From assembly GCA_011526565.1 (NCBI GenBank), contig WYBL01000116.1, positions 3,019 to 67,018 of the forward strand: a DNA stretch of 64,000 nucleotides, given 5' to 3'. The stretch comes from Acidobacteriota bacterium. GTDB taxonomy: Bacteria > Acidobacteriota > Vicinamibacteria > Fen-336. Every line of letters starts with the position of its first letter. Within the stretch, counting starts at the first letter, position 1. Below are positions 1 to 64,000 of this stretch, one piece after another. A program made the position numbers and the translations under genes. The notes beneath the pieces were generated by a model. The model did not search any database. It worked only from the letters and a program-made list of their open reading frames with translations, and was not told the DNA's origin.

Positions 1-826
1 CCGCGCGGTCGATCGCCAGCGAGACGTGGCGGTGCTCGATGCCGTCGGCCGAGCGCTTCGCGTCGAGGTCGGGCAGCGCCACGCCGGGGCCGCTGCGCGC
101 GGTCGAGGTCGCCACCAGCGCGGATGCCTTCTCCGGCACCCGGGTCGCGAACTTCGACAGCGGCACCACCTCGTCGACCAGCCGCCACTGCACCGCGCGC
201 TTGCCCTTCACGCCTTCACCGAGGGACGAGAACACGTCGGCCAGGTCGCGCCGCACCTTGCGCTTGTCGGTGACGCGGGTCAGGCCGCCGGTGCCGGGCA
301 GCACGCCGAGCAGGCTGACCTCGGGCAGGCTGACCGCCGAGTTCGAGTCGTCGACGAGCAGGATCTCGTCGCAGGCGAGCGCCAGCTCGTAGCCGCCGCC
401 GGCGCAGGCGCCGTTGACCGCCGCCAGCGACTTGAGCCCCGAGTGCGCCGAGGCGTCCTCGATCGCGAGCCGCGTCTCGTTGGTGAACTTGCAGAAGTTG
501 ACCTTGAACGCGTGGGTCGAGCTGCCCAGCATGTAGATGTTGGCGCCCGAGCAGAAGATGCGGTCCTTGCCCGACGAGATCACGACCACCCGCACCTCGG
601 GGTGCTCGAAGCGCAGGCGCTGGATCGCGTCGGCCAGCTCGATGTCGACGCCGAGGTCGTAGCTGTTGGTCTTGAGCGTGTAGCCCTCGCGCAGCGGGCG
701 CTCCTCGACGACGTCCATCACCAGGCGGGCGACGGGCGCTTCCACGTGCAGCTTCCAGTGCACGTAGCGCGAGGGGTGGGTGTCGAAGCGGACGGGGGCC
801 GCGGGCTCCGGGGCGTGGTGGTCCAT
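1..826 (-). CDS. boxC: benzoyl-CoA-dihydrodiol lyase BoxC, N-terminal ~275 codons (gene continues beyond the left edge)
   Basis: Absent from the ORF track because it runs off the edge. Reverse translation from ATG (CAT at 824-826) reads MDHHAPEPAAPVRFDTHPSRYVHWKLHVEAPVARLVMDV..NSYDLGVDIELADAIQRLRFEHPEVRVVVISSGKDRIFCSGANIYMLG..KVNFCKFTNETR..GGGYELALACDEILLVDD..LPEVSLLGVLPGTGGLTRVTDKRKVRRDLAD. This matches my memory of the BoxC crotonase-fold N-terminus. The + ORF 26..904 is Arg/Gly/Ala junk. Confidence 0.8.
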   Translation of the reverse strand, partial: MDHHAPEPAAPVRFDTHPSRYVHWKLHVEAPVARLVMDVVEERPLREGYTLKTNSYDLGVDIELADAIQRLRFEHPEVRVVVISSGKDRIFCSGANIYMLGSSTHAFKVNFCKFTNETRLAIEDASAHSGLKSLAAVNGACAGGGYELALACDEILLVDDSNSAVSLPEVSLLGVLPGTGGLTRVTDKRKVRRDLADVFSSLGEGVKGKRAVQWRLVDEVVPLSKFATRVPEKASALVATSTARSGPGVALPDLDAKRSADGIEHRHVSLAIDRA

Positions 827-864
827 GCGCTTTCGAGGCTAGCCCCGGGGCCCGGGACTGTCAA

Positions 865-907
865 GCAGTATAGTGCTTGGCGTCGACGCAGAAGTGCATT
901 ATAGTGC
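865..907. promoter_or_regulatory. paired 12-bp quasi-palindromic boxes flanking a perfect 10-bp palindrome; candidate BoxR/BzdR-type operator in the boxC-boxR divergent region
   Basis: Seen directly: GCAGTATAGTGC (865-876) and GCATTATAGTGC (896-907). They start 31 bp apart and each is one mismatch from the palindrome GCACTATAGTGC. They bracket GCGTCGACGC (880-889). The boxes lie 39-81 bp upstream of the boxC ATG and just upstream of the boxR ATG. Confidence 0.45.
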
Positions 908-915
908 TGCTCGCC

Positions 916-1692
916 ATGGAACGCGCGGACCTGCTCGCCGAACTCGGCCACCGGGTGCGCGAGCGCCGCACGGAGCGCGGGTTGACGCTGCGCGAGCTGG
1001 CGACGCGGGCGGGGCTGTCGCCGCGCTTCGTGGCCGAGGTGGAGGCGGGGCGCGGCAACCCGTCGGTGGCCAGCCTGGCCGCGCTGGCCGAGGGGCTGGA
1101 GACCTCCGCGGCGGCGCTGCTCTCGACCCCCGCCGCGGCCGCGGCCGGCGGCCCGCGGCTGCTGGCGCTGCTCGGGCTGCGCGGCGCAGGCAAGAGCAGC
1201 GTGGGCCGCCGGGCGGCGCGGCAGTTGCGGCTGCCATTCGTCGAGCTCGACCGCCGCATCGAGGAGGCCTGCGGCCTGACCCTCGACGAGGTCTTCGCGC
1301 TGCACGGCGAGCCCTACTACCGCCGCCTCGAGCGCGAGGCGCTGGAGGCCGTGCTGCGCGAGAAGCGGCCGCTGGTGCTGGCCACCGGCGGCGGTCTCGT
1401 CGCTGCCGCCGACACCTTCGGCCGGCTGCGCGAGCGCGCGGCGACCGTTTGGCTGCGGGCGCGCCCGGAGGACCACTGGAACCGCGTCGTGCAGCAGGGC
1501 GACCGGCGGCCGATGGCCGATCACCCCGAGGCGATGGCCGAGCTGCGGCGGCTGCTGGCCGCGCGCGAGCCGCTCTACGCGCTGGCCGACGCGGTCGTCG
1601 ACACCTCCCGCCTGGGGCTCGAGGCCGCGACGCGGGCCGTCGTCCAGGCTTTCTCGCGAAAGGGGGCGCGCGGCGGGGCGGAAGCTGTCTAG
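916..1692 (+). CDS. boxR: BzdR/BoxR-type transcriptional regulator (XRE HTH fused to shikimate-kinase-like domain)
   Basis: Track ORF 877..1692; I prefer ATG 916 (MERADLLAELGHRVRERR). It has an XRE-type HTH (RGLTLRELATRAGLSPRFVAEVEAGRGNPSVASLAALA) followed by a P-loop shikimate-kinase-like domain (LLGLRGAGKSSVGR..LPFVELD..ATGGG). It is divergent from boxC. Confidence 0.75.
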   Translation: MERADLLAELGHRVRERRTERGLTLRELATRAGLSPRFVAEVEAGRGNPSVASLAALAEGLETSAAALLSTPAAAAAGGPRLLALLGLRGAGKSSVGRRAARQLRLPFVELDRRIEEACGLTLDEVFALHGEPYYRRLEREALEAVLREKRPLVLATGGGLVAAADTFGRLRERAATVWLRARPEDHWNRVVQQGDRRPMADHPEAMAELRRLLAAREPLYALADAVVDTSRLGLEAATRAVVQAFSRKGARGGAEAV

Positions 1693-1704
1693 AATCGGCG
1701 GATC

Positions 1705-3195
1705 TTGAGCAACATCGTCAAGGAGCTGAAGGCGGATCTCACCCTCCGCTCGCTGCAGGACATCCTGAAGCCTTCGGAGCTGGCTTCGATCCGCCGCGGG
1801 CCGGCGCCGAGCCCTGCCGAGCAGAAGGCGCGGCAGAAGCTCGAGATCGTGCTCAAGGTCAGCGAGATGCTCTCGAACCCGGCAGCGGCCGACCGGCTGC
1901 CCGACGAGATCGTCGCCATCCTGCCGCAGATCGTCCCGGTCGAACGCACGGTGCTGGTGCTGGCCGACGAGGCGGGCGAGTTGCAGGCGCACAAGGCGTG
2001 GGTCGCGCCGGGCGTCGGCGCCGAGGCGGGCGTGTTCAGCCGCCAGATCGTGCGCTACGCGATGGACAACGCCGTCGCGGTGCTGTCGATGGACGCGGCC
2101 GGCGACTCGCGTTTCGACGCCGCCGGCTCGATCCAGGCCCAGCACATCCGCGCCTCGATGTGCGCCCCGCTGCGCGGCCGCCAGCGCATGCTGGGCGCGC
2201 TGGTCGCCGACAACGTCACTCGCACCGAGATGTTCGGCGAAGACGACCTGCGGCTGCTGGCCGGGTTCGCCAACCAGGCCGCAATCGCCCTCGAGAACGC
2301 CGAACTCGCCCGCAGCCTGGCCGAGCAGGCGCGGCGCCGCGAGGCGGAGCTGACGGGCCTGGTGGAGGAGCGCACCGCCAACCTGCGCGAGGAGAAGGAG
2401 CGCGCCGAGTCCGCCCGAGCCGAGGCGGATCGCCTGCGCGAAGTGGCGGAGGCCGCCACCCACGAGGCCGAGGAGGCGAGCCGCTCGAAGAGCCGCTTCC
2501 TGGCCAACATGAGCCACGAGTTGCGCACGCCGATGAACGCCATCATCGGCTACACCGACCTGCTCCTCGAAGAAGCCGCCGACGCCGGCGACGAGAGCCA
2601 GGTGCGAGACCTGAAGAAGATCGGCGGCGCGGCCAAGCACCTGCTGGCGCTGATCAACGACATCCTCGACATCTCCAAGATCGAGGCCGGCAAGATGACG
2701 CTGACGGTCGAAGACTTCGACCTCGCGACCCAGATCGGCCAGATCCAGGACACGCTGCGCCCGCTGGTGGCGCAGAAGGACAACCAGCTCGAGGTCACCT
2801 GCCCGCCCTCGCTGCCGATGCGGGCTGACGAGACGCGGGTGCGCCAGGTCCTCTACAACCTGCTCTCGAACGCCTGCAAGTTCACCGAGAAGGGGCGCAT
2901 CCGGCTCGACGTGCGCCACGAGCCGGACGGCTCCGGGCCGGGCTGGGTGGTCGTCGCGGTCGCCGATTCCGGGATCGGCATGACCCCGGAGCAGACCGGA
3001 CGCCTGTTCCAGGCCTTCGTGCAGGCGGACGACTCCACCTCGCGTCGCTTCGGCGGCACCGGCCTCGGCCTCGCGATCAGCCGCCATTTCTGCCGGATGA
3101 TGGGCGGCGACGTGACCGTCACCAGCGAACTGGGCCGCGGTTCGGTCTTCACCGTGCGCCTCCCCGCCGTCGTCACCCTGGCCTCCACCGAGTAG
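1705..3195 (+). CDS. sensor histidine kinase with N-terminal GAF domain
   Basis: Track ORF with TTG start. Contains a GAF-like region ([31 protein letters not shown]), a coiled coil, the H-box [21 protein letters not shown], and HATPase boxes [18 protein letters not shown] and [11 protein letters not shown]. Confidence 0.85.
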
Positions 3196-3271
3196 CCGCG
3201 AGCCGACGCGCACGAACTGCGCGCCAGAGACGGGCATACGCCTTGCTAAGTGGCCACTTTGGTGCGTGGAC

Positions 3272-3300
3272 TTGACACCACGATGCCGACGCCTTAACTT
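3272..3300 (+). promoter_or_regulatory. sigma70-like promoter candidate for the TonB receptor/ABC operon
   Basis: TTGACA (3272-3277), a 17-nt spacer, then TAACTT (3295-3300). It sits about 55 nt upstream of ATG 3354 in a locally AT-richer 158-bp intergenic region. Confidence 0.35.
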
Positions 3301-3353
3301 TTGCGCGAAAGTTGAAACGGGATTTCACTTTCGATATCAGAACGGAGATCTCG

Positions 3354-5744
3354 ATGAATCGCCCCCTCGCCCTGCTGACGGCCGTGCTGGCCGCCCTCCT
3401 CCCCGCCAGCGGGATCCTGGCACAGTCCACGGGCTCGGTCTCGGGCCGGGTCGTCGACGAGACCGGCGCGGTGCTCCCCTACGCCCGGGTCACCGTGCGG
3501 CTCGCCGCGCTCGGGTTCGAGAAGAGCGCGACGACCGACGAGGCCGGGCAGTTCCGGCTCGAGCTGCCCGCAGGCGCCTACGAGGTGACCGCGGAGATCG
3601 ACGGCTTCTCGCTGTCGCGCAAGAAGGTCGAGGTCGGCAGCCGGCCCGCCGAGGTGCGCTTCACGCTGCACCCCGGCGGCTTCGACGAAGAAATGACCGT
3701 GGTCGGCGCCAGCATCCTCGGCGGCCCCGAGACCGTGCGCCGGATACCGGGGTCGATCGAGGTGCTGCCGCCCGAGTTGCTCGAGTCGGCCCGCGTGCGC
3801 GACGTCTCCGAGGCGCTGCGCAAGGCCAGCGGCGTCACCGTGCGCGACGAGGAGGGCTTCGCGCTGCGGCCCAACATCGGCATCCGCGGCCTCAACCCGA
3901 CGCGCTCGACCAAGACGCTGCTGCTCGAGGACGGGTTGCCGCTGTCCTACGCGCCGTACGGCGACAACTCGAGCTACTACCACCCGCCGATCGAGCGCTT
4001 CGAAAGCGTGGAGATCCTGAAGGGCGCGGGGCAGATCAGCTACGGTCCCGTCACGGTCGGCGGGGTCGTCAACTACCTGACCCCCGAGCCGCCCCGCGAC
4101 CTGCGGGCCACCGCCCGCGTCACCGCCGGCAACCGCGACTACCTGAACGCCCACGCCAGTGCGGGCGGCACCTTCGGCCGCGCCGGACTGCTGCTCGACG
4201 TGATGCGCAAGGGCGGCGACGGCTCCCGCGACGCCGTCCACTCCGACCTCACCGACGCCACCTTGAAGGCCGTCTTCGCCCTTTCGACCCGCCACACCGT
4301 GACCCTGAAGGGCAACTTCTACGGCGAGGACTCGCAGGTCACCTACTCCGGTCTCCGGCTCGCGGAGTGGGAGGCCGACCCGCGCCAGAACCCGTTCCTG
4401 AACGACGACTTCACGGGCCGCCGCTTCGGCGTCTCGGCTCGCCACAACGCCCTCGTCGGCAGCGGCCTGCTGCTCTCGACCCAGGCCTACCACTCGACCT
4501 TCAGCCGCGACTGGTGGCGCCAGTCGTCGAACTCCGGGCAGCGCCCCAACGACGCGTCCGACCCGAACTGCCGCGGCATGGCCAACCTGCTGACCACCTG
4601 CGGCAACGAGGGCCGGCTGCGCGACTACGACACCACCGGCATCGAGACGCGGCTGCGTTTCGGCCACGGCCTGTTCGGCGCTCGCGGCGAGGCGGAGGTC
4701 GGCCTGCGCGCCCACTTCGAGGTGCAGGAGCGGATCCAGAAGAACGGCGACACGCCGACCGCCCGCGACGGCCGCGTCGTCGAGGACAACCGCCGCGAGA
4801 ACTCCGCCTGGTCCGGCTTCCTCCAGGAGCGCATCCTGCTGGGCCGCTTCACCGTCACGCCCGGCCTGCGCTTCGAGGCGATCGACTACGAGCGCACCAA
4901 CCGACTCGCCAACGGCGGCGCCGGCGCCACCGGCAGCACCTCGCTCACGCAGTGGGTGCCGGGCCTCGGCGTGGCGTGGAACGTCGACGACCGCTTCGCG
5001 CTGTTCGGCGGAGCGCACCGCGGCTTCGCCCCGCCGCGCACCGAGGACATCGTCAGCAACGCCGGCGGCACGGTCGACCTCGACCCCGAGCTGTCCTGGA
5101 ACTTCGAACTCGGCCTGCGTGGCGCGCCGCGCCCCGGCGTGCGCTTCGACGCCACCTGGTTCCGCATGGACTACGAGAACCAGATCGTGCCGGCCAGCCT
5201 CGCGGGAGGCCTCGGCGCCGCGCTGACCAACGGCGGCGCGACGCTGCACCAGGGCTTCGAGGTGGGCGCGCGGGTCGACAGCGGCACCCTGACGGGCAGC
5301 GAGCACAACGTCTTCGCCCGGCTCGCCTACACCGCCGTGCCGACGGCCCGCTTCGAGGGCGAGCGTTTCAGCAACGTGCCCGGTTTCGCGACCACCCGCG
5401 TCACCGGCAACCGCCTGCCCTACTCCCCCGAGCACGCGCTCAACGCGATGGTCGGCTACCGCCACCCGCGCGGCGTGCAGGCCCAGCTCGAGGCGGTGGT
5501 GACGAGCGCCCAGTTCGCCGACGACCTCAATACCGTCGCGTCTTCGGCGGACGGCCAGCGCGGCCGCATCGACGGCCACACGATCTGGAACGCGACGCTC
5601 TCGTACGACGTCAAGGCGCTCGACGGCAGCCTGTTCGTGGCCGTCAAGAACCTGACCGACGAGCTCTACCTCGCCGACCGCAGCCGCGGCATGCTGCCCG
5701 GCCTGCCGCGCCTCGTGCAGGCGGGCTTCGTCGCCCGTTTCTAG
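3354..5744 (+). CDS. TonB-dependent receptor with CarboxypepD_reg-like N-terminal domain
   Basis: Track ORF 3312..5744, with the start moved to ATG 3354 (signal peptide MNRPLALLTAVLAALLPASGILAQ). Contains GSVSGRVVDETGAVLPYARVTV (CarboxypepD_reg-like), a plug (ARVRDVSEALRKASGVTV..IRGLN) and a barrel ending ..VQAGFVARF. Confidence 0.85.
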   Translation: MNRPLALLTAVLAALLPASGILAQSTGSVSGRVVDETGAVLPYARVTVRLAALGFEKSATTDEAGQFRLELPAGAYEVTAEIDGFSLSRKKVEVGSRPAEVRFTLHPGGFDEEMTVVGASILGGPETVRRIPGSIEVLPPELLESARVRDVSEALRKASGVTVRDEEGFALRPNIGIRGLNPTRSTKTLLLEDGLPLSYAPYGDNSSYYHPPIERFESVEILKGAGQISYGPVTVGGVVNYLTPEPPRDLRATARVTAGNRDYLNAHASAGGTFGRAGLLLDVMRKGGDGSRDAVHSDLTDATLKAVFALSTRHTVTLKGNFYGEDSQVTYSGLRLAEWEADPRQNPFLNDDFTGRRFGVSARHNALVGSGLLLSTQAYHSTFSRDWWRQSSNSGQRPNDASDPNCRGMANLLTTCGNEGRLRDYDTTGIETRLRFGHGLFGARGEAEVGLRAHFEVQERIQKNGDTPTARDGRVVEDNRRENSAWSGFLQERILLGRFTVTPGLRFEAIDYERTNRLANGGAGATGSTSLTQWVPGLGVAWNVDDRFALFGGAHRGFAPPRTEDIVSNAGGTVDLDPELSWNFELGLRGAPRPGVRFDATWFRMDYENQIVPASLAGGLGAALTNGGATLHQGFEVGARVDSGTLTGSEHNVFARLAYTAVPTARFEGERFSNVPGFATTRVTGNRLPYSPEHALNAMVGYRHPRGVQAQLEAVVTSAQFADDLNTVASSADGQRGRIDGHTIWNATLSYDVKALDGSLFVAVKNLTDELYLADRSRGMLPGLPRLVQAGFVARF

Positions 5745-5762
5745 GCGAAGATCCGCGGCGCC

Positions 5763-6644
5763 ATGAAGCTCGTCCGCCTCGCCTCCCTCGTCGCCCTCGC
5801 CGGCGCCCTGCCGCTCGCCGGCGGGGGCTCGCTGCACGCCTCCGAGAAGCTCGTCGTCGCCCTCAAGCCGGACAAGAACCCGGAGCAGATGCTGGCCGAG
5901 CGCCGCGCGCTCGCCGACTACCTGCAGGGCGCGCTGGGGCGCCCTGCCGAGGTGATCGTGCCGCTGTCGGCGGCGGTGATCCTCGAGGGGCTCGCCAACG
6001 GCACGCTGGACCTCGCCTACCTCTCGGCCTCGGACATGCTCAACGCGCGCCGCGCTCGGATCGCGGACGTGCTGCTGGCCGGCGAGATCGGCGGCCGGCC
6101 CGAGTACCGCAGCTACTGGGTGGCGCTCGCCGACAAGCCGTTCGCGAGGGTCGACGACCTGCGCGGCCGCCGCGTCGCGTTCTCCTCGCGCACCTCGACC
6201 TCGGGCTACGTGATCCCCCACGCCGACCTGGTCCGCAAGGGGCTGCTCGAGGCCGGTGCGTCACCCGAGGAGTTCTTCGGCGCCGGCAACGCCTGGTACG
6301 GCAGCGGCTACGTCTCCGCCGTGGAGCGCGTGCTCTCGGGCGAGGCCGAGGCGGCGGCGATCAGCTACTACGTGCTCGACGAGGACAAGCACCTGAACCT
6401 GGAGCAGCGCCGGCGCCTGAAGAAGGTGGCGGAGCAGAGCCCGGTGCCGACCCACGTGCTGGCCGTGCGGCGCACGCTGCCCGGCGCGCCGCGCGAGGCC
6501 CTGCGCCGCGCACTGCTGGCGCTGAACGAGCCGGCCCGCGCCGCGCTGCGCGACAAGGTGTTCACGTCGAAGCTGGTCGCCGTCGACGAGGCGAAGCACC
6601 TGGCGCCGCTCGAAGAGGCCCAGCGGCTGATCGGCGCCCGGTAG
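5763..6644 (+). CDS. PhnD-like (phosphonate/phosphite-type) ABC substrate-binding protein
   Basis: Signal peptide followed by a PhnD/PF12974-like fold (LVVALKPDKNPEQM..LANGTLDLAYLSA..FSSRTSTSGYVIPH). The ligand is not determinable from sequence. Confidence 0.7.
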   Translation: MKLVRLASLVALAGALPLAGGGSLHASEKLVVALKPDKNPEQMLAERRALADYLQGALGRPAEVIVPLSAAVILEGLANGTLDLAYLSASDMLNARRARIADVLLAGEIGGRPEYRSYWVALADKPFARVDDLRGRRVAFSSRTSTSGYVIPHADLVRKGLLEAGASPEEFFGAGNAWYGSGYVSAVERVLSGEAEAAAISYYVLDEDKHLNLEQRRRLKKVAEQSPVPTHVLAVRRTLPGAPREALRRALLALNEPARAALRDKVFTSKLVAVDEAKHLAPLEEAQRLIGAR

Positions 6645-6647
6645 AGC

Positions 6648-7358
6648 TTGGCGGCGATCACGGCGCCGGCCCCCGGCGCCCCTCACCTGAGCCTGCGCGG
6701 GCTGGGCCTGCGCCGGGGCGAACGCTGGCTGTTCCGCGGCCTCGACCTCGAGGTGCGCCGGGGCGAGTTCCTCGCCGTCACCGGGCCCTCGGGCGCCGGC
6801 AAGTCGAGCCTGGTGGCGGCGCTCGCGGGACTGCTGCCCGCCTCCGAAGGCGGCCTGAGCTGGTGCGACGCCGCCGGCGCCGCGCAGCCGCCCGCCGCCC
6901 TGCGCGGGCGGCTCGGGCTCGTGTTCCAGGACCTGAGGCTGGTGCCGACGCTGCCGCTGCTCGACAACGTGTGCCTGGCCCGGCTCGGGCGTCACCCCTG
7001 GTGGCGCACGCTGGCCGGCGCGCCGCGCGAGGGCGAAGCGCGGGCGCGCGCGCTGCTGGGCGCGCTGGGCCTCGCCGAGGTCGCGGAGCGCACGGCGGCG
7101 TTGTGCTCGGGGGGCGAGCAGCAGCGCGCGGCGCTGGCCCGCGGCCTGTGCCTCGAACCCGAGGCCGTGCTCGCGGACGAGCCGGTCTCGGCGCTCGATC
7201 CCGACGGCGCCCGGCGTGCGCTCGGCGTGCTGCGCGACGAGGCGCGCGCCCGCGGCCTGACCGTCGTCTGCGTGCTGCACGACCGGCCCCACGTCGAGGA
7301 GTTCGCCGACCGCGCGCTGGTGATCGACCCGGCGCTGCCCGCGGGGTTCGCGCTGTGA
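6648..7358 (+). CDS. ABC transporter ATP-binding protein (PhnC-like)
   Basis: TTG start 3 nt after the upstream stop. Walker A GPSGAGKSS, signature CSGGEQQRAALAR, Walker B VLADEPVSALD. Confidence 0.8.
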   Translation: MAAITAPAPGAPHLSLRGLGLRRGERWLFRGLDLEVRRGEFLAVTGPSGAGKSSLVAALAGLLPASEGGLSWCDAAGAAQPPAALRGRLGLVFQDLRLVPTLPLLDNVCLARLGRHPWWRTLAGAPREGEARARALLGALGLAEVAERTAALCSGGEQQRAALARGLCLEPEAVLADEPVSALDPDGARRALGVLRDEARARGLTVVCVLHDRPHVEEFADRALVIDPALPAGFAL

Positions 7359-8173
7359 GCGCCCCGAAGCGCGGCCGCGCGCTCTACGAGCGGCTCGACC
7401 TCGAGACCGTGCTCGCCCTGCTGCTGGCCGCTGCGGCAGTGTGGTCGCTGCCGGTGCTGCGCGGCTCGGGGCGCGACCTCGACCACTGGGCCAACCTGAA
7501 GCGCTTCCTGGGCCGCTTCCTGCCGCCCGACCTCTCCGTGCTGCCCGACGTCGCGGCCGCGCTGGGCGAGACGTTCCGCATCGCCGTGCTGGCCACGCTG
7601 TTCGCGGTCGCCCTGTCGTTGCCGCTCGCGCTGTGCGCGGCGCGCACGGTGTCGCCGCGGCCGCTCGCGCTGCTGGCGCGCCTCGCGATGAACATGGTGC
7701 GCACGCTGCCGAGCCTGGTGTGGGCGCTGGTCGCGGTCGCGGTGGTCGGTGCCAACCCGCTGGCCGGCGTGGTGGCGCTGACGTTCTACTCCGTCGGCTA
7801 CCTGGGCAAGTTCTTCGCCGACGCCTTCGAGTCGGTCGACCTGAAGGTGGCTGCCGGCCTGCGCGCGCTGGGGGCCCACCCGATCCAGGCCTTCCAGTAC
7901 GGCCTGTGGCCGCAGGCGCGGCCGCTCGTGTGGAGCCAGTCGCTGTGGATGCTGGAGTACAACCTGCGCTCCGCGGCGATCGTCGGCTACGTCGGCGCCG
8001 GCGGCATCGGCGTCCAGCTCCACGCCTACCAGGAGTACTACCAGTGGGACCGCTTCGCGACGGTGCTGCTGTGCATCCTGGCCCTGGTGATCGCGCTCGA
8101 CCTGGTCGGCGAGCGCCTGCGCGCGCGCCTGCTGCGCCGCACGGGCTCGGCCGAGACGCTCGCCGCGGACTGA
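7355..8173 (+). CDS. ABC transporter permease (PhnE-like)
   Basis: These are the last 273 codons of the artefactual 1635-aa ORF 3266..8173. GTG 7355 overlaps the upstream TGA (GTGA). It is a hydrophobic permease (NMVRTLPSLVWALVAV, LKVAAGLRALGAHPIQAFQYGLWPQ). Confidence 0.75.
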   Translation: MSAPKRGRALYERLDLETVLALLLAAAAVWSLPVLRGSGRDLDHWANLKRFLGRFLPPDLSVLPDVAAALGETFRIAVLATLFAVALSLPLALCAARTVSPRPLALLARLAMNMVRTLPSLVWALVAVAVVGANPLAGVVALTFYSVGYLGKFFADAFESVDLKVAAGLRALGAHPIQAFQYGLWPQARPLVWSQSLWMLEYNLRSAAIVGYVGAGGIGVQLHAYQEYYQWDRFATVLLCILALVIALDLVGERLRARLLRRTGSAETLAAD

Positions 8174-8177
8174 AGCG

Positions 8178-9418
<1,241 letters not shown>

Positions 9419-9422
<4 letters not shown>

Positions 9423-11029
9423 CGCGCAGCCCCCGGCTGGAGCAGCGTGAAGCCCTCCTTCGCCTTCGCCTCGGCGACGATCCGCCGCACGTCCTCCAGC
9501 AGCCGCTTCGCGTCGTAGACGATGCCGTCCTTGATCGTGTAGCGCACGCCGCCGACACGGACCGGCTCGTTCTTCGCGTCGAGCTCGATCGCCCCGGTGC
9601 CGTACAGGGAGCCGAGGTGGGCCAGCGGGTTCTTCGAAAGCACCACCAGGTCGGCCTTCTTGCCGACCTCGACCGAGCCCACGTCCTTCGCGCGGCCGAG
9701 CGCCTCCGCGCCCTTCAGCGTCGCCGCGCGCAGCACCTCGAGCGGGTGGAAGCCCGCCTCGCGCAGCAGCTCCAGCTCGCGCACGTAGTCGAAGCCGTAG
9801 AGCTTGTAGATGAAGCCCGAGTCGGAGCCGGTGGTGACGCTGCCGCCGCGGTTCTTGTACTCGTTCACGAACGCCATCCACAGCCGGTAGTTCTCGCGCC
9901 AGGCCACCTCGTCCTCGGTGGTCCAGTAGAACCAGTACGAGCCGTGGGCCTTGCGCGAGGGCTGGTAGAAGCGCCACAGCGAGGGCAGCGTGTGCTCCTC
10001 GTGCCACTCGGCGCGGCGGGCCCGCATCAGGTCGCGGCTGGCCTCGTAGATCGTGAAGGTGGGATCGAGGTTGAAGCCGAGCGAGACGAGCTCGTCCATC
10101 ACCGCGTTCCACTTCGGGCTGAACGGCGCCGCCGCCTGCTTCCACAGCCGGCCGGCCTCGCCGAAGCGGTGCTGCTCGTCGTTGTAGTTGTAGCCGGCCG
10201 GAAAGTCCTGGACGGTGCGGCCCTCGAACAGCGCCTCGGGCAGCCCGTACCAGTGCTCCATGCCGTGCAGGCCCATGCGCGCGGCGTCGAGCACGTTGAC
10301 GCGCGCGACGCCCAGTTGCGCCAGGTGGGCCGTGGTGCGGATGCCCTGCTTCCGCGCCTCGTCGATGGTGGCCGCCATGATCGCCGGCGGCAGCGAGGTC
10401 AGCTTGAGGCCGTCGGCGCCCTGCTTCGCGACCGAGGCCACCCACGCCCGCGCCGCCTCGGGGGTGCTCGCCGGCGCCTTCAGGCCCTGGCTCCACCACG
10501 CGTAGGCCTCGATCCGCGGCGCCGTGATCTCGTTGCGCGCGCTCTTCGCCTTCGCCTCCAGCACCCAATCGAGCCCGTTGCCGGCCCCGGGATCGCGGAT
10601 CGTCGTCACGCCGTGGGCCATCCACAGCTTGAAGACGTACTCGGCAGGCGTGCCCTGCTCGCGGCCGCCGATGTGGGCGTGGGCGTCGACGAAGCCGGGG
10701 ATCACGAAGTGGCCGTCGAGCTCGCGGACCTCGTCGCCGGGTTCCGCCTTGGGCCGCCGCGACGGGTCGATCGGCACGCCGGGGAAGCCGACGCTCTGGA
10801 TCTTCGCGATGCGGTCCTTCTCGATGACGATGTCGACGGGGCCCACCGGCGGAGCCCCGGTGCCGTCGATCAGCGTCACGCCGCGCAGGATCAGCCGCCC
10901 CCACGGCCCCTCGCCTTCGGCCCTGGGGGGCGCCTTGGGAATGCCCCGCGCCTCCTCCTCGTCGGCCCCCGCGCCGCCGGCGAACAGCGCCAGCCCCGCG
11001 CACAGGACCAGTGACAGCCAGCGGTTCAT
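9419..11029 (-). CDS. secreted metal-dependent amidohydrolase family protein
   Basis: Signal peptide MNRWLSLVLCAGLALFAGGAGA, with SD GGAGG 7 nt upstream. Amidohydrolase motifs PGFVDAHAHIGG and TTGSDSGF. Confidence 0.8.
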
Positions 11030-11049
11030 CGCGCGACCTCCGGGACCTC

Positions 11050-13182
11050 TCAGAATCGCAGTTCGGCCGACAGCTCCACGCGCCGCCCGTCGACCGGAAG
11101 CCGCAGCGGGACGTACACGTAGCTGGCGGCCTGCAGTCCCTCCTCGTCCAGCGCGTTGCGCAGGTCGAGGTGGAACGTCACCGGGTAGACGAGGCGGGTC
11201 TTGTAGGACACCCGCGCGTTCATCGTCAGGAACTTGCCGGCCTCGCCGGCGCCGCGGGCCGAGTCGACGGCATGGGGCCCCATGAAGCGCACGGCGTAGG
11301 AGCCGGTCCAGTCACCGAACCGCTGCGAGAAACCGATCGAGCCGAGCAGGGCCGAACTGGCGGGCAGCTTCTCCTCGGGCCCGCCATCCACCTGCTGCCG
11401 GGAGCGGGCCCAGGCCAGGTTCAGGTACGCCGAGGTGCCGCGGTCCCGGAAGCGCATCGCGGCGCCCACGCCGGAGGAGCGGACGACGCCGCGCGATTGG
11501 TACTGCAGCAGGCCGACCAGGTCCTCGGCGGTGCCGGAGCGGCCGACGATGCCGCCCTGCACCTCGGACGGCGCGCCGATCTCGACGCCCTGGATCAGGC
11601 CGTCGAGCCGCGAGCGGAACGCATAACCCTGGACCGCGACGCGCGGAGAGGCGCTCCAGATGGTCGACAGCTCCCACGACTCGATCTCCTCGGACTCGAG
11701 CGAGGGGTTCGGGATCTGGGTCTCGAAGTCGTCCTCGTAGGACGCCTCGAAGATGGTCGGCGGGCGGAAGCCGCGGCCGTAGAGCGCCTTCAGCGACAGC
11801 GTCGGGTCGGGCTTGAAGATCGCCGCCACCCGCGGCTGGGCCTTGGAGCCACCGGGGTCGGTGTCGGCCCAGTTGCCGCCCAGCACCAGCGTGAAGCGCT
11901 CGGTCGGCCGCCACTCCTCCTGGGCGTAGAGCACGGCGAAGCGGCCGGTCGTCTGCTGCTCGGTGACCGCGCTGCCGCCGGCGCCGACGAGCGGACGCAA
12001 CTGGAAGTCGCGACCCAGGCTGCGGTGCCGGATCTCGCCGCCGACGGTCACGAAGTGGCTGCCGAGGCGGCGCGAGAAGCGCAACTCGCCGCCGGTGTCG
12101 CGCGAGTCGGTGTTGAGGGCGAAGCGGTAGCCTGGCGCCGGCGGGAACACCGTGGGGTCGGCGTACGGGTCGCGCTCGCGATAGGTGTAGATGTCGTGGA
12201 ACGCGCGGGCCGCAACGTCCCAGCCGCTGGCCAGCCTGCGGTCCCACTTGACCTCGAGCAGGGTGCGGTGGTCGCGCTGGGTCTGGCCCGCGCCGAACAC
12301 CGTGCCGTAGGGCGCGTAGGCGCCCTCCTTCTCCCGCACGCCGGTGCGCGCCATCAGCGACCAGTCGCCGCGGCTCGCGGTCACGAACGCGAACGGCGCC
12401 TTCTCCGAGTCGACTCCTTCGGCGCGCCCGCCCCAGGCCGTGGAGCCGTCGAAGCGGACCGGGAACCCGGCGTCCTCCTCGGGCAGGTCGATCTCCTCGC
12501 CCGCCGAGCCGTAGTACCCGGCCGCCACCAGCACCTTCCACTCGCGCGGGTCGTCTCCGCCCGTCAACCCGGAGCCGCCCCAGGACACGACGCCGCTTCC
12601 CGTCGCCTGGTTCCCGCCGGTCACTCGCACCCGCCAGCCGGCGAGAGCCTCCGAGGCGCCGTTCCCGGTGACCACGTTCACGATGCCGTACAGGCTGTAG
12701 CCCCCGTACAGGAGCGACGACGGGCCGTAGACGATCTCGATACGCTCGACCAGGTCGAGCGGCACCAGCATCTCGCGGCCGACGCCGCCGAAGCTCGACC
12801 ACGGCTCGTTGACCGGGTGGCCGTTGAGCATGACGAGGATGCGGGTGTTGAAGTCCTCGAAGAAGAACAGCCCGCGCGAGCCGACCAGGTCGTAGCGCTT
12901 GTCGGACAGCGTGAAGTTGCCGAGCGAGGCGTAGTTGAGCACCTCGGACAGCGTGCGGAAGCCCCAGCGCTCGATGTCCTCGCGGGACAGGATGGTGACG
13001 GTGGCCGGGGTTTCCTTGGGGTCCTCGGCGTGCTTGGAGACGCCCTCGATCCGCTCGTTGTTGAAGTACTGGGCGGCCTGCTCGAAGAAGTCCTCCTGGG
13101 CTGTCGCGACGGGCGGACACAGCAGGGTCCAGGCGCCGAGCGCCAGGGCGCCGGCGAGCCGGGCGGGGCTAGCGCTGCGCAC
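11050..13182 (-). CDS. TonB-dependent receptor
   Basis: GTG start and a signal peptide ending ..ATAQ. Plug (ATVTILSREDIERWGFRTLSEVLNYASLGNF) and a barrel ending ..ELSAELRF. Confidence 0.85.
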   Translation of the reverse strand: MRSASPARLAGALALGAWTLLCPPVATAQEDFFEQAAQYFNNERIEGVSKHAEDPKETPATVTILSREDIERWGFRTLSEVLNYASLGNFTLSDKRYDLVGSRGLFFFEDFNTRILVMLNGHPVNEPWSSFGGVGREMLVPLDLVERIEIVYGPSSLLYGGYSLYGIVNVVTGNGASEALAGWRVRVTGGNQATGSGVVSWGGSGLTGGDDPREWKVLVAAGYYGSAGEEIDLPEEDAGFPVRFDGSTAWGGRAEGVDSEKAPFAFVTASRGDWSLMARTGVREKEGAYAPYGTVFGAGQTQRDHRTLLEVKWDRRLASGWDVAARAFHDIYTYRERDPYADPTVFPPAPGYRFALNTDSRDTGGELRFSRRLGSHFVTVGGEIRHRSLGRDFQLRPLVGAGGSAVTEQQTTGRFAVLYAQEEWRPTERFTLVLGGNWADTDPGGSKAQPRVAAIFKPDPTLSLKALYGRGFRPPTIFEASYEDDFETQIPNPSLESEEIESWELSTIWSASPRVAVQGYAFRSRLDGLIQGVEIGAPSEVQGGIVGRSGTAEDLVGLLQYQSRGVVRSSGVGAAMRFRDRGTSAYLNLAWARSRQQVDGGPEEKLPASSALLGSIGFSQRFGDWTGSYAVRFMGPHAVDSARGAGEAGKFLTMNARVSYKTRLVYPVTFHLDLRNALDEEGLQAASYVYVPLRLPVDGRRVELSAELRF

Positions 13183-14011
13183 CGAGAGCCTCCGGATTCG
13201 CCCCGATGGCCTCCGCGGCCTTGCGGGACACCACGACCTGCATCTGGTCCACCTCGATGCGTTTCTTGCCCACCGTCTGCGGCTGCTGGGCCGCCTCGGT
13301 CGCGGCCTTCGCCATCGCCGCCGGCGGCGCGACCAGCGCCAGCGTCACGCCCTCGCGGGTCAGGCCCTCGAGGAACCCGACCGTCGGCTTCTTCGCCGCC
13401 TGGGACTGCTCGACGACGTACTCGACCGACTCGCGGCTGGTGGTGACCGGGTCCCCGATCGCCAGCAGCAGGGCGTCGACCTTGCCGAGCGCCGGCTTCA
13501 CGGAGCGGTACAGGTCTCCCGTCGAGTTCACGGTGACGGGCACCACCGCCACCCCGGCGGCCTCGCCGGCCTTGACGAAGCCCAGCGCGATCTCGCGGTT
13601 GCGGGCCGGCGTGAAGACGAAGCCGACCGCCTTCGCCTTCAGCGTGTCGCGCAGGTACTCGAACACCTTGTCGAGCCGCGGGTAGAAGGAGATGTAGGTG
13701 CCCGGGGTGCGGACCTGGGCGGGGTTGGCGACGCCCAGCGACACGACCGCGGCGCCTCGCGCCTCGGCCGCCACCTCGGCGGACTTGGGCCCGACGGCGA
13801 ACAGCACCCGCTGGCCCTTCGACTCGCGGGCGAGGCGAGAGGAGTCCGCGAGGTCGTCGCCGGTCAGCTCCACGACGCGGGCTTCGCCGGACAGCGCGCG
13901 CACGATGGCGTCGGTCAGGCCGAAACTCTCGCTGCGCGGCTTGAGCACCACCGAGCCGGTGGCGGGAGCCGCGAGCGAGGCGACCAGCAGGAGCCGGGCT
14001 GCAAGCGTCAC
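13169..14011 (-). CDS. periplasmic ABC_sub_bind (PF04392-like) substrate-binding protein
   Basis: Track ORF 13169..14155 trimmed to GTG 14011 (signal peptide VTLAARLLLVASLAAPATG), because the first 48 codons would cross the divergent promoter region. The family resemblance is from memory. Its 3' end overlaps the receptor gene start by 14 nt. Confidence 0.65.
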   Translation of the reverse strand: MTLAARLLLVASLAAPATGSVVLKPRSESFGLTDAIVRALSGEARVVELTGDDLADSSRLARESKGQRVLFAVGPKSAEVAAEARGAAVVSLGVANPAQVRTPGTYISFYPRLDKVFEYLRDTLKAKAVGFVFTPARNREIALGFVKAGEAAGVAVVPVTVNSTGDLYRSVKPALGKVDALLLAIGDPVTTSRESVEYVVEQSQAAKKPTVGFLEGLTREGVTLALVAPPAAMAKAATEAAQQPQTVGKKRIEVDQMQVVVSRKAAEAIGANPEALGAQR

Positions 14012-14105
14012 GTTCCGCGGAGGATAGCCGATTCCGGGGCGGACCCGGGCGGGCGTCGACGAGGCCCCGTCGGTGCTGTTACAGTGCGCGCGGTTTCCCA
14101 AGGGA

Positions 14106-15647
14106 ATGAAGCTGCTCCAGGACCTCTCGATCCGGCGCAAGCTGATCGCCATCATCCTGATGACGACCAGCGCGGTCTTCCTGCTGACCGCGGTCGCCTT
14201 CTTCAGCTACGACCTCGTCACCCTGCGCGGGCGCATGGTCGAAGAACTGAAGGTGATGGCGCGCCTGGTCGACGCCAACACCCAGGCCCTGCTCCTCTTC
14301 AACGAGCAGGACGAGGCGCGGGCCCGGCTGGAGTCGCTGGCCGCGCAGCCGCGGCTGCTCTCGGCCCGGCTGCTGACCCCCGACGGCAAGGTCCTCGCCG
14401 AATACGTGGCCAAGAGCCGCGAGGGACCGATGGGCGGGCCGCCCGAGGTGGAGACCGTGCGCGACCAGGAGCTGCACCGCTTCCTGCCCGGAACCCTGCT
14501 GCCGCGCCGCCTGGTCCTGTCGCGCCCGATCTACATCGGCCAGGACCAGTTCGCGGGCTGGGTCTACCTCGAGTCCGACACCCGCGAGCTGACGGCCCGG
14601 CTGTGGAACTACTTCGGCGTCACGGCGCTGATCATGCTGGCGGCCTCCGGCCTCGCGTTCCTGCTCTCCTCGCGGCTGCAGGGCCTGGTCTCGGAGCCGA
14701 TCCTTCACCTCGTGCAGGTGGCCGGCGAGGTCTCCCACAAGCAGGACTACCGGGTGCGGGCGACGCGGCGCGGCGACGACGAGGTCGGCAAGCTGGTCGA
14801 CGCCTTCAACGAGATGCTGGTCCAGATCGAGCGCCGCGACGAGGCCCTCGTCGAAGCGCGCGACCAGGCCTACGAGGTGAGCCGGACCAAGAGCGCGTTC
14901 CTGGCCAACATGAGCCACGAGTTGCGCACGCCGCTCAACGCCATCATCGGCTACACGGAGATGCTGCGCGAGGAGGCGGAAGAAGTCGGCCAGGAGGACT
15001 TCATCCCCGACCTGGTCAAGATCCACTCGGCCGGCAAGCACCTGCTGGGGCTGATCAACGACATCCTCGATCTGTCGAAGATCGAGGCCGGCAAGATGAC
15101 CGTGCACGCCGAGCTGTTCGACGTGGCGGGCGTCGTGCGCGACGTCGCCTCCACCGTGCAGCCGCTGTTCGACAAGAACGGCAACGTCCTGGTCGTCGAG
15201 ACCGGCGACGGGCTCGGCGACATGAGTTCCGACGTCACCCGCGTGCGCCAGGTGCTGCTCAACCTGCTGTCGAACGCCTCGAAGTTCACGTCGGCGGGCC
15301 GTGTCCACATGCGGGTCGGCAAGTTCGAGCGCGACGGCGCCGACTGGGTCCGCTTCGCGGTCCAGGACTCGGGCATCGGCATGACCCCGGAGCAGCTCGC
15401 CAAGCTGTTCCAGCCGTTCAGCCAGGCCGATTCCTCGACGACCCGCAAGTACGGCGGCACCGGGCTCGGCCTCGCGATCAGCCGCCGCTTCTGCCACATG
15501 ATGGGCGGCGACATCGCGGTGACCAGCGAGATCGGCAAGGGCTCGACCTTCACCGTCGAGTTGCCCGTGGCGATGCCCGAGCCCGCGGCCTCCTCCGCCG
15601 TGCGGGCGCGGGCCGCGGCCGAGCCGAGGCCCGCCACCGGGCGCTAG
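14106..15647 (+). CDS. sensor histidine kinase, CHASE8-like N-terminal sensor + HAMP
   Basis: ATG 14106 ([37 protein letters not shown]). Contains a single-TM sensor module resembling CHASE8, a second TM with HAMP ([13 protein letters not shown]), the H-box [21 protein letters not shown], and HATPase boxes [18 protein letters not shown] and [11 protein letters not shown]. Confidence 0.85.
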
Positions 15648-15654
15648 ACCGCCT

Positions 15655-18600
15655 TCAGCTCGTCACCGTCCGCAGCCGCTCGCACAGCACGCGGATCACG
15701 CCCCGCACGACCTCGATGCGGTCGGCCATCAGCTCGTACAGCGCCTCCTGCTCGAGCCGGAACAGGTGGGTGGCGCCGATCGCCAGCACCGACGCCGAGC
15801 GCGGCTCCGGGTCCAGCGCGGCCATCTCGCCGAAGATCTCGCGCGGGCCCAGCTCGCGCAGCACGCGGCCCTCGTTGACGACCCGCACCCCGCCTTCGAC
15901 GACGATGTAGAGCGCCGACCCCATGTCGCCCTTCTCGAACACGATGCCGCCGGGGCCGACGTCGACCTCCTCGAGCCGCGAGGCCACCTCGGCCAGGATC
16001 TCGTCGGGCGTCTCGCGGAAGATCGACACGCTCTTCAGGATGATCACCTTCTCGACCGTGGTCAGCATCGACGTCCCTCCCGACAGCTCCGCCTCGTAGC
16101 GCGCGATCAACCGCTCGGCCTCGTCGAGCGCGAGGCCGGTGGCCGGCTGGCGCCGCCGCGGCAGCCGGGTCAGCACCTCGCGCACGATCGTCTCGTCGGC
16201 TGGCACGCGGGGCGCCAGCGCCAGCAGCCCCGGCAGGTCCGCCTCGACCGCAGCCTGCAAGGCGCAGGCGCGCAGCCAGGGCGCCGTCGCCTCGTCCGTC
16301 ACCAGTCGCTCGAGCCGCGCGGCGAAGCCCAGGAGTTGATGCGGGAAGGTCGCGCCCAACTTGCGCAGTCGCTCGGCATGCGCCACGTCCTCGAGCAGCG
16401 GCACCACCAGCTTGCCGACGTCGGGGGTCACAAGGCTGTCGACCAGTTCCACCGCCTGGGCCCGCTTCTCCGGCCGGCGGCTCGACAGGTTGACGCGGGC
16501 GCGCAGCACCGGGTCGGGCGGGTAGACGAAACCGAGCAGGCAGAAGACCCGCTCGCGAGCCCTGCCGAACGCGTGGTCCAGCGTGCTCGCGAGCAGCGCG
16601 CCCCGGGCCTCCGCGCGCACGTCCTCGAGCATCGCCAGCACCACCACCGCGTCGCGCACCTCGCGGGCGATCCGTTCCTTCACCTGCGGCACGGCAGCCG
16701 GCGCCGCCTCGAAGCCTGTCGTCGCCAGCGAGGACAGCAGCGACAGTCGCACCTCGGGATCGTCGTGGTCGGCGCACAGCCACAGGAACTCGCGGGCGCG
16801 GGCCCCGCCGATCTGCCCGATCAGGCGCGCGACCCGGCGCTGCGCCGAGCGCCGCCGCTGCTCGTCGGCGGCGTGGAAGGCCTGCTCGAGGTCCGGGAGC
16901 ACGGCGGGGCCCGAGGCGACCAGCGCCGCCATCGCCGCGGAACGGTGGGCGGGCAGGTCGAGGCTGCGCAACAGCAGCGGCAGCAGCCGCGGGTTGCGGA
17001 GCCGACCCGCGGCCCACAACGCGGCGCGCCGCACGGCCGGCTCGCGGTCGGCGAGCAACGCGATCAGCGGCCGGTAGAAGCTGGCCTGGCCGACCTCGCC
17101 GATCACCCGGGCCGCCTCCTCGCGGGCGACCGGTTCTTCGGCGCGGGCCATCGTCACCAGCCGCTCGCCGGCGGCCAGCACGCCTTCGATGCCGCCGTGG
17201 CGCAGCAGCGCCACCAGCGCTCCGCACCGGGCCTCCACCTCGGGGGCGTCGAGCGAGAGCATCACCCGCTCGACGTCCTCGGGTTCGCCGATCGCAGCCA
17301 GCGCCCGCAACGCCGCGCCGCGCGCCGCCGCATCCTCCTCCGCCACCGCCGCCAGCCGCACGGCCCCGAGCGCCGCGCGCAGGCCCAGCCGTTCCACACG
17401 CAGCGAGGCATCGCGGCGCACCGCGGGGTCCTGGTGGCCGAGTTGAGCGACCACGGCGCTCTCCAGCGACGGGTGGCCCAGTTCCTCGAGCACGCCGAGG
17501 CAGTAGGCGACCTCCTCGGGGCGCGGCGAGTGCAGCCCCTTCTGCAGCACGGCCAGGCTGGAGGCGTCGAGCGCCAGCGAGACCCCCTGCAGGTGGCGGC
17601 TCTCCAGCGCGCGGCGCAGCTTCTCGGTGTAGGCGCCGCGGAGCGTGGCGGCGACGACGACCCAGCCGAGCACCAGCAGTCCGAGCAGCGCGCACAGCTC
17701 GACGGCGCCGAAGCCGAGGCCGCCGACCAGGGCCAGCAACGCAATGCCGGCGACGCCGCCGGCCAGCGGGCCGACGATGCCTTCCACCGCGGTCTGCGCC
17801 CGCACCCGGGCCGCGCCGGGCAGCGGCTGGTAGAGCAGCAGCACCGCGCTGCGGTCGATCGAGTCGCGCAGCGACTGGTCGACCAGCTTGGTCAGCGCCA
17901 GCAGCGCGAAGAGCAGGGCCGTCGGAGCCGCCAGCGCACCCGCGCCGACGACGCCGAGGCAGCCGAGCCCGATCGCCGCCGGCATGAACTGCAGCGCCCC
18001 GAGCCCGAAGCGGGCCAGCGCCCGACCCGCCAGCGCTCGAGCCAGCAGGGTGATGGCCGCGACGCTGCCGTTGAACACGCCGATGAACGCGGTCAGGTCG
18101 CGCTCGGCGGGGTAGCGCGCCGCAGCCAGCGCGTAGAAGGCGTTGTCGAGGAAGTAGTAGGCGACGTACGACAGCGCCACGAGGGCGAACAGCAGCCGCA
18201 GGTAGCCGCTGCGCAGCCCGCCGCCGGAGCGGGCGGCGTGGGAGCGGTCCTCCTCGCCGCCGGCCGCCTCGAGCAGCGGGAAGCGCCGCGTCACCACTCG
18301 CAGCAGGGCCAGGCACCCGACCACGGCGGCGGCCGAGACCCACAGCAGGTCGGCGGTGCCGAAGCGCGCCACGAACAGCGGCACCAGCAGGCCCGTGAGC
18401 GCCCCGGCGGCGAGCTCTCCGGCGCCGATCGGCCCGAACAGCCGCTTGCCCTGGCGCACGTTGAGCAGCGAGCCCGAGAGCCCCCAGAACTCGAGCGTCA
18501 GCAGCACGCCCTCGACCTCGGCCCACACCGGCAGGACCAGCGCGACGGGCACGACGTGTCCCATGCCCAGCGCGCCGCGCAGCGTCAGCAGCGTGACCAG

Positions 18601-18879
18601 CACGACCAGCAGGTCGACGGCCAGCAGCGTGCGCAGGCCGACGCGCGCGGACAGGCGCAGGCGCAGGAAGCCGGTGACCGGGATCGCGATCGCCGCCGCG
18701 ATGTAGACCCAGGGCAGGTGGCGGGCGTCGCTGTGCGACAGGAACAGCGCCATGCCCGCGGTGCTGGTCAGGTTGCGCGGCACGCCGATGCAGAAGGAGT
18801 GGAGCATCAGCAGCCAGACGAGGCGCTCCTCCTCCGGGCGCACGTCCAGCATCGTGGCGATCGCCCTGCGCAGCCCCAT
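15655..18879 (-). CDS. polytopic transporter-like domain (MFS / TLC ATP:ADP-antiporter-like) fused to HEAT repeats and a C-terminal cyclic-nucleotide-binding domain
   Basis: This is the only protein-like frame among three >1000-codon ORFs here. It has about 12 hydrophobic helices, central HEAT/PBS-lyase-like repeats (DPAVRRDA, EPAVRRAALWAAGRL), and a C-terminal cNMP domain (FRETPDEILAEV..FGEMAALDPEPRSASVLA). Confidence 0.8.
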   Translation of the reverse strand: MGLRRAIATMLDVRPEEERLVWLLMLHSFCIGVPRNLTSTAGMALFLSHSDARHLPWVYIAAAIAIPVTGFLRLRLSARVGLRTLLAVDLLVVLVTLLTLRGALGMGHVVPVALVLPVWAEVEGVLLTLEFWGLSGSLLNVRQGKRLFGPIGAGELAAGALTGLLVPLFVARFGTADLLWVSAAAVVGCLALLRVVTRRFPLLEAAGGEEDRSHAARSGGGLRSGYLRLLFALVALSYVAYYFLDNAFYALAAARYPAERDLTAFIGVFNGSVAAITLLARALAGRALARFGLGALQFMPAAIGLGCLGVVGAGALAAPTALLFALLALTKLVDQSLRDSIDRSAVLLLYQPLPGAARVRAQTAVEGIVGPLAGGVAGIALLALVGGLGFGAVELCALLGLLVLGWVVVAATLRGAYTEKLRRALESRHLQGVSLALDASSLAVLQKGLHSPRPEEVAYCLGVLEELGHPSLESAVVAQLGHQDPAVRRDASLRVERLGLRAALGAVRLAAVAEEDAAARGAALRALAAIGEPEDVERVMLSLDAPEVEARCGALVALLRHGGIEGVLAAGERLVTMARAEEPVAREEAARVIGEVGQASFYRPLIALLADREPAVRRAALWAAGRLRNPRLLPLLLRSLDLPAHRSAAMAALVASGPAVLPDLEQAFHAADEQRRRSAQRRVARLIGQIGGARAREFLWLCADHDDPEVRLSLLSSLATTGFEAAPAAVPQVKERIAREVRDAVVVLAMLEDVRAEARGALLASTLDHAFGRARERVFCLLGFVYPPDPVLRARVNLSSRRPEKRAQAVELVDSLVTPDVGKLVVPLLEDVAHAERLRKLGATFPHQLLGFAARLERLVTDEATAPWLRACALQAAVEADLPGLLALAPRVPADETIVREVLTRLPRRRQPATGLALDEAERLIARYEAELSGGTSMLTTVEKVIILKSVSIFRETPDEILAEVASRLEEVDVGPGGIVFEKGDMGSALYIVVEGGVRVVNEGRVLRELGPREIFGEMAALDPEPRSASVLAIGATHLFRLEQEALYELMADRIEVVRGVIRVLCERLRTVTS

Positions 18880-18921
18880 GGGAACCCGCGAACGATAACC
18901 GATCGCGGCCCGGCCCCTGCG

Positions 18922-19383
18922 CTACCTCGGGCGGTAGCGCTCGATCCGCCCCCGGCAGCGCGGGCTCCCGCAGCGACAGGCGAAGCTCCAGCGCGGGTCC
19001 CAGAAGTAGTGCTCGGGGAAGCGGGCGAAGAGACGGGCGTCGGCCCACTCGTAGTCGATCGTCAGCTCGGTCCCGGCGGCCACGTCGCGCAGGGTGGCGA
19101 GGTCGCGGTCGGAGCGGATCTCGGCATTGGGCTCGCAGCCGTGGTTGACGTAACGGGCGAGCGTCAGCGGCACCGTCCACTCGAACGGCGCGAAGGAGTT
19201 GACGTAGACGATCTCCGCCTCCGGCACCTCGGTCCACGGCAGGTCGGGCCCGAGGAAACGGGTGAAGACCGTGCCGGCCGGCAGGCCGACCCGCGCGAAG
19301 ATCCCGGTGTGGCCCGCCGTCACCTCCCGCGCCTCCACGAAGCTCGCCTCGAGGGCCCGGGTGGCCGCGATGGCCGCCTTCAC
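18922..19383 (-). CDS. SET domain protein (putative lysine N-methyltransferase)
   Basis: GTG 19383 overlaps the upstream TGA (GTGA). SET motifs RYVNHGCEPNAEI and GTELTIDY, plus a post-SET Cys cluster CRCGSPRCRG. Confidence 0.8.
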   Translation of the reverse strand: MKAAIAATRALEASFVEAREVTAGHTGIFARVGLPAGTVFTRFLGPDLPWTEVPEAEIVYVNSFAPFEWTVPLTLARYVNHGCEPNAEIRSDRDLATLRDVAAGTELTIDYEWADARLFARFPEHYFWDPRWSFACRCGSPRCRGRIERYRPR

Positions 19384-20573
19384 AACGCGATCTCGCGCAC
19401 CGGGCCACGCAGGCAGTGGTCGGAGGCCATCGAGGATCCGTAGGCGCCGGCGGGCAGCAACGCCAGCAGGTCGCCCTCCTCGATCGCCGGCAGCGGCAGG
19501 TCGCGGGCGAAGATGTCGTTCGATTCGTTGATGTTGCCCGCGACCGAGACCGGCCCGGCGACCGGCGCCAGCGGGCGGTCGACGTGGGCGATCTCGACCG
19601 GCAGTCCGTAGTGGGCGGCGTACAGGTTGACGTTGTGGCCGGCGTCGACGCCGATCCACACCGTGCCCGACTTCTCCTCGACCGTGTTGACCTCCACGAC
19701 GAGCACCCCCGCCGCGTCGACCAGCAGCGTGCCCGGCTCGCAGGCGACCGTCACGCCCAGCGGCCCGAGGTGGCGCGCGGCGGCCTCCGCCCACTCCTCC
19801 GCCATCACCGGGTCGTCCACGGCGCGGCGGCGGGCGCCGAGGCCGCCGCCCAGGTTCACGGAACGGACGTCCGGCAGCCGCCGCGCGAAGCCCGCGAGCT
19901 TCTCCATCACCCACTCGAGCTTGTGCAGCGCGCCGCGCTGGATGCCCCAGCCGCAGTGCACGTGCAACCGGTCGACGACGAGGCCCGCGGCGCCGGCGGC
20001 CTCCACCGCCGCGTCGAAGGCGTCGTGGGCGAAGCCGAACTTGGTGTTGCCGTAGGCCAGCTTGGGGTGGCTGCCGTAGCCGATGTCGACGGCGCAGTCG
20101 AGCCGCAGGCCGATCGCCGTGCCGCGCGGCACGCGGCGCCCCCAGCGGCGGATCGCCGACAGCGAGTCGAGGTTGAGGCCCGCGCCCTCCGCGGCGAAGA
20201 AGTCGAGGTCGCGGTCGCTCAGCATCGAGGCGGTGACCGAGATCTCGTCGGCCGCGAAGCCCGTCTCGCGCGCGAGCGCGAACTCGCGCGGGGAGCAGGC
20301 GTCGATGCCGACGTCGCCGCAGCCGCGGATCGTCGCGAGCACCGGCCGGAAGCGGTTGGCCTTCATCGCGTAGTAGAGCCGGAACGGCAGGCCGCGCGAG
20401 GCGAAGGCCGCGCGCAACTCGTCGACGCGGCGGCGCACCTTGGCCAGGCTGTAGACGTAGAGCGGGGTGCCGTGCTCGGCCGCCAGCTCGCGCAGCGATC
20501 GGCCGTCGAAGCTGAGGCCCGCGGCTTCGGCGCGCAGGCCGTTGCCGGCCCACCAGGCGGGGATCGTGCTCAC
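19380..20573 (-). CDS. group IV (alanine-racemase-fold) PLP-dependent decarboxylase, DAP/Orn decarboxylase-like, atypical active site
   Basis: Track ORF trimmed to GTG 20573 (VSTIPAWWAGNG); the 79 upstream codons are Arg/Pro junk. It has the PLP-Lys motif YYAMKAN, GGGLG, EPGT and AGAYGSSMAS. The usually conserved CES(G)D Cys reads NESND here (Asn codon 19527-19529). Confidence 0.8.
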   Translation of the reverse strand: MSTIPAWWAGNGLRAEAAGLSFDGRSLRELAAEHGTPLYVYSLAKVRRRVDELRAAFASRGLPFRLYYAMKANRFRPVLATIRGCGDVGIDACSPREFALARETGFAADEISVTASMLSDRDLDFFAAEGAGLNLDSLSAIRRWGRRVPRGTAIGLRLDCAVDIGYGSHPKLAYGNTKFGFAHDAFDAAVEAAGAAGLVVDRLHVHCGWGIQRGALHKLEWVMEKLAGFARRLPDVRSVNLGGGLGARRRAVDDPVMAEEWAEAAARHLGPLGVTVACEPGTLLVDAAGVLVVEVNTVEEKSGTVWIGVDAGHNVNLYAAHYGLPVEIAHVDRPLAPVAGPVSVAGNINESNDIFARDLPLPAIEEGDLLALLPAGAYGSSMASDHCLRGPVREIAL

Positions 20574-20637
20574 GTTCGGGCTCGCGCAGAGTATAGGCGC
20601 GGCCCGGGCACGCGCCGGGCCGCGGCCGTGACCCCGC

Positions 20638-24525
<3,888 letters not shown>

Positions 24526-24535
24526 CCCGACGAGC

Positions 24536-26185
24536 TTAGGGTGAGACGGCCCCCCAGTCGATCTCGTAGAGGCGATCGCCGTCTTCGGCGACGTGGACGA
24601 GGACGAACGTGCGCGCGGCGTCCATCGCGGGCACCAGCCGCCCCAGCGTCGGGAAGGCCCCCGCGCGCACGACCACGTAGCGGGTGTCGGGGAACCGCTC
24701 GCGGAGCAGCCGGAGCGGCCGCGAGGCGTCGACGTCGCCGGGGTCGCCGCGGCGCCAGTGGTTGCGCACCTGGCGCTGCAGCGCGAGGTTGTAGGGCGGG
24801 CCGAACGCGGCGAGGCCGTTGACGAACGGGTAGCCCGTGCGCGCGGCCCACACCAGCAGGTCCGGGTTGGTCGGAGCCACCTCGAGCACGGGCGCCCGCG
24901 GGCGGCGCACGAGCTCGGCGTAGACCGGGGCCAGTCCCGGCGCCACCTCGCGCACCTTCTGTGGCGGCGACCAGGCCTCGGCGGCGGCGGCGGCCAGCAG
25001 CAGCGATCCGAGCAGGGCGCCGCGTCCAGGGGGCTGATCGGCCCGCAGTCGCGCCGTGGCAAGACCGGCCATCACCGCCAGCAGCATCAGGGCCAGCGCG
25101 CCGAAGCTGCACGGGTGCCGCATCTGCTCGAAGCCGGGCAGGAACGAGAGCAGCGCCCACGGGCCGGGGAACTCGAGGCCGGGCAGGATCACCCGCGGGC
25201 CGAAGGAGAGCGCGAAGAGGATGGCCGCGAGAGCGGCCCACAGCCGCACCCCGGGCACCCGCCGCCGCAGGCCCTCGATCGCCAGCAGCGGCGCCACCAC
25301 GCCGGGGAAGGCGGCCTCGCCGCCGGTGCCCAGCAGCGCGCCCCACAGGTAGCCGGTGCTGGTCAGGTCGCGGGCGGGCTGGAAGGAGTACGTGACCGCT
25401 TCGGCCGCCGAGCGCTGCATCGGGATCAGCTCCGCGAGCGCGGCGAAGGCCCGCAGGTAGGGCCACGTGAGCACCAGCGCGATCGCCGCGGCCGCGGCGG
25501 CGTGGGCGAAGAAGCGCCGGTCGCCGAAGCGGCGCCAGTGCGCCGCGCCGAACAGCACGGCGAAGACGGCGAGGATCAGGGCGTAGTAGCCCGAGGACTG
25601 CGCGCTCAGCGAGAACGACACCCCGGCCAGCATGGCGTCGCGGGCGCGGGGCTTCTCCGCGAGGCGCGTGATCGCCAGCAGGAACAGCGCGATCCAGCCC
25701 GTCGAGATCAGGTTGAGGTGGGGCAGGTGCAGGGTCTGGTGCGAGTCGTGGGTCGCCATCAGGCCCGCCAGCGCGCCGGCCAGGCGGTCGCCCGTGCGGT
25801 CGTGGACCAGCTTGTGGAACGCCCAGCCCGAGAACGCCAGCGCGAACAGCGTGGCCAGGTTGAACAGCGGGATCGGATCGTCGATCAGCAGCCGCAGCGG
25901 CCAGACGAGGATGCCCGATCCCAGCGCGAAGTCGGCGTACAGCAGCGACCAGGGCGAGGGGTGGAAGACGTTCGCGTGGAAGAACGAGTCGCGGAGCAGG
26001 TGCCCGGTGGTCCAGTGGACCGCGAACATCTCCATCGCCGGGTCGGTCCCGGCCAGCGTCGCGCCGAAGAGATCGCGACCGAGCGGCCAGGTGAACGCGA
26101 CGGCCAGCGCCAGGAAGCCGGCGGCGACTGCGAGTTCGACCGCGAAAGGAGCCACCCCCTCCCGCAACCGGCCAGCTCTCTCCAC
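24536..26185 (-). CDS. polytopic membrane protein, possibly GT-C-type glycosyltransferase-like
   Basis: 549 aa with at least 10 hydrophobic helices and a soluble C-terminal region. The N-terminus [21 protein letters not shown] resembles PMT_2/GT-C-like membrane proteins, but I did not assign a family. Confidence 0.6.
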
Positions 26186-26255
26186 CGTGCCCCCACGAGG
26201 AGCGTCGATCCTACTAGAATCCGCGCTCCGCGCTTGGGGACGGAGGCGAAGGACC

Positions 26256-26675
26256 TTGGATCACGGACGGCGGACGTCGATGGCGGCGATGGCGGCGGGA
26301 CTGCTGGCGGCGTGCGGCGGTAGCGGGGGCGACTCGCCCACCGGCCCGACCCAGCTCGTGGTCGAGGACATCACGATCGGCACCGGGGCCACCGCGGCCG
26401 TCGGCGACACGGTCACCGTGCACTACGTCGGCACGCTGCTCAACGGCACGCAGTTCGACAGCTCGTATCCCTCGGGACGGCCGTTCACCTTCCGCATCGG
26501 CGCCGGCCAGGTGATCCAGGGCTGGGAGCAGGGCGTGCCCGGCATGCGCGTCGGCGGCAAGCGGCGGCTGACGATCCCGCCGAGCCTCGGCTACGGCAGC
26601 CAGGCCAACGGCCCGATCCCTGCCAACTCGACGCTGCGCTTCGAGATCGAGCTGCTGTCGATCGCCGGCAAGTGA
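26256..26675 (+). CDS. FKBP-type peptidyl-prolyl cis-trans isomerase (lipoprotein)
   Basis: TTG 26256 with GGAGG 8 nt upstream (ATG 26280 is an alternative). Lipobox-like AAGLLAACGG. FKBP core VTVHYVGTLLNGTQFDSS..GAGQVIQGWEQG..GGKRRLTIPPSLGYG. Confidence 0.85.
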   Translation: MDHGRRTSMAAMAAGLLAACGGSGGDSPTGPTQLVVEDITIGTGATAAVGDTVTVHYVGTLLNGTQFDSSYPSGRPFTFRIGAGQVIQGWEQGVPGMRVGGKRRLTIPPSLGYGSQANGPIPANSTLRFEIELLSIAGK

Positions 26676-26749
26676 TCCCCGACGCGCCGCGTCAGCGCTT
26701 CTGACGCACCGCGCGTGCTCGTGATGCCCTATCCTTCGCGGACCCCGCG

Positions 26750-28609
26750 ATGGACGAGAATCCCCACGCCTCCCGCCACCAGACCGAACTGCTGCTGCAC
26801 GGGCTGCGCGCCCTGTTCGGCGAGGTCGACGAGACGTTCCTCGCCGAACTGCGCCCGCGCCTCGACTGGATCGAGCTGGCCGGCGGCGAGACGCTGTTCC
26901 GCCAGGGCGAGCGCGCCGACGACATCTACTTCGTGATCAGCGGGCGCCTGCGCGCCCACGTCGCGGACGAAGAGGGCGAGCGCGTGCTCGGCGAGATCAT
27001 GCGCGGCGAGACGATCGGCGAGATGGCGATCTTCACCGGCGAGCCGCGCTCGGCGTCGATCACCGCCGTGCGCGACAGCGTGCTCGTCAGGCTGTCGCGT
27101 CCCGCGTTCGAGGCGTTGCTCGGCTCCCACCCGCTGTTGTCGATCAACGTGACGCGGCTGATCATCGACCGCCTGAAGCGCTCCAGCCACCCGCGCAACG
27201 CGGCGCGGCGCCCGGTCAACCTGTGCCTGCTGCCGATCACGCCTGGCGCCGACGGCGAGGAACTCGGCCGCGCGCTGGTCGGGCGGCTGGGGCGCTACGG
27301 CCGCGCCGTGCTGCTGACCAGCGCCGGCGTCAACGCCCAGCACGGGCCGGACGTCGCGCAGGCCGACAAGTCGCGGCCCGACGACTACCGCCGGCTGACC
27401 CGCTGGCTCGACGAGGTCGAGGCCCAGCACGACTTCCTGGTCTTCGTCGCCGACCGCGAGGCCAGCGAGTGGTCGCGCCGCTCGCTGCGCCACTCGGACG
27501 AGGTGCTGCTGCTGTGCGAGGCGGGTGCGGAGCCCGCCGTGCACCCGATGGAGCGCGACTTCCTGGAGGGCCCGGGCCGGGTCGGCGGCGCGAGCCAGAC
27601 GCTGGTGCTGCTCCACCCGCCGGGCACCACCTTCCCGCGCGGCACGAAGCGCTGGCTGGACCGCCGGCCCGTCGCCCGCCACTTCCACGTGCGCCCCCAC
27701 CTCGAGCGCGACGTCGCGCGGCTCGGCCGCATCCTCTCGGGCCACGCGATCGGCCTCGTCTTCAGCGGCGGCGGCGCCCGCGGCTTCGCGCATCTCGGCG
27801 TGCTGCGCGCGCTGGAGGAGCACGGCGTCGCGATCGACTACGTCGGCGGCACCAGCATCGGCGGGGTGATGGCCGCGCTGTGCGGCTTCGACCAGCCGGC
27901 GATGCAGGCGATCCACAACGCCCGCCGCGCCTTCAAGGCCGACCCCACGAGCGACTACAACATCGTGCCGATGATCTCGTTCATCCGCGGCCGCAAGCTG
28001 AAGCGGATCATCGAGCAGGCGGTCGAGGAGGCGGTCGGTTCGCCGTGCGACCTCGAGGACTGCTGGAAGACGGTGTTCTGCATCGCCACCAACTTCTCGC
28101 GCTCGACGGAGATGGTGCTGACCCGCGGCGACCTGGCGCGCCAGGTGCGGGCCTCGGTCTCGATCCCCGCCGCGCTGCCGCCGGTGATCCACGACGGCGA
28201 CCTGCTGGTCGACGGCGGCTGCTTCAACAACTTCCCCACCGACGTGATGGGCCGGCTCGGGGTCGGCAGGGTGATCGGAGTCGACCTGATCAAGGACGTG
28301 CGGCGGCGCCAGGAGATCGACGAGGTGCCCGGCAACTGGGACCTGCTGCGCGACAAGCTGCGCGGCCGCCGCCGCCGTTACCGGCTGCCGTCGCTGACCG
28401 CCGTGCTGCTGATGTCGACGATCCTGTACTCCAACTCGCGCCGCAAGCAGACGAAGCAGTACACCGACCTCTACTTCAACCCGGAGATGGGGCGGGTCGG
28501 CCTGCTCGAGTGGGGCCGCTTCGAGTCGATCGTCGAGCTCGGCTACCTCCACGCGAAGGAGGTGCTCGGCCGCATGACCGACGCGGAGCTCGCCCCCTAC
28601 CGCGACTGA
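26750..28609 (+). CDS. cyclic-nucleotide-binding domain + patatin-like phospholipase (NTE-like)
   Basis: N-terminal cNMP domain (LFRQGERADDIYFVISGRLR..FGEMAIFTGEPRSASITA). Patatin domain with GLVFSGGGARGFAHLGVLRAL, GTSIGG (GxSxG) and LVDGG. Confidence 0.85.
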   Translation: MDENPHASRHQTELLLHGLRALFGEVDETFLAELRPRLDWIELAGGETLFRQGERADDIYFVISGRLRAHVADEEGERVLGEIMRGETIGEMAIFTGEPRSASITAVRDSVLVRLSRPAFEALLGSHPLLSINVTRLIIDRLKRSSHPRNAARRPVNLCLLPITPGADGEELGRALVGRLGRYGRAVLLTSAGVNAQHGPDVAQADKSRPDDYRRLTRWLDEVEAQHDFLVFVADREASEWSRRSLRHSDEVLLLCEAGAEPAVHPMERDFLEGPGRVGGASQTLVLLHPPGTTFPRGTKRWLDRRPVARHFHVRPHLERDVARLGRILSGHAIGLVFSGGGARGFAHLGVLRALEEHGVAIDYVGGTSIGGVMAALCGFDQPAMQAIHNARRAFKADPTSDYNIVPMISFIRGRKLKRIIEQAVEEAVGSPCDLEDCWKTVFCIATNFSRSTEMVLTRGDLARQVRASVSIPAALPPVIHDGDLLVDGGCFNNFPTDVMGRLGVGRVIGVDLIKDVRRRQEIDEVPGNWDLLRDKLRGRRRRYRLPSLTAVLLMSTILYSNSRRKQTKQYTDLYFNPEMGRVGLLEWGRFESIVELGYLHAKEVLGRMTDAELAPYRD

Positions 28610-28616
28610 AGGCCGC

Positions 28617-29153
28617 TCACAGGTCGTCCTTCAGGAACGCCTCGCGGGCCGTGACCTTGGTCTCGACCAGGTCGGCGTTCGAGAGCCCGATCGCCAGCGC
28701 CACCTTGCGCACGAAGTACTCCTCGTGGCCCGCGAGCTCGGCGTCGGCATAGGCCAGGCGCCACAGGTTGAGCACGATCTCGCGGCGCTGCGGCATGTCG
28801 GCGTTGGCGCGGATCGCGTTGAGCAGCTCCGGCAGCGGCGTGCGTCCGACCTTGTCCTCGGCGACCCGCACCAGCATCAGCGCGGCGTCCCCGCGCAGGC
28901 CGAGGGCGCGCTCGAGGGCCGCCATCAGGGCCAGGTGCTCGTCCGTCTTCAGCTCGTGGTCGGCGCGGGCCACCTGCAGGAACAGCACGGCGGTGGCGAG
29001 CTGGACCGCCTCCGGGGAGAGGTCGACGGGCGGTGCCCCGACGAGGGCGCTGGCGAACGCCTGGCGCGCGGCCGCGCGCCGCCCCTCGAAGACGTCGGTG
29101 ATCGCGGCGAGCAGGGCGCCCTCCAGCTCGTCCGGCACCAGGTGGTCGAGCAT
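28617..29153 (-). CDS. TerB-family (tellurite-resistance TerB-like) protein
   Basis: 178-aa helical protein. ARADHELKTDEHLALMAALERALGL and EIVLNLWRLAYADAELAGHEEYFVRKVALAIGL fit the TerB repeat pattern. Confidence 0.65.
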   Translation of the reverse strand: MLDHLVPDELEGALLAAITDVFEGRRAAARQAFASALVGAPPVDLSPEAVQLATAVLFLQVARADHELKTDEHLALMAALERALGLRGDAALMLVRVAEDKVGRTPLPELLNAIRANADMPQRREIVLNLWRLAYADAELAGHEEYFVRKVALAIGLSNADLVETKVTAREAFLKDDL

Positions 29154-29204
29154 GTCCGCCTCCCCGACCGCGACCCTACGAAGTCTGCGCCCCCCGCGTC
29201 AACC

Positions 29205-29576
29205 TCAGATCCGCTCGGGGTCGCGCACCGTGCGCGCCTCGACGACCTCGCCCGTGTTGACGACGCCGCGGCGCTCGAACAGCAACACGTGGCACTCGGC
29301 GTCGGCGACCGGCCGGTGCTCGACGCCGCGCGGCACGACCAGCAGTTGCGAGGGCCCCAGCTCGGCGACGCCGTCGCGGAACTCGATGCGCAGGCGGCCG
29401 GAGAGGACCAGGAACAGCTCGTCTTCGGCCTCGTGGCGGTGCCACACGAACTCCCCGTGCAGCTTCGCCAGCTTGACGTCGTAGCCGTCGACCTCGGCGA
29501 TCCGCTTCGGGGTCCAGGTCTCGGAGAACGAGGCGAGCTTGGCGCCGAGGTCGACGACGGGCGGGACCCCGTTCAA
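29205..29576 (-). CDS. cupin domain protein
   Basis: This is the 3' part of ORF 29205..30158. The proposed TTG 29576 overlaps the upstream TGA (TTGA). Cupin motifs WHRHEAEDELFLVLSGRLRIEF and VVPRGVEHRP. The start is uncertain. Confidence 0.65.
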   Translation of the reverse strand: MNGVPPVVDLGAKLASFSETWTPKRIAEVDGYDVKLAKLHGEFVWHRHEAEDELFLVLSGRLRIEFRDGVAELGPSQLLVVPRGVEHRPVADAECHVLLFERRGVVNTGEVVEARTVRDPERI

Positions 29577-30073
29577 CCGCGCGACTCGCGCCAGGCGGCG
29601 ACGTTGCGCTCGATCTGCCGCGCGTGGTTCTCCACGTGGGCGGCGTAGGAGCGCAGCCAGTCGCACGCCGAGTACGGGCCCGACTCGGTGTGGCGGCCCG
29701 CGCGCGCCCACGCCGCGTCCGGCAGTCTTCGGGCGAGGGCCGCCGTGTGCGCGCGCACGGCGTCGACCACCGCGAGGGCGACCTCCGCCGGGTGCGCGTG
29801 GTAGTCGTGCTCGCGGGCCCACGCCTCCTGGTCGTAGCCGACGATCAGCGGCTCCTTCTCCGTGACCAGATACCGCAGGCGCAGCGCCGCGTTGGCCTCG
29901 GAGTCGGCGCAGTGCACGACCACCTCGTGGGCCGACCACGTGCCGGGCCCCGGCCGCCATTGGCGGGCCTCGGCGGGCACCACCTCCCAGGCCGCGCGCA
30001 GCCGCGCCGGCCCCTTCTCGTACTGGCGCAGCAGGGGCTCGCGTTCGGCCGCAGTCAGGACACCCGTGCTCAT
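29573..30073 (-). CDS. DinB-family protein
   Basis: 166 aa with His-containing helices (WSAHEVVVHCADSE, YAAHVENHARQI), typical of DinB_2 four-helix bundles. Confidence 0.7.
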   Translation of the reverse strand: MSTGVLTAAEREPLLRQYEKGPARLRAAWEVVPAEARQWRPGPGTWSAHEVVVHCADSEANAALRLRYLVTEKEPLIVGYDQEAWAREHDYHAHPAEVALAVVDAVRAHTAALARRLPDAAWARAGRHTESGPYSACDWLRSYAAHVENHARQIERNVAAWRESRG

Positions 30074-30105
30074 CGAACTCCTCCGGCTCGCCCCCGGGGA
30101 ATCGT

Positions 30106-31149
30106 TCAGCGCTTCTTCGGCGCCTCGACGATGCGCAGCAGGTCGGAGAGCAGCGCATACGCGGTCTGGTCGACCCCGCCGCGGCCCTCGACGATCGCCA
30201 CCTCGCGCATCAGGTCGGTCTCCAGCACCAGCACGCCGTCGACGTCGTCGAGCGCCAGCGGGTCGCCGGCCGGTACCGCTTCCGGCCCGACCGAGATGCG
30301 GACGCGGCCGGCCTCGCGGCGGGCGCGGGCGACCAGCCGCAGCCGCTCGCCGCGGGCGCGGGCCTCGCGGGCCTCGCGCTCCACGCCCGGCCCGATCCCG
30401 GCCCGCACGACGTCCGCGGGCTCCACGTCGGCGTCGAGCAGCGCGTTGGCCAGCGCGCAGGCCTTGACGGCGGCGTCCCAGCCGTCGACGTCGAGCGAGG
30501 GGTCGGCCTCGGCCACGCCCAGCTTCTGCGCGTCGGCCAGCGCCTCCTCGTAGCTGAGGCCGCGCGAGGCGTCGGAGAGGATGCGGGTGGTCGTCGAGTT
30601 GAGCAGGCCACGGAAGCCGTTGACCTTCGCGCCGCGCAGGCAGGTCTCGACCAGGTTGAAGATCGGGGCGCCGTCCATCACCACGCCCTCGTGCAGGAAG
30701 TGCACTTTCTTCGACCGGGCCAGCGCCATCAGCTTCTTGCGGGCGAACGCGACCGGGCCCTTGTTGGCCGTGATCACGTGGAGGCCGCGGCCCAGCGCCG
30801 CGCGGATGTGGGCCGTGGCCGGCTCTCCGCCACGCACGTCGAGCGTGGAGATCTCGATCACCACGTCGGCGGGCACCGACTTCACGAACTCGAGCGCCGA
30901 AGCCGGCGCCTTGCGCCCGCGGTGCAGCGGCTCGAGCGAGCGCCCGGCCTTGACCAGGTGCAGGGCCTTGCCGAGCGGCAGCCCCTTCGGGTCGATCGCG
31001 GTCCCGTGGCGACGGGTGGCGATGCCCGTGATCGTGACCGCCACCCCCGCGGCCTTCAACTCCTTGCCGTAGCGACCGGCGAGCTGCTCCGCGAAGTAGC
31101 GACCGACGTTGCCGAACCCGACCAGGGCCAGACGCAGCGGACGTGCCAT
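30106..31149 (-). CDS. homoserine dehydrogenase family protein (no ACT domain)
   Basis: NAD-binding LALVGFGNVGR, then ITANKGPVA, HEGVVMDGAPIFNL and GLLNSTTTRILS. Confidence 0.75.
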   Translation of the reverse strand: MARPLRLALVGFGNVGRYFAEQLAGRYGKELKAAGVAVTITGIATRRHGTAIDPKGLPLGKALHLVKAGRSLEPLHRGRKAPASALEFVKSVPADVVIEISTLDVRGGEPATAHIRAALGRGLHVITANKGPVAFARKKLMALARSKKVHFLHEGVVMDGAPIFNLVETCLRGAKVNGFRGLLNSTTTRILSDASRGLSYEEALADAQKLGVAEADPSLDVDGWDAAVKACALANALLDADVEPADVVRAGIGPGVEREAREARARGERLRLVARARREAGRVRISVGPEAVPAGDPLALDDVDGVLVLETDLMREVAIVEGRGGVDQTAYALLSDLLRIVEAPKKR

Positions 31150-31306
31150 AACGAGGCGGGATTGTAACCGCGGCGGCGTCTTTTTGCCCCCGGGCGGTTG
31201 CCGGGCCGGGAGCGGTCGGCTACTTTAGGGGGGTCCGTGCTCTCGCGGACCCGATGTGCGGGTGGCTTTCGCGCAGATCCTGCGGGAAGTCGCCCTAGGA
31301 GTGTGC

Positions 31307-32200
31307 ATGACGTCATTGCCGTTCCGGCGCCCGAGCGCCGCGCTCCTCCTGCTCCTGCTGACCTCGTGCGGCGGGGGCGGTTCTTCTCCGGCCGCACCCA
31401 GCACTCCTCCGACGGGCAACACCACTCCGACCCCCACGCCGGCGCCGACCGCGACGCCGACTCCCACCCCGGGCGGCGGCACCGCGGCCGCGAGCTGCAC
31501 CGCCCTCGGCTACGGCGTCTGGGACGCCCCCTGCTCGCGCAGCGGCGGTCAGTTCACGGAAGTCGTGATGTCCGCCATCAACCAGCTCCAGCGGGAGAAG
31601 CCGGGCCTGTTCGACACCACGCAGTTCGCGGGGGGCAACCCCGAGCAGTGGCGGGTGCTCGACGCGTCCGCCTACTACCAGGGCGTGATGGAGGTCCTCG
31701 GCCGCAACGGCTACTGCGCGAACCTGCTGGCCACCACGATCTCGGTCAAGACCTCCAACTCCTTCTCGGAGGACTTCGACGTGATGCTCAGCTCGGGCCA
31801 CGTCCGGCGAGGCGAGGCGGCCTACCGCAACACCTGCCAGCCCGCCAACTTCCCCGCCAACCCGGTCGAGATGATCAACCGCGTCCGGGTCGGCTTCTTC
31901 GAGATCCGCTGCCCCGACGGGCGCACGCCGCCCCGCAACGGCGAGAACACGCTGCCGATCGGCTGCCTCGGCACCGTCACGGCGACGCCCAAGGACAGGG
32001 ACGACCACGACGTGCCGGCCTCCGTCCACGGCCCCGACATCGAGTGGGAGCTGCTCCAGGACGGCTTCATCGCCGACATCGGCGACGACCCGGTCAGCAA
32101 GTTCAACATGTTCGTCTCGGCCCACAACCCCGGAAGCTTCGAGCTGTGCGCCACCGTGCAGACGATCCGCGGCTGCATGAGGGGCACGGTCATCGAGTAG
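31307..32200 (+). CDS. lipoprotein of unknown function
   Basis: ATG 31307 with AGGAG upstream. Lipobox LLLLLLTSCGG, a Thr/Pro-rich linker, then a Cys-containing domain of about 230 aa that I cannot assign. Confidence 0.65.
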   Translation: MTSLPFRRPSAALLLLLLTSCGGGGSSPAAPSTPPTGNTTPTPTPAPTATPTPTPGGGTAAASCTALGYGVWDAPCSRSGGQFTEVVMSAINQLQREKPGLFDTTQFAGGNPEQWRVLDASAYYQGVMEVLGRNGYCANLLATTISVKTSNSFSEDFDVMLSSGHVRRGEAAYRNTCQPANFPANPVEMINRVRVGFFEIRCPDGRTPPRNGENTLPIGCLGTVTATPKDRDDHDVPASVHGPDIEWELLQDGFIADIGDDPVSKFNMFVSAHNPGSFELCATVQTIRGCMRGTVIE

Positions 32201-32209
32201 GAGGAGATC

Positions 32210-33325
32210 ATGGTTCTCGGCCTGTTCGGGGGAACCGACGTCGGGGACCTGATCGCGAAGAAGAAGTACGCGCGGGCCATCGAGGTCCTCGGCGAGCAGC
32301 TTCGCCGGGGCACCTCGGACCCGCGCGTCCGCAACCAGCTCGCGGACGTGCTGATCATGGCCGGCCGCGAGAAGGAAGCGGTGCCGGTGCTGATCGAGCT
32401 GGCGGACGAGTACGCCCGCGTCAACCAGGCCCCGCGCGCGATCGCGCTGCTCAAGAAGATCGAGCGCATCGACCCCGGCCGTCGCGACGTCGACCAGAAG
32501 CTGGCCTCGCTGATCCGCGACAAGAAGCCGAAGGCCAAGGCCCCGGCGGGCGGCGGCTGGCAGCCCTACGAGGAAGGCGGCCTGAGCACCGGCGGCTCGG
32601 TGTTCGACGCCTCCCACTTCGAGCCCTCGCCGTACACGGGCCAGGAGTCGGTCGCCGCGGCGAAGAAGGCGTCGTGGGAACCCGACATCGGGACCCGGAA
32701 GGAGGAGGCGCCCGGCGCGCCTGCGCCCCCCGACTTCCCTGCGATCCAGCTCCCGCCCGAGCCCGACGAGCCGCCGATGTTCTCGCAGGAGATGTTCCGC
32801 GGCCAGGTGCTCGACGTGATCCAGCAGGTGCTGCAGTCGCCTGCCGTGCCACCCCCGGCGCCACTCGCGACCGCGCCGGCCGTGACGGCCGAAGGCGAAG
32901 AGCCGCTGATCGAGGTCGAGCCGGAGCCGGAACTCGTGACGAGCCCGCTGTTCGGCGACATGTCGGAGGACGAGCTGATCGCGTTCATGCGCGGCCTGCG
33001 GCTGCTGAGCTTCGAGCCCGGCGACGTGATCCTGACCGAGGGCCACCCGGGCGACTCGCTGTTCGTGGTCTCGAGCGGCCTGGTCAAGGCCTTCGTCAAG
33101 GACCAGGGAGCCACCGGCCAGCGCCTCGCCCGCACGATGAAGGACGGCGACTTCTTCGGCGAGATCTCGATCCTGTCGGGCAAGCCGCGCACCGCGACGG
33201 TCACCGCGGCGACCCGCGTCGAGCTGCTGGAGATGGACCGCCCGACGCTCGACGAGATGCTGAAGCAGTACCCGCGCATCATGCAGGTCCTGCAGGACTT
33301 CTACGTCGCCCGCGCGACGGCCTGA
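32210..33325 (+). CDS. TPR-like helical module + low-complexity linker + C-terminal cyclic-nucleotide-binding domain
   Basis: N-terminus KKKYARAIEVLGEQL..ADVLIMAGREKEAVPVLIELADEY..AIALLKKIERIDPGRRDV. cNMP domain PLFGDMSEDELIAF..FGEISILSGKPRTATVTA. It is a paralogue of the modules in 34752..37451. Confidence 0.8.
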   Translation: MVLGLFGGTDVGDLIAKKKYARAIEVLGEQLRRGTSDPRVRNQLADVLIMAGREKEAVPVLIELADEYARVNQAPRAIALLKKIERIDPGRRDVDQKLASLIRDKKPKAKAPAGGGWQPYEEGGLSTGGSVFDASHFEPSPYTGQESVAAAKKASWEPDIGTRKEEAPGAPAPPDFPAIQLPPEPDEPPMFSQEMFRGQVLDVIQQVLQSPAVPPPAPLATAPAVTAEGEEPLIEVEPEPELVTSPLFGDMSEDELIAFMRGLRLLSFEPGDVILTEGHPGDSLFVVSSGLVKAFVKDQGATGQRLARTMKDGDFFGEISILSGKPRTATVTAATRVELLEMDRPTLDEMLKQYPRIMQVLQDFYVARATA

Positions 33326-33363
33326 AGCGGGGCCTCTCGCGAGGCGAATCGAAGGGGACTGCC

Positions 33364-34158
33364 ATGATCCGGGATACGCTCCGCCGTCTCCGGCGACGCT
33401 TCGGCCGTGATCAGGAGCGCGAGGCGGAGAACATGGCTCGCGCCTACGTCGCCGAGCACCCGCGACTCGCTGAAGTCCTGGCCCACGCGGATCGGGTGTC
33501 GGGTTCGACCGGCGTCCAGCTCGCGGACTCGGTGTTCCTCCACAAGGCCGTGCTGCGGCTGCGCCCGACCACGGTCCTCGAATGCGGCACCGGGCGGTCG
33601 ACCTTCGTACTGGCTCAGGCCATGGCCGAAGCGGCGCAGCCGGGGACCCGTCCGCGCCTGGTGTCGATGGAACACGACCGGGCGTGGTTCGAGGCGGCGC
33701 TTCGTGCGTTCCCGAAGGACGAGTTCCCGTTCGTCGAGATCGTCCACTCGCCCCAGGCGCTCCACGGGTACTCGTTCGTTCGCGGCACGGTGTACAGCAG
33801 CGTGCCGACGGCGCCCTATGACCTGGTCTTCGTCGACGGCCCGGGGCAAGAAATGAGCAGCGTGCATCCGCACACGATGTGCAATCTCGATTTCATCCGC
33901 CTCGTGGAGCAATCCGACAGGCCCGTGCGGGCGATCATCGACAACCGAAAGCACACGGTGCTCGCATACACGGTGATCCTTGGCCGCGCCAAGGTGCGCT
34001 TCTTCCCCGGCGGCCGAGGGCAGGGGAGCCTCGGCATCGTGGCACCGGTAACCCGCAAGGACCTCCTGCTGGCGGACAAGATGGCCATGCGCAAGACGCT
34101 GTTTCCGGAGTTCGTGCGCATCGGAGGCGACACGCCGCTGGCCTTCCTGGAAGGCTGA
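33364..34158 (+). CDS. class I SAM-dependent methyltransferase-like protein
   Basis: These are the last 264 codons of ORF 31198..34158, starting at ATG 33364. Motif I-like VLECGTGRSTFVLAQA, and DLVFVDGP. Confidence 0.6.
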   Translation: MIRDTLRRLRRRFGRDQEREAENMARAYVAEHPRLAEVLAHADRVSGSTGVQLADSVFLHKAVLRLRPTTVLECGTGRSTFVLAQAMAEAAQPGTRPRLVSMEHDRAWFEAALRAFPKDEFPFVEIVHSPQALHGYSFVRGTVYSSVPTAPYDLVFVDGPGQEMSSVHPHTMCNLDFIRLVEQSDRPVRAIIDNRKHTVLAYTVILGRAKVRFFPGGRGQGSLGIVAPVTRKDLLLADKMAMRKTLFPEFVRIGGDTPLAFLEG

Positions 34159-34203
34159 CGTTCGTCAGGAAGCTGGGGCCTCGACCGGCGCCCGGCGGCG
34201 TGG

Positions 34204-34755
34204 TCAGCGCGCGGGCGGGGACGGGGGCGCGGGGCAGGCGGACACCCCGCGCTCCGCGCGGCGGGCCTCCAGCGCCTGCCCGATGCGGGCGAGCTGCTCC
34301 GCGCCCAGGTGCCGCTGCAACGTCTCGTAGAAGGCGCGCTCCTCGTAGCGGACGTGGTCGTCGAGCAGCGGGCCGAGTTCGGCGCACACCGGCCGGAGGT
34401 CGTCGCCGCGAACGAGCGCCGTGGCGAGCGACGCGGCCAGGGCCTCCATCTCGCGGTGCTCGTCCGCGATCCGCCGCACGCCCTCGGGGTCGAAGCCGCG
34501 CGCCGCGGGCAGCAGCTCCTGCTCCTCGTCGGCGAAGTGGCCGCGCATCTCCGCCTCCCAGGTCGCGAGGAACGCGCGGGCCGCGGCGACGACGGCCGGG
34601 TCGCCCGCGGGCCGCTGCGCGGCGCGCTTGAGGTCGAGGGCGCGGACCAGCACGCCATGGTGCTCGCGGGAGAGGGCGACGAGGGCGGGATCGCGGCGCA
34701 GGCCGCGGGTGCCGGGAGCCAGCGCGGGCACGACCCGCGGCGGGCGTTCGCTCAC
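34204..34755 (-). CDS. hemerythrin HHE cation-binding domain protein
   Basis: GTG 34755 overlaps the stop of the upstream gene (GTGA). Contains REHHGVL, HFADEEQELLP, DEHREME and DDHVRYEERAFY. Confidence 0.7.
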   Translation of the reverse strand: MSERPPRVVPALAPGTRGLRRDPALVALSREHHGVLVRALDLKRAAQRPAGDPAVVAAARAFLATWEAEMRGHFADEEQELLPAARGFDPEGVRRIADEHREMEALAASLATALVRGDDLRPVCAELGPLLDDHVRYEERAFYETLQRHLGAEQLARIGQALEARRAERGVSACPAPPSPPAR

Positions 34756-37451
34756 GCCGGGGGCTGGCCGCGCAGCTGCGCAGCCTCGGCGCTCTGCGCG
34801 CGCTCGCGGGCGAACGCTTCCAGCACCTCGCGCATGCGCGGGTGGCTCGCGGTACACGCCTCGAGCGCCTCGCGGGTCAGCTCCAGCAGCTCGCCCCGGG
34901 TCGAGGCGATCACGGTCGCGCGCCGCGGGCCACCCGAGAGCGCGGCCATCTCGCCGAAGAAGGCGCCGTCGCGCAGCACCGCCAGGCGCGCGTCGTGGCC
35001 GCGCGGGGTGCGCACGAACACCTTGACCACGCCGGTGGCGAGGATGAACAGGCTGCCGCCGGGCTCGCCTTCGCTGATCAGGATCTCGCCCGGCTCGATC
35101 GGCACCAGCCGGAGCTGCTGGACGAGCGCCAGCAGCTCTTCTTCGGTGAAGCCCTCGAACAGCGGGCTGCCGCGCAGGCCGCTGTCGTAGGAGCGGGCGG
35201 CCGCCGGCGCCGCCTGCGCGCCCAGCGTCGGCGTGCGCTGCACCTGGTCGCGCACGACGTCGACGAGCCAGTCGGCGAAGCTCGCCTCGGTGCGCGGGCC
35301 GCGCGCGGGCGCGGGGGCGACGGGTGGCGGCGGGGCGGGCACGGGCGGGGCCGGCTCGGCGGCGGCGGTCGCCCGCGGCCGCTTGAGCGGCGCGAGGTTG
35401 ACCTCCTCGACGTAGCGCCGCTGCAGTCCCTCGATCTTCTTGAGGATCGCGATCGCCTTCTCGGGGAACCCGCCGCGCACGAGCTCGTCGGCGAGGCCCA
35501 CCAGCACCGCGACCGCGTCCTCCTCCTTGCCCGCTCGCAGCAGCGCGTCGGCCAGCCGCAACTGCATCTTGGGGTCCCACTGGCTGGCGCCGAAGTGGGC
35601 GAGCAGCACCTCGGTGGCACGCCGCCGGGTGTTCTCCGCGTCGAGCGCGACCGCGCGCACCGCGGCGTTGGCGGGCGAACTGGCGCGCGCGATGTAGGCC
35701 GCCTCCAGCCGGTCGCGCACCCGCGGGTGCACGGCGGCCATCGCGTCGAGCGTGGGCTTCGACAGCTCGAGGCACTCGACCCAGTCGGCGGCGACGACGG
35801 TCGCGGAACGCGGGCGGCCGGAGAGCGCGGAGACCTCGCCGAACCAGTCGCCCTCGAGGAGGCGCGCGACCTCGACGTTGCGGCCGACCGGGTTGCGCAC
35901 GTAGACCCGCAGCTCGCCGGTCGTGAGCAGGAACAGGCTGTTGCCCGGCGCGCCCTCGCTGACCAGCACGTCGCCCGGGTCCCACGTGCGCAGCGTCAGG
36001 CCTTCGACGACGGCCATCAGCTCGTCCTGCTTGAGGTCGCCGAACAGGGGCGTGGCCAGCAGGCGCCGGCTCATCTCCAGGTAGTGGCGAGCGTCGACAC
36101 GAACGGGGTGCGCCTCTTCGTCGAGCGCGTCGATCTCGGGCTCGACGGGTTTCGCGACCGGTTCGCCGGGCCGCTTCAGCACGTCCTGGACGAGGTCGAG
36201 GAGCTGGTCGTGGAACTCCGCCTCGTCGAGGCCCTCCGAGCCCTCGGGCTCGGGCAGCAGCTCGATCAGCGACTCGGGAGGCGCTTCGTCTTCGGCCTCC
36301 GGCTCCACTTCCGGGGAGGGCTCGACTTCTGCCGCCACCGGCGCCGCGGCGTCCACCGGTTGCGCTTGCTCCACCTGCAGCGCCGGCGCCGCGGGCTCGG
36401 GCGCTGCCGCGGCAATCGGCTCAGGCTCCACCGTGGGCTCGGCGGCAGGCTCGGTCTCGGGCTCGGTCTCGGGCTCGGTGTCGACCTCGGGCTCGGCTTC
36501 CGGCTCCGGCTCGATGCGCGGCTCCTCATCGCCCTCGCGGCTCAGGAACCCGCGCAGCGCGCCCTTGAAGCGATCGACGCCGGACTCCTCGGCGTCGGGG
36601 CTCGCGGCTTCGGGCGCGGGCGCGTCCGCGGCGGCCAGCGCGGGCTCGGGTGCTTCGGCCGGGACCGGCTCGGGTGCGGAGGGCGCCGCGGGCTCCGCGG
36701 GCTTCTCGTCGTCGACGAGCGACGACAGGAAGCGGCGGAACACGGAGCGCAGGCGACCGCCCGCGGGCTTCGCCGGCTCGGCCGGCGCCTCCGGCTCCGG
36801 CACCGGCTCGGCCTCGGGTTCGGGCTCAGGCACGGGCTCGGCCTCGGGTTCCTCGGCCCGAGCTTCGGCGGCCTGCTGCGCGGGCGACGGCGGGACCTCG
36901 GCCGCGGCTGGCGCAGGTGGCGTGGGCACCGGAACCGCGGCCGCCTCGTCGGGCGGCAGCGGCCCGCCGATCTCGGGCGGCAGCGCCGTGAAGTCGGGCA
37001 CTGCCATCCGCGACAGCGTCTCGTCGCCGGGCGCCTCGCCGATCTCCTCGATCCCGAACAGGGGCGCCGGGGCGGGTCGCGGCGTCGGGGTCGGCGTCGA
37101 GCTGCCCGCAGCCGACTGGCGCGCCTGCTCCTCGACCAGCGCGGCCATCCGCTCCGCGACGTCGGCGCGCCCCGGGTCGACCTTCTCGACGCGCTTGAGG
37201 ATCGCGATCGCCTTGGCGACGAAGCCGTCGCGGCGCAGCTCGTCGACCAGCGCCAGCAGGATCGGGCATGCCTCGTTCGGGCGGCCCGCCTGGATCAGCA
37301 GGTCCGCGAGCTGGAGGCGCACCTTCTCCGAGGGCGCCTTGCCCTCGAGCTGCTCGCGCAGCGTCTCGATCGCCTTCGCCCGCCGCTTGCGGGCGAGGAT
37401 CTCGGAGACGTTCGACTCGATCGGCGAGTTGAGCCAGTCGATCGGCGGCAT
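34752..37451 (-). CDS. large signalling protein: 2 x (TPR-like module + cyclic-nucleotide-binding domain) separated by a long acidic Pro/Glu/Ala linker
   Basis: Start taken at ATG 37451 (MPPIDWLNSPIE); ATG 37514 is an alternative. Modules: AKAIETLREQL..ADLLIQAGRPNEACPILLALVDEL..AIAILKRVEKVDPGRADV, and a second copy LADALLRAGKEEDAVAVLVGLADEL..AIAILKKIEGL. cNMP domains: PLFGDLKQDEL..FGEVSALSGRPRSATVVA and PLFEGFTEEEL..FGEMAALSGGPRRATVIA. Confidence 0.8.
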   Translation of the reverse strand: MPPIDWLNSPIESNVSEILARKRRAKAIETLREQLEGKAPSEKVRLQLADLLIQAGRPNEACPILLALVDELRRDGFVAKAIAILKRVEKVDPGRADVAERMAALVEEQARQSAAGSSTPTPTPRPAPAPLFGIEEIGEAPGDETLSRMAVPDFTALPPEIGGPLPPDEAAAVPVPTPPAPAAAEVPPSPAQQAAEARAEEPEAEPVPEPEPEAEPVPEPEAPAEPAKPAGGRLRSVFRRFLSSLVDDEKPAEPAAPSAPEPVPAEAPEPALAAADAPAPEAASPDAEESGVDRFKGALRGFLSREGDEEPRIEPEPEAEPEVDTEPETEPETEPAAEPTVEPEPIAAAAPEPAAPALQVEQAQPVDAAAPVAAEVEPSPEVEPEAEDEAPPESLIELLPEPEGSEGLDEAEFHDQLLDLVQDVLKRPGEPVAKPVEPEIDALDEEAHPVRVDARHYLEMSRRLLATPLFGDLKQDELMAVVEGLTLRTWDPGDVLVSEGAPGNSLFLLTTGELRVYVRNPVGRNVEVARLLEGDWFGEVSALSGRPRSATVVAADWVECLELSKPTLDAMAAVHPRVRDRLEAAYIARASSPANAAVRAVALDAENTRRRATEVLLAHFGASQWDPKMQLRLADALLRAGKEEDAVAVLVGLADELVRGGFPEKAIAILKKIEGLQRRYVEEVNLAPLKRPRATAAAEPAPPVPAPPPPVAPAPARGPRTEASFADWLVDVVRDQVQRTPTLGAQAAPAAARSYDSGLRGSPLFEGFTEEELLALVQQLRLVPIEPGEILISEGEPGGSLFILATGVVKVFVRTPRGHDARLAVLRDGAFFGEMAALSGGPRRATVIASTRGELLELTREALEACTASHPRMREVLEAFARERAQSAEAAQLRGQPPA
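36448..36483. repeat. 12-bp x3 microsatellite (GGCTCGGTCTCG) within the acidic-linker coding region
   Basis: Units at 36448-36459, 36460-36471 and 36472-36483, the last with 1 mismatch. They encode ..TEPETEPETEP.. on the minus strand. A second 17-bp direct repeat GGCTCGGCCTCGGGTTC occurs twice near 36800-36850. Confidence 0.8.
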
Positions 37452-37524
37452 CGTGGTAACCCGTTGAAGGTGAGCGGCCGAGGCGAGGCTATGCGCCACG
37501 CGGCCGGGGGTCAACCGGCCAAAC

Positions 37525-37540
37525 TTGACTTTTTAGTCCA
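37525..37540. promoter_or_regulatory. imperfect palindrome TTGACTTTTTAGTCCA overlapping a -35-like TTGACT upstream of sufB; candidate Rrf2-regulator site
   Basis: GACT-N4-AGTC arms at 37527-37538 lie in the AT-richest part of the 152-bp region upstream of sufB. An Rrf2 regulator is encoded at the end of the operon. E. coli IscR type-1 sites have GACT-N5-AGTC (from memory), so the spacing differs by 1. Confidence 0.3.
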
Positions 37541-37603
37541 GATTGCCGATTCTTGGGTCTGCGCCCTCCCCGAGCGCGGCATCGGAAGGACTTCCCGCCC
37601 GCC

Positions 37604-39043
<1,440 letters not shown>

Positions 39044-39065
39044 CGGCAACAGGAATCGAAGAGAG

Positions 39066-39832
<767 letters not shown>

Positions 39833-39836
<4 letters not shown>

Positions 39837-41253
39837 GCACGGTGGAACCGGCCGCGCCGGACGCGACCACCCCGGCTCCGGCCCCCGCGGCCGCGCCGAG
39901 CGCTGTCGAGGTGCGCGAGACCCAGCGCGAGGCTTCACGGCGCGACGAAATCGCACCCTGGCTCGTGGCGCTCGAGGCGCTGCGCCGAAAGGGAGAGCCG
40001 GAGTGGCTGGCCGCGCAGCGCGACGACGCCACGGCCCGCTTCGCGCGCCTCGGCTTCCCCACCACCCGCGACGAGGCCTGGCGCCAGACCAGCGTCGCGG
40101 CGCTGGCGCGCACCCGCTTCGACAACGCGACCCGCGGCGCGCTCGACGACGCGCTCGAATCGATGCCCGCGTTCCGCTTCGGCGGAGCGTTCGCCGGCCG
40201 CGAGGCGGTGTTCGTCAACGGCCGCTTCATGCCCGAGCTCTCCAGCCTCGGCAAGCTGGCCCGGGTGCGGGTGCGACCGCTGCGCCAGGTGCTCGCGGAC
40301 GACCCCGACGCGCTGTGCGGCCTGATCGGCGCGGCGGCCGACGACGACAAGCACCCGTTCCTGGCCCTGAACCTCGCCGCCTTCCAGGACGGCGCGGTGG
40401 TCGAGGTGCCCGAGCGATACACGGTCCACGGCCCGATCCACCTGCTCTTCATCAGCACCGGCGGCGCGGCCAGCCATCCGCGGGTGCTGATCGGCCTCAA
40501 CCGCAACTCCCAGGCGACGGTCGTCGAGAGCTACGTCAGCCCGCGCGGCGCCCACTCGTTCTGCAACGCGGCCACCGAGGTGCTGCTCGGCGACGGCGCC
40601 GTGCTCGACCACGTGCGGCTGCAGGCGGAGTCGGAGAAGGCCTACCACGTCGCCACCACCGCGACCCGGGTCAGCCGCAGCGCCACCTACCGCAGCCACG
40701 CGCTGACGCTGGGTGCGGCTCTCTCCCGCCACGACCTCGGCGTGCGGCTCGAGGGCGAAGGCGCCGACGTCGAACTGCACGGCCTGTTCGTCTCCGACGA
40801 CGCCCAGCTCCACGACACCCACTCGAAGCTCGACCACGTCGCCCCGCACGGCACCTCGCGCGAGGTCTACAAGGGCGTGCTCGGCGGCCGCGCTCGCGGC
40901 GTCAAGAACGGGCTGATCGTGGTGCGCCCCGGCGCCCAGAAGACCGACGCCCAGCAACAGAGCCGCAACCTGCTGCTCTCGCGCGAGGCGCTGGTCCACG
41001 CCACGCCGCAGCTCCTGATCCACGCCGACGACGTCAAGTGCAAGCACGGCGCGACCACGGGCCAGATCGAGGACGCGCCGCTGTTCTACCTGCGGTCGCG
41101 CGGCCTCGACGAGGAGGCGGCCCGCGCGCTGCTGGTGTGGGCGTTCGCGGCCGACGTGGTGTCGAAGCTGAAGGTGGCGCCGGTCCGCGAGTCGGTCGAG
41201 CGCTTCCTGCGCGAGCGGCTGCCGGCGGCCGGCGCGGTGCCCGGGACCCGCGC

Positions 41254-41257
<4 letters not shown>
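39833..41257 (+). CDS. sufD: Fe-S cluster assembly protein SufD
   Basis: ATG 39833 overlaps the sufC stop (ATGA). The C-terminal beta-helix region (SRNLLLSREALVHATPQLLIHADDVKCKHGATTGQIEDAPLFYLRSRGL) is typical of SufD. Confidence 0.9.
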
Positions 41258-42506
<1,249 letters not shown>

Positions 42507-42507
<1 letters not shown>

Positions 42508-42965
42508 TGTCCGACCTGCGCGAGCTGTACCAGGAGGTCATCCTGGACCACACGAAGAAGCCGCGCAACAAGCGGCCGATGCCCGATGCCACCGGCCACA
42601 GCGACGGCATGAACCCGCTGTGCGGCGACAAGGCGACGGTGTACGTGAAGGTCGAGGACGGGCGCGTCGTCGACGTCTCGTTCGAGGGCCAGGGCTGCTC
42701 GATCTCGACCGCCTCGGCCTCGATGATGACCGAGGCGGTGCGCGGCAAGACGCCCGCCGAGGTCGACGCGCTGTTCGAGCGCTTCCACGCCCTCGTCACA
42801 GCCCCGCCCGACCAGGCGGGCCGCGACGCCGCTCCCGAGCTCGGCAAGCTGGCCGTGTTCGCGGGCGTGTGCGAGTTCCCCGTGCGCGTGAAGTGCGCGT
42901 CGCTCGCGTGGCACACGCTGAAGGCCGCGCTCGCCGGCAACGGCACGCCGGTCAGCACCGAGTAG
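42507..42965 (+). CDS. sufU: SufU/IscU-type Fe-S scaffold / sulfur-transfer protein
   Basis: ATG 42507 overlaps the sufS TGA by 1 nt. The conserved Cys residues are in NPLCGD, GQGCSISTAS and VKCASLAW. Confidence 0.85.
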
Positions 42966-42975
42966 GAGCCCCATC

Positions 42976-43518
42976 ATGATGAGACAGGCCAAGACGCTGT
43001 CCCGCGACATCGAGGCGACGGCGATCCCCTACGGCGACAAGATCCCGCTCAAGGCGGGCGCGATGGTCTACATCACCCAGGCCCTCGGTGGCACCTGGAC
43101 CGCGATGACCGACCACGGCTACATGGTGCGCATCGAGGCCACCGACGCCGACGCCATCGGCGAGAAGGCCGACCAGGGCCCGAGCCCCGAGGACCTCGCC
43201 AGCAAGCCGCTCGACCAGCTCTGCTGGGACCAGCTCAAGACCTGCTTCGACCCCGAGATCCCGGTCAACATCGTCGACCTCGGCCTCGTCTACGAGTGCG
43301 TGATCAGCGACCGGCCCGAGGGCGGCAAGAAGGTGGCGATCCGCTTCACGCTGACCGCCCCCGGCTGCGGCATGGGCGACTACCTGAAGGCCGACATCGA
43401 GCGCAAGATCGCGAGCATCCCCGGCGTCGACGAGTTCGACGTGCAGCTCGCCTTCGAGCCCCAGTGGAACCAGGCCATGATGAGCGACGCCGCGCGGCTG
43501 CAGCTCGGCCTGATGTGA
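42976..43518 (+). CDS. sufT: SufT-like Fe-S assembly protein (DUF59/MIP18 domain)
   Basis: C-terminal DUF59 core (CFDPEIPVNIVDLGLVY..FTLTAPGCGMG) with an N-terminal extension as in SufT-type proteins. It sits in the suf operon. Confidence 0.75.
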   Translation: MMRQAKTLSRDIEATAIPYGDKIPLKAGAMVYITQALGGTWTAMTDHGYMVRIEATDADAIGEKADQGPSPEDLASKPLDQLCWDQLKTCFDPEIPVNIVDLGLVYECVISDRPEGGKKVAIRFTLTAPGCGMGDYLKADIERKIASIPGVDEFDVQLAFEPQWNQAMMSDAARLQLGLM

Positions 43519-43537
43519 GGGGCGCGAGGCCCGCCGC

Positions 43538-43990
43538 TTGAAGCTCTCGTCCCAGGAGGAGTACGGCCTGCGCTGCCTGCTCCAGCTCGCCCGCGCGGGC
43601 GACGCCGCCAGCCTGACCATCGCGGAGCTGAGCAAGCGCGAGGGCCTGTCGGCCCCCAACGTCGCCAAGATGCTGCGCCTGCTGCGCCGCTCCGGCTTCG
43701 TGCGTGCCACCCGCGGCCAGCAGGGCGGCTACGCCCTCGCCCGCCCCGCGGCGACGATCAGCGTCGGCGAAGCCCTCTCCGCCCTCGGCGGCCGCATCTT
43801 CGACGAAGGCTTCTGCGACCGCCACGCGGGCGCCGAAGCCTCCTGCGCCCACCTCGACGGCTGCTCGATCAAGCCCGTCCTGCAGCGCCTCCAGGAAGTC
43901 GTCGACTCGGTCCTCGGCCACATGACCCTGTCCGAGCTGCTGAGCCCGCAGGCCCCCCTGATCCGTCTCCAGTCCCGAAGACCGGCCTGA
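43538..43990 (+). CDS. Rrf2-family transcriptional regulator (IscR-like, Cys-cluster)
   Basis: TTG start. wHTH LTIAELSKREGLSAPNVAKMLRLLRRSGFVRATRGQQGGYALARP, and a three-Cys cluster FCDRHAGAEASCAHLDGC. Confidence 0.85.
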   Translation: MKLSSQEEYGLRCLLQLARAGDAASLTIAELSKREGLSAPNVAKMLRLLRRSGFVRATRGQQGGYALARPAATISVGEALSALGGRIFDEGFCDRHAGAEASCAHLDGCSIKPVLQRLQEVVDSVLGHMTLSELLSPQAPLIRLQSRRPA

Positions 43991-44002
43991 AACGTCCGGC
44001 CC

Positions 44003-44401
44003 TCAGCACCACTTGAAGAAGGGCACGATCGGGCCGCGCCGGGCACCGAGCCAGAACCCGCAGTCGACTTCCATCGACGCCACCTTCGCGTCTCGCAACT
44101 CGATCTCGGAGTGACCGGCGGCGTCCGCCAGGGCGCGAGCGAGACGCCCGAGCATCACGGCGCGGGACCGGACGTTGGCTCGGGCCTTCTTCCAGTCCTG
44201 GCCGATGGCGTGCTCGGCGAAGAAGAACGTCCTCGTGTAGTGCCCGATCCACCAGCCCCGGGCGTCGTCTCCGATAGGGAACGCCTGCTTGCTGCCCGGC
44301 TTCTTGCCGACGCCTCTGCCGACCATCGGTAGCACGTCGGCCTCGAAGCGCGCCTTCATGCGCTGGGTCTCGACGCTCGGGTCAATCGTGATCGTACCCA
44401 T
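44003..44401 (-). CDS. hypothetical protein (132 aa), last gene of the sigma/kinase operon
   Basis: Track ORF trimmed to ATG 44401, which has GGAGG 5 nt upstream. Sequence MGTITIDPSVETQRMKARFEADVLPMV..WWIGHYTRTFFFAEHAIGQDWKKA..PFFKWC. I recognise no family. Confidence 0.6.
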   Translation of the reverse strand: MGTITIDPSVETQRMKARFEADVLPMVGRGVGKKPGSKQAFPIGDDARGWWIGHYTRTFFFAEHAIGQDWKKARANVRSRAVMLGRLARALADAAGHSEIELRDAKVASMEVDCGFWLGARRGPIVPFFKWC

Positions 44402-44461
44402 ATCACCCTCCACGGTGGTCCTGTCCACAAGAACGGCAGCCCGGCGCGATACGAACGACGG

Positions 44462-47047
44462 TCAATGCCAGAGCGCCTTGGCGAAACCGCGGGCGTCCCT
44501 AACGGACCGCCGGCCCGGCACCGCGGCAAGAGCGCCCCGAAGAAGACTCGCGAGCCACTCCGGTGTGCGGCTGGCGTCCAGGCGTGCGGGAGAGCCCTGG
44601 CGGACCGTGCGCAGCGTGATCTCCTCGGTAGCCCCCTGGAATGGATGGCTCCCTGCAATCGCCTCGTAGATCACGACCGCCAGCGCCCAGACGTCCCACT
44701 CGGGCGAAGGCGCCACGCCCTCCCAGGCTTCCGGCGGAAGGTAGCGGGGAGTGCCTGCGACACAACCTTCCTGGTCCGCAGACAGCTCCATGAGGTGCGC
44801 GAGGCCGAAATCCAGGAGCTTGGGCGGGCCGGCAACCTGGAATCCGACATTCCCCGGCTTGATGTCACGGTGGAGCAGGCCCTCATCGTGGAGGTCGGCG
44901 AGCGTCGTGGCCAGGGCGCGGCCGAGGCTGAGGCTGGCTTCCAGACCCAGCGGGCCCCGCGTCAGGCGGTCCGCGAGCGTCTCGCCCGCGAGGTACTCCA
45001 CGACCAAGAACGGCACGCCCTTCCAGGTTTCTGCCCCGAACAGGGTCGCCACGCCGGGGTGGTTGATCGACGCCATCACGCGCGCCTCGGATCGCAGCCG
45101 TGCCGCCAGTGCCGGGGACGATCGCGGGAGCGTCTTCAGGGCCACGGTGCGCCCGAGAGTCGTGTCTTCTGCCTCGTAGACGACGCCCATGCCACCCTGA
45201 CCGACGCGCCGAACCAGCCGGAACTTGCCCAGCGCGATGCGCGGCAAGGCCGCCTGCCGACTTCGATCGGCGCCGCACTCGCAGCGCGGTTCGGAGTGAG
45301 CGCGAACTCGCGTGCAGGCGTCGCATTCCAGACCCGGCTCGTCGTCCCACTCCCCGCCCTCGGCGGCGCCCGGCTGCGGCACGCGAGCGATCGCGATTCC
45401 CGCAGCGGACGCGAGACTGTGAGCGAGTTCCTGCGCTCCGCGGTCCCAAGGCTCCTCGGACACGCGTTCGCCGAGGGCCAGGATGGCCGCCGGCTGTCCC
45501 GTGCTGCCCATCACGGGAACGACCAAGGTCACGCCGAGGTCGCTGCTCCATGCACGGTCGTCGTCAGGGAGCAAGGCCAGGAGGCGCGGTGTGATCTCCA
45601 GCGGGCGCGGGTCGGCGTCGAGCATCGCCACGATCGCGCTGCTCGCACTGAGTGGCCGGCAGGCGGAATCGCCCCCAGCGAACGTGCCGCTCGAGTTCCT
45701 CGTCAGAACGCGAACCTGGGTCGCCCCCAACGACATCCTCACCTCGCCTGTGAGGGCCGCCGCGACGTCGCGCTGACCCCGGGCCGCGCTCAGCGCGGTC
45801 AGCAGGCGTTGCAGCCCCGCGCCGCGGTCTCCATCGCCACGCGAGAACAGCCGATCGAGCCCGGCCTGGATCGGCCTGCGAAGCACCCGCAGGACTGTCG
45901 AGAGCGCGAGGGCCGCCAGCAGGCCCTTGCCCGGCCCCGCTCCGAGCAACTCGGCGAGCGGTCGATGGCGCTCGGCGAACAGGTATAGGGCCAACAGCAG
46001 GGCTGGCAGGAACACCAGCAAGTGAAGCGTCGTGCGGGCCAGTGCATGAGAGAGCGCACGCCGCGCCAGGAGGCGGAGGCCGAGGACGCGGCCCGCCGCT
46101 ACGGCTGCAGCGGTCGTCACGGGCAGCGACAGGAGGCCTCCATAGACGATGGTGTCCGTGGCGGCCTCGTACCGATCGACCCAGCGCTCCGCACCCGGCA
46201 CCAGGACCGAAACCAGCGTCAGGAGTACGAGCGGCGCTAGGCCGACGAAGACGGCCACGACGAAGCCGGCCACCCGACGCCCCTCGTCGCCGCTGGCAAG
46301 CCGCGCCTTGCGCAGGGCCAGACGAGCTCCGAGGGCCATGACCGAGAACTGCGCGGCCCAGAACAAGCGACCGCGGCCGTCACCGCCGTCGCGGCCGACG
46401 ACGATCAGCGCCTCACCCAGCGGGCTACCCGAGGCCAGCACTGCAACCGGGGTCACCAGGAAGAGGAACAGACCCAGGGCCGCTGCCGCCTTCTCCAACC
46501 GGACCAGCCCAACCTGTGCCGGCAGGTGGGCTGGCGCGGCGGGGAATCGCAGCAGGAGCGCGAGGAAGGTCGCCGCGAGGAATGCGTCGGGCTGCAGGCC
46601 CGCAAGGAGCGATACGCCGCTGGCCGCGCCCGAAGTGGCGGCGGCGATCGGCCTCGTGGCGAACGTCGCCGCCACGACGACGTAGAAGACGCCGAGACGG
46701 ATCGCGCGAGGGTCGCGGTCTCCGGAGTAGAGGAGCGCGGCACCGGAAAAGCCGAAAACCAGGAGTGGTCCGATGAGTCCGAAGTCCGAGTTCGCGATCG
46801 CCAGCCCGAGCCCTGACAAAGCGCGCGTCGCAGCGAGTAGGCAGAGCAGGCGGAACCCGAGGGACAACGGGTCCGAGACCGAGGCGCTCGCCACCCTGGC
46901 TCGCGCCCGGACGTTTTCGGCAACCGCCTCGAGTACGGTCGCGGTTCGCGACGGCAGCGCGACTCCGCGGTAGGCATCGCGCCAGTCCAGCGGTGCGCCA
47001 TCGGCCGCCGCCGCGGCGAGCCGCACGAGCGCGCCCTCAGGCTCCAT
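44462..47047 (-). CDS. Ser/Thr protein kinase with C-terminal kinase domain, N-terminal polytopic membrane region, GAF-like domain and Cys4 ribbon
   Basis: ATG 47047 (MEPEGALVRL) overlaps the sigma gene stop by 11 nt; the track start 47065 is a TTG. There are about 8-10 hydrophobic helices, then a Cys ribbon ECDACTRVRAHSEPRCECG. Kinase motifs: GQGGMGVVY, VALK, HRDIKPGN, DFGLA, GTPRYLPPE. Confidence 0.85.
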   Translation of the reverse strand: MEPEGALVRLAAAAADGAPLDWRDAYRGVALPSRTATVLEAVAENVRARARVASASVSDPLSLGFRLLCLLAATRALSGLGLAIANSDFGLIGPLLVFGFSGAALLYSGDRDPRAIRLGVFYVVVAATFATRPIAAATSGAASGVSLLAGLQPDAFLAATFLALLLRFPAAPAHLPAQVGLVRLEKAAAALGLFLFLVTPVAVLASGSPLGEALIVVGRDGGDGRGRLFWAAQFSVMALGARLALRKARLASGDEGRRVAGFVVAVFVGLAPLVLLTLVSVLVPGAERWVDRYEAATDTIVYGGLLSLPVTTAAAVAAGRVLGLRLLARRALSHALARTTLHLLVFLPALLLALYLFAERHRPLAELLGAGPGKGLLAALALSTVLRVLRRPIQAGLDRLFSRGDGDRGAGLQRLLTALSAARGQRDVAAALTGEVRMSLGATQVRVLTRNSSGTFAGGDSACRPLSASSAIVAMLDADPRPLEITPRLLALLPDDDRAWSSDLGVTLVVPVMGSTGQPAAILALGERVSEEPWDRGAQELAHSLASAAGIAIARVPQPGAAEGGEWDDEPGLECDACTRVRAHSEPRCECGADRSRQAALPRIALGKFRLVRRVGQGGMGVVYEAEDTTLGRTVALKTLPRSSPALAARLRSEARVMASINHPGVATLFGAETWKGVPFLVVEYLAGETLADRLTRGPLGLEASLSLGRALATTLADLHDEGLLHRDIKPGNVGFQVAGPPKLLDFGLAHLMELSADQEGCVAGTPRYLPPEAWEGVAPSPEWDVWALAVVIYEAIAGSHPFQGATEEITLRTVRQGSPARLDASRTPEWLASLLRGALAAVPGRRSVRDARGFAKALWH

Positions 47048-47636
47048 CGCCCATCGCCTTCGCAAGCTTGGCGAGCGCGCGCGCCACGACCATCCGGGCC
47101 GAGTCCGAAGAGGGCTTGCCCAGTGCCAGCGCGATCTGCTCGTAGCTGTATCCCATCTCGACCCGGGCGACGACCGCCTGCTGCTCGGGAGCCGGCAACT
47201 CGGCCAGGGCGGCCTGGTAGCGGCCCCGAAGTTCGGCGTCGGCGAAGAGGGAGTCCGGCCCTGGCTCCCGGCTCGCCATCTCGTCGCCGATCTCGTCGAC
47301 AGGCGGCCGGCGCGCGGCCCGACGGACGTGGTCGCGAACCCGGTTGACGACGGCCGTGCGGAGGTACGCCCCCAGCGCGCCGCGTCGGCGCGCGTCGAAG
47401 CGATCGAGATTCCGGACGGCCCCGATCAGCGTCTCCTGGACGATGTCTGCGGTGTCGCCCAGCGCGCGCGCCCACCCCGGCAGCCGCCCGCGGGCGAACC
47501 GGAGCAGCCCGGGCATCTCCCGCTCCAGCAGCCGCTCGAGGGCGGAGCGATTCCCGCGCCGCGCCAGGCTGAGCAGGCGCACGGTGGTCGGGGCCGGGGA
47601 GAGAGGGGCCTCGGTCAAGGGATCACGACTCCGCAC
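47037..47636 (-). CDS. ECF-type RNA polymerase sigma factor
   Basis: Region 2 (ALERLLEREMPGLLRFARGRL..DTADIVQETLIGAVRNLDRFD) and region 4 (LPAPEQQAVVARVEMGYSYEQIALALGKPSSDSARMVVARALAKL). The start is uncertain: GTG 47636 is preferred and ATG 47717 is the track option. Confidence 0.8.
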   Translation of the reverse strand: MRSRDPLTEAPLSPAPTTVRLLSLARRGNRSALERLLEREMPGLLRFARGRLPGWARALGDTADIVQETLIGAVRNLDRFDARRRGALGAYLRTAVVNRVRDHVRRAARRPPVDEIGDEMASREPGPDSLFADAELRGRYQAALAELPAPEQQAVVARVEMGYSYEQIALALGKPSSDSARMVVARALAKLAKAMGDGA

Positions 47637-47689
47637 AGTGACTTCCCAGATTCTGACGACGGAGTGTACATGCACCCGGCGTGCTGTTC

Positions 47690-47726
47690 GGAACTCCGGT
47701 GAGGGACGTTGTTCCATTCAAGTTCC
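47690..47726. promoter_or_regulatory. GGAAC / GTTCC motif cluster in the divergent sigma-operon intergenic region (ECF-type -35 candidates)
   Basis: GGAAC at 47690-47694 (+). GTTCC at 47711-47715 and 47722-47726, which read GGAAC on the minus strand. A CGT element lies between them. The spacing to CGTC-like -10 elements is only 12-13 nt, shorter than the usual 16-17. Confidence 0.25.
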
Positions 47727-47756
47727 CCGTTCGCGCCGTGGACAAGGAGGCGTGCC

Positions 47757-48809
47757 ATGCCGACCGTCAGTTGGCTCACGAAGATCACGGACTTCGTCAA
47801 CCTCGGGAAGATCCTGGTCGACGCGGGTCCCGGCTTCATTCTGGCCCTGGCGCTCTACGTCGGCCTTGGGACGGCCCTCAACCTCCCCCTCATTCCTGTG
47901 CACGGCCATGACGCGGTCGAGAGCCGCCTTGCCGGCGAGCTCGAGAAGCGGAGGCAGGAGGAGGAGGGGCTCGAAGGCCAGGCCCTGCACGCCGAGCAGG
48001 GCCGGGAGGCCGCAGCCGCGGCGGTGAGCGGGGCCGAGGCAGCGCTGACTCGCGCGAAAGCGTCGCCCCTGGGGGGAAAGGCCGAGAGGCGGCTCGTGGT
48101 CGAGCTCCAACGGCTGCAGGGAGACCTGAGGGAGAAGCAACGTAGCGCGAAGGCCGCCGAGCGGAAGCTGCGACAGGGCAGCGAAGCCGTCGCTGAAGCC
48201 AAGGCGGCCCTCGCCGACGCGAAGAAGGCACAGGTGACGAGCGTCGCCGATCTGCTCTCGAGGGTGCTCGAGCACCTGGTCGCACTCGGCCTCGTGGGCT
48301 ACGTTCTCGGCACCCTGCTCAGCCCCGTCAATCGTTGGGTCTTTCTCGACACGATGGGGTCCGATCCCGCCAGCAACGGACTCGATGGCCGACCCTCTTC
48401 CTACTTCGTCGGAAAGGGGGTGGTGTCGCAGACCGAACTCGATGGCCTGGTGACTTCCTACTACCGGTTCGCCGAAGCGAGCGCCAACATGATCCTCCCG
48501 ATCCTGGCGCTTGCCCTCGCGGTCGGCATCGAACGCCGGAGTTCGGTGGCTTCGACTCCCTGGACCTCAGGCGCCGCGGCGCTGCTCGTCTTGGCGTTCG
48601 TTGTGTTCCTGGCCGTCACAGGCCGGCGCCGCTACCGCGACTACAAGACCCGCGTCCACTCGTTCATCACGGGGCGGCTCGAGAAGGTCCAGGCGGCGGA
48701 CGACGATCGCCGGCAGGGGCTGGAGAAGGCCAGGACGCTCGAACAGGTCGTCAAGCTCGCCGAGGAGCTGCTCAAGAAGACGGCCAAGCCCGGGAGCCCA
48801 ACCGCGTGA
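47757..48809 (+). CDS. membrane protein with central coiled coil, unknown function
   Basis: ATG 47757 with AAGGAGG (47744-47750) upstream. Four hydrophobic helices flank an Ala/Glu/Lys/Arg-rich coiled coil of about 100 aa (RLAGELEKRRQEEEGLEGQ..AEAKAALADAKKAQ). Confidence 0.7.
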   Translation: MPTVSWLTKITDFVNLGKILVDAGPGFILALALYVGLGTALNLPLIPVHGHDAVESRLAGELEKRRQEEEGLEGQALHAEQGREAAAAAVSGAEAALTRAKASPLGGKAERRLVVELQRLQGDLREKQRSAKAAERKLRQGSEAVAEAKAALADAKKAQVTSVADLLSRVLEHLVALGLVGYVLGTLLSPVNRWVFLDTMGSDPASNGLDGRPSSYFVGKGVVSQTELDGLVTSYYRFAEASANMILPILALALAVGIERRSSVASTPWTSGAAALLVLAFVVFLAVTGRRRYRDYKTRVHSFITGRLEKVQAADDDRRQGLEKARTLEQVVKLAEELLKKTAKPGSPTA

Positions 48810-49837
48810 TTCTCCTGTTCACCCTGGCGCAGCGCCTTCGACAGCGGTACGGCGAGGCCCACTGGGACCGCCTGCGGGCCTCGTTGGTCGACCTCGCCGA
48901 CGCCTACACCCTGACTCACGGGGCCGCAGCGCTGTGCCTGCCCGACGAGTTCTGGCCTCCAGGCTCGGACGCCAACGCCGTCGAGCTGATCCGTTCCGAG
49001 CTGGAGGCGCGGGCCCCGATCGAAGCGCTCGTGATCATCGGCGGCGACTCCGTAGTCCCGTTCGGGAGGGCGCCCAATCCCGTCGCCGATCGCGTCGCCG
49101 ATCCTGATTCCCTGGTCCTCAGCGACGCGGTCTACGGATCACCGTGGAGTCTTGCAGGAGCCCGCGTGCCCGTGGCGAGAATCCCCGACAGCGACCCGCC
49201 AGAACTGGGTGAACTGCTGTCGCTCCTCGAGGCGGCCCGGCCGGATTCCCGTGGCTCGTCTCGACGGGGCGCATTCGCGGTCGCGAATCCGGAGTGGGAA
49301 GCAGCGACCTGGAGGGCGCTCAAGGGTCACCGGCCGACCGTGCGAGTCGCTCCCCACTGGCACGGCGGTGATCCGGAGTGGCCATCCAACGACGCCGCCC
49401 TCCTCTACTTCAACCTCCACGGGTTCGCTCGACGACCCGAGTGGTTCGGATTCCACGACCGCAGCGGATGGACTCCCGTGCTGCGGCCCGGGAACATCCA
49501 ACGCGAGGCGGTCGCGGGCGCGATCGTCTTCGTGGAGAACTGCTACGGCGGCAACACCGTCGGCCGGTCACGACGCTCCAGCATCTCGCTGGCCCTGCTC
49601 GCCTGTGGCGCGCGGGCGATCATCGCCACCGCAGGCCTGGCGTTCGGAAGCCACCTGCCTTCCATGGAGCACAACGCCGACGCGCTGGCCAGCGCGACAC
49701 TCTCCGCCCTTTCCACTGGCGCCTCGGTTGGCGCAGCGCTGGACCGGGCGCGGCAAGCTCTGCCGGGCGACGACGCGTTCGCAGCCAAGACCCGATCCCA
49801 ATTCCTGATCTTCGGCGATCCCCTCGCCACCCTCTGA
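48806..49837 (+). CDS. clan CD cysteine-peptidase-like protein (gingipain C25 / caspase-like His-Cys dyad), no signal peptide
   Basis: GTG 48806 overlaps the upstream TGA (GTGA). Contains EALVIIGGDSVVPF, SDAVYG..VPVARIP, the His motif LLYFNLHGF, and the Cys motif AIVFVENCYGG after a hydrophobic strand. This order is typical of clan CD. The call is by eye only. Confidence 0.6.
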   Translation: MILLFTLAQRLRQRYGEAHWDRLRASLVDLADAYTLTHGAAALCLPDEFWPPGSDANAVELIRSELEARAPIEALVIIGGDSVVPFGRAPNPVADRVADPDSLVLSDAVYGSPWSLAGARVPVARIPDSDPPELGELLSLLEAARPDSRGSSRRGAFAVANPEWEAATWRALKGHRPTVRVAPHWHGGDPEWPSNDAALLYFNLHGFARRPEWFGFHDRSGWTPVLRPGNIQREAVAGAIVFVENCYGGNTVGRSRRSSISLALLACGARAIIATAGLAFGSHLPSMEHNADALASATLSALSTGASVGAALDRARQALPGDDAFAAKTRSQFLIFGDPLATL

Positions 49838-49850
49838 TCGGAGACTCGCG

Positions 49851-51707
49851 ATGAGACTGGAATACGTGCTCGCCCTGACCCTCGGAGTCGCTCCGGGCGC
49901 CGCAGCCGAGTCCAACGACCGAAAGGCAAGCCAGTACGTCGTCTTCGACGCTCGGTCCGGCGGCAAGGGGCTTCACCGGTGTGTCGGCAGCCCGGGTGCG
50001 GACTGCCGCGCGCCGAAGACCGACTTCTTCGACAGCCAGGACATCGTCCTGTTCCAGCTCGTCGGCGCTCCCTGCAACACCCGATGGACGTTTCAGCTCG
50101 GCGACGTGGCCGTCCCGGAACCCGAGCCGGGGATACGCGGCCTGGGCGACATGCCATCGCTGGCCAAGGCTCTTGCCGGACCGCCACCGGCGCACGGTTC
50201 TGATGCTCCAGCAGCGCAAGCGGCCGACTCGTGGTCCATCGAAGACATCCTCGGTCGGCTCGTCTCCCGGGAAGGGATCCAGGGCCTCCGGCTCGACATC
50301 GAGGGAGAGAAAGCCAGGCTCGAATCTGAGATCAGGAACCTGGCTGCCGCCGTCGCCGCGTACGAGTACGACGTCCGCATCTTCCTCGCCGACGCCGCGG
50401 TCGAGAACGCGGTTGCCGCGGTTCGCGCGGTCGAGGATGCGGCCGGCAAGCCTCCTGCGGCGGGATGCTCCGGCGCGTACCAGTTGCGCGAAGCTGCGGA
50501 GATGGCCGAGGCGGAACTCTCCCGTGTGGAGGCAAACATCACAACCTCAGGCTTGGGGAGCAAGGCCAGCACTCTGCGGGAGCGGCTGCGCGTGCTCGGA
50601 GCCGAGATTGGCCTTCACGCAGCCCGGGTGGACAGGGCACGCGCCGCGGTCGAGATCGCCCGCTCGGGCCTTGGCTGGGAATGCGAAGCCGCGCCGCAGA
50701 CCACGTCGGCCACCGAATGCGACGCTCCTGTCGAGGTGGGCCTGGAACGCTTGAAGCGAGCGGTGGCCGCCTACGGTGCGACCGCTACGGGCGAGGCTCT
50801 GCGCCGGATATACGACCACTACGAGACGGAGAGGCCTCGCGTCCGATACGCCCTTATGCAAGACCTCGCCGAGCTCGGGGTCGCGCTTTCGAGCACGGCC
50901 GTCGATGGCCAGTTGGGCGCGCAGCGGGATAGCGTTCGTCGCTCCTCGGCATCGCTCGAGACGTGGGGGGCTGGGGCCGACGACCGCCTCCGCGACATGC
51001 GGAAGGCGCTCCGACGCCACTTCGCCGATTCCACCTACGCCTCGACCGTCGACGTGCGCCCTCGATTCACGGGGAACACCGTCCTGAGTCTCAAGGTGCG
51101 GCGCCAGGTATTCGATCCGCTCGCGCCGCCGGCCACCGAGCCTCCCGCCGCCGTCGAAGTGGCGAGTGCATCCTACGAGGTGCACAAGCGGTACCTCTTC
51201 AACGTCGGCGGCGGATTCATGATCAGCGGCATCGGGAACAGGGAATACGCCGTCCGGCAGTATCGACGCCTGGATGCCGACGGGCAGCCCGTCTCCGACG
51301 ACGACGGACCAATCTTCGACAAGAAGCTCGTCGAGTCGGGCTCGGATGACCGGTCGCAGGATTTCGCCCTGACCTTCACCGCCTACCTTCCGCGCCGTCT
51401 CGACACTTTCCACGCGTCGGCGGCGCGCCGACCCACGACTGGGTTGATGGTGGGCTTCTCACTCGAGAAGCCCACGGACAACCTGTACGCGGGCCTCGTT
51501 CTTCAGCCGACCCTGGGCATCCAACTGACGGCCGGGGTTCACTTCGGAAAGCGCTCGGCCCCACAGGATGGCATCGTCCCCGAGGTCACCGTGCTCCCGG
51601 CCGACACGACAGCGCCGCCGATACGAGACGAGTGGGCGAGGGCGCTCTTCTTCAGTATCGGGTTCGACGCCAGCGTGTTCTCGCGGTTGTTCGGGTCGTC
51701 CGAGTAG
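49851..51707 (+). CDS. secreted protein of unknown function (618 aa)
   Basis: Signal-like MRLEYVLALTLGVAPGAAAE, a long helical middle, and a C-terminal third with alternating beta-like segments (GLMVGFSLEK, AGLVLQPTLGIQLTAGVHFG, ALFFSIGFDASVF). Confidence 0.65.
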   Translation: MRLEYVLALTLGVAPGAAAESNDRKASQYVVFDARSGGKGLHRCVGSPGADCRAPKTDFFDSQDIVLFQLVGAPCNTRWTFQLGDVAVPEPEPGIRGLGDMPSLAKALAGPPPAHGSDAPAAQAADSWSIEDILGRLVSREGIQGLRLDIEGEKARLESEIRNLAAAVAAYEYDVRIFLADAAVENAVAAVRAVEDAAGKPPAAGCSGAYQLREAAEMAEAELSRVEANITTSGLGSKASTLRERLRVLGAEIGLHAARVDRARAAVEIARSGLGWECEAAPQTTSATECDAPVEVGLERLKRAVAAYGATATGEALRRIYDHYETERPRVRYALMQDLAELGVALSSTAVDGQLGAQRDSVRRSSASLETWGAGADDRLRDMRKALRRHFADSTYASTVDVRPRFTGNTVLSLKVRRQVFDPLAPPATEPPAAVEVASASYEVHKRYLFNVGGGFMISGIGNREYAVRQYRRLDADGQPVSDDDGPIFDKKLVESGSDDRSQDFALTFTAYLPRRLDTFHASAARRPTTGLMVGFSLEKPTDNLYAGLVLQPTLGIQLTAGVHFGKRSAPQDGIVPEVTVLPADTTAPPIRDEWARALFFSIGFDASVFSRLFGSSE

Positions 51708-51808
51708 TCGGGGGGCGAGAATCACCTGGGGTGTCAACGTCGGGCGAGCGCGCACGAGACCTGGGCAAGGAGGGACAGGCGCGGGTTCGGGCTGGGAGCG
51801 GATCCTGG

Positions 51809-52585
51809 TCAGCGAGCGGGTGCGGGAGGCTCTGCGAAGATCGCGGCGACGAGGTCGAGGCGGCCCGCTTTCCACTTGGCAAAGAGCCAGTTGACCTCCG
51901 GGGCGAGGCTGGCCGCGGCGATGCGTTCCTGGAGGGGCCCCAGCGCTGCGCGAAGGCCGAGCGTGGCTTCGCCGGCCAGGATCTGGAGCTGGGGCCTTCC
52001 TCGCTCCTGCTTGACCGCGGCCACCAGGAAGCCGTCGCCGAGTTCTTTCGGGACTTGCACCTTGGCCGCGCGCAGCAAGGGACCCTGCGGTGGTGCGCCT
52101 GGGTCGCCCGGGCACAGGGTCAGCTTCAGGTCGTGGTCGGCGGGGAGTTCGAGTTCCTTGGGGCTGAGGCCGCGCAGGCTCGACTCGGCGCTTGCGACCA
52201 CCGCCACCGCGCCGCTGCCGCTCGGCCGGTACACCACCCGCCAGTGCGGTGCTGTCCCGCTCCCGTCCTCGTGGGTGGAGACCGCGGTGGAGGCTGACTG
52301 ACCCGCGATCCAACCCGGGTTGTATCCGCAGTCGAGCGAGCCCGACCAGGTGCCGACGCCCGGCTCGCGCCAGCAGACGAAGTGGCCCTGGAACTCGCCG
52401 CACGAGCCACTCGTGCACCACAGGTTCCCGTCGCACCAGGCCTCGACCTGGGCGCAGGGCCACGGCGGCAACCAGCGCTGGCACTCGACCACGCAGTGAT
52501 CGGCGGCCGCGGGCGCGGTCGCCGAGACCAACGTCAGCGTGAGGAAGAGGTCCGTGATTCGAAGCCTTCTTCTCATGCTTCTCAT
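51809..52585 (-). CDS. secreted Cys-rich protein of unknown function
   Basis: ATG 52585 overlaps the upstream stop (ATGA). Signal peptide MRSMRRRLRITDLFLTLTLVSATAPAAA. The N-terminal domain has 10 Cys (DHCVVECQRWLPPWPCAQVEAWCDGNLWCTSGSCGEFQGHFVCW..LDCG). Confidence 0.65.
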   Translation of the reverse strand: MRSMRRRLRITDLFLTLTLVSATAPAAADHCVVECQRWLPPWPCAQVEAWCDGNLWCTSGSCGEFQGHFVCWREPGVGTWSGSLDCGYNPGWIAGQSASTAVSTHEDGSGTAPHWRVVYRPSGSGAVAVVASAESSLRGLSPKELELPADHDLKLTLCPGDPGAPPQGPLLRAAKVQVPKELGDGFLVAAVKQERGRPQLQILAGEATLGLRAALGPLQERIAAASLAPEVNWLFAKWKAGRLDLVAAIFAEPPAPAR

Positions 52586-52977
52586 CCCTGCCGCCCGCGC
52601 GTGACCACCTCGACCGTGCCGCCGGGCCGCAGGATCAGCTCGATCCGCGCCGCATCCGAGACTTGAAGCACCTGAGTCCACCGCTCCGCCCTCCCGTCGT
52701 TCGACCAACTCACCGTCGCCTGCACGACGCCGGCGTGCGCCCGCACCCGGAGCCTCGGCCCCGTGCCCGTCTCGTGCCCGAGCAACTCGGCCCGCACGCA
52801 CGCCGCATCCACCCTCAGCGTGACGCCAGACGCAGCCCCCGGCCCGCCATTCACGACCTCGACGAGCACTCTGTCGCCGAGGAGGCGGGCGCCGAGCCGC
52901 GGCGCGGCGGCGAGCCCCGCCCCGACCACTGCGAGCGAAGCGACGGCCGCCCAGCGCAACGCCAGGTGGCCACTCAT
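52582..52977 (-). CDS. small signal-anchored protein of unknown function
   Basis: ATG 52977 overlaps the upstream TGA (ATGA). Sequence MSGHLALRWAAVASLAVVGAGLAAAP, then a beta-rich region of about 100 aa. The 89 upstream codons of the track ORF are Arg/Pro junk. Confidence 0.6.
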   Translation of the reverse strand: MSGHLALRWAAVASLAVVGAGLAAAPRLGARLLGDRVLVEVVNGGPGAASGVTLRVDAACVRAELLGHETGTGPRLRVRAHAGVVQATVSWSNDGRAERWTQVLQVSDAARIELILRPGGTVEVVTRGRQG

Positions 52978-54338
52978 GGCTTCTGGTAGCCGTAGAGCTC
53001 GCGTCGAGCGCCGGCAACCGGGGACATCCAGTCGTCGATCGGGAGACCGGGGAGCGGGCGGCCCCAGAGGTCGCCCCACCTCGCGCCTCGGAGGAAGCTG
53101 ATCGTCCAGCGCTGGACGAGATTCATCAGCGGGAGCGCGGCGTGCAGGGTCATGCCCTTGCGGAACGGGAGGTTCTCGCCGACTCCGAGGAACCCGCCGA
53201 AGTCGCGCTCCGCGACGCCGACCACGGAATCCCGGTCCGCCCACTCAGGAACCGCCCCGTGCAACGGCACGGTACCGTCGCCGAGGTTGTCGCGCCAGGC
53301 GTCGACGTCGGCCGGGGCCCCGTCTTCGCCGCGGTACTCCTGCGACTCCACGTCGAACGCGAAGCGGCCGTCGGCCGCCAGCTTCACACGATGCGCCGTG
53401 CGCTCGTCCAGGCCCACGATCAGCAGCCACTGGCCCGGCTCGGCGAGGGCCGCGCTCGGGTCCTCCTCGTTGACGCTCGCGAGGAAGCTGCGCCCGTCTT
53501 CGAGGCGCTCGCGGAGGTACTTCCACGCGGACTTCATGCGCTGCTCGGCGTTGGAGTTCCTGGGGTCGGTGCTGTGCGTCCGGATGAAGTCGGCGACCGA
53601 CTCGACGATGCTCTCCTGCCAGTTCTTCGCGTTGAAGATCGCCTTCCCCGAGTGCCCCGCCAGCGCTCCTTCGAAGTACGGCAACAGGTGGTAGATCGCG
53701 GGCGTCATGCGGGCCGCCAGGCGCTCGCTGTGCTGCGGCGAGCCGACCATCGAGCCTTCGCCCGTGGCCAGCTTGATCACCGCGTCGACCGCTCCCTGGA
53801 AGGGCGTTCCGATCGTCACCACGCGTCGAACCAGCGGCTTGCCGTTCGGGCCCTTGCAACCCTTGGCGAGAGCCGATGCGATCACCAGACCGCCCATCGA
53901 GTGGCCCACGAGGTCGACCGTCGTCGCCTTCTCTTTCGCGTAGCTCTTCAGGAGGTTGGTGCGGTCGATCACCTCGCGCACGAACTCGCAGAGCTGGTCC
54001 GCCACGACGCGGTTGTCGGCGCGCCAGTCGTAGGCGAACGGGAAGACGGGCACGACTGCCGTCGGCCCGCGATCTTCGCGCAGCGCCGATCGCAGCTCGC
54101 GGATGAACTCCGCGTAGCCCATCTCCGCCGCGTGCGAGGGGACGATCTTCGCCGGCTCCACCGCCTCGAAGCGCAGGTCGTCCGGGTGCATCGCGATGCG
54201 GTGGAACTCCTTGATCGGCCGCCAGCGCAGCGCCTCGATCCCGGGGTCCCAGACGACCTCGGGCGTGGTGGGATAGACGTCGCGGAGCACGGACCCCGTG
54301 ATCCCGTGGACGACGATCACCGGTGGCTGCACCTTCAT
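52974..54338 (-). CDS. alpha/beta hydrolase, LCAT/PGAP1-like lipase/esterase, no signal peptide
   Basis: ATG 54338 with GGAGGG 8 nt upstream. Oxyanion-loop start VIVVHGITGS, nucleophile elbow LVGHSMGG, and Asp region LGDGTVPLHG. Confidence 0.75.
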   Translation of the reverse strand: MKVQPPVIVVHGITGSVLRDVYPTTPEVVWDPGIEALRWRPIKEFHRIAMHPDDLRFEAVEPAKIVPSHAAEMGYAEFIRELRSALREDRGPTAVVPVFPFAYDWRADNRVVADQLCEFVREVIDRTNLLKSYAKEKATTVDLVGHSMGGLVIASALAKGCKGPNGKPLVRRVVTIGTPFQGAVDAVIKLATGEGSMVGSPQHSERLAARMTPAIYHLLPYFEGALAGHSGKAIFNAKNWQESIVESVADFIRTHSTDPRNSNAEQRMKSAWKYLRERLEDGRSFLASVNEEDPSAALAEPGQWLLIVGLDERTAHRVKLAADGRFAFDVESQEYRGEDGAPADVDAWRDNLGDGTVPLHGAVPEWADRDSVVGVAERDFGGFLGVGENLPFRKGMTLHAALPLMNLVQRWTISFLRGARWGDLWGRPLPGLPIDDWMSPVAGARRELYGYQKP

Positions 54339-54444
54339 TGCCAGGCCCTCCAGACTCGCTCGTTCATAAAGTATACATAAAGCACACACGGAACGCTCGA
54401 TGGATCGGCTTTGAGCCCCGCGCGAAGGCTCGAGCCTCGGCCCT

Positions 54445-56760
54445 TCAGGGGCGGCGCAGGGTCTCCAACGGGGCTTGCCGTGACGCGGCGACTGCCGGTG
54501 CCAGCGAGGCGGCGGCGGCGCACAGAAGGGTGAACGCCGCCGATGCGGTCAGCGTCGTGAGTTCGAACGACGCCCACTGGAAATGAGCCGACTCGGCCCA
54601 CTGGCCCAGCCACACCGAGACGAGGGTTCCGATCCCGATGCCTGCCATGGCCAGCGTCGCCCCCTCGGCCGCCATCAGGATCGTCAACTCGCGGGGCCCT
54701 GCTCCGACGACGGCCCGGACCGCCATCTCGAAGCGGCGCATCGCGGCGAGGGAGTACACGACGGCAGAGACGCCGACGAGCGCCGCCCCAAGGCCGACGA
54801 GGGCGTACGTGCCGAGCAGTCGCACCTGCGCCAGGAGCGGCGCCTGTGCTCGGGCGACGAGATCCCCGGCGAACACCAGGCCATGGACCGAGGGGCTCTT
54901 CGCCGTCCCGCTGACGGCGTGGATCTGCCGAGCGGCCTCGCCGCAATCGTGGCAGCGCACCAGCAACCACTCCTCGTCGGGGTGGCGACCGCGGGCCGGC
55001 CGACTGCGCGGCAGGTAGCACTGGGGCAGGGGTTCCTGGGCAGCATCGATGCCTCGTACCGGTGCGACGACGCCGATGACCTCGCGCAGGGCCAGTTCGC
55101 CCTCGATGCGGATCTGACGACCCACGGCCGCGACAGCCTGCCCTGGCCGCCGCCCCTCGTCGGCGAACGCCAGGATCAGTACGTCCGCGTCTCCCGGCGC
55201 GAAAGCCCGCCCGGCGAGCAGCCGGATCCCGGTCGCGGCCAGGAAGTCGCCCTCCACGTGCCAGACCTGACAGAGGACCCTCCCGGCCTCCCCGTCGATC
55301 CACACGCCCCCTGCTGACGCGACACCTGGAGGCGCAGACGCGGTCGCCGCGGCCGACACTCCGGGAAGTTGCGCGACCTCGGCCATCAGGGCCTGAGGCG
55401 AGGCGCCCAGGCGCCCGAGCAGCAGGTTCTTCGATTCGTAGCCCAGAGGAATCTCGAGTGCTGCTCTCAGGGTCCATGCGGAGACCAGCGCGCCGTTGAG
55501 CAAGACGACCGCGATGACCGTCTGACTGATCACCAGGAGGCGGCGCGTCCACCGCACCTGCCCTGTGGACGCTCCCCCGCCGTCCCGCAGGCCTTCCGAC
55601 GGAGCCGCGCGCAATGCAACGGCCATCGCGCCGGCGGATGCGAGGAGGACGCTCGGGAACGCCAGACCGAGAGCCGCCCCGCTCGCGACGGCGACGAGAC
55701 GCTCGAGCGGCGGCTGGTGGACCCACCAGGCCGCGAATATCTCGCGTCCGCCGACGATCGAGAGGGAGGCGACCAGCGCCCCCACGACGCCCACTCCGAG
55801 GGCGAGGGAGAACGTCTCGCTGCCGAGCTGCAGCAGGAGGTTTCGCCGCGTCGCGCCGAGAGCCTGCCGCACGGCGAACTCGACGCGGCGCACCGACATC
55901 CGACCCAGCAAGAGAGTGCCCAGGCTCGCGACGGCGGTACCCAGGAGCAAGCCCGAGAGCGCCAGGAGCAGCAGCGCGGGCGCTATCACTCTCTCGCGCG
56001 CCACGTCCACCATCGGCCGGACGAACACGCGCTCGCCGAAGCGCACCCCGGTGCTGCGCGTGTAGAGGGCGTGCAGGCCGTGCAGCAAGCCCCCCAGTTG
56101 CGAACGCGCCGACTCGATGCTGGTCTCGGGCCGCAGGCGCCCGACCCAGCCGTCGCGTCGCACCAGGCCGAACGGATCGTCGTTGCCTCGGGCCCGCCCT
56201 CCTGCACGCGTGCGTGGCGTCCAGATCTCGGTGCCTCCCGGGAAGTCGAAGCCCGCCGGGGCGACACCGACGACGCGGTGAAGGGTGCCTTCCAGCAGGA
56301 TCTGCGCCCCGAGCACGGCCGCCCCGGGACCGAAGTGCCGGTCGCGGAAGGCGGCGCCCACAACGGCCACAGGTTCGTTCGATCGATCCTCCTCGACGCT
56401 GAATGCGCGCCCCGGCAAAGGAACGACCCCGAACACGCTGAAGAAGGCGGCGGAGACAGCGGTGGTCCTGACCTCTCTACGGTGGCCGTCCAGTCGGACC
56501 TCGACGAGTCCGGTCTCGTAGGTCGCCAACGCCGCGAGGCTTCGCGCCTGCCCCCAGTACTCGACGGGGTCCCCGACGAGAGGGTGCGCCATGTTCCCGA
56601 GATGCACGATGCGGTCCGCCGCGGGCACCCCGAGCGGGCGCAGGACCAAGGCATCGACGGCGGCCACCATCGCGCTCGCCACGCCGAGGACGACCCCGAG
56701 GGCGATGGCGACGACGGCCGTACCGCGATGGCGAAGGGCGAGCCGGGCATCGAGGCGCAC
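54445..56760 (-). CDS. duplicated FtsX/MacB-type ABC permease (ADOP family-like), no cognate ATPase nearby
   Basis: GTG start. It has two FtsX 4-TM modules, each preceded by a large periplasmic MacB_PCD-like domain. The N-terminus RLALRHRGTAVVAIALGVVLGVASAMVAAVDALVLRPLG fits the acidobacterial duplicated orphan permease pattern. Confidence 0.8.
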   Translation of the reverse strand: MRLDARLALRHRGTAVVAIALGVVLGVASAMVAAVDALVLRPLGVPAADRIVHLGNMAHPLVGDPVEYWGQARSLAALATYETGLVEVRLDGHRREVRTTAVSAAFFSVFGVVPLPGRAFSVEEDRSNEPVAVVGAAFRDRHFGPGAAVLGAQILLEGTLHRVVGVAPAGFDFPGGTEIWTPRTRAGGRARGNDDPFGLVRRDGWVGRLRPETSIESARSQLGGLLHGLHALYTRSTGVRFGERVFVRPMVDVARERVIAPALLLLALSGLLLGTAVASLGTLLLGRMSVRRVEFAVRQALGATRRNLLLQLGSETFSLALGVGVVGALVASLSIVGGREIFAAWWVHQPPLERLVAVASGAALGLAFPSVLLASAGAMAVALRAAPSEGLRDGGGASTGQVRWTRRLLVISQTVIAVVLLNGALVSAWTLRAALEIPLGYESKNLLLGRLGASPQALMAEVAQLPGVSAAATASAPPGVASAGGVWIDGEAGRVLCQVWHVEGDFLAATGIRLLAGRAFAPGDADVLILAFADEGRRPGQAVAAVGRQIRIEGELALREVIGVVAPVRGIDAAQEPLPQCYLPRSRPARGRHPDEEWLLVRCHDCGEAARQIHAVSGTAKSPSVHGLVFAGDLVARAQAPLLAQVRLLGTYALVGLGAALVGVSAVVYSLAAMRRFEMAVRAVVGAGPRELTILMAAEGATLAMAGIGIGTLVSVWLGQWAESAHFQWASFELTTLTASAAFTLLCAAAASLAPAVAASRQAPLETLRRP

Positions 56761-56787
56761 GGGAGATGGTAGCGGCCCAGTGCGGCC

Positions 56788-57015
56788 CTATGAACGAGGC
56801 GCCGGCTCCCAACGCCCGGCACGGCAGACGAGGATGCTGCTCTGGCCCCTGATCAGAGCACCCTCGGAATACGTGGCCCCCTCGAACGTGCATCCGGCGG
56901 GCTTGGCGGCAGGCAGCCCTGGCGACTGGTCGGAAGCCCTCCAGAGGGCGAGGGCAGCCAACAGACTGACGATGCCCAGGACCCCGATCGCCAGACGGAC
57001 GTGCGGCTGCTTCAC
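56788..57015 (-). CDS. small anchored protein with 2-Cys ecto-motif
   Basis: GTG 57015 lies 3 nt after the upstream stop, with GGAGG 8 nt upstream. Sequence KQPHVRLAIGVLGIVSLLAALALW, then CTFEGATYSEGALIRGQSSILVCRAGRWEP. Confidence 0.6.
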   Translation of the reverse strand: MKQPHVRLAIGVLGIVSLLAALALWRASDQSPGLPAAKPAGCTFEGATYSEGALIRGQSSILVCRAGRWEPAPRS

Positions 57016-57018
57016 AGT

Positions 57019-57618
57019 TCACCCCTCCTGTTCGACGCCATCCTCACGTTGCAGCCCCGGCAGACGAACTCCGAAATAGGCCTCCACTTCGCCCTGCAGC
57101 GCACCCGAGAGAGCACCGCCCCATATCTTCTCGACTCGTCCATCGGCGCTGACCACGATGAGGGTCGGCGTGGCCGCGAGCCCGAACTCCTGCGCGGTCG
57201 GACGTTCGAGACCGACAACTTCGAACCCCAGCAGTGTTTCCTCTGCTGTCACCTTCTCGCGGGACGCGCTCAAGGAAAGCCCTTTGAACTGATATCGCCC
57301 CGTGCTAGCGGCGGCCAGGACGCGGATGTTCGCGAGATTGCGACGGCACCAGACGCACTCCTCGGACTGCACGTAGAGAACACTCGGCAGGGCGCCTCCC
57401 AGCGTGAGCGGTTGTCCCCGTCCGTGGCGATCGGTTACCGGGATCTCCGGAACTTGCCTGCCGACACTCAGGGCCTTGGGAGGTCGACCCCGGTCATCAG
57501 GTGGTTGCCTGAGCTTGAGGCCGAGACCCACATTCGCGGCAAGGGAGGCGCCCAAGGCGATGAGCAACAGCGCCACGGCCAGATTGCTGTCGAGAAGCCG
57601 ATCCATGCAGGCTCGCAT
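57019..57618 (-). CDS. membrane-anchored thioredoxin-fold thiol:disulfide oxidoreductase (TlpA/redoxin-like, CVWC)
   Basis: ATG 57618 with AAAGGAGG upstream. TM anchor LAVALLLIALGASLAANVGLGL, then SVLYVQSEECVWCRRN (CxxC), and ATPTLIVVSADGRV (cis-Pro region). Confidence 0.75.
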   Translation of the reverse strand: MRACMDRLLDSNLAVALLLIALGASLAANVGLGLKLRQPPDDRGRPPKALSVGRQVPEIPVTDRHGRGQPLTLGGALPSVLYVQSEECVWCRRNLANIRVLAAASTGRYQFKGLSLSASREKVTAEETLLGFEVVGLERPTAQEFGLAATPTLIVVSADGRVEKIWGGALSGALQGEVEAYFGVRLPGLQREDGVEQEG

Positions 57619-57654
57619 GGTGGCACCTCCTTTCCGGGGGCTGACGGGTGGCGT

Positions 57655-57682
57655 ACTCCGGCCAGCTGGCGCTGGCCGGAGT
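57655..57682 (-). terminator. perfect 12-bp stem / 4-nt loop hairpin between the peptide gene and the thioredoxin-fold gene (attenuator or mRNA-stabiliser candidate)
   Basis: ACTCCGGCCAGC tggc GCTGGCCGGAGT, read directly. It ends 8 nt downstream of the peptide stop codon (57691-57693). No U-tract follows on the minus strand. Confidence 0.55.
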
Positions 57683-57690
57683 ACAGGTTG

Positions 57691-57957
57691 TCAGCAGAGC
57701 TCGCAGGATCCCCAGGTTCCGTCGCTCTTGCACTTCTGGCTCTTGCCGCTCGAGCAGACGCTCTGGACGCAGGAACCGGTGCTGTAGCAGACACCTGCGT
57801 ACTGGCAGTTGCAGCTACCGCCACTGCCCCCGCCATCCCCAGGATCCTGGTAGTACGGCCCATCGGCCAACACCGAAAACGCGCCGCCGGCACCGACGAT
57901 CATCAGCAGCGTCAGCGCCAGGACGAATCCCCTTCGCGCCCGTCGTGTCCTTCCCAT
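57691..57957 (-). CDS. secreted 8-cysteine peptide precursor (88 aa)
   Basis: SD GAGGGAG upstream of ATG 57957. Sec-type N-terminus MGRTRRARRGFVLALTLLMIVGAGGAFSVLA, spacer DGPYYQDPGDGGGSGGS, and core CNCQYAGVCYSTGSCVQSVCSSGKSQKCKSDGTWGSCELC. Confidence 0.65.
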   Translation of the reverse strand: MGRTRRARRGFVLALTLLMIVGAGGAFSVLADGPYYQDPGDGGGSGGSCNCQYAGVCYSTGSCVQSVCSSGKSQKCKSDGTWGSCELC

Positions 57958-57979
57958 CGTTCACTCCCTCTGGCGGGCT

Positions 57980-58252
57980 CACCCGCTGGGCCAAGTGTAT
58001 ACCAAGGGGCCGCTTTTCGACACCCTCTAGTCGATCATGAGCCGCGGCACTGACGGGTGCCCGCGAGTCACGCCGGGTAAGGGTCCGGCGGCGGAGTGAA
58101 TCCGCCGGCGGATTCTCTGGCGTCTGGGCGGGAGGACTTGGGCCCGCCCTCCCACCCGCTGACAGTCTCCACCCCCAAGCCCCCGGGCGCACGCCACGTG
58201 GTCCCTGCGCCGGCGGGGTGTTGTCCACGGGCACAACCACCCGGCTGACAGT
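57980..58252. repeat. three copies of CACCCG(G)CTG in the 304-bp intergenic region upstream of the peptide gene
   Basis: CACCCGCTG at 57980-57988 and 58153-58161, the latter extended to CACCCGCTGACAGT. CACCCGGCTGACAGT at 58238-58252. The spacings are 173 and 85 bp. The region also holds GC-rich hairpins at 58089-58107 and about 58216-58243. Confidence 0.5.
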
Positions 58253-58261
58253 GCGATCGCG

Positions 58262-58645
58262 TCAGGGGGCGGCGGAGGCTGGTTCAGCGCGCTGCCCCCC
58301 GCGCAGGCTGCCGAGCCGAGCGATGAGTACCTTGCATTTCAGGGCAGCGACTTGCCTGCGCCACTCGGGGCCCTGGTCCTGAAGCACGTTGAGGGCTCGC
58401 TCATAGCTCGCCTCGGCCTCTTGGAACGCGCCGCTATCGAAGTGAGTGTCCCCTTCCCGGGAGTACAGGCCGGCTGCACCTGCGAGCCCCGCCGATTCAC
58501 TGGACAAGTCCGTCTGCTGCGTGGGCATCACCCCGACCGGCAAGAGGAACATCAGCGGCAGCGCCACAACCGCAAGAAGGACCACTGCGGCACAACCGAC
58601 GGGAGTGATCCAACTTGTTCCGCGCCCCTCCGCAGACGTGGTCAC
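58262..58645 (-). CDS. single-pass membrane protein with TPR-like C-terminal helices
   Basis: GTG start. TM CAAVVLLAVVALPLMFLLPVGV, then GDTHFDSGAFQEAEASYERALNVLQDQG. Confidence 0.55.
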   Translation of the reverse strand: MTTSAEGRGTSWITPVGCAAVVLLAVVALPLMFLLPVGVMPTQQTDLSSESAGLAGAAGLYSREGDTHFDSGAFQEAEASYERALNVLQDQGPEWRRQVAALKCKVLIARLGSLRGGQRAEPASAAP

Positions 58646-58663
58646 TGGCTCTTGCGCTTTGCG

Positions 58664-59116
58664 TCACGCGCCGCAGGAGGTGGGGCTGGCCTGGAGTCGA
58701 TCGATCATCTCGATCGCCTTGAGCAGTTCTCTTTGGAGGACTTCGAGCGCCTTGGTGTTTTCGTCGTCCAGCTGCTTCTGCACGGTCCGGGCGTGGTCAA
58801 GGATCCTGTCGATTTCTGCAGACGCAGGTGCGTGGGCCTTCGCGAGTTCTTCGGCGGCGATCTGCTGGAACTTCGCGTCCGCGGCAAGCTGGCGGGCTAC
58901 TCCCTGCGCGATCGTCTCGCGGAGGCTGGAGAGTTGATACAGGATGCCCGCACCCCCACACAGCAGGCCCACGACCAGCCATGTCTTGAAGAACCGCACG
59001 ACACGCTCGCGGAGGTCCCACTCGACCTTCCGGATGGCGCGAAGCAGCAGTGCCGCTTCCTCCTCCGTCAGAGTGTCCGGCAAGGCCGGAGCCTTCGCTT
59101 TCTGGTCATCGCTCAT
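58664..59116 (-). CDS. single-pass membrane coiled-coil protein, unknown function
   Basis: MSDDQKAKAPALPDTLTEEEAALLLRAIRKVEWDL, TM WLVVGLLCGGAGILYQL, then a helical region (AEIDRILDHARTVQKQLDDENTKALEVLQRELLKAIEMIDRL). Confidence 0.6.
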   Translation of the reverse strand: MSDDQKAKAPALPDTLTEEEAALLLRAIRKVEWDLRERVVRFFKTWLVVGLLCGGAGILYQLSSLRETIAQGVARQLAADAKFQQIAAEELAKAHAPASAEIDRILDHARTVQKQLDDENTKALEVLQRELLKAIEMIDRLQASPTSCGA

Positions 59117-59134
59117 GTAACACCCCGTTTCCGA

Positions 59135-60253
59135 TCAAGCAGGCAGGCAACAGACGAATCCGCTGACCAGCCACAGGCCCAGCAAGCCGAGGGCTGTCAG
59201 AAGGAGGCCCAGTGCTCCGTAGCGCAGGAGGCCCGCGCGAAGCAGGCGCGGCGGTGGACGCCAAGGGGGCTCGGGCAGGGCTCGCGCGGGGACTGCGGCT
59301 GAGACGTGATCGCCTGGGACGCTGAGGAACGGTCCCCACGTGTGCTCGAAGACGTCCGGCATTCGAGCCTCGTCGAAGAAGTCGCTGTGGCTGAAGTCCG
59401 CGTCGAAGGCGTGGTGGATGCGAGCCCTGTCATCGAAACCGCGGCAGCCGGACGGGCCCGATTCGGGGATGAAGTAGACGGCGACGCTCGCCCACACGTC
59501 CCGGCCCGCCGCGTGACACAACACCGCTTCCACGCGGCCGGCTTCGATCAGCGGTGCCCAGCCGAAGTCCGGGCGGACGATGCTCCCCGCCAGGATCACC
59601 CGGCCCACTTCGATCGACGAGTCGGCCAGCAGAGCCTGGGCGAGCAGCCATGTGCCGAAGCTGTGGGCGATCACGTCCGGACGGCCACCAAACCCCGCCC
59701 CCAGGGCGCGCGCCTGGATCACGCGAAACCGCTGAACCAGATGTCGCACGAGCTGTCGCTGGCGGAATCTCACCAGCACCCCTGGCCTCACGACGCCGTA
59801 CTTGTAGACGAAGACCGGGACGGAGTGGCCGTAGGTCGTGGCGAGGTGCCAGGCGAGAGACTCCTGCCACGATCCGGTCGTGTTCATGCCATGGAGCGTG
59901 AGGACCCAGGGGACGTCGCGGGTCGGGGGCTCGTGGCGCTCGAAAAAGGTCTCGGGCCGGGGCTCGTCCCCCGGCGCGAAGACCCGCTCACATTCGGAGC
60001 ATGCGGGCGTCGAAGGCTCGTCCAGCTCGAGGCGCCGTTCGCACGGGCAGACGAATCCCGCGCGCGCCTGGAGAAGACCCGCGGCCGCAAGATCCGCGAG
60101 CAGCGCCGCGGCCTCAGTGAGCGGCGCGTTCGTCCGAGTTGCGAGGCTCTCCGCTGTGAGCGACAGCGGACCACCCGCCAGGAACGCCCCGCGGCACGAC
60201 TCGACCAGTCGCCCGGAATACCGCCCCGCAATGACAGGCCAGGGGTCCGTCAC
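59135..60253 (-). CDS. wHTH-like + Cys4 zinc-ribbon + alpha/beta hydrolase (HSFG nucleophile elbow) + C-terminal TM anchor
   Basis: GTG 60253 overlaps the upstream TGA (GTGA). Contains LSLTAESLATRTNAPLTEAAALLADLAAAGLL, then FVCPCERRLELDEPSTPACSEC, then the hydrolase core WVLTLHGMNTTGSWQ, DVIAHSFGTWL, HAAGRDVW and DFSHSDFF. The tail is LLRYGALGLLLTALGLLGLWLVSGFVCC. Confidence 0.7.
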   Translation of the reverse strand: MTDPWPVIAGRYSGRLVESCRGAFLAGGPLSLTAESLATRTNAPLTEAAALLADLAAAGLLQARAGFVCPCERRLELDEPSTPACSECERVFAPGDEPRPETFFERHEPPTRDVPWVLTLHGMNTTGSWQESLAWHLATTYGHSVPVFVYKYGVVRPGVLVRFRQRQLVRHLVQRFRVIQARALGAGFGGRPDVIAHSFGTWLLAQALLADSSIEVGRVILAGSIVRPDFGWAPLIEAGRVEAVLCHAAGRDVWASVAVYFIPESGPSGCRGFDDRARIHHAFDADFSHSDFFDEARMPDVFEHTWGPFLSVPGDHVSAAVPARALPEPPWRPPPRLLRAGLLRYGALGLLLTALGLLGLWLVSGFVCCLPA

Positions 60254-61302
60254 GCCGCTTCGACGACGCGGCTCAGCAAGTCCCACACCTCGCTGGAACG
60301 GAGCTGGGTGCGAATGTGGATGCGCCGCTCCAGGCTGAACAAGCCGAAGCGCACGGGCGTCAGGGGCGCCGCCCGCGGCCAGGTGAAGAGTCCCATTGTC
60401 GCGGTGAGCTTGTCTCGCCTCAGCGCTTTCCACGCCTGGCGGATGACTGTGGAGTCTGTGTAGGCGTGGTCCTTCTTGAGGCTCTCGAACGCGACAGACG
60501 CCAACCCGTCGTCCAGGCGCGCCTGTATCGGCTTGACGCTGACACCTCCCGCTCCCTCTGAGCCAGTCGCCTCGCTGGCCTGCGCCAGGCGCTTGACCGC
60601 ATCGGACAGCCCGATCGGCTCCAGCTTCCCGAGGTCGATCGCGGCCTTGACCGTCTCGGCGATGCGGGCCCGCGCCTCTTCGTGAGCGGCGCGGTTCCAG
60701 GGCACCTGCAGGAAGGCCGCGGCCAAACGTGGCTCTCGGTGCAACTCGAGCCTCATGAGCGTCCGGTCGCGGCGCTGGCGATACGCTTCGTAGCGGTAGA
60801 CCTCGCCGTCGTCCTCGGCTGCCGGAGCCTTGTCGCGCTCCTTCGTCCGCTCCCAGATCTCCAGACCCTTGTGCCAGACGAAGCGGATGGAATCCTCGGC
60901 CTGACGGATGCCGGTCAACTCCTGCTCGTCCGGGAAGGCGAGCGTGGAGGGGGCCCCGAGCAGGGATTCGAGCCCGGCGCGCGCAAGCCGCCGGCGCAAC
61001 TGGGGTTCCGAGGTGAATAGCGCGTCCGGCACCACGCTCGCCGGCAGCCACCAGAGGTAGATGTGCTGTTCGCCCCAGCCCTCGACGTGCGCCAGCCAGG
61101 ACTCGACATCCTCCAGCCGCAACTCGCCGTCGTCGACTGCTGCGGCGAGGTTGTGCGCGAAGTCCTCCTTCGTCCGTCCGATCGTCAGGCCCTTGTCGCG
61201 GAGCAGTTCCTTGATGAAGACGTTGCCTTGCGCCAGGACGATCCCCGAGACGAGTTCACGGAGCTGGGACTTCTCGCGCGGAGTCGGGCCCTTGCCCCCC
61301 AT
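60250..61302 (-). CDS. hypothetical soluble protein (350 aa)
   Basis: ATG 61302 with GGAGG 7 nt upstream. N-terminus LRELVSGIVLAQGNVFIKELLRDKGLTIGRTKEDFAHNLAAAVDDGELRLEDVESWLAHVEGWGEQHIYLW. I recognise no family. Confidence 0.65.
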   Translation of the reverse strand: MGGKGPTPREKSQLRELVSGIVLAQGNVFIKELLRDKGLTIGRTKEDFAHNLAAAVDDGELRLEDVESWLAHVEGWGEQHIYLWWLPASVVPDALFTSEPQLRRRLARAGLESLLGAPSTLAFPDEQELTGIRQAEDSIRFVWHKGLEIWERTKERDKAPAAEDDGEVYRYEAYRQRRDRTLMRLELHREPRLAAAFLQVPWNRAAHEEARARIAETVKAAIDLGKLEPIGLSDAVKRLAQASEATGSEGAGGVSVKPIQARLDDGLASVAFESLKKDHAYTDSTVIRQAWKALRRDKLTATMGLFTWPRAAPLTPVRFGLFSLERRIHIRTQLRSSEVWDLLSRVVEAA

Positions 61303-61306
61303 GGCG

Positions 61307-62518
61307 TCACCCCTCCGGGTTCACCTCGCGGACCAGGACCTTGGGCTCTCCCAGCAGATCCAGGTCCAACGTGAGCCTCGGCTGGCCGCCCGCGCGCGCG
61401 CTCGGATACACGAGCCCCGGGATGCGTTCGTCGCCGCTGCCCGCCACTTCGACCAGGAAGCCGCCCTGACCGGGATACACGACGAGAGCGCCCGGGTCGG
61501 CGTCGTCGAGGGCGACCACGCGATAGCCGAAGCGACCGGGATCGGCGTAGAGCTGTCGGGTGGTGATCGGATGATCGTAGGGGGTTCTCGGCAGCCCCTT
61601 GCCGCCATCCGCCGCGGCGGCCACGTCCAAGAAGACGTTGGCCGCATCGAAGCTCTTGCCTGCAACCTCGACCAGCGGCTCGACCCGATAGACCCGCAGC
61701 CACTTCTGGCACGCCGGACATTCCTTCTTGTCGGCCTCCTTAAGCGCGACACACGGTTCGGTCGGCGGAGCAGTGCAGACGTAGTAGAAGGCCGGGGCCG
61801 ACTGTGCCTCGGCAGCCGGGCCGGCGACCAGCGCGCCCGCGGTCAGGGCCAAGATCGGAGCCCTCCCGCCGGCGGCTTTGGCGATGGCGTTGATGAAGAC
61901 CTCGAGGACGCTTTTCAGGTTCTGGTAGAAGGTGGTCACGAAGAGGCCCGCGAGGAGCGCGAGCACCTGCCCTGCGGTCGTCGCCGTCGTGCCAGCCAGG
62001 AAGGCGAGCCCAAAGACGAGCCCGTAGCAGATCACTCCCGCCAGGGCCGCCAGGAAAAACGAAGCGAGCAGGCTCGGGAACGCCTGCTTGCCATCGGGCT
62101 GCAGGGCGCTGAGCCAGACCGACGCGCACCAACCGATCAGGCCACTGAGACAGAAGGCCGCGACCCACAAGCGCGGGTGCGGTCGCGACATTAGGAGGGT
62201 CCGAGCTACGGGCCGCTTCAGTTCGGCCGCATAGAGCTCCGGGAAGATGTGCCGTTGAGCAGCGTCCTCCTGGGTCATCTCGACGGCGCCGAGTCGTGTC
62301 GTTTCGTCGGGCCTCGGCGCGTGTTTGTCCCAGACTCGGATCGCCCAGTCGACCTGGGCGTAGAGCCAGACTGCACCCACGAACACGGCCACGGAGGCGA
62401 GCAACGTCCGGACCAAACGGTCTCGCTGAGACTTCTGTCGTCGCAACGCCGCACCTCCCGCGGACAGGGCCGGCCCTGGAACGGTTCGGGTATCATATAT
62501 ACGCTTTGCGTACCGCAT
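61307..62518 (-). CDS. polytopic membrane protein with C-terminal Cys-cluster domain, unknown function
   Basis: Track ORF 61307..62833 trimmed to ATG 62518 (MRYAKRIYDTRT); the upstream codons look non-coding and overlap a better + strand ORF. There are about 5 TM helices, then APAFYYVCTAPPTEPCVALKEADKKECPACQKW and a domain of about 120 aa. The start is uncertain. Confidence 0.6.
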   Translation of the reverse strand: MRYAKRIYDTRTVPGPALSAGGAALRRQKSQRDRLVRTLLASVAVFVGAVWLYAQVDWAIRVWDKHAPRPDETTRLGAVEMTQEDAAQRHIFPELYAAELKRPVARTLLMSRPHPRLWVAAFCLSGLIGWCASVWLSALQPDGKQAFPSLLASFFLAALAGVICYGLVFGLAFLAGTTATTAGQVLALLAGLFVTTFYQNLKSVLEVFINAIAKAAGGRAPILALTAGALVAGPAAEAQSAPAFYYVCTAPPTEPCVALKEADKKECPACQKWLRVYRVEPLVEVAGKSFDAANVFLDVAAAADGGKGLPRTPYDHPITTRQLYADPGRFGYRVVALDDADPGALVVYPGQGGFLVEVAGSGDERIPGLVYPSARAGGQPRLTLDLDLLGEPKVLVREVNPEG

Positions 62519-62527
62519 CGGCAACCG

Positions 62528-62923
62528 GTGGGTCCCGTGCCTGTACCGCTTCACGGACCGGAGCAGGCAGCCTCGGCGGCGGCCGGCAATGCGCTGGTGC
62601 TGGAAGCGTCCACGAAGTCTGCCGAGAAACTGGGGCGACACCTCAGCGCTTTTCACTTGAAGGTGAAGGCTCCTGACCGTGAGTTGCCCTTGGAGTCTGC
62701 CTTCCAGGGCAGCAAGGTGTTCGAACGCGGCGGCCCCTTCACGGATCTCTACGCCGCTGGGGCCGTGGATGCCAAGCGGGATCCTCGGCTGCGAGATTCG
62801 GGACGGGTCATTGCGTTCGATTTTGCGGGCCATCGCTTCCCGGTCGAGCCGCGCACCGCCTTCTACGACTGGCTCTACATCGACACGCGACGTCCACCTC
62901 CGCCCTGGTTCGGGGCCCTGTAG
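62528..62923 (+). CDS. small conserved-looking protein, family not identified (possibly truncated)
   Basis: This is the 3' two-thirds of ORF 62249..62923; GTG 62528 or 62537 are candidate starts. It is strongly protein-like (LPLESAFQGSKVFERGGPFTDLYAAGAVDAKRDPRLRDSGRVIAFDFAGHRFPVEPRTAFYDWLYI). It ends in a Pro-rich tail (DTRRPPPPWFGAL). Confidence 0.5.
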   Translation: MGPVPVPLHGPEQAASAAAGNALVLEASTKSAEKLGRHLSAFHLKVKAPDRELPLESAFQGSKVFERGGPFTDLYAAGAVDAKRDPRLRDSGRVIAFDFAGHRFPVEPRTAFYDWLYIDTRRPPPPWFGAL

Positions 62924-62995
62924 GCCTCGGCGCGCGGGGGATCGGGGACGAGGATGTGGCGGTAGCGAGGGGGGCTCCTCGGCCGTTGCCCTGGG

Positions 62996-63982
62996 TCAGC
63001 CCTTGCGACCCAGCCGGGCAGCGGCGCGCTGCCGTTCCTGCAAGGTGGCCCGGATGTCGGCCTCGCGAAGAGGCAGGCGCTCCGCGATCAGCGCCTCCTT
63101 GAGAGCCTCGTCTCCCGCTCGAGTGACCTCGGCATGGCTCAGACCGCTCGCCAGCCGCGCGAGCTTGGTCCAGGGGGTGCCCTGGATCGCGAGAGGACCG
63201 AGCCGGGAGCGGAGCAACTCGGCGACCTGCTTCTGGCTCGGCAGCTCGTAGTGGAGCACGTCGTCGAAGCGCCGCAGCAGCGCAGGGTCCAGGATCTGCC
63301 CGTGGTTGGTGGCCGCGAGGATCAGGCTGTTCGAGTGATCCTGCTCGATCATCTTCAGGAAGCTGTTCAGCACGCGCCGGATCTCGCCGACGTCGTTCGT
63401 CAACCCACGCTGCGAGCCGATCGCGTCGAACTCGTCGAAGAAGTACACGCCTCGCGTCTGGCCCGTGGCGTCGAAGACCTGCCGCAGCTTGGCGGCGGTC
63501 TCGCCGAGCATTTTGGTGATCAGGCCGTCGAGCCGGATCTGGAAAAGCGGGAGACCAAGCTCGCCTGCCAGCACTGAGGCCGTCAGCGTCTTGCCCGTAC
63601 CCGGAGGGCCGACCAAGAGCAGCTTGCGGCGCGGCGTGAGGCCGTGTTCGAGAATGCGCCCGGCGTGACGCTGCTCGCGCAGCACCCGGGTGAGCTGCCC
63701 TTCCAGCTCGGGCGCCAGGACCATCTGGCCGAGGCGGCTCGCCGGATAGGACACCTCGAGGAGGTGCGCGAGGTCCCCGCGGGGTCGCGCGATCGGGACG
63801 GGAGATGCGGCCCCGCGCCGCCGCTTGGCGTCGTCGATGACGGCCCGCAGTTCTTCCGCGAGCTTCCCGTGCCCAAGCCGCGCCTCGTGAGCAGCAACCT
63901 GCATCGCCACGGAGAAGAACCGTTGGTCGTCCCGCTCGACGAACGAGTCGAGCAGTGCCTTGAGCTGGTCAGCGCTGGCCAT
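62996..63982 (-). CDS. classical AAA+ ATPase (CDC48/FtsH-type module) with ~100-aa N-terminal helical domain
   Basis: Walker A GPPGTGKT, Walker B VYFFDEFD, sensor-1 ILAATN, and Arg finger region DPALLRRFD. Only 18 nt of upstream sequence remain in the window. Confidence 0.85.
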   Translation of the reverse strand: MASADQLKALLDSFVERDDQRFFSVAMQVAAHEARLGHGKLAEELRAVIDDAKRRRGAASPVPIARPRGDLAHLLEVSYPASRLGQMVLAPELEGQLTRVLREQRHAGRILEHGLTPRRKLLLVGPPGTGKTLTASVLAGELGLPLFQIRLDGLITKMLGETAAKLRQVFDATGQTRGVYFFDEFDAIGSQRGLTNDVGEIRRVLNSFLKMIEQDHSNSLILAATNHGQILDPALLRRFDDVLHYELPSQKQVAELLRSRLGPLAIQGTPWTKLARLASGLSHAEVTRAGDEALKEALIAERLPLREADIRATLQERQRAAARLGRKG

Positions 63983-64000
63983 GACTCGTTCCCCCCGGGC

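Follow-up and report, generated by a model that had tools for sequence, protein, structure and literature searches.

Putative cyclic-nucleotide receptors with different output modules in three separately conserved gene units of a Vicinamibacteria genome

INTRODUCTION

Cyclic-nucleotide-binding (CNB) domains with an FGE...PR[S/T]A cassette and a beta-barrel are known from PKA-R, which holds two of them per chain as an adjacent CNB-A/CNB-B pair, and from PKG, in which an arginine on strand beta5 contacts guanine (PMC8931422). NTE/PNPLA6 combines a CNB domain with an NTE P-loop-like domain and a patatin domain bearing GxSxG and DGG motifs, and transporters of the TLC, Npt1/Npt2 and MFS types are multi-pass proteins. 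The Synechocystis cyclase Cya2 (2W01) has a guanine-specifying glutamate in addition to CHASE2 and a transmembrane region. In Pycsar effectors, a CNB nucleotide receptor is coupled to a TIR or pore-forming output, with a pyrimidine cyclase encoded alongside.

Here we describe a stretch of 64,000 nucleotides (the 64-kb window) from the genome of a soil acidobacterium of the class Vicinamibacteria (assembly GCA_011526565.1, contig WYBL01000116.1), in which four proteins, designated P1 to P4, carry CNB domains. These domains have their best sequence and structure matches in PKA-R and PKG, with which they have the cassette and the barrel in common. P4 contains two CNB domains in one chain, as does PKA-R, and the beta5 arginine of PKG is also found in P3 and P1. 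Unlike PKA and PKG, however, the window proteins have neither a kinase nor a kinase-inhibitor segment, their partners being a TPR-like head, a transporter or a lipase, and the two CNB domains of P4, instead of lying side by side as a pair, are each provided with a separate TPR head and linker. P2 has the same succession of CNB, NTE P-loop-like and patatin domains as NTE/PNPLA6, including both motifs, but differs from the eukaryotic NTE in having one CNB domain and no transmembrane anchor. P1 is like the TLC, Npt1/Npt2 and MFS proteins in its predicted multi-pass N-terminus and in the annotations of its homologues, but differs from them in a TLC match below cutoff, in its added HEAT and CNB regions, and in an operon shared with decarboxylase and SET-domain genes. 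Cyclases found beside relatives of these genes in two other genomes (L102 and L031) keep the guanine-specifying Glu of Cya2, but they are fused to HisKA-like and receiver domains, and none is encoded in the window. The resemblance to Pycsar effectors lies in the CNB receptor, whereas the window lacks TIR or pore-forming output and an adjacent pyrimidine cyclase and has a conserved chromosomal context. We rejected a Pycsar/CBASS defence locus, given the missing output, the lack of a cyclase nearby, and PADLOC matches that cover the CNB part only. As a genome feature, the cluster is a loose aggregation and no new kind of system.

RESULTS

Five CNB domains in four proteins

A preliminary description of the window had reported five cNMP-binding domains in four proteins within about 22 kb, and Pfam and profile searches both confirmed this. 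PF00027 (cNMP_binding) matched exactly five domains above its gathering score, all in P1 to P4 between positions 15655 and 37451, with per-protein scores of 64.8 to 150 bits against a cutoff of 27.5. A five-domain profile run over all six frames placed them at 15667-16041 (-) in P1, 26798-27184 (+) in P2, 32927-33319 (+) in P3, and 34791-35183 (-) and 35679-36068 (-) in P4, within about 50 nt of the coordinates given earlier, and found no sixth copy in the 64-kb window. The cassette residues likewise held up on alignment: the core of the phosphate-binding cassette, Gly-Glu plus Pro-Arg-x-Ala, is intact in five of five domains, and G78, E79, P87, R88 and A90 are invariant. Identity between domains is 45 to 46% within P3/P4 and 24 to 26% between P3/P4 and those of P1 and P2. 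The nearest solved structures are domains of PKG and PKA-R. These comparisons support the domains as genuine PKA/PKG-like cNMP receptors joined to different outputs. The diversity of those outputs, also noted in the preliminary description, was borne out by a transporter-like region with HEAT repeats in P1, NTE_Ploop and Patatin domains in P2, and TPR-like heads in P3 and P4.

The four genes are spread over four transcription units on both strands, and they make up 4 of the 16 genes in the region. The other 12 are functionally unrelated and have housekeeping or stress roles.

P1, a transporter-like protein, and its operon

P1 (15655..18879, minus strand, 1074 aa) begins with a predicted membrane region (17620-18879) in which a hydropathy scan finds about 10 to 12 hydrophobic segments, overlapping, across aa 76-417. 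HEAT repeats spanning about 500 aa follow (about 16090-17580; Pfam HEAT_2, 7.8e-19), and the C-terminal cNMP-binding domain (15667-16041; aa 974-1053, E 7.4e-18) has the cassette FGEMAALDPEPRSAS, with Leu-Arg at the beta5 position of PKG. The Pfam TLC match is below threshold, at 15.6 bits against a cutoff of 21 (E 0.0074). Its homologues bear the names of transporters of the Npt1/Npt2 family or of the MFS type, and they show faint matches to PF03219 or PF07690 (TLC/MFS_1). P1 looks like a TLC/MFS-type transporter that falls short of the curated TLC cutoff.

Its operon partners, also on the minus strand, are a LysA-like PLP decarboxylase (19380-20573; Pfam Orn_Arg_deC_N and Orn_DAP_Arg_deC), which scores 216 bits against the cutoff of 298 for the NCBIfam lysA model TIGR01048, and a SET-domain protein (18922-19383; Pfam SET). 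The two genes share 4 nt, and the start of P1 lies 42 nt downstream of them. Convergent with P1 across a 7-nt gap lies a gene assigned by Pfam to a CHASE8-HAMP histidine kinase (14106..15647, plus strand). This kinase is a conserved neighbour of P1, found in the identical arrangement in the related locus L014, and histidine kinases of the same subfamily (core identity, 52 to 62%) flank the P1-type genes of two distant loci, L101 and L102.

P2, an NTE-type lipase

P2 (26750..28609, plus strand, 619 aa) consists of an N-terminal cNMP-binding domain (26798-27184; PF00027 at aa 42-126, E 2.3e-24), an NTE P-loop-like domain (27221-27706; NTE_Ploop, PF24179 at aa 158-319, 4.1e-20) and a patatin domain (27755-28246; PF01734 at aa 336-499, 4.4e-29). 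The translation contains SGGGARG as oxyanion hole (GGGxRG), GTSIG as nucleophile motif (GxSxG), and VDGG. More than 5000 bacterial homologues have the same three-domain architecture, and in its domains and motifs P2 is, as predicted from sequence, an ordinary NTE-type cNMP-patatin lipase. A role as defence lipase was rejected, the CBASS lipase model giving 27.8 bits against a cutoff of 200 and no cyclase lying nearby. An FKBP gene (26280-26675, plus strand) precedes P2 by 74 nt, and this FKBP-P2 unit diverges from the P1 operon out of a single 94-nt intergenic region (26186-26279).

P3, P4 and their neighbours

P3 (32210..33325, plus strand, 371 aa; Pfam TPR_19, 5.7e-8, and cNMP_binding, 1.3e-21) is a soluble protein whose TPR-like head has six helices (32231-32524). 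A long linker of low complexity, with two short conserved helices (32639-32668 and 32786-32833), connects the head to the cNMP-binding domain at the C-terminus (32927-33319; aa 266-354). The AlphaFold model has a pLDDT of about 90 for the head and for the CNB part (residues 246-371) and below 50 for the linker. In this predicted model, the CNB domain has an eight-stranded beta-barrel with flanking helices, and Foldseek matched it to the CNB domains of CRP, HCN, PKG and MloK1 at an E value of about 1e-11. The solved structures found in this search matched the CNB part only, and none combined a TPR head with a CNB domain. P3 has 935 homologues, labelled Vicinamibacteria wherever a name is given, and R308 is invariant across 55 homologues. 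Nine nucleotides upstream of P3 lies the gene of a predicted 297-aa lipoprotein (31307..32200, plus strand) with a signal peptide and the lipobox LLTSC. It has no family match in Pfam or NCBIfam, and both L007 and L010 keep it ahead of P3, with 77% and 40% identity, respectively.

P4 (34752-37451, minus strand, 899 aa; two cNMP_binding stretches, E 1.5e-44) is made of two tandem P3-like modules, with head 1 at 37107-37415, CNB 1 at 35679-36068, head 2 at 35379-35645 and CNB 2 at 34791-35183. In BLASTP against P4, the P3 head matches twice (1e-23 and 4e-12), as does the P3 CNB domain (4e-43 and 7e-33). P4 duplicates the P3 module in tandem, so that three of the five CNB domains belong to one paralogous family. 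Orthologues of P4 occur in L007 and L010 (877 aa). A hemerythrin-domain gene (34204..34755, minus strand; Pfam Hemerythrin, 4.3e-14) is translationally coupled to P4 through a GTGA overlap; it is present in L007 and absent from L010. The suf operon for Fe-S assembly adjoins the unit formed by the lipoprotein gene, P3 and P4.

No cyclase or phosphodiesterase in the window

The earlier statement that the window encodes no cyclase or phosphodiesterase withstood Pfam, NCBIfam, tblastn and profile scans of the 64 kb. None of about 60 window ORFs, about a dozen of which carry no family assignment, matched Guanylate_cyc, CYTH, PDEase, Metallophos or HD models in Pfam or NCBIfam, and three class III cyclases of relatives found no match in the window by tblastn or profile search. 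Two unannotated proteins of 297 and 549 aa were considered as hidden cyclases and rejected, the first being the lipoprotein described above and the second a polytopic membrane protein. The 64-kb window also holds no CNB-type transcription factor. In flanks of at most 10 kb to either side of the query gene, the hunt for a cyclase turned up nothing new beyond the left edge of the window, and beyond the right edge it reached only toxin-antitoxin or defence-like genes.

Three units with separate histories

The region consists of three separately conserved units: decarboxylase, SET and P1; P2; and the lipoprotein gene with P3, plus P4, beside suf. Full co-linearity of all units was found only in L007 (about 86% amino acid identity) and in one JGI contig of 62 kb. 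The order decarboxylase-SET-P1 recurs in L007, L013 and L014, in the last two without other CNB genes; L010 has the P3/P4 unit beside suf without P2; and the gene surroundings of the P2 relatives with 57% and 54% identity are unrelated. The three units thus occur together only in genus-level relatives and are apart at 50 to 57% identity (L010, L013, L014, L015 and L016).

A P1-type gene was absent from 80 of 80 P3-anchored and 4 of 4 P2-anchored loci. Four P1-type contexts were sampled free of ascertainment, and the nearest two of them (L013 and L014) show no co-localization. Among distant genomes, L101 has P1-type, P3-type and 224-aa CNB genes within 9 kb, and L102 has a P1-type gene, a class III cyclase, and a P2-type gene 7.3 kb away.

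Upstream of the units, no conserved promoter motif common to them was found. Two 10-mers are shared, about the number expected by chance, and both are missing from L007 and from L010. Neither a sigma-70-like promoter nor a CRP-like site was found in the upstream regions.

Local density of CNB units

The flanks of 80 CNB-anchored metagenome loci, 491 kb in total, contain a single additional CNB unit that is separate from the anchor, and 0 of 29 loci of at least 8 kb had three or more CNB units. This baseline is P3-anchored only, as the scan was seeded with three P3-type domains, the five-domain alignment being too divergent, and the density is a lower bound because the profile overlooks divergent domains, such as that of the 224-aa protein of L101, which Pfam detects. 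With one extra unit in 491 kb, four CNB genes in three units within 22 kb are unusual, and the observations support a local CNB density far above the measured metagenome baseline.

Class III cyclases beside related genes

Each of the effector types P1, P2 and P3 directly adjoins a class III cyclase gene in some other genome. In L102, the P1-type gene is divergent from a HisKA-REC-Guanylate_cyc gene; in L031, a HisKA-REC-cyclase gene follows the P3-type gene by 14 nt; and in L008, the gene of a cyclase-AAA_16 protein follows the P2-type gene by 24 nt. The cyclases beside the P1-type and P3-type genes have Cya2 (2W01) as their best PDB match (E 2.5e-60). Both retain the guanine-specifying Glu. 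The L031 enzyme additionally conserves the positions of Gly, Asn and Arg, while in that of L102 Val replaces the catalytic Asn. The substitution E488K turns the guanylate cyclase Cya2 into an adenylate cyclase (PMC5995499), and the retained Glu makes cGMP a plausible messenger, as judged from sequence.

On the receptor side, R308 of P3 aligns with R473 of PfPKG and R297 of human PKG, the Arg that contacts guanine in PKG (PMC8931422). The beta5 Arg is present in P3 and P1 and absent from P2 and from CNB 2 of P4; CNB 1 of P4 has an Arg one residue out of register with this position, and the P1-type protein beside the cyclase in L102 is without it. With a Cya2-type cyclase as the likely input, cGMP would merit serious consideration as the ligand of at least P3 and P1. 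The preliminary description had given the second-messenger source as unknown. The related genomes suggest, as origin of the signal, a cyclase elsewhere in the genome that is under phosphorelay control and may make cGMP. This narrows the source to a HisKA-receiver-Cya2-like enzyme for the P1-type and P3-type proteins; none is encoded in the window itself.

DISCUSSION

The explanation that we favour, with moderate confidence, is that the region holds cNMP receptors in three loosely clustered units fed by a cyclase encoded elsewhere in the genome, so that P1 to P4 would be outputs of a cNMP pathway. Binding of a nucleotide at the phosphate-binding cassette would shift the C-terminal helix, or lid, of each CNB domain, and this shift would relieve or impose inhibition on the attached module. 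Transport by P1, lipid hydrolysis by P2, and partner binding through the TPR heads of P3 and P4 would be the activities controlled. The 22-kb proximity would then go back to a single genus-level lineage, in which a segment bearing P2 became joined to two syntenic blocks. Such a cluster, neither operon nor island, would fit a weak wider tendency of these effector families to be found close to one another and to class III cyclases. As input, we consider a Cya2-type HisKA-receiver-class III cyclase under phosphorelay control the most likely. The more specific proposal, that a phosphorelay-to-cGMP pathway operates in Vicinamibacteria and related soil bacteria and is read by receptors of the P1 to P4 types, is tentative, and we consider it rather doubtful in this full form.

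The clustering could also be a coincidence, in which three unrelated cNMP-effector loci were rearranged together in a CNB-rich genome with no functional meaning. This is unlikely but carries real weight. Chance would accommodate the separation of the units in the next-closest relatives, the unrelated housekeeping or stress genes between them, the lack of a conserved promoter motif in common, and the post hoc choice of the window from among many that were scanned; at about 50 CNB units per genome, moreover, 0.5 to 1 such clusters would be expected, making a three-unit cluster by chance unsurprising. From the measured baseline, which amounts to roughly 0.2 additional CNB units per 100 kb, however, 0.005 to 0.07 clusters per genome would be expected. 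Furthermore, a P1-type and P3-type pair in L101 and a P1-type and P2-type pair in L102 recur in independent contexts, which by our own estimate would happen roughly 1 time in 1000 under random placement with five or fewer copies per family. Pure chance is thus an unlikely cause of the clustering.

At the other extreme, P1 to P4 might form a dedicated island, jointly controlled within one pathway and kept close by selection. The proportion of CNB genes in the region (4 of 16), the 94-nt divergent intergenic region shared by the P1 operon and FKBP-P2, and the similar groupings in L101 and L102, one of them with a cyclase, would fit such an island. We nevertheless regard it as quite improbable, since the genes are divided among four transcription units on both strands and separated by 12 unrelated genes, the 64 kb contain no cyclase, phosphodiesterase or CNB-type transcription factor, the grouping is lost at 50 to 57% identity, and the shared 10-mers are missing even from the 86%-identical relative. 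The preliminary description had seen here a neighbourhood devoted to cNMP signalling. What survives of this is the high local density and the renewed co-localization of the families in L101 and L102; the devotion itself does not, in view of the four transcription units, the 12 unrelated genes, the lack of a shared motif, the single duplication history of P3 and P4, and the separation of the units in the next-closest relatives.

That the CNB domains sense other ligands, either cCMP or cUMP as in Pycsar or a non-nucleotide as in some CRP/FNR sensors, in which case P2 could be a defence lipase, is very improbable: the PADLOC matches to effector models of the Pycsar CNB-TIR type (for P2, PycTIR at 2.9e-18) that favour it extend over no more than the CNB stretch of each profile (about positions 26-150), the weak NCBIfam similarity to CBASS lipase (27.8 bits) is far under the 200-bit cutoff, no TIR domain, Pycsar cyclase or CD-NTase lies nearby, the residues that bind a cyclic phosphate are kept in five of five domains, the genes are chromosomally stable and widely conserved, and their recurrent neighbours are purine-type class III cyclases.

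Cyclic-nucleotide signalling in the Acidobacteriota is essentially unstudied, our search having found no literature on cyclic nucleotides in Vicinamibacteria or Acidobacteria, and cGMP signalling in bacteria is known from few organisms. Against this background, the favoured reading, of receptors fed by a distant cyclase, makes the region a compact and testable set of putative receptors with transport, lipid hydrolysis and protein scaffolding as outputs, for which the comparative data name a candidate ligand and, as candidate source enzyme, the Cya2-like cyclase with a receiver domain. The members of the TPR-linker-CNB family, more than 900 in number, would be a new type of cNMP-controlled adaptor. 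If the phosphorelay-cGMP reading is true, what the window shows would be the effector side of a cGMP network in a major soil phylum of bacteria that has been little studied.

Cyclic-nucleotide-binding domains in four proteins

Genes in the window (~72% G+C) were called by codon bias and cross-checked against the gene calls on identical metagenome contigs. There are 16 genes between 15655 and 37451, and four of them encode proteins that match the cyclic-nucleotide-binding (CNB) family cNMP_binding (PF00027) above the curated Pfam threshold. These are P1, a transporter-HEAT-CNB protein of 1074 aa (15655-18879, minus strand); P2, a CNB-NTE-patatin lipase of 619 aa (26750-28609, plus); P3, a 371-aa protein with a TPR-like head, a linker, and a CNB domain (32210-33325, plus); and P4, an 899-aa protein with two copies of the domain (34752-37451, minus). 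A profile made from the five CNB domains and run over six reading frames of the whole 64 kb placed them at 15667-16041 (P1, minus), 26798-27184 (P2, plus), 32927-33319 (P3, plus), and 34791-35183 and 35679-36068 (P4, minus), and detected no sixth copy. The preliminary description of five CNB domains in four proteins was thus correct in all particulars, including the length of P4. It had also considered that the phosphate-binding cassette residues might be missing, and the Gly-Glu and Pro-Arg-x-Ala core is retained in all five domains. Among solved structures, they are closest to the CNB domains of PKG and PKA regulatory subunits. The nearest genome contig that carries a name belongs to a Vicinamibacteria (Acidobacteriota) MAG, in line with the database names of P1 and P3 homologues. 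The window proteins are putative CNB-regulated effectors of already known kinds, with P2 an ordinary NTE-type lipase.

The TPR-like head of P3 matches P4 twice (residues 13-115 and 603-691), as does its CNB domain (residues 460-592 and 762-887, at 40 to 46% identity). In an alignment of the five domains, CNB identity among P3 and P4 is 45 to 46%, versus just 24 to 26% to the CNB domains of P1 and P2. By these alignments P4 is the P3 module in two tandem copies, so the five domains have three independent origins.

An AlphaFold model of P3 from 55 homologues (mean pLDDT, 72.5) resolved with confidence a TPR-like head of six helices (residues 8-105) and a CNB domain (residues 246-371). The linker that separates them was modeled with low confidence, yet it includes two short helices in which some residues are conserved. 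The helices are encoded at 32639-32668 and 32786-32833 (aa 144-153 and 193-208), the rest of the linker being low-complexity, and residues such as A154, W156, and P158 are conserved or invariant across the 55 homologues. The linker helices may act as a motif for docking or for autoinhibition. A fold search of the PDB with P3 matched the CNB part alone (TM-score over the query, ≤0.31) and returned no solved protein that pairs such a TPR-like head with a CNB domain. In the most economical mechanism, ligand binding would move the C-helix of the CNB domain, and this shift would alter the access of a putative partner to the TPR head or to the conserved linker helices.

Search for a cyclase, a phosphodiesterase, or a defense system

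The absence of a cyclase or phosphodiesterase from the window, also claimed from first inspection, holds. Guanylate_cyc, CYTH, PDEase, Metallophos, and HD gave no match with Pfam and NCBIfam in the ~60 ORFs of the whole window, about a dozen of which, outside the cluster, carry no family assignment. Class III cyclases from related loci, used as queries in tblastn and as a small profile, likewise matched no cyclase; only their HisKA parts matched, on histidine kinases of the window. Two unannotated proteins inside the cluster were rejected as a hidden cyclase or phosphodiesterase, 31307-32200 being a lipoprotein and 24536-26185 a polytopic membrane protein. GAF domains, which in certain proteins bind cyclic nucleotides, were identified in a histidine kinase (1705-3195, plus) and in a GAF-SpoIIE (PP2C) phosphatase (8178-9422, minus).

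The cluster is not a defense locus: PADLOC matches to Pycsar effectors span the common CNB portion alone, with neither a TIR domain nor a pyrimidine cyclase present, and for CBASS the lipase model scores far under its cutoff and there is no CD-NTase. Codon bias is weaker at ~57000-64000, where defense or toxin-antitoxin-like genes are found. These include an IetA-type AAA ATPase (62996-63982; PADLOC E value, 1.4e-70), for which no IetS partner was identified, and one encoding a NADAR/DarT-associated protein (62537-62923). Identical contigs carry a HicA toxin gene immediately past the right edge of the window.

Gene order and conservation in relatives

The four CNB genes are spread over four transcription units: membrane protein, DUF255/aldo-keto-reductase fusion, decarboxylase, SET, and P1 (minus); FKBP and P2 (plus); lipoprotein and P3 (plus); and P4 and hemerythrin (minus, GTGA overlap). 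Between these units are genes for TerB, cupin, DinB, homoserine dehydrogenase, and methyltransferase proteins. The upstream regions have no conserved motif in common; two common 10-mers are at chance level and absent even from L007, a genus-level relative. The lipoprotein-P3 unit is preceded by a palindrome, GGGTCCG-N8-CGGACCC (31231-31252), whose conservation in L007 is imperfect and which is absent from L010, a more distant locus. The fusion of thioredoxin-like DUF255 and aldo/keto reductase domains (1295 aa; 20638-24525, minus) lies between the P1 operon and P2. The hemerythrin-domain gene (34204-34755, minus) is translationally coupled to P4 in the window; L007 also has the gene, and L010 lacks it.

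L007 (~86% aa identity) matches the gene order of the window throughout but lacks the methyltransferase-like gene (241 aa; 33433-34158, plus) that in the window separates P3 from the hemerythrin gene. This gene is probably a recent insertion. At L013 and L014, where P1 is 55% and 50% identical, the decarboxylase-SET-P1 operon is whole (15655-20573, minus, in the window; 8120-13192 and 8831-13189 in the relatives), and no further CNB gene lies within ±10 kb; on the other side of the operon, L014 retains the genes for the CHASE8 kinase and the TonB-dependent receptor as well. The decarboxylase is LysA-like and PLP dependent, scoring under the lysA equivalog cutoff. The evidence for this operon is stronger than that for the CNB cluster, and the linkage hints that P1 transports a compound that the decarboxylase uses or makes. 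L010 (P3, 54% identity) has the order homoserine dehydrogenase, lipoprotein, P3, P4, and suf operon, and P2 is absent beside these genes. The closest P2 relatives beyond the genus (57% and 54% identity) are in unrelated neighborhoods; the P2 family is very large and crosses phyla, with Acidovorax proteins ~52% identical. The commonest P3-like subfamily (47 to 49% identity) stands alone. Given this separate conservation in the more diverged loci, the window arrangement amounts to two conserved syntenic blocks joined via the P2-bearing segment.

Several lineages have a TPR-CNB family gene that directly adjoins sufB. The two genes are divergent in the window (34752-37603), L007, L010 (11109-14001; suf genes fragmented), and L038 (1023-3774) and co-directional in L044 (41-1965). 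Between them, the window has a strongly conserved element of the suf promoter region (37522-37553, AACTTGACTTTTTAGTCCAGATTGCCGATTCT). The adjacency may reflect a tie to Fe-S cluster assembly or mere inherited synteny.

Recurrence of effector pairs and the expectation by chance

Two loci with P1-type paralogues, L101 and L102 (each 36% identical), were picked solely for their long contigs. L101, on a 977-kb contig of a Vicinamibacteria MAG, has a hybrid histidine kinase directly upstream of the transporter. Two CNB genes lie 4 to 6 kb from the transporter, one of the P3 type (TPR-CNB) and one encoding 224 aa. At L102 the divergent neighbor is a HisKA-receiver-Guanylate_cyc protein (7908-9662, minus), preceded by two histidine kinases and a response regulator, and a P2-type gene lies 7.3 kb downstream. 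CNB-like fragments in several frames upstream of that called gene (22472-23257, minus) suggest assembly frameshifts or a second N-terminal CNB domain. The family pairs of the window recur in independent contexts.

Chance was weighed against a baseline of 80 metagenome loci, each retrieved through its P3-type CNB domain. Their 491 kb of flank held one extra separate CNB unit, a P3/P4-like divergent pair, a density that is a lower bound since the local profile used for scanning misses divergent domains. With that profile, of the 29 loci that spanned ≥8 kb none had ≥3 CNB genes, and no P1-type or P2-type gene was present in the baseline loci. A simple scan statistic gave the expected clusters of ≥3 units within 22 kb as 0.005 to 0.07 per genome for 10 to 20 CNB units per genome, 0.12 to 0.24 for 30 units, and 0.5 to 1 for 50; the window was chosen after the fact, and these values alone are not decisive. 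Recurrence of the family pairs under random placement is informally estimated at ~1 in 1000, assuming a handful of copies per family per genome. We conclude that the tendency of these effector genes to neighbor each other is real but weak. The proposal of a neighborhood devoted to cAMP/cGMP signaling is partly supported, in that the pairs recur; four separate units, unrelated genes between them, and their separation in relatives speak against it. We conclude that the cluster is a loose, lineage-specific aggregation of three conserved units, rather than a dedicated island.

Class III cyclases and cGMP as a candidate ligand

The L102 cyclase, used as a query against all comparison loci, yielded two further cases. 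At L031, a P3-type gene is followed after 14 nt by a 53%-identical orthologue (7689-9533, plus), and at L008 a P2-type gene is followed after 24 nt by the gene for a cyclase-AAA_16 protein. For all three effector families there is therefore at least one locus with a class III cyclase as the direct neighbor. Clustering at 90% identity groups the L031-type TPR-CNB protein in a set of 54 members, and the cyclase of L031 occurs on 12 contigs.

The catalytic domains of the L102 and L031 cyclases are most like Cya2, the Synechocystis guanylate cyclase (PDB 2W01; E value, 2.5e-60), which a single E488K change turns into an adenylate cyclase (PMC5995499). Both keep the guanine-specifying Glu. The Gly, Asn, and Arg positions of Cya2 are further retained in L031; L102 instead has Ala, plus Val in place of the catalytic Asn. 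On the effector side, Arg308 of P3, nine residues before the cassette Gly and invariant in the 55 homologues, aligned by HMMER to PfPKG R473, the equivalent of human PKG R297, a guanine-base contact (PMC8931422); the Thr of PRTAT is also present. An equivalent Arg occurs in P1 and its orthologues and in the P3-type proteins of L031 and L101, is one residue out of register in the first CNB domain of P4, and is absent from P2, the second CNB domain of P4, and the P1-type proteins of L102 and L101. Together, the Cya2-like neighbors and the PKG-like Arg make cGMP a reasonable candidate ligand for P3 and P1, judged from a few sequence positions. The most interesting outcome is the recurrent link to receiver-domain Cya2-like cyclases, and a cGMP network in Vicinamibacteria is a possibility.

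Follow-up and report, generated by a model that had tools for sequence, protein, structure and literature searches.

What do the two convergent genes at positions 32210–37451 of this 64-kb stretch of DNA from a soil acidobacterium of the class Vicinamibacteria (hereafter the window, meaning the whole stretch analysed) encode, and what signal might their products read? Gene A (32210–33325, + strand) encodes a 371-aa protein with a single unit, in which an N-terminal TPR module (N-module) is followed by a linker and a cNMP-binding (CNB) domain; the Pfam matches are TPR_19/TPR_14 and cNMP_binding. Gene B (34752–37451, – strand) encodes 899 aa from an ATG that matches the MPxDW motif, the common start of B orthologues, and Pfam, BLASTP and AF2 place two such units in it, giving an N-C-N-C order. 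These results uphold the coordinates and the architecture of one unit in A and two in B that the initial annotation had assigned from the sequence. Its statement that it knew of no described function for this module family also stands, as the literature searched contained no characterised member.

The N-module of A (residues 9–111, 32234..32542, + strand) comprises five helices, or ~2.5 TPR repeats. Pfam matches residues 14–100 with TPR_19 at 33.4 bits (cut-off 25) and TPR_14 at 26.5 bits (cut-off 23.5), and the AF2 model reaches pLDDT >90 over residues 10–103. The linker carries conserved islands at residues 124–158 (32579..32683, + strand), defined by the alignment of A homologues and by pLDDT, with the family consensus GYEPxG..FSAEHF and ERIAAARxASWxP. 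Within them A154 and W156 are invariant and P158 is nearly so; the islands reach pLDDT 67–81, and the rest of the linker is disordered. Further downstream lies a conserved linker helix, FRGQVLDVIQQVLQ (32768..32836, + strand), whose equivalent is found in both B units. The cNMP-binding domain (residues 245–371, 32942..33322, + strand) contains the phosphate-binding cassette FFGEISILSGKPRTATV and is matched by Pfam at residues 266–354 with E = 1.3e-21 (pLDDT ~88 for residues 250–370). R308 lies on its beta-5, 10 residues N-terminal of the cassette Glu.

All features of B lie on the – strand. N-module 1 (residues 13–115, 37107..37415) exceeds the Pfam cut-offs of TPR_20, TPR_19 and TPR_14 over residues 19–105; N-module 2 (residues 597–695, 35367..35663) is homologous to the other two modules and scores under the Pfam TPR cut-offs. 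The first linker is acidic, consists of 22% P, 20% A and 20% E and is encoded by DNA tandem repeats with periods of 6, 12, 24 and 30 nt (36448..36999, detected by TRF). Its length differs between close relatives, whose proteins measure 899, 908, 912 and 915 aa. AF2 predicts helices at residues 234–244 and 292–304 within otherwise disordered surroundings, corresponding to two basic amphipathic segments, GRLRSVFRRFLSSLV (36717..36758; muH 0.58, net charge +4, ranking with the most amphipathic 14-mers in the protein) and DRFKGALRGFLSRE (36540..36581; muH 0.40, net charge +2). In the alignment of B orthologues, the first has the family consensus RIRGALxRFLASLP, and F302 is conserved in ≥90%. Unit 1 continues with the conserved linker helix EFHDQLLDLVQDVLKR (36174..36230; L418 and D419 invariant, pLDDT ~72) and cNMP-binding domain 1 (35676..36056, cassette WFGEVSALSGRPRSATV), which passes into N-module 2 without a linker through a highly conserved junction, RASSPxxAAVRAV. 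Unit 2 holds the equivalent helix SFADWLVDVVRDQVQR (35235..35294; W728 and R734 invariant) and cNMP-binding domain 2 (34791..35174, cassette FFGEMAALSGGPRRATV), in which an unusual Arg occupies the position held by Thr/Ser in most family members. Pfam cNMP_binding covers two stretches of B with E = 1.4e-44. For both proteins, the TPR and CNB domains are modelled with confidence by AF2, and the linkers that join them are disordered apart from isolated helices.

The proposed homology of the three N-modules is well supported. BLASTP aligns A9–111 with B13–115 (44% identity, E = 1e-23), A14–103 with B603–691 (44%, E = 4e-12) and A172–371 with B390–592 (40%, E = 4e-43). Pairwise, the N-modules share 30–45 identical residues in 70–103 aligned columns, and their Smith-Waterman scores of 230, 140 and 134 correspond to z = 30.5, 19.5 and 18.3 against a shuffled background with a mean of ~31 and an sd of ~6, well above generic TPR background. 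Each N-module is indeed followed by a cNMP domain, and all three domains bear a canonical phosphate-binding cassette. The accompanying claim of duplication holds for the gene duplication and for the fusion or duplication that produced the two-unit protein; the event appears to be neither recent nor local. NJ trees built without bootstrap group A, B-N1 and B-N2 into one clade each, with members from distant Vicinamibacteria, and N-C-N-C orthologues are only 41–50% identical; these comparisons suggest that the two-unit design of B is old and has been conserved. The linkers described as of low complexity are P/E/A-rich and disordered but not featureless, since short motifs are conserved family-wide and persist in family alignments at 41–50% overall identity.

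A and B are members of a multi-paralogue family found mostly in Vicinamibacteria and other Acidobacteriota. A has 961 homologues, mostly of 330–410 aa and ~50% identity; few of them carry a source name, and those few are Vicinamibacteria. The family is widespread, with several copies per MAG, and the NJ trees divide it into no fewer than five or six clades of paralogues. The cassette FFGE..LSG.PR[TS]ATV occurs in all three cNMP domains and throughout the family. The closest solved relatives of the CNB profile are PKG and PKA-R, followed by the channels SthK, MloK1 and HCN; in a fold search, CRP and HCN CNB domains lead, with Mtb CRP at the top. Neither Pfam nor NCBIfam reveals an HTH, another output domain or an output enzyme in A or B, and neither protein has a TM segment (maximum Kyte-Doolittle 19-residue hydropathy 1.0–1.3).

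The surroundings of A and B offer little guidance, for the neighbourhoods of their orthologues are not conserved, and this variation means that no partner can be named from them. A does lie, as first annotated, between a lipoprotein-like and a methyltransferase-like gene. The former (31307..32200, + strand) has a signal peptide with an LLTSC lipobox and no significant match in Pfam or NCBIfam. It stops 9 nt upstream of A, with which it is probably co-transcribed, and a homologue directly precedes A in L001, L008, L089 and L090 and in none of the other A loci. The Methyltransf_24-like gene (33364..34158, + strand; a weak Pfam match of 27.3 bits versus a cut-off of 26.3) has a GC3 of 0.86 compared with ~0.95 in the neighbouring genes. 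Its presumed conserved linkage did not materialise: besides the window, only the near-identical L090 carries the gene, which L089, L001 and L008 lack, and we rejected it as a part of the system in favour of a lineage-specific insertion. Beyond B, sufB (37604..39043, + strand) opens a divergent suf Fe-S cluster operon across an intergenic gap of ~150 bp, an adjacency conserved in L001, L008, L089 and L090.

A tie to cNMP signalling, independent of domain naming, is provided by paralogues elsewhere. In L034–L040 and in the contig-end fragments L025 and L031, family members share an operon with a class III cyclase, in the order CNB protein, N-C protein, receiver and HisKA/receiver/class III cyclase; an adjacent cyclase is also present in L016 and L030. 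In one MAG, DASTLK01, an A orthologue (L009) occurs together with one of the paralogues linked to a cyclase (L030). Judged by eye, the operon cyclase shares ~60% identity with the catalytic domain of Cya2 (PDB 2W01, E = 3.5e-65). All 11 loci with a complete cyclase catalytic core retain GTIDEFIGD including its Glu, and nine of the 11 retain KYGVVG. An E488K mutation turns the guanylate cyclase Cya2 into an adenylate cyclase (PMC5995499). The paralogue-linked enzyme is thus predicted to make cGMP, and this Cya2-like type with the GC-type Glu is the only one found beside N-C family members, apart from a separate match in L030 with a YDLWG motif, which lies at a distance of ~3 kb and in the opposite orientation. 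The window itself contains no cyclase or phosphodiesterase, so the ligand of A and B is extrapolated from these paralogues.

Which nucleotide A and B would bind can be judged from their cassettes. In A-type proteins, position –10 from the cassette Glu is Arg in 105 of 113 cases, and the residue that follows the cassette Arg is kept as Thr or Ser. HMMER pairs these positions with RT...PRTA in the CNB-D of Plasmodium PKG. In that domain the guanine is hydrogen-bonded by the beta-5 Arg (PMC8931422), and in human PKG the PBC Thr is cGMP-specific (PMC3765617). Judged from these residues, cGMP is a serious candidate ligand for A-type proteins. The PKG-like Arg at –10 is missing from both CNB domains of B, and in this lineage Arg also replaces Thr/Ser in domain 2, so that the ligand selectivity of B may differ or its binding may be altered. 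That A and B are instead ordinary cAMP receptors, with the cGMP lead holding only for the cyclase-linked clade, is a reading that we regard as quite plausible, if short of an even chance. cAMP is by far the commonest ligand of bacterial CNB domains, cassette Thr/Ser (RSA/RTA) is shared with the cAMP binders CRP, MloK1 and HCN, and both the missing Arg in B and the lack of a cyclase in the window fit this reading; the conservation of both guanine-contact positions in A-type proteins and the Cya2-like character of the adjacent cyclases argue against it. The atypical Arg of B domain 2 could even signal degenerate cNMP domains and hence nucleotide-independent TPR scaffolds, which is very improbable given that Gly-Glu and Arg-x-Ala are invariant or nearly so over hundreds of homologues, and that truly degenerate relatives (L045 C1 and the L087 protein) look quite unlike the A and B domains.

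The gene downstream of B invites another reading, in which B and a translationally coupled hemerythrin form a dedicated sensor integrating O2/NO/iron with a cyclic nucleotide and A is a paralogous partner. The GTG start of this 183-aa hemerythrin/HHE-domain gene (34204..34755, – strand; PF01814, E = 4e-14) does overlap the TGA stop of B, as first noted, and the 4-nt GTGA overlap implies co-translation. The overlap is also annotated in L001 and L089, with the arrangement retained in L090; the HHE-type His/Glu motif pattern is intact, and divergence from the suf operon suits an iron/oxidant theme. Conservation of the linkage, however, fails beyond a narrow lineage. Among the B loci compared, those with hemerythrin behind B are limited to the window, L090, L089 and L001; in the last three, the B proteins are 64–93% identical to that of the window (best BLASTP segment), and it is absent next to the five more distant B orthologues (41–52% identity) in L002, L004, L005, L008 and the P0157 locus. 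In L008, the stop codons of A and B are 3 nt apart, therefore leaving no room for the gene. Of three hemerythrin homologues compared, two at 44–54% identity (L086 and L088) are not flanked by a CNB gene. The one in L087, 58% identical, follows a CNB-domain gene, but we rejected the product as a family member: it is unrelated, with no N-module and a degenerate cassette. Adjacency is in any case weak evidence where CNB genes are very common (four within 22 kb in the window), and a suf-adjacent hemerythrin could act in Fe-S repair alone. The link is local, confined to one sub-lineage, and the hemerythrin and methyltransferase cistrons are recent lineage-specific additions at a variable spot between the convergent A and B; we consider a dedicated hemerythrin-coupled sensor unlikely. 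Equally doubtful is the additional reading that B attaches peripherally to the membrane or acts as a polar scaffold, targeted to the inner membrane by its basic linker helices in the manner of MinD/FtsA. The two predicted helices have muH and charge values near those computed for the FtsA and MinD helices, and RIRGALxRFLASLP is conserved in B orthologues, but the resemblance is purely physicochemical, such helices could equally be protein-binding motifs, and A does not have the motif.

We therefore return to soluble cytoplasmic cNMP (possibly cGMP) receptor-adaptors that work by protein-protein contacts, which is probably what A and B are. Each unit combines a 2.5-repeat TPR module, presumably for docking, a P/E/A-rich disordered linker in which short motifs are conserved, an amphipathic helix among them, and a PKA/PKG-type cNMP-binding domain whose ligand would be cAMP or cGMP. 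With neither a catalytic nor a DNA-binding domain and no membrane segment, they would deliver their output by protein-protein interaction. Nucleotide binding would close the cassette and the C-terminal helix of the cNMP domain, the contacts of this domain with the TPR module and with the conserved helix or motifs of the linker would change, and a partner would thereby be captured or released; in B, no linker separates cNMP domain 1 from TPR module 2. Such a switch would be formally analogous to that of the PKA regulatory subunit, with its docking domain, disordered linker bearing an inhibitory motif, and CNB domains.

Our comparison with known systems reveals partial likenesses. As in CRP/FNR, A and B have an N-terminal-type CNB beta-barrel and a C-terminal helix, but they end at the CNB C-helix without a helix-turn-helix, and NCBIfam gives only partial CRP and FtrB matches over the CNB, all far under the equivalog cut-offs. 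Of the solved structures, YbbN/CnoX chaperedoxin and PA4667 (short TPR modules of the TPR_19/TPR_20 type) match the N-module profile best, but at most ~27 bits per single stretch amounts to generic repeat similarity, with neither thioredoxin nor a common context. Bacterial cGMP signalling is exemplified by Rhodospirillum centenum CgrA and Xanthomonas XC_0249. If the Cya2-like cyclase makes cGMP, the CNB protein would be an effector like these, with TPR in place of HTH or GGDEF; unlike Synechocystis Cya2, the operon cyclase, which sits outside the window, is receiver-regulated (HisKA-like plus receiver) and not CHASE2-linked. In the eukaryotic TRIP8b–HCN pair, a TPR domain works with a short helical peptide to engage the CNB and antagonise cAMP. 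The same elements are combined here, but on one chain, whereas TRIP8b acts in trans on the channel, and the sequence relationship is limited to domain classes. By sequence, the closest solved relatives of the CNB domains are PKA-R and the regulatory half of PKG. A and B differ from these in being bacterial and restricted to few phyla, in having an N-terminal TPR instead of the D/D four-helix bundle, and, for B, in a separate TPR for each CNB instead of a contiguous A/B CNB tandem; neither a kinase partner nor an RRxS/A pseudosubstrate emerged for them. Common to all is an N-terminal helical docking domain followed by a long disordered linker with a short functional motif and then one or more CNB domains, in proteins without an activity of their own.

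Reading frames with a GC3 of ~0.95 were used to define the genes of the locus, in a window whose G+C content is 68–76%. A lipoprotein-like gene (31307–32200, +; called from reading frame and GC3) is followed by A (371 aa; 32210–33325, +), in which Pfam detects TPR_19 and TPR_14 together with one cNMP_binding domain, and by a weak Methyltransf_24 gene (33364–34158, +; called from reading frame and Pfam). On the opposite strand, B (899 aa; 34752–37451, −) carries TPR_20, TPR_19 and TPR_14 and two cNMP_binding domains, and its stop codon overlaps the start of a hemerythrin gene (34204–34755, −; Pfam PF01814) in the sequence GTGA, as the initial annotation had read it. The sufBCDS operon, defined by its reading frames, starts at 37604 (+) and is divergent from B. 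Scans of the locus for Rfam families and for consensus promoters and terminators returned nothing over background.

The N-terminal module of A is 44% identical to both modules of B by BLASTP (E 1e-23 for module 1 and 4e-12 for module 2), and the linker helix and cyclic nucleotide-binding (CNB) domain of A match unit 1 of B at 40% identity over 207 residues (E 4e-43). Local alignments between the modules of A and B score 18–30 standard deviations over shuffled controls, and the N-module profile reaches a top single-stretch score of only ~27 bits on solved TPR proteins; the modules therefore resemble one another far more closely than generic TPR background would explain. The proposal that three homologous N-modules are each followed by a cNMP domain is thus confirmed by BLASTP, Pfam and shuffle controls. 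Among solved structures, the N-module finds nothing beyond generic TPR, PPR and designed-repeat matches.

Pfam assigns the N-module of A to TPR_19 (33.4 bits; gathering cut-off 25) and TPR_14 (26.5; cut-off 23.5), and the first module of B (N1) to TPR_20 (28.9; cut-off 25), TPR_19 (26.7; cut-off 25) and TPR_14 (25.6; cut-off 23.5). The second module (N2) alone falls under its Pfam cut-off (TPR_6, 15.6; cut-off 26.3), despite its homology to N1 and to the module of A (E 4e-12). In the AlphaFold models of A and B, which drew on 60 and 20 aligned sequences, respectively, residues 20–103 of A form five consecutive helices with pLDDT >90, preceded by a short helix at 11–16, and the same helix pattern is found in B at 15–116 and 605–684. 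The N-modules are thus modelled as the stacked antiparallel helix pairs of TPR proteins.

The linkers are predicted to be disordered in both proteins (pLDDT <50 by AlphaFold) and contain conserved segments. The A-family linker has two conserved islands, GYEPxG..FSAEHF and ERIAAARxASWxP, in which A154 and W156 are invariant, and a conserved helix, QILDVIQxAL. In the B family, a conserved FGIEE motif follows module 1, the helix LLDLVEDVL precedes the first CNB domain (CNB1) as the counterpart of the A helix, and WLVDVVRD precedes the second (CNB2). The junction between CNB1 and module 2 has no linker and is near-invariant (RASSPEAAAVRAV); a continuous rigid helix from CNB1 into the second TPR module is unsupported, as the AlphaFold model breaks there with low confidence at residues 600–603. 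The B linker consists of 22% Pro, 20% Ala and 20% Glu and is encoded by tandem DNA repeats with periods of 6, 12, 24 and 30 nt (36448–36999, −). Because these repeats encode the linker, its length differs among close relatives of B (899–915 aa in total), which suggests ongoing slippage. Within this otherwise strongly acidic linker lie two basic amphipathic helices (36717–36758 and 36540–36581, −) that are conserved across B orthologues, the family having one or two such helices of the type RIRGALxRFLASLP. Their computed hydrophobic moment (muH) is up to 0.58 with a charge of +4, comparable to values computed for what we take to be the membrane-targeting helices of FtsA and MinD; more speculatively, they may add membrane or partner tethering.

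Pfam PF00027 matches A at 76.8 bits and B at 150.4 bits over two stretches (cut-off 27.5). The phosphate-binding cassettes, FFGEISILSGKPRTATV in A, WFGEVSALSGRPRSATV in the first unit of B and FFGEMAALSGGPRRATV in the second, contain the Gly-Glu that contacts ribose and the Arg-x-Ala that contacts phosphate in all three CNB domains, and the corresponding residues of A (G317, E318, R327 and A329) are invariant in 60 homologues. The barrels are modelled with pLDDT 82–94 and superpose by Foldseek on the CNB domains of CRP, HCN, PKG and MloK1 (E ~1e-10; rmsd mostly 2–4 Å over ~125 residues), so the models have the eight-stranded β-barrel and flanking helices of this fold. By sequence, the nearest solved relatives are PKG and the PKA regulatory subunit (PKA-R), followed by the channels SthK, MloK1 and HCN; CRP was added by the fold search. 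Both A and B are predicted to be ligand-competent.

Which nucleotide these domains bind may differ between the two proteins. Of 113 single-unit proteins, 105 have an Arg 10 residues ahead of the cassette Glu and a Thr or Ser next to the cassette Arg on its C-terminal side, and HMMER aligns ..RLARTMKDGDFFGE..PRTATV of A with ..RL-RTLGKNDYFGE..PRTASI of the CNB-D domain of Plasmodium PKG. The β5 Arg of PKG (R473, equivalent to human R297) hydrogen-bonds guanine (PMC8931422), and T317, the Thr of the PKG cassette, makes the classical contact specific to cGMP (PMC3765617). Neither CNB domain of B has an Arg at the −10 position. In addition, CNB2 of B (34791–35174, −) reads PRRATV, with Arg after the cassette Arg, both in the window and in L001, a locus from another genome, whereas most orthologues have Ser or Thr; judged from these residues, this is a lineage-specific alteration of the ligand pocket, and the lineage concerned coincides with the one that gained the hemerythrin gene. 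These differences hint that A and B diverge in nucleotide selectivity. Against a cGMP assignment, Thr or Ser at the cassette position also occurs in cAMP binders.

The 64-kb window contains no nucleotide cyclase or phosphodiesterase. Elsewhere the TPR-linker-CNB family is genomically tied to nucleotide cyclases. Neighbour clustering over 45 family loci revealed an operon that recurs around a further clade of paralogues of ~400 aa (L034–L040, plus the contig-end fragments L025 and L031), whose full order is a CNB-only protein, an N–C protein (one module and one CNB domain), a receiver, and a HisKA-like/receiver/class III cyclase (L036, 3369–7589, with the cyclase gene at 5742–7589). Genes for a porin, a PBP-like protein and a HAMP/PAS hybrid kinase lie upstream of this operon and run the other way. 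The same cyclase adjoins an N–C gene in L016 and L030 and a CNB match in L028 and L029, contig-end fragments on which no N-module was detected; of the operon, L013 and L049 have just the CNB-only gene at its upstream end. The cyclase scores 92.3 bits against PF00211, and its catalytic domain matches PDB 2W01 at E 3.5e-65. This structure is the Synechocystis guanylate cyclase Cya2, which E488K converts into an adenylate cyclase (PMC5995499). All 11 complete cyclases have GTIDEFIGD with the Glu, and 9 have KYGVVG as in Cya2. Since they match Cya2 and retain the substrate-specifying Glu, the cyclases beside these paralogues, which lie outside the window, are predicted to be guanylate cyclases. 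Together with the PKG-like residues of A-type proteins, the cyclase-linked paralogues make cGMP a serious candidate ligand of A-type proteins.

The family is large. A has 961 detectable homologues, the best of which are 330–410 aa long and ~50% identical over the full length; where named, they are called 'cyclic nucleotide-binding domain-containing protein [Vicinamibacteria bacterium]'. Full-length orthologues of B with the order N-C-N-C (700–1040 aa, 41–64% identity) are found in Vicinamibacteria, a major soil class of Acidobacteriota, and the window's own proteins are present in NCBI Vicinamibacteria metagenome-assembled genomes (MAGs). In a scan with one genome per species, the module-plus-CNB architecture occurs mostly in MAGs of Vicinamibacteria and other Acidobacteriota. 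Short-linker N–C forms occur in Holophagales and Thermoanaerobaculum MAGs, and N-C-C forms in a few MAGs labelled Proteobacteria, delta proteobacterium or Zetaproteobacteria and in one unclassified bacterium. The family comprises hundreds of 50%-identity clusters, with several copies per genome in Vicinamibacteria, and several MAGs carry at least three members on separate contigs. Among 1.84 billion representative proteins, a profile of the N-module only gave 10,114 matches at E <= 1e-3 and 190 at E <= 1e-30; the strong matches with one or two stretches are family members, and the rest are giant multi-TPR proteins with 13–31 matches each. Such giants (P0190–P0192, P0200, P0201 and others; ~2400–3800 aa, with 15–31 matches to the 100-residue profile) appear, from their sequences, to consist almost wholly of a similar 2.5-TPR unit repeated in tandem.

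At least five or six paralogue clades make up the family, and A and B represent two of them. In neighbour-joining trees without bootstrap, modules of the A, B-N1 and B-N2 types are each monophyletic across distant lineages, the one feature of the trees that is relied on here; the two CNB domains of B are sisters. The two-unit protein thus seems to be of long standing and conserved, not the product of a recent local duplication.

The initial annotation had also proposed conserved linkage to hemerythrin and methyltransferase genes; this holds solely within a narrow lineage. The order hom/lipoprotein/A, convergent with B/sufB, is common to the window and to L090, L089, L001 and L008, beyond which A and B orthologues share no conserved neighbours. 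The interval between A and B is variable: it holds both genes in the window and L090 (99.6% identical DNA over the interval), hemerythrin only in L089 and L001, and nothing in L008, where the stop codons of A and B are 3 nt apart. The B orthologues at L002, L004, L005 and the P0157 locus, which are more distant, have unrelated surroundings and no hemerythrin gene beside them. The assignment of the gene downstream of B to the hemerythrin/HHE cation-binding domain is well supported by its sequence (PF01814, 53.5 bits; cut-off 25.3), with the motifs REHH, HFADEE, EHREME and DHVRYEE in its translation; its counterpart in L090, uncalled in that record, is 99.5% identical by tblastn. From the hemerythrin side, two of three loci with homologues (44–58% identity) have no CNB neighbour, and at the third (L087) the homologue follows a degenerate tandem-CNB gene, itself preceded by a HEAT/TLC gene related to one in the window; having no N-module and a degenerate cassette, the L087 CNB gene is not an N–C family member. 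Tested from both sides, hemerythrin linkage is rejected as a family trait, although the B–hemerythrin operon may be functional in this lineage. The Methyltransf_24-like gene is present in the window and L090 only; its GC3 is 0.86 against ~0.95 in its neighbours. Its low GC3 and its absence at the same position in L089, L001 and L008 make it look like a recent insertion, and its linkage is likewise rejected. In L090 it has an apparent frameshift near its 3' end or an extended-frame call. Both neighbours are best regarded as local accidents of a variable intergenic spot rather than leads to pursue.

Some 150 bp (37452–37603) separate B from the divergent suf operon for Fe-S assembly, which is complete (sufB, C, D and S), an adjacency kept in L001, L008, L089 and L090; in L001 the operon also has NifU, an FeS_assembly_P protein and Rrf2. 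The hemerythrin could serve Fe-S or iron metabolism instead of being connected with B. In the wider window, a gene 4 kb from A and B (26705–28606, +; syntenic in L001) encodes a cNMP_binding domain, an NTE P-loop and a patatin phospholipase, and another (15658–18921, −) encodes a 1088-aa protein whose N-terminus faintly resembles a TLC transporter and which also has HEAT repeats and, at its C-terminus, a cNMP-binding domain. Four CNB genes lie within ~22 kb. There are also a GAF histidine kinase (1693–3192, +), a CHASE8/HAMP histidine kinase (14028–15644, +) and two TonB-dependent receptors (3276–5741, +, and 11050–13344, −).

CNB domains are among the best-understood ligand switches; to our knowledge, nearly all the bacterial examples studied feed a DNA-binding domain, a channel or an enzyme. 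Pfam and NCBIfam reveal no HTH or enzyme domain in A or B, and hydropathy no transmembrane segment; their sole possible output is protein–protein contact through the TPR module and the conserved motifs of the disordered linker. We infer that A and B would act as nucleotide-gated adaptors or regulatory subunits, in which the CNB C-helix and lid would move when nucleotide binds, altering contacts with the linker helix of each unit and the adjacent TPR and so causing partner proteins to be bound or released. A broader scheme would have a two-component phosphorelay activate the receiver-coupled, Cya2-like guanylate cyclase; A-type proteins would read cGMP as PKA-R-like regulatory subunits or scaffolds, with partners sequestered or released through TPR and linker motifs. 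B, whose CNB domains do not have the guanine-contacting Arg, would read a different nucleotide and, in this lineage, couple the signal to the hemerythrin as an O2/NO/iron sensor beside suf. Taken as a whole, we consider this network unlikely. The linkage of paralogues to cyclases and the PKG-like residues of A-type proteins nonetheless make the family a concrete candidate for a bacterial cGMP effector, of which we know very few.

A literature search on TPR plus cNMP in Acidobacteria or bacteria found no paper describing this architecture, and database names for family members are generic only: the parts are well known, and their combination, its expansion in Vicinamibacteria and the possible connection to cGMP are not described. 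The top NCBIfam matches, the Family 2B encapsulin shell protein and the Pat acetyltransferase, were rejected, as they cover the CNB insert only (45–94 bits against 400–460). A and B are not members of the CRP/FNR, TRIP8b–HCN or PKA-R families. In contrast to CRP/FNR proteins, both lack the C-terminal Crp-type HTH and end at the CNB C-helix; no HTH family was found in Pfam or NCBIfam, which rules out membership among these transcription factors, and the CRP and FtrB equivalog models score 12–58 bits against NCBIfam cut-offs of 211–300. TRIP8b–HCN offers a precedent for a TPR protein and a helical peptide acting on a CNB domain. By comparison with PKA-R, the N-terminal D/D domain is replaced by TPR, and the CNB domains of B are separated by TPR and linker instead of forming a contiguous CNB-A/CNB-B pair; no inhibitor/pseudosubstrate site was identified in A or B. 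Profile matches to PKA-R centre on the CNB region and extend into the linker only at low confidence. An output through protein–protein contact nevertheless resembles the logic of the eukaryotic PKA-R, which may be the closest functional analogue of A and B, by a likeness in possible working rather than by membership.

Follow-up and report, generated by a model that had tools for sequence, protein, structure and literature searches.

The cassette described here lies at positions 44003 to 51707 of the window, by which we mean the whole 64,000-nucleotide stretch of DNA analyzed, from an uncultured MAG of a soil-type acidobacterium (Vicinamibacteria, Acidobacteriota). It is formed by six genes in two divergent operons, all of them present in the sequence and in the gene calls on the strands, and with the identities, that a first-pass annotation had given them. 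The minus strand encodes a 193-aa ECF sigma factor (47037-47618), an 861-aa Hanks-type Ser/Thr kinase (44462-47047; Pkinase, 128 bits) and, as the last gene of that operon, a 132-aa cytoplasmic ORFan (44003-44401). Across a 138-bp control region (47619-47756), the plus strand encodes a 350-aa inner-membrane coiled-coil protein (47757-48809), a 343-aa predicted cytoplasmic cysteine peptidase of the gingipain fold (clan CD, C25-like; 48806-49837) and a 618-aa predicted exported protein (49851-51707). All six open reading frames are full length in a second lineage, with dN/dS ratios of 0.2 to 0.3 (0.7 in the small ORFan), so they can be considered real genes that, judging from these ratios, are under purifying selection.

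No anti-sigma factor could be recognized, in agreement with the earlier annotation: neither Pfam nor NCBIfam detected an anti-sigma domain in any of the six proteins. Searches against Pfam, NCBIfam, PADLOC, PHROGs and PDB sequences found nothing for the four nonregulatory proteins; a PHROG tape-measure protein match (E value of 0.003) and several PDB PPR matches were disregarded as low-complexity helical sequence. There were no Rfam matches at the locus. This high-GC region also yielded neither sigma-70-type promoters nor plausible intrinsic terminators; the single terminator-like match falls inside the 350-aa gene, and the number of matches is below the chance expectation.

The scores of the sigma factor exceed the cutoffs of Pfam Sigma70_r2 (46.9 bits), Pfam r4_2 (33 bits) and TIGR02937 (76 bits, with a cutoff of 42.9). 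With the sigma2 and sigma4 domains only, in 193 aa, it belongs to the ECF (group 4) sigma-70 factors, and it does not come close to the cutoffs of the nearest NCBIfam subfamilies (ShbA, 74.5 versus 209; TIGR02984, 68 versus 184). Its start had been placed at 47636, a position that we rejected because the relative carries a 1-nt indel between 47636 and 47618; the gene callers agree on a TTG at 47618, which enlarges the control region from the roughly 120 bp first proposed to 138 bp. Region 2.2 reads G-D-T-A-D-I-V-Q-E (DTADIVQE at 47433-47456), so that the DxxDxxQE core-binding motif is intact. The sigma factor had been tentatively described as ECF43 type, a group defined by the loss of the acidic DxxD in region 2.2, with the consensus QTTA (PMC13147305, PMC8999054). 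Two features of that group were indeed found, an adjacent Hanks kinase gene and no detectable anti-sigma domain, but the intact DxxDxxQE lacks the defining one, and we have abandoned this classification.

The pairing of sigma factors with kinases is, as had been noted, known for some ECF groups, and those linked to a kinase and devoid of an anti-sigma factor, as is the case here, include ECF43, ECF59-62, ECF217, ECF267 and ECF283 (PMC7826278, PMC8999054). The most similar arrangements are those of EcfP/PknT from Vibrio parahaemolyticus and EcfK/PknS from Xanthomonas citri, both ECF43, in which the sigma factor adjoins and is cotranscribed with a membrane-bound Hanks kinase and for which direct phosphorylation of EcfP and EcfK has been shown (PMC13147305). 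Genes targeted by the characterized examples are adjacent or nearby, as with EcfK and its T6SS. However, these proteins have an uncharged QTTA or STTA that needs phosphorylation, in contrast to the DTADIVQE found here, and the "missing negative charge" mechanism of ECF43 is thus not expected at this locus. The completeness of the core-binding motif counts against control by the kinase, as the reason for needing one is not evident.

There is an overlap of 11 nt between the start of the kinase gene and the end of the sigma gene (ATG at 47047, stop at 47037-47039), and the 132-aa ORFan has the strong Shine-Dalgarno (SD) sequence attributed to it, a GGAGG located 5 nt before its ATG. Sigma factor, kinase and small ORFan are cotranscribed and probably also coupled in translation. 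The catalytic motifs of the kinase (GQGGMG, VALK, HRDIKPGN, DFG and PPE) are intact and kept in the divergent allele of the second lineage, but the order of its domains is reversed. From the N terminus, there are about 10 hydrophobic transmembrane (TM) segments found by hydropathy scan, presumed to be the sensor (aa 62 to 392; 45872-46864), a GAF-like domain (aa 478 to 553; 45389-45616), a four-Cys motif (Cys575/578/589/591, CxxC-N10-CxC; 45275-45325) that might be a zinc ribbon, and a C-terminal kinase domain (aa 610 to 847; 44507-45220; Pfam PF00069, E value of 4.6e-37). This differs from the PknB/PknS-type receptor kinases, with their N-terminal kinase, single TM segment and C-terminal extracytoplasmic sensor; PknS itself, with an N-terminal kinase, one TM segment and a periplasmic TPR domain (PMC13147305), has the opposite order. 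The GAF-like assignment is borderline, with 19 to 21 bits for Pfam GAF, GAF_2 and GAF_3 (the GAF cutoff is 22.4), while the two divergent alleles share all four Cys residues. The membrane region (aa 62 to 392) matched no Pfam family, and it is here that the kinase differs most between lineages. The 132-aa ORFan evolves fast, with 40% identity to its counterpart, although the C-terminal FFKWC is conserved; no match was found for it in Pfam, NCBIfam, PADLOC or PHROG.

On the plus strand, the first gene is preceded by an AAGGAGG SD sequence (47744-47750), and its product is the 4-TM coiled-coil protein expected from the first reading, with a charged helical stretch set between hydrophobic segments, four in all. 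Hydropathy gives the order TM1, a coiled coil of about 115 aa, TM2, a conserved loop, TM3-TM4 and a basic, helical C-terminal tail, with no family match. Conservation between lineages is concentrated in the N-terminal 40 aa (98% identity) and the loop at aa 200 to 240 (90%), the coiled coil being variable. At the end of the operon, the 618-aa protein has the secreted character and beta-rich C terminus described for it: a signal-peptide-like N terminus, a small Cys-containing domain, a helical bundle (approximately aa 130 to 390) and a strand-rich C-terminal domain. The AF2 model, built from a 3-sequence alignment, has an overall pLDDT of 46, and only the helical middle is confident. Only two homologue clusters of this ORFan were found among 5.8 billion clusters; between lineages, its N- and C-terminal domains are 82 to 92% conserved and its middle 52 to 75%.

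The peptidase gene is coupled to the membrane protein gene by a GTGA, its GTG start overlapping the upstream TGA. The gingipain/caspase-like order of motifs (IIGGDSVVPF, ARIP, NLHGF and VENCYGG) is present in the 343-aa protein, and its assignment to clan CD proved right, as it has the caspase-hemoglobinase fold. A putative catalytic dyad is also present: H205 (49418-49420), G206 and C246 (49541-49543) are invariant in 77 sequences, with LLYFNLH205G following a strand at residues 199 to 203 and IVFVENC246 following another at 240 to 243. Asp95, Asp101 and Asp107, invariant too, are candidates for the S1 pocket residue. No match to PF01364 was obtained for the protein even at an E value of ≤10, but relatives of about 30% identity reach 31 to 46 bits with this model (cutoff of 23). 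The best structural match was gingipain and not CHAT, with Craspase/Csx29 and SAVED-CHAT as other structural neighbors. Compared with the gingipains RgpB and Kgp of Porphyromonas gingivalis (MEROPS C25, clan CD), the order of the His-Gly and the Cys is kept and their positions are almost equal, each coming after a hydrophobic beta-strand, although sequence identity is only 12 to 15% and the hosts are a member of the Bacteroidota and an acidobacterium, respectively. The protein consists of the catalytic domain only, which starts at residue 2 in the alignments. Of the other parts of gingipains (signal peptide, prodomain, Ig-like domain and T9SS C-terminal domain) none is present, and for this reason the protein is predicted to be cytoplasmic. 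On sequence and modeled fold, we thus consider it a cytoplasmic gingipain-fold cysteine peptidase with its predicted His-Cys dyad intact.

The closest relatives outside the two lineages are TPR-C25 proteins of Chloroflexi (Anaerolineales) of about 850 to 1050 aa, with about 30% identity over the 343 aa. YFNLHG, E-x-CYG and FGDPL are invariant, and these proteins are also predicted to be cytoplasmic, but they are longer at both ends, with a TPR region at the N terminus and about 150 additional aa at the C terminus. We considered whether the N-terminal 350 to 450 aa of the long Chloroflexi homologues could be a fused 4-TM protein and discarded it, as they are TPR repeats.

A kinase-controlled ECF sigma factor beside a clan CD protease module had been noted as not known to be a described regulon. 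Sigma-kinase pairs are already known, and for the association of an ECF sigma factor with a clan CD domain there is a precedent in DdvS/DdvA of Myxococcus xanthus, an ECF sigma factor and a transmembrane anti-sigma factor with a TPR-CHAT domain (PMC11506125). In DdvA, a periplasmic clan CD domain whose active site is incomplete is joined to a zinc anti-sigma domain (PMC11506125), whereas the peptidase here is a separate, divergently encoded and predicted cytoplasmic protein with an intact dyad, and the partner of the sigma factor is a kinase. By analogy with DdvA, the plus-strand operon might act upstream of the sigma factor, with the membrane protein and the peptidase replacing the anti-sigma and regulated-proteolysis machinery. 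The lack of an anti-sigma factor beside a sigma factor with a fully competent core-binding motif would fit such a role, and so would the mechanism proposed for DdvA, which involves clan CD autoproteolysis (PMC11506125). However, no anti-sigma domain was found in the membrane protein, whose N-terminal cytoplasmic segment has only 18 aa; the peptidase stands apart as a cytoplasmic protein that resembles gingipains rather than TPR-CHAT proteins and is not cotranscribed with the sigma gene; and the gene actually coupled to the latter is the kinase; we regard this possibility as very unlikely.

The cassette was found in only two related Vicinamibacteria lineages, intact in both but with different flanks: in the second, an RCC1 protein replaces Suf/Rrf2 on the left, and the right flank has an insertion of Pnkp/Hen1. 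The co-conservation of the divergent operons that had been anticipated therefore holds insofar as they are kept together in the only other lineage, with no copies beyond these two close relatives in the databases searched. Scans of GTDB species representatives found no relative of the peptidase or of the sigma factor, and in JGI metagenomes the kinase retrieved only generic kinases of about 30% identity. Divergence is uneven along the cassette. The sigma factor is 95% identical between the lineages (the first 110 aa are identical; dS of 0.15), the three plus-strand genes have dS values of 0.45 to 0.66, and the kinase is only 62% identical, with a dS of 0.97. The breakpoint coincides exactly with the sigma/kinase junction, nucleotide identity being 89 to 97% in the sigma gene and 56 to 65% in the kinase gene. 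The kinase and the 132-aa ORFan codiverge (dS of 0.8 to 1.0), which, together with the breakpoint, suggests an allele replacement. GC3 is 0.81 to 0.90 in the cassette, whereas the core genes on its left have 0.94 to 0.99, which marks a compositional boundary. ORFans abound in the region.

Such a pattern brings to mind a conflict module directed against phages or competitors, in which a fast-diversifying membrane sensor kinase would detect the attack and the sigma factor would switch on a caspase/gingipain-like protease effector with membrane and exported partners. The very narrow distribution, the GC3 boundary in an ORFan-rich setting and the sigma/kinase breakpoint with its codiverging ORFan are in line with this scenario. 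Besides, clan CD proteases are effectors or activators in several defense systems, among them the Craspase/Csx29 and SAVED-CHAT proteins that are structural neighbors of the peptidase, and a CHAT-domain ECF sigma/anti-sigma pair controls a CBASS-CRISPR island (PMC11506125). Nevertheless, PADLOC matched only the kinase, with generic kinase-domain models (PD-T4-6, Mad6 and PglW), and none of the other five proteins; there were no PHROG matches of substance; and the cassette contains no nuclease, NTPase, toxin or mobile-element genes. The dN/dS values of 0.2 to 0.3 correspond to ordinary purifying selection, and the peptidase resembles gingipain more than CHAT, which leaves a defensive function improbable in our opinion.

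Alignment of the control region with the second lineage revealed several conserved blocks: GATTCTG (47649-47655), GAGTGTACATG (47662-47672), CTGTTCGGAAC (47684-47694), a GGAAC-N12-CGTT pattern on the plus strand (47690-47710) and the AAGGAGG SD sequence. The GGAAC-N12-CGTT pattern is located 46 nt upstream of the membrane protein start in both lineages. A single match to it was found in the window, where 0.35 would be expected by chance, and at least one match appeared in 29 of 100 shuffles, so that the pattern is not significant by itself. Classical ECF promoters have a spacing longer than 12 nt. When a shared ECF-type motif was sought upstream of both operons, none was found before the sigma gene itself, and the positionally conserved GGAAC...CGT pattern is on the plus-strand side only. 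The conserved blocks are also partly palindromic (TGTACA and GTTCNGAAC) and might just as well serve as operators of a dimeric regulator.

From just two features, the divergent arrangement and the conserved GGAAC-N12-CGTT block, we infer that the sigma factor may regulate the protease operon. The operons might instead be mere neighbors, the sigma-kinase pair controlling genes elsewhere or only itself and the plus-strand operon being an independent accessory module. The distant peptidase homologues speak for this, as those of Chloroflexi and of a Rhizobium plasmid, where the gene sits among unrelated ones, have other contexts and are never adjoined by a sigma or kinase gene; the same is suggested by the unequal dS values across the cassette and by a promoter motif devoid of statistical support. 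On the other hand, the six genes move as a block between different flanks, and a short control region with conserved sequence is shared by the two operons. Regulation of adjacent or divergent genes is common among ECF sigma factors, and neighborhood conservation has been used for that reason (PMC7826278). An independent coexistence of the two operons seems to us rather unlikely.

We tentatively favor, as plausible though still short of probable, a lineage-restricted cassette that joins signaling to output, in which the kinase controls the sigma factor and the sigma factor drives the divergent peptidase operon. The kinase would sense a membrane or envelope cue and act on the sigma factor by phosphorylation, as in other kinase-linked ECF groups without an anti-sigma factor, with Thr56 in DTAD and Ser116/Ser123 in the linker as candidate sites; once active, the sigma factor would use the conserved CTGTTCGGAAC...CGTT block to transcribe the divergent operon. 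The peptidase could then act on the cytoplasmic side of the membrane, attached to the conserved cytoplasmic loop or tail of the membrane protein to which it is translationally coupled, with the exported 618-aa protein as an extracytoplasmic partner. An extended version, to which we give little probability, is an envelope-to-cytoplasm signaling and proteolysis system in which the kinase gates the sigma factor otherwise than by the ECF43 charge switch (e.g., through a phosphorylated linker or with the codiverging ORFan as an inhibitor), the sigma factor induces a membrane-tethered protease and its exported partner, and the kinase-ORFan half is exchanged by recombination. If that half is exchanged between lineages, a diversifying pressure from phages, predators or competitors would be implied.

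Although the class of kinase-linked ECF sigma factors is large, only ECF43 members have been dissected, and how kinases control the groups that keep the acidic core-binding motif has yet to be explained in the field (PMC8999054). This locus is a compact example, with a kinase of unusual, reversed architecture. It also gives a physiological handle on a widespread and uncharacterized family, that of the cytoplasmic gingipain-fold proteins, for which it would be the first regulatory context if the sigma factor does drive the operon. The family comprises about 2,300 representative clusters, mostly from Chloroflexi, where the TPR-C25 gene has neither the 4-TM and 618-aa proteins nor a sigma factor or kinase nearby and follows the genes of a protein of about 108 aa and a TPR giant of about 1780 aa, in a conserved operon next to rplY.

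All six genes that the first-pass annotation described for the cassette were found, together with the strong Shine-Dalgarno sequences of the 132-aa ORFan (44003-44401, minus strand) and of the 350-aa membrane protein gene (47757-48809, plus strand), the 11-nt overlap between the kinase ATG (47047) and the sigma stop codon (47037-47039), and the GTG start of the 343-aa gene (48806-49837, plus strand) overlapping the TGA of the preceding gene. The sigma factor start was moved from 47636 to a TTG at 47618 (193 aa), on which gene callers agree, because a relative has a 1-nt indel between the two positions; the control region is thus 138 bp long (47619-47756) instead of about 120 bp. Exact matches to the region were located on metagenome contigs, and NCBI lists the proteins under a Vicinamibacteria bacterium MAG (MCL4820282-85), either as "sigma-70 family RNA polymerase sigma factor" or as "hypothetical protein."

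A Suf Fe-S assembly operon with an Rrf2 regulator as its last gene (43538-43990) lies upstream of the cassette, and genes for a Cys-rich 255-aa protein, a 131-aa protein, an LCAT-like hydrolase and a MacB-type permease are found downstream, convergent with it. The first three form an apparent minus-strand operon (51809-54338), in which the 255-aa protein has a signal peptide and the hydrolase is of the LCAT/PGAP1-like alpha/beta type; the permease comes next, and the gene group is conserved in both of the related Vicinamibacteria lineages in which the cassette was found. The G+C content of the window is ~72%, and the cassette sits on a compositional boundary, with GC3 of 0.81 to 0.90 versus 0.94 to 0.99 in the core genes to its left. 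The step is located at ~44000, and GC3 in the genes to its right (44003-64000) is 0.71 to 0.92. Most of these have no Pfam domain, and the region may be accessory or variable.

The sigma factor (47037-47618, minus strand) matched Pfam regions 2 and 4_2 and scored above the cutoff of the ECF superfamily model, while its best scores against NCBIfam subfamily HMMs were far under the cutoffs and even the closest ECF sigma of solved structure was only distantly related. Pairing of sigma factors with kinases, as mentioned in the first-pass annotation, is known for ECF43, ECF59-62, ECF217, ECF267 and ECF283, which have no anti-sigma factor (PMC7826278); likewise, a domain search of the six cassette proteins detected none. 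The suggestion of an ECF43-type factor did not hold. In ECF43, the acidic DxxD of region 2.2 has given way to QTTA or STTA, and the sigma factor regains its affinity for the beta' subunit once the Thr is phosphorylated (PMC8999054, PMC13147305). Here, region 2.2 reads GDTADIVQE, a complete DxxDxxQE, so that the hallmark of ECF43 is missing and the protein should not need phosphorylation to bind core RNA polymerase. It resembles in this those other kinase-linked ECF groups in which the acidic motif is retained (PMC8999054). The 861-aa partner (44462-47047, minus strand) is a bona fide Hanks kinase (Pkinase, 128 bits), with Gly loop, VALK, HRDIKPGN, DFG and PPE all intact. Its catalytic domain is C-terminal, following ~10 hydrophobic segments (aa 62 to 392), a borderline GAF domain (aa ~478 to 553; 19 to 21 bits) and a conserved CxxC-N10-CxC motif, a domain order that is the reverse of that in the usual bacterial receptor kinase.

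The 343-aa protein had no direct Pfam match, and its few detectable relatives gave weak Peptidase_C25 matches; when 1.84 billion representatives were searched with a profile, 2,299 relatives were recovered, the top ones nearly all of 850 to 1,050 aa, with an N-terminal TPR region, and mostly from Chloroflexi/Anaerolineales. All the peptide motifs quoted in the first-pass annotation were present, and the gingipain/caspase-like assignment made from their order was borne out. AlphaFold2 produced a confident model from a 77-sequence alignment (pLDDT 85.8, pTM 0.89), for which Foldseek ranked gingipain R first (E value 4e-11, TMq 0.69), followed by Kgp, Csx29/TPR-CHAT, separase and SAVED-CHAT. The expected His/Cys dyad was aligned: His205, Gly206 and Cys246 are invariant in the alignment, and in the model His205 and Cys246 each come directly after a hydrophobic strand, as is typical of clan CD. 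Since the protein consists of the catalytic domain only, has no signal peptide and shows homology from residue 2 on, it is predicted to be a cytoplasmic stand-alone gingipain-fold enzyme.

Some relatives were found in other settings. On two Chloroflexi contigs (L018, 1273-9571; L019, 1306-9733), the TPR-C25 family (~2,300 representative clusters) occurs in a conserved operon encoding a ~108-aa protein, a ~1,780-aa TPR giant and the TPR-C25 protein, adjoining the ribosomal protein L25 gene; this Anaerolineales operon looks like a cytoplasmic gingipain-fold system. A 522-aa protein from Rhizobium sp. CB3171 plasmid pCB3171_5 (L026, 7980-9548) aligns with the whole peptidase (28% identity, E value 2e-20) and keeps FFNCHG and ECCYGG, among ferritin-like, radical-SAM and halogenase genes. 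The family therefore extends to plasmids of Alphaproteobacteria.

The 350-aa protein has four transmembrane segments, and RRRYRDYK after the fourth would place its ~115-aa coiled coil in the periplasm by the positive-inside rule; conservation between the two lineages centers on its N-terminus, its C-terminal tail and the loop at aa 200 to 240. In the tentative main reading given below, the peptidase would form a complex with this translationally coupled partner and work on the inner side of the membrane. The 618-aa protein (49851-51707, plus strand) has, as had been noted, a signal-like N-terminus and a strand-rich C-terminal domain of ~220 aa, with alternating hydrophobic patterns; its model is confidently helical in the middle and overall too poor (pLDDT 46) to classify that domain. 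Database searches with these two proteins and the ORFan gave no homologue outside the two lineages and no family or PDB match.

In the second lineage, the six genes are in the same order (peptidase identity of 82%), while the left neighbor is an RCC1-repeat protein instead of Suf/Rrf2. The cassette thus behaves as a unit. On contig L005 of that lineage, a Pnkp/Hen1 RNA-repair pair absent from the window lies between the 618-aa and 255-aa genes (9565-13589). No further copies were found in GTDB species representatives or JGI metagenomes. Co-conservation of the divergent operons, which the first-pass annotation proposed to check, thus stands at the shallow depth of two lineages and does not extend to the distant peptidase homologues, whose gene contexts are unrelated. 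Divergence between the lineages is markedly uneven: amino acid identity is 96% in the LCAT-like gene and 95% in sigma, lies at 77 to 82% in the three plus-strand genes, and falls to 62% in the kinase and 40% in the ORFan, with dS values of 0.10 to 0.15 (LCAT/sigma), 0.45 to 0.66 (plus-strand genes) and 0.83 to 0.97 (ORFan/kinase), and dN/dS of 0.2 to 0.3 (ORFan, 0.7). Nucleotide identity is 89-97% on the sigma side (47059-47656) and 56-65% over the kinase and ORFan (44003-47047), with the break placed exactly at the sigma/kinase junction (47037-47060), and dS rises from 0.15 (sigma) to 0.97 (kinase). As relaxed protein constraint does not explain the raised dS, this pattern suggests that the kinase-ORFan sensory half was swapped for a divergent allele, with sigma kept constant. 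Such a signature, together with the rarity and composition of the cassette and the fact that defense systems often employ clan-CD proteases, would fit a conflict or defense role, which we regard as unlikely; no defense-specific protein model was matched by PADLOC.

The blocks of the control region conserved between the lineages are GATTCTG, GAGTGTACATG (47662-47672), CTGTTCGGAAC (47684-47694), a CGTT 12 nt beyond CTGTTCGGAAC, and the Shine-Dalgarno sequence. The resulting GGAAC-N12-CGTT, oriented toward the plus-strand operon and 46 nt upstream of its start codon, resembles ECF -35/-10 elements but has short spacing. With this spacing, a chance expectation of 0.35 in the window and the two palindromic blocks, it is a candidate promoter and nothing more. 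The two best-conserved intergenic blocks (47662-47672 and 47684-47694) contain the palindromes TGTACA and GTTCNGAAC, which may serve as operator sites of a dimeric regulator instead of being recognized by sigma. Rfam gave no match, and neither a sigma-70-type promoter nor a plausible intrinsic terminator could be detected.

The best-supported reading, which we hold tentatively, is a kinase-linked ECF signaling pair with the divergent operon as its most likely output. Its main rival, that the two operons are simply neighbors, seems rather doubtful. By analogy with DdvA (PMC11506125), the plus-strand genes might instead act upstream of sigma, a poorly supported and quite improbable reading. Sigma-kinase pairs, clan-CD folds and an ECF/clan-CD association have precedents; new is the combination of an acidic-motif ECF sigma and a polytopic GAF kinase of reversed architecture beside an operon for a stand-alone cytoplasmic gingipain-fold peptidase, and searching the literature turned up no account of a module of this kind.

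Elsewhere in the window, a minus-strand run of ORFans (56788-61302) encodes two small Cys-rich secreted peptides (75 and 88 aa), a thioredoxin-like protein with CVWC (199 aa), a 150-aa membrane coiled-coil protein, a 372-aa protein with CxxC…CxxC and a C-terminal transmembrane segment, and a 350-aa unknown; the members tested had no Pfam match. Cyclic-nucleotide-binding domains occur in three large proteins (15655-18879, 26750-28609 and 34752-37514), namely, a HEAT-repeat protein, a patatin/NTE-like phospholipase and a TPR protein, which points to heavy cNMP signaling in this genome segment.

What the first reader, a model, noticed from the sequence alone, without database searches (positions are those of the whole stretch)
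51809..54444. Cytoplasmic LCAT/PGAP1-like lipase translationally coupled to two secreted proteins, one with a 10-Cys N-terminal domain
These three minus-strand genes are chained by two ATGA overlaps (52977/52974 and 52585/52582). The operon has its own AT-rich upstream region (54339-54444), which contains CTTTATG-TATA-CTTTATG (minus strand) with a TATACT -10-like hexamer. The lipase-like protein (VIVVHGITGS, VGHSMGG, GDGTVP) has no signal peptide, while both partners do. The last protein starts with DHCVVECQRWLPPWPCAQVEAWCDGNLWCTSGSCGEFQGHFVCW. A cytoplasmic hydrolase tightly coupled with exported Cys-rich proteins is an odd combination that I cannot map to a known pathway. It lies directly downstream of the peptide/permease locus on the same strand.
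Basis: partly seen in the sequence, partly recalled or inferred. Interest (0 to 1): 0.5.

Follow-up and report, generated by a model that had tools for sequence, protein, structure and literature searches.

The report
Leaderless lipase fused to exported gene pair
A soil acidobacterium has placed a common, uncharacterised lipase gene with no export signal directly in front of a rare pair of exported-protein genes; the two units occur separately elsewhere, so this is a lineage-specific operon and not evidence of a new pathway.

Summary
The three minus-strand genes are real. Both ATGA overlaps are present and conserved in relatives. GC3 is 86-92% and dN/dS is 0.15-0.38.

B (131 aa) and C (258 aa) are exported orphan proteins. 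C has 8 invariant Cys in its N-terminal domain and 9 in total, not 10. A profile search of 1.8 billion representatives found five matches for C.

B and C travel together without any lipase in two other lineages, so they form an independent module. A-B-C, preceded by an ADOP/MacB-type permease, is found only in one Vicinamibacteria clade, where its flanks vary like a defence island.

A leaderless lipase next to exported partners recalls T6SS Tle/Tli effector-immunity pairs, but the defining context features were tested and not met.

My verdict: a lineage-specific operon joining two independent units, of modest interest.

The parts
52974..54338 (-). Gene A: 454-aa LCAT/LPLA2/Tle4-type alpha/beta-hydrolase with no leader peptide (GHSMG nucleophile Ser147, Asp354 in GDGTVP, His399)
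52582..52977 (-). Gene B: 131-aa exported orphan protein (N-terminal hydrophobic leader or anchor plus a roughly 100-aa domain). Its ATG overlaps the stop codon of A (ATGA).
   Evidence: ATGA overlap confirmed. It has no Pfam, NCBIfam, PADLOC or PDB hit. Only 5 close homologues were found. The 47%-identical homologue in L009/L099 is a lipoprotein (LGAC). A distant B-like protein lies next to the C-like gene in L095 (hhalign E 1.3e-4). dN/dS is 0.22-0.38.
51809..52585 (-). Gene C: 258-aa exported protein with a Sec leader, an 8-Cys N-terminal domain of about 55 aa, and a C-terminal domain of about 170 aa. Its ATG overlaps the stop codon of B (ATGA); an alternative ATG lies at 52576.
   Evidence: Sequence and ORF. 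Eight Cys are invariant across relatives at 28-84% identity. A profile search of 1.84 billion representatives found five matches. It has no Pfam or PDB hit. The AF2 model is unusable at pLDDT 40. dN/dS is 0.27-0.31.
54339..54444 (-). Intergenic region upstream of A. It is relatively AT-rich, carries the unique element CTTTATGTATACTTTATG (54365-54382), and has a GGAGG Shine-Dalgarno at 54351-54347, 8 nt before the ATG.
   Evidence: Composition and motif. The region is conserved in L013 and L014 and partly in L012. There is no sigma-70 consensus hit, no Rfam family, and the RNA fold is not significant at z -1.5.
54445..56760 (-). ADOP-family duplicated MacB/FtsX-type permease (771 aa). It is the conserved upstream neighbour of A-B-C in this clade.
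   Evidence: Pfam MacB_PCD and FtsX, and NCBIfam TIGR03434 ADOP at 4e-96. The ADOP-A-B-C block is kept in L001, L012, L013 and L014 while the flanks differ.

Best explanation
This is a lineage-specific operon in a Vicinamibacteria (Acidobacteriota) genome that joins two units which evolve independently elsewhere.

Unit 1 is gene A. It is a cytoplasmic serine hydrolase of the LCAT/LPLA2 type, and it may associate with the inner face of the membrane. It most likely acts as a phospholipase A or O-acyltransferase on glycerophospholipids through the Ser147-Asp354-His399 triad. Its family is widespread and normally encoded as a stand-alone gene.

Unit 2 is the B-C pair. B is a small exported protein, a lipoprotein in one relative. 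C is an exported protein stabilised by four predicted disulfides in an 8-Cys N-terminal domain. The pair acts in the periplasm or at the cell surface and moves between genomic sites as a two-gene cassette.

In this clade the cassette sits directly behind A, with conserved 4-nt overlaps, and behind an ADOP/MacB-type permease. The three proteins are therefore made together, from a promoter in the 106-nt AT-richer spacer or by read-through from the permease gene.

Shown here: gene structure, fold class, catalytic residues, absence or presence of leaders, co-occurrence patterns and purifying selection. Inferred: lipid substrate, cytoplasmic site of action, co-transcription, and that co-expression reflects a shared envelope-related regulon and not a physical A-B-C complex.

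For: A stands alone. The 66 distant loci have no recurrent neighbour cluster. The commonest Pfam family among 132 flanking proteins occurs only 4 times. The 47% clade keeps A in a LarA...GalT housekeeping synteny with a variable downstream gene. The 58% relative has no B or C.

B-C is an independent pair. L099, L100 and L009 have B(128 aa)-C(251 aa) overlapping by 14 nt with no lipase, inserted beside a tpiA fragment. L095 has a C-like gene followed by a B-like gene with no lipase.

The overlaps and the ADOP-A-B-C block are conserved in four different flanking contexts. B and C are under purifying selection.
Against: Conserved ATGA coupling of A to B, and retention of the four-gene block while everything around it changes, could mean a true functional dependency that this reading treats as co-expression only.

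No activity, localisation or transcript data exist. B and C have no recognisable fold (C model pLDDT 40), so their role is unknown. Gene calls in the distant loci came from a home-made caller that mis-trained on the whole 64-kb window; it reproduced the reference calls on L001.
Confidence: 0.55

Rival explanations
1. Effector-immunity module of the Tle/Tli type. A is an antibacterial phospholipase that is harmless in the producer's cytoplasm and is delivered into the periplasm of competitors. B and/or C are periplasmic immunity proteins that neutralise incoming A. B-C pairs without A would then be orphan immunity genes.
Against: There are no VgrG, Hcp, PAAR, adaptor or other T6SS genes in the 64-kb window or among the 132 genes flanking 66 A homologues. 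Most A homologues have no adjacent exported gene. The 47% clade sits in housekeeping synteny. A toxin family would need a linked immunity gene everywhere. Sequence identity to Tle4 is only 15%. No PADLOC hit.
Confidence: 0.12
2. Trans-envelope lipid or export pathway. The ADOP (MacB-type) permease, A, B and C work together. A modifies or cleaves a lipid or lipid-linked substrate at the inner face of the membrane. The permease drives extraction or expulsion on the periplasmic side. B (the lipoprotein-like partner) and C serve as periplasmic accessory or substrate proteins. The upstream Cys-rich peptide and thioredoxin-like genes may belong to the same system.
For: The four-gene block ADOP-A-B-C is retained in four different flanking contexts. 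In two of them (L001, L012) the upstream 88-aa Cys-rich peptide, the thioredoxin-like membrane protein and the DUF1496 gene are also retained. A C-like gene in L097 lies next to PadR-ADOP. ADOP permeases are 'orphans' lacking known partners (NCBIfam TIGR03434).
Against: A 106-nt spacer with its own conserved AT-rich element separates ADOP from A. The intact B-C pairs in L099 and L095 are not next to an ADOP gene in an operon. From my own knowledge, ADOP paralogues are very numerous in Acidobacteria, so adjacency is weak evidence. No ABC ATPase or membrane-fusion protein is in the block.
Confidence: 0.18
3. Secreted lipase with a dedicated helper. Here A would be exported by a non-classical route, and B would be a membrane-anchored lipase-specific foldase or chaperone like Lif/LipB.
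For: Family I.1/I.2 lipases and a lipase-foldase complex (2es4, 9g8u) appear among the Foldseek hits at E 1e-6 to 1e-4. The helper-like gene is immediately downstream and overlapping.
Confidence: 0.03

Closest known systems
Lysosomal phospholipase A2 (PLA2G15) / LCAT, Pfam PF02450
   Different: The eukaryotic enzymes are secreted or lumenal glycoproteins with leaders and disulfides. A is leaderless and bacterial, at about 14-21% identity, with a different cap (Foldseek TM 0.40-0.47). Its activity is untested.
T6SS lipase effector Tle4 (TplE, PA1510) with periplasmic immunity protein Tli4 (PDB 4R1D)
   Different: There is no vgrG, hcp or PAAR context here or in 66 homologous loci. The exported partners are not conserved with the lipase family. 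Identity is 15%. Two partners are present instead of one. B-C shows no similarity to any solved chain, Tli4 included.
Uncharacterised bacterial 'lipase/acyltransferase domain-containing' / 'esterase/lipase family' proteins of about 435 aa
   Same: A is a full-length member at 35-48% identity over 94-100% of its length, with the same triad and the conserved C-terminal WGRPLPG motif.
   Different: Those genes are stand-alone. Only the Vicinamibacteria clade at 83% identity or more carries B-C downstream and ADOP upstream.
Lipase / lipase-specific foldase operons (LipA-LipB/Lif)
   Same: A lipase gene is followed by an overlapping gene for a membrane-anchored or exported helper.
   Different: LipA has a Sec leader and is secreted by T2SS, and Lif is a helical steric chaperone. 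A has no leader, and B shows no similarity to Lif.

Membership tests
LCAT-like alpha/beta-hydrolases (Pfam PF02450; LCAT, LPLA2, PDAT) | Score above the Pfam gathering threshold | tested here: met
   47 bits against a 21-bit cutoff, covering residues 98-281.
LCAT-like alpha/beta-hydrolases (Pfam PF02450; LCAT, LPLA2, PDAT) | GxSxG nucleophile elbow and a Ser-Asp-His triad | tested here: met
   GHS147MG, D354 (GDGTVP) and H399 are invariant in 16 homologues at 38-86% identity.
LCAT-like alpha/beta-hydrolases (Pfam PF02450; LCAT, LPLA2, PDAT) | Fold closest to LCAT/LPLA2 among solved structures | tested here: met
LCAT-like alpha/beta-hydrolases (Pfam PF02450; LCAT, LPLA2, PDAT) | Phospholipase A or acyltransferase activity on glycerophospholipids | not testable with these tools
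   This needs an enzyme assay.
T6SS Tle/Tli lipase effector-immunity pairs (Tle4-like) | Leaderless GxSxG lipase structurally related to a Tle family | tested here: met
T6SS Tle/Tli lipase effector-immunity pairs (Tle4-like) | Encoded next to vgrG, hcp, PAAR or an adaptor gene, or inside a T6SS cluster | tested here: not met
   None were found in the 64-kb window. None appear among the 25 most frequent Pfam families of the 132 genes flanking 66 homologues. The rest of the genome could not be searched.
T6SS Tle/Tli lipase effector-immunity pairs (Tle4-like) | A cognate periplasmic immunity gene linked to the effector throughout the family | tested here: not met
   Exported partners are present only in the clade at 83% identity or more. 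Relatives at 58%, 47% and 33-42% identity lack a conserved adjacent exported gene.
T6SS Tle/Tli lipase effector-immunity pairs (Tle4-like) | The immunity protein binds and inhibits the lipase; the lipase is toxic in the periplasm | not testable with these tools
PGAP1 GPI inositol-deacylase (the name NCBI gives a member of A's 90%-identity cluster) | Full-length match to PF07819 and a GPI-anchor pathway in the organism | tested here: not met
   Only profile positions 63-133 of 233 are matched (32.7 bits). From my own knowledge, GPI anchoring is eukaryotic. The name comes from domain transfer.
Lipase / lipase-specific foldase (LipA-Lif) | Lipase with a Sec leader secreted through the periplasm, with a downstream foldase homologous to Lif | tested here: not met
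   A has no leader. The B profile has no PDB or Pfam match.
ADOP / MacB-type permease (upstream neighbour) | Duplicated MacB_PCD + FtsX architecture, TIGR03434 | tested here: inconclusive
   Pfam MacB_PCD (75 bits) and FtsX, each matched in two stretches. TIGR03434 gives 322.8 bits and E 4e-96, which is below the 622-bit curated cutoff.

The most novel reading that the evidence does not exclude
A-B-C is a T6SS-independent interbacterial lipase toxin system in Acidobacteria. The leaderless LCAT/Tle4-like lipase would be released or delivered with the help of the adjacent MacB-type ADOP permease. The exported B (lipoprotein-like) and 8-Cys C proteins would act as a two-component periplasmic immunity or activation module. 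That would explain why B-C cassettes also circulate on their own as orphan immunity genes.
Probability: 0.08. Interest if true: 0.7.

Novelty: new member of a known kind. Interest (0 to 1): 0.27.

Why it matters
The practical value lies in two pointers.

First, there is a large family of leaderless LCAT/LPLA2/Tle4-like hydrolases, with over 1000 members in at least ten phyla, and I found no characterised member. NCBI names a close relative 'GPI inositol-deacylase', which is a transferred domain name. A biochemical study of any member would annotate the whole family.

Second, the B-C pair is a very rare, mobile, exported two-gene cassette with a new 8-Cys domain. If it proved to be an immunity or toxin module, it would be a first handle on interbacterial competition in Vicinamibacteria, which are abundant in soil but hard to culture.

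As it stands, the 'odd combination' is best read as a local operon fusion, not a new pathway.

Tried and rejected
1. The structure prediction of C from 6 sequences gave pLDDT 40, so I ran no fold search on it.
3. Pfam, NCBIfam, PADLOC and PDB sequence searches for B and C found nothing significant. The alpha-lytic protease match at E 0.06 and the DUF1905 match at E 0.04 were dismissed as chance.
4. The metagenome scan for C relatives returned one close relative only.
5. Viral contig scans for A and for C returned none.
7. My first ORF-based gene caller merged B into C. The codon-model caller reproduced the reference calls on L001 but mis-trained on the full window. I therefore used a GC3-based caller for the window and relied on the collection's own gene calls wherever available.
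8. The 179-aa lipoprotein overlapping the 47% homologue in L006 looked like a recurring 'lipase plus exported partner' theme. It is absent from L101 and L102, so I rejected the idea.
9. A riboswitch or leader RNA upstream of A was rejected: no Rfam hit and fold z -1.5.
10. A sigma-70 promoter was not detected by the consensus scan.
11. The literature search for characterised bacterial PF02450 proteins found only a mention in a Pantoea vgrG island.
Full report
**What is there**

The window has 71.6% GC. On the minus strand lie three ORFs:
- A, 52974-54338, 454 aa
- B, 52582-52977, 131 aa
- C, 51809-52585, 258 aa

GC3 is 0.92, 0.89 and 0.86 for A, B and C. The stop codon of A and the start of B share ATGA at 52977-52974. 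The stop of B and the start of C share ATGA at 52585-52582. C has a second in-frame ATG at 52576 because of a 9-nt tandem duplication (ATGAGAAGC|ATGAGAAGA). Relatives with a single ATG still overlap the stop of B by 4 nt.

Upstream of A is a 106-nt spacer of 59% GC. It holds the unique 18-mer CTTTATGTATACTTTATG (0 matches expected by chance) and a GGAGG 8 nt before the ATG. The spacer is conserved in close relatives. In the most divergent one (L012) only GTATACTT is kept. A sigma-70 consensus scan finds no promoter. No Rfam family matches, and the RNA fold is not significant. Directly upstream lies a 771-aa ADOP/MacB-type duplicated permease.

The organism is a Vicinamibacteria (Acidobacteriota) MAG. 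NCBI calls a member of A's 90%-identity cluster 'GPI inositol-deacylase' and the corresponding B and C relatives 'hypothetical'.

**Gene A**

- **Sequence.** Pfam LCAT (PF02450) scores 47 bits against a 21-bit cutoff, with a weaker PGAP1 match. A 16-sequence alignment shows invariant G-H-S147-M-G, D354 (GDGTVP) and H399. Every member begins within four residues of the first beta-strand, so the family has no leader peptide.
- **Distribution.** More than 1000 homologues exist, full-length at 35-48% identity. They come from Planctomycetota, Gemmatimonadota, Verrucomicrobiota, Chloroflexota, Proteobacteria, Desulfobacterota, Bacteroidota, Cyanobacteria and other phyla.

**Gene neighbourhood of the A family**

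I called genes in 84 loci. Clustering the genes within four positions of the A homologue in about 75 of them gave no family shared across phyla, only lineage-local synteny. I then scanned 132 immediately flanking proteins from 66 distant loci against Pfam. The commonest family occurs four times, and no VgrG, Hcp or PAAR family is among the top 25.

In the clade at 47% identity, A sits between LarA/aldose-epimerase/alanine-racemase genes and FHA/GalT genes. The gene immediately downstream differs in each genome. The relative at 58% identity has neither B nor C. A is therefore normally a stand-alone chromosomal gene.

**Genes B and C**

- **Export signals.** C has a textbook Sec leader ending AAA|DH. 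B has an N-terminal hydrophobic segment. Its 47%-identical homologue carries a lipobox (VLGAC), and a distant B-like protein has a standard leader.
- **Cysteines.** C has eight Cys that are invariant across relatives down to 28% identity, plus C158.
- **Rarity.** Neither protein matches Pfam, NCBIfam, PADLOC or any PDB sequence. The word-indexed searches found 5-6 close relatives each. An exhaustive profile search of 1.84 billion cluster representatives found five matches for C.
- **Selection.** Both are under purifying selection, with dN/dS of 0.22-0.38 for B and 0.27-0.31 for C. They evolve faster than A, at 0.15-0.18.
- **Structure.** The AF2 model of C is unusable at pLDDT 40.

**Co-occurrence**

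Three arrangements exist.
1. ADOP-A-B-C is found in the window and in L012, L013, L014 and L098. The flanks differ and include KAP NTPase, Hen1/Pnkp, caspase-like peptidases, a radical-SAM cluster, and NADAR-DarT1 with an AAA ATPase. The block sits in a variable, defence-island-like region but is itself stable.
2. B-C alone, overlapping by 14 nt, is inserted between a 193-aa tpiA fragment and the intact tpiA-pgk-gap operon in L099, L100 and L009. tblastn finds no trace of A on L009. In L009, C is frameshifted.
3. A C-like gene (28% identity, full length) is followed by a B-like gene (hhalign E 1.3e-4) with no lipase in L095.

**Interpretation**

The best-supported reading (0.55) is a lineage-specific operon that places an exported B-C cassette behind a widespread cytoplasmic LCAT/LPLA2-type phospholipase or acyltransferase. 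The result is co-expression, possibly within an envelope-related regulon.

The obvious known analogue is the Tle/Tli effector-immunity pair: a leaderless lipase with periplasmic partners. It is supported by the fold match to Tle4, the exported or lipoprotein partners, their faster evolution, and the orphan B-C cassettes. However, the defining genomic context (vgrG, hcp, PAAR) and family-wide linkage of an immunity gene were tested and not met. I give it 0.12.

A joint ADOP-A-B-C trans-envelope function is suggested by conservation of the block, but ADOP paralogues are very abundant in this phylum. I give it 0.18.

A lipase-foldase pair is rejected (0.03).

**Limits**

- Only the 64-kb window and contig fragments could be examined, not whole genomes, so a distant T6SS cannot be excluded.
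- No multimer prediction was possible.
- Neighbour calls in distant loci come from a simple codon-model caller that was validated on one locus only.
- There are no expression, localisation or activity data.

Noticed in passing
window 52568-52585 (minus strand): A 9-nt tandem duplication, ATGAGAAGC|ATGAGAAGA, at the start of gene C creates two in-frame ATGs (MRSMRR...). Relatives P0123 and P0124 have a single ATG that still overlaps the stop codon of B.
   Followed up: partly
L099 3336-6623; L009 6588-9910: The lipase-free B-C pair lies between a 193-aa tpiA fragment and the intact tpiA-pgk-gap operon. This looks like a cassette insertion with partial duplication of the target gene. In L009, C is frameshifted just after its leader (…ADQCTLECQR*).
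   Followed up: partly
window 56788-57957 (minus strand): Upstream of the permease lie three small genes: an 88-aa secreted 8-Cys peptide (57691-57957), a membrane-anchored thioredoxin-like protein (57019-57618, Thioredoxin_2 E 3e-4) and a 75-aa DUF1496 protein (56788-57015). All three are conserved with the block in L001 and L012; only the DUF1496 gene is kept in L014, and none in L013.
   Followed up: partly
window 58262-63982; L013, L014 flanks: The surroundings vary like a defence island. The window has a NADAR-DarT1 antitoxin homologue (62537-62923, E 3e-42) next to an AAA ATPase (62996-63982) and several genes with no Pfam hit. Relatives have KAP NTPase, Hen1/Pnkp RNA repair, pYEATS and caspase C14/C11 genes at the same position.
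   Followed up: partly
window 47757-51707 (plus strand): Three convergent genes of 350, 343 and 618 aa have no Pfam or PADLOC hit. The first has a coiled-coil and a TM segment. They recur in L014 beyond the Hen1/Pnkp insertion but not in L012 or L013.
   Followed up: no
window 26750-28609 and 32210-37451: There is a cNMP-binding patatin/NTE-like phospholipase (Patatin 4e-29, NTE_Ploop) and several cNMP-binding TPR proteins, including one with two cNMP domains. Together they form a cyclic-nucleotide signalling cluster unrelated to the finding.
   Followed up: no
A, B, C compared with L013 and L014: Synonymous divergence rises along the operon, with dS of 0.10 for A, 0.20 for B and 0.30-0.37 for C. 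This suggests recombination or a different history for the distal genes.
   Followed up: no
L006 9392-9931: In one 47%-identity relative, a 179-aa lipoprotein with a Pro/Thr-rich linker overlaps the lipase stop codon by 4 nt. It is absent from the syntenic loci L101 and L102.
   Followed up: yes
window 53142-54380 (plus strand): A 412-aa ORF runs antisense to gene A, and similar long antisense ORFs occur throughout the window. These are artefacts of the 72% GC content, and they misled a codon-model gene caller trained on the whole window.
   Followed up: yes
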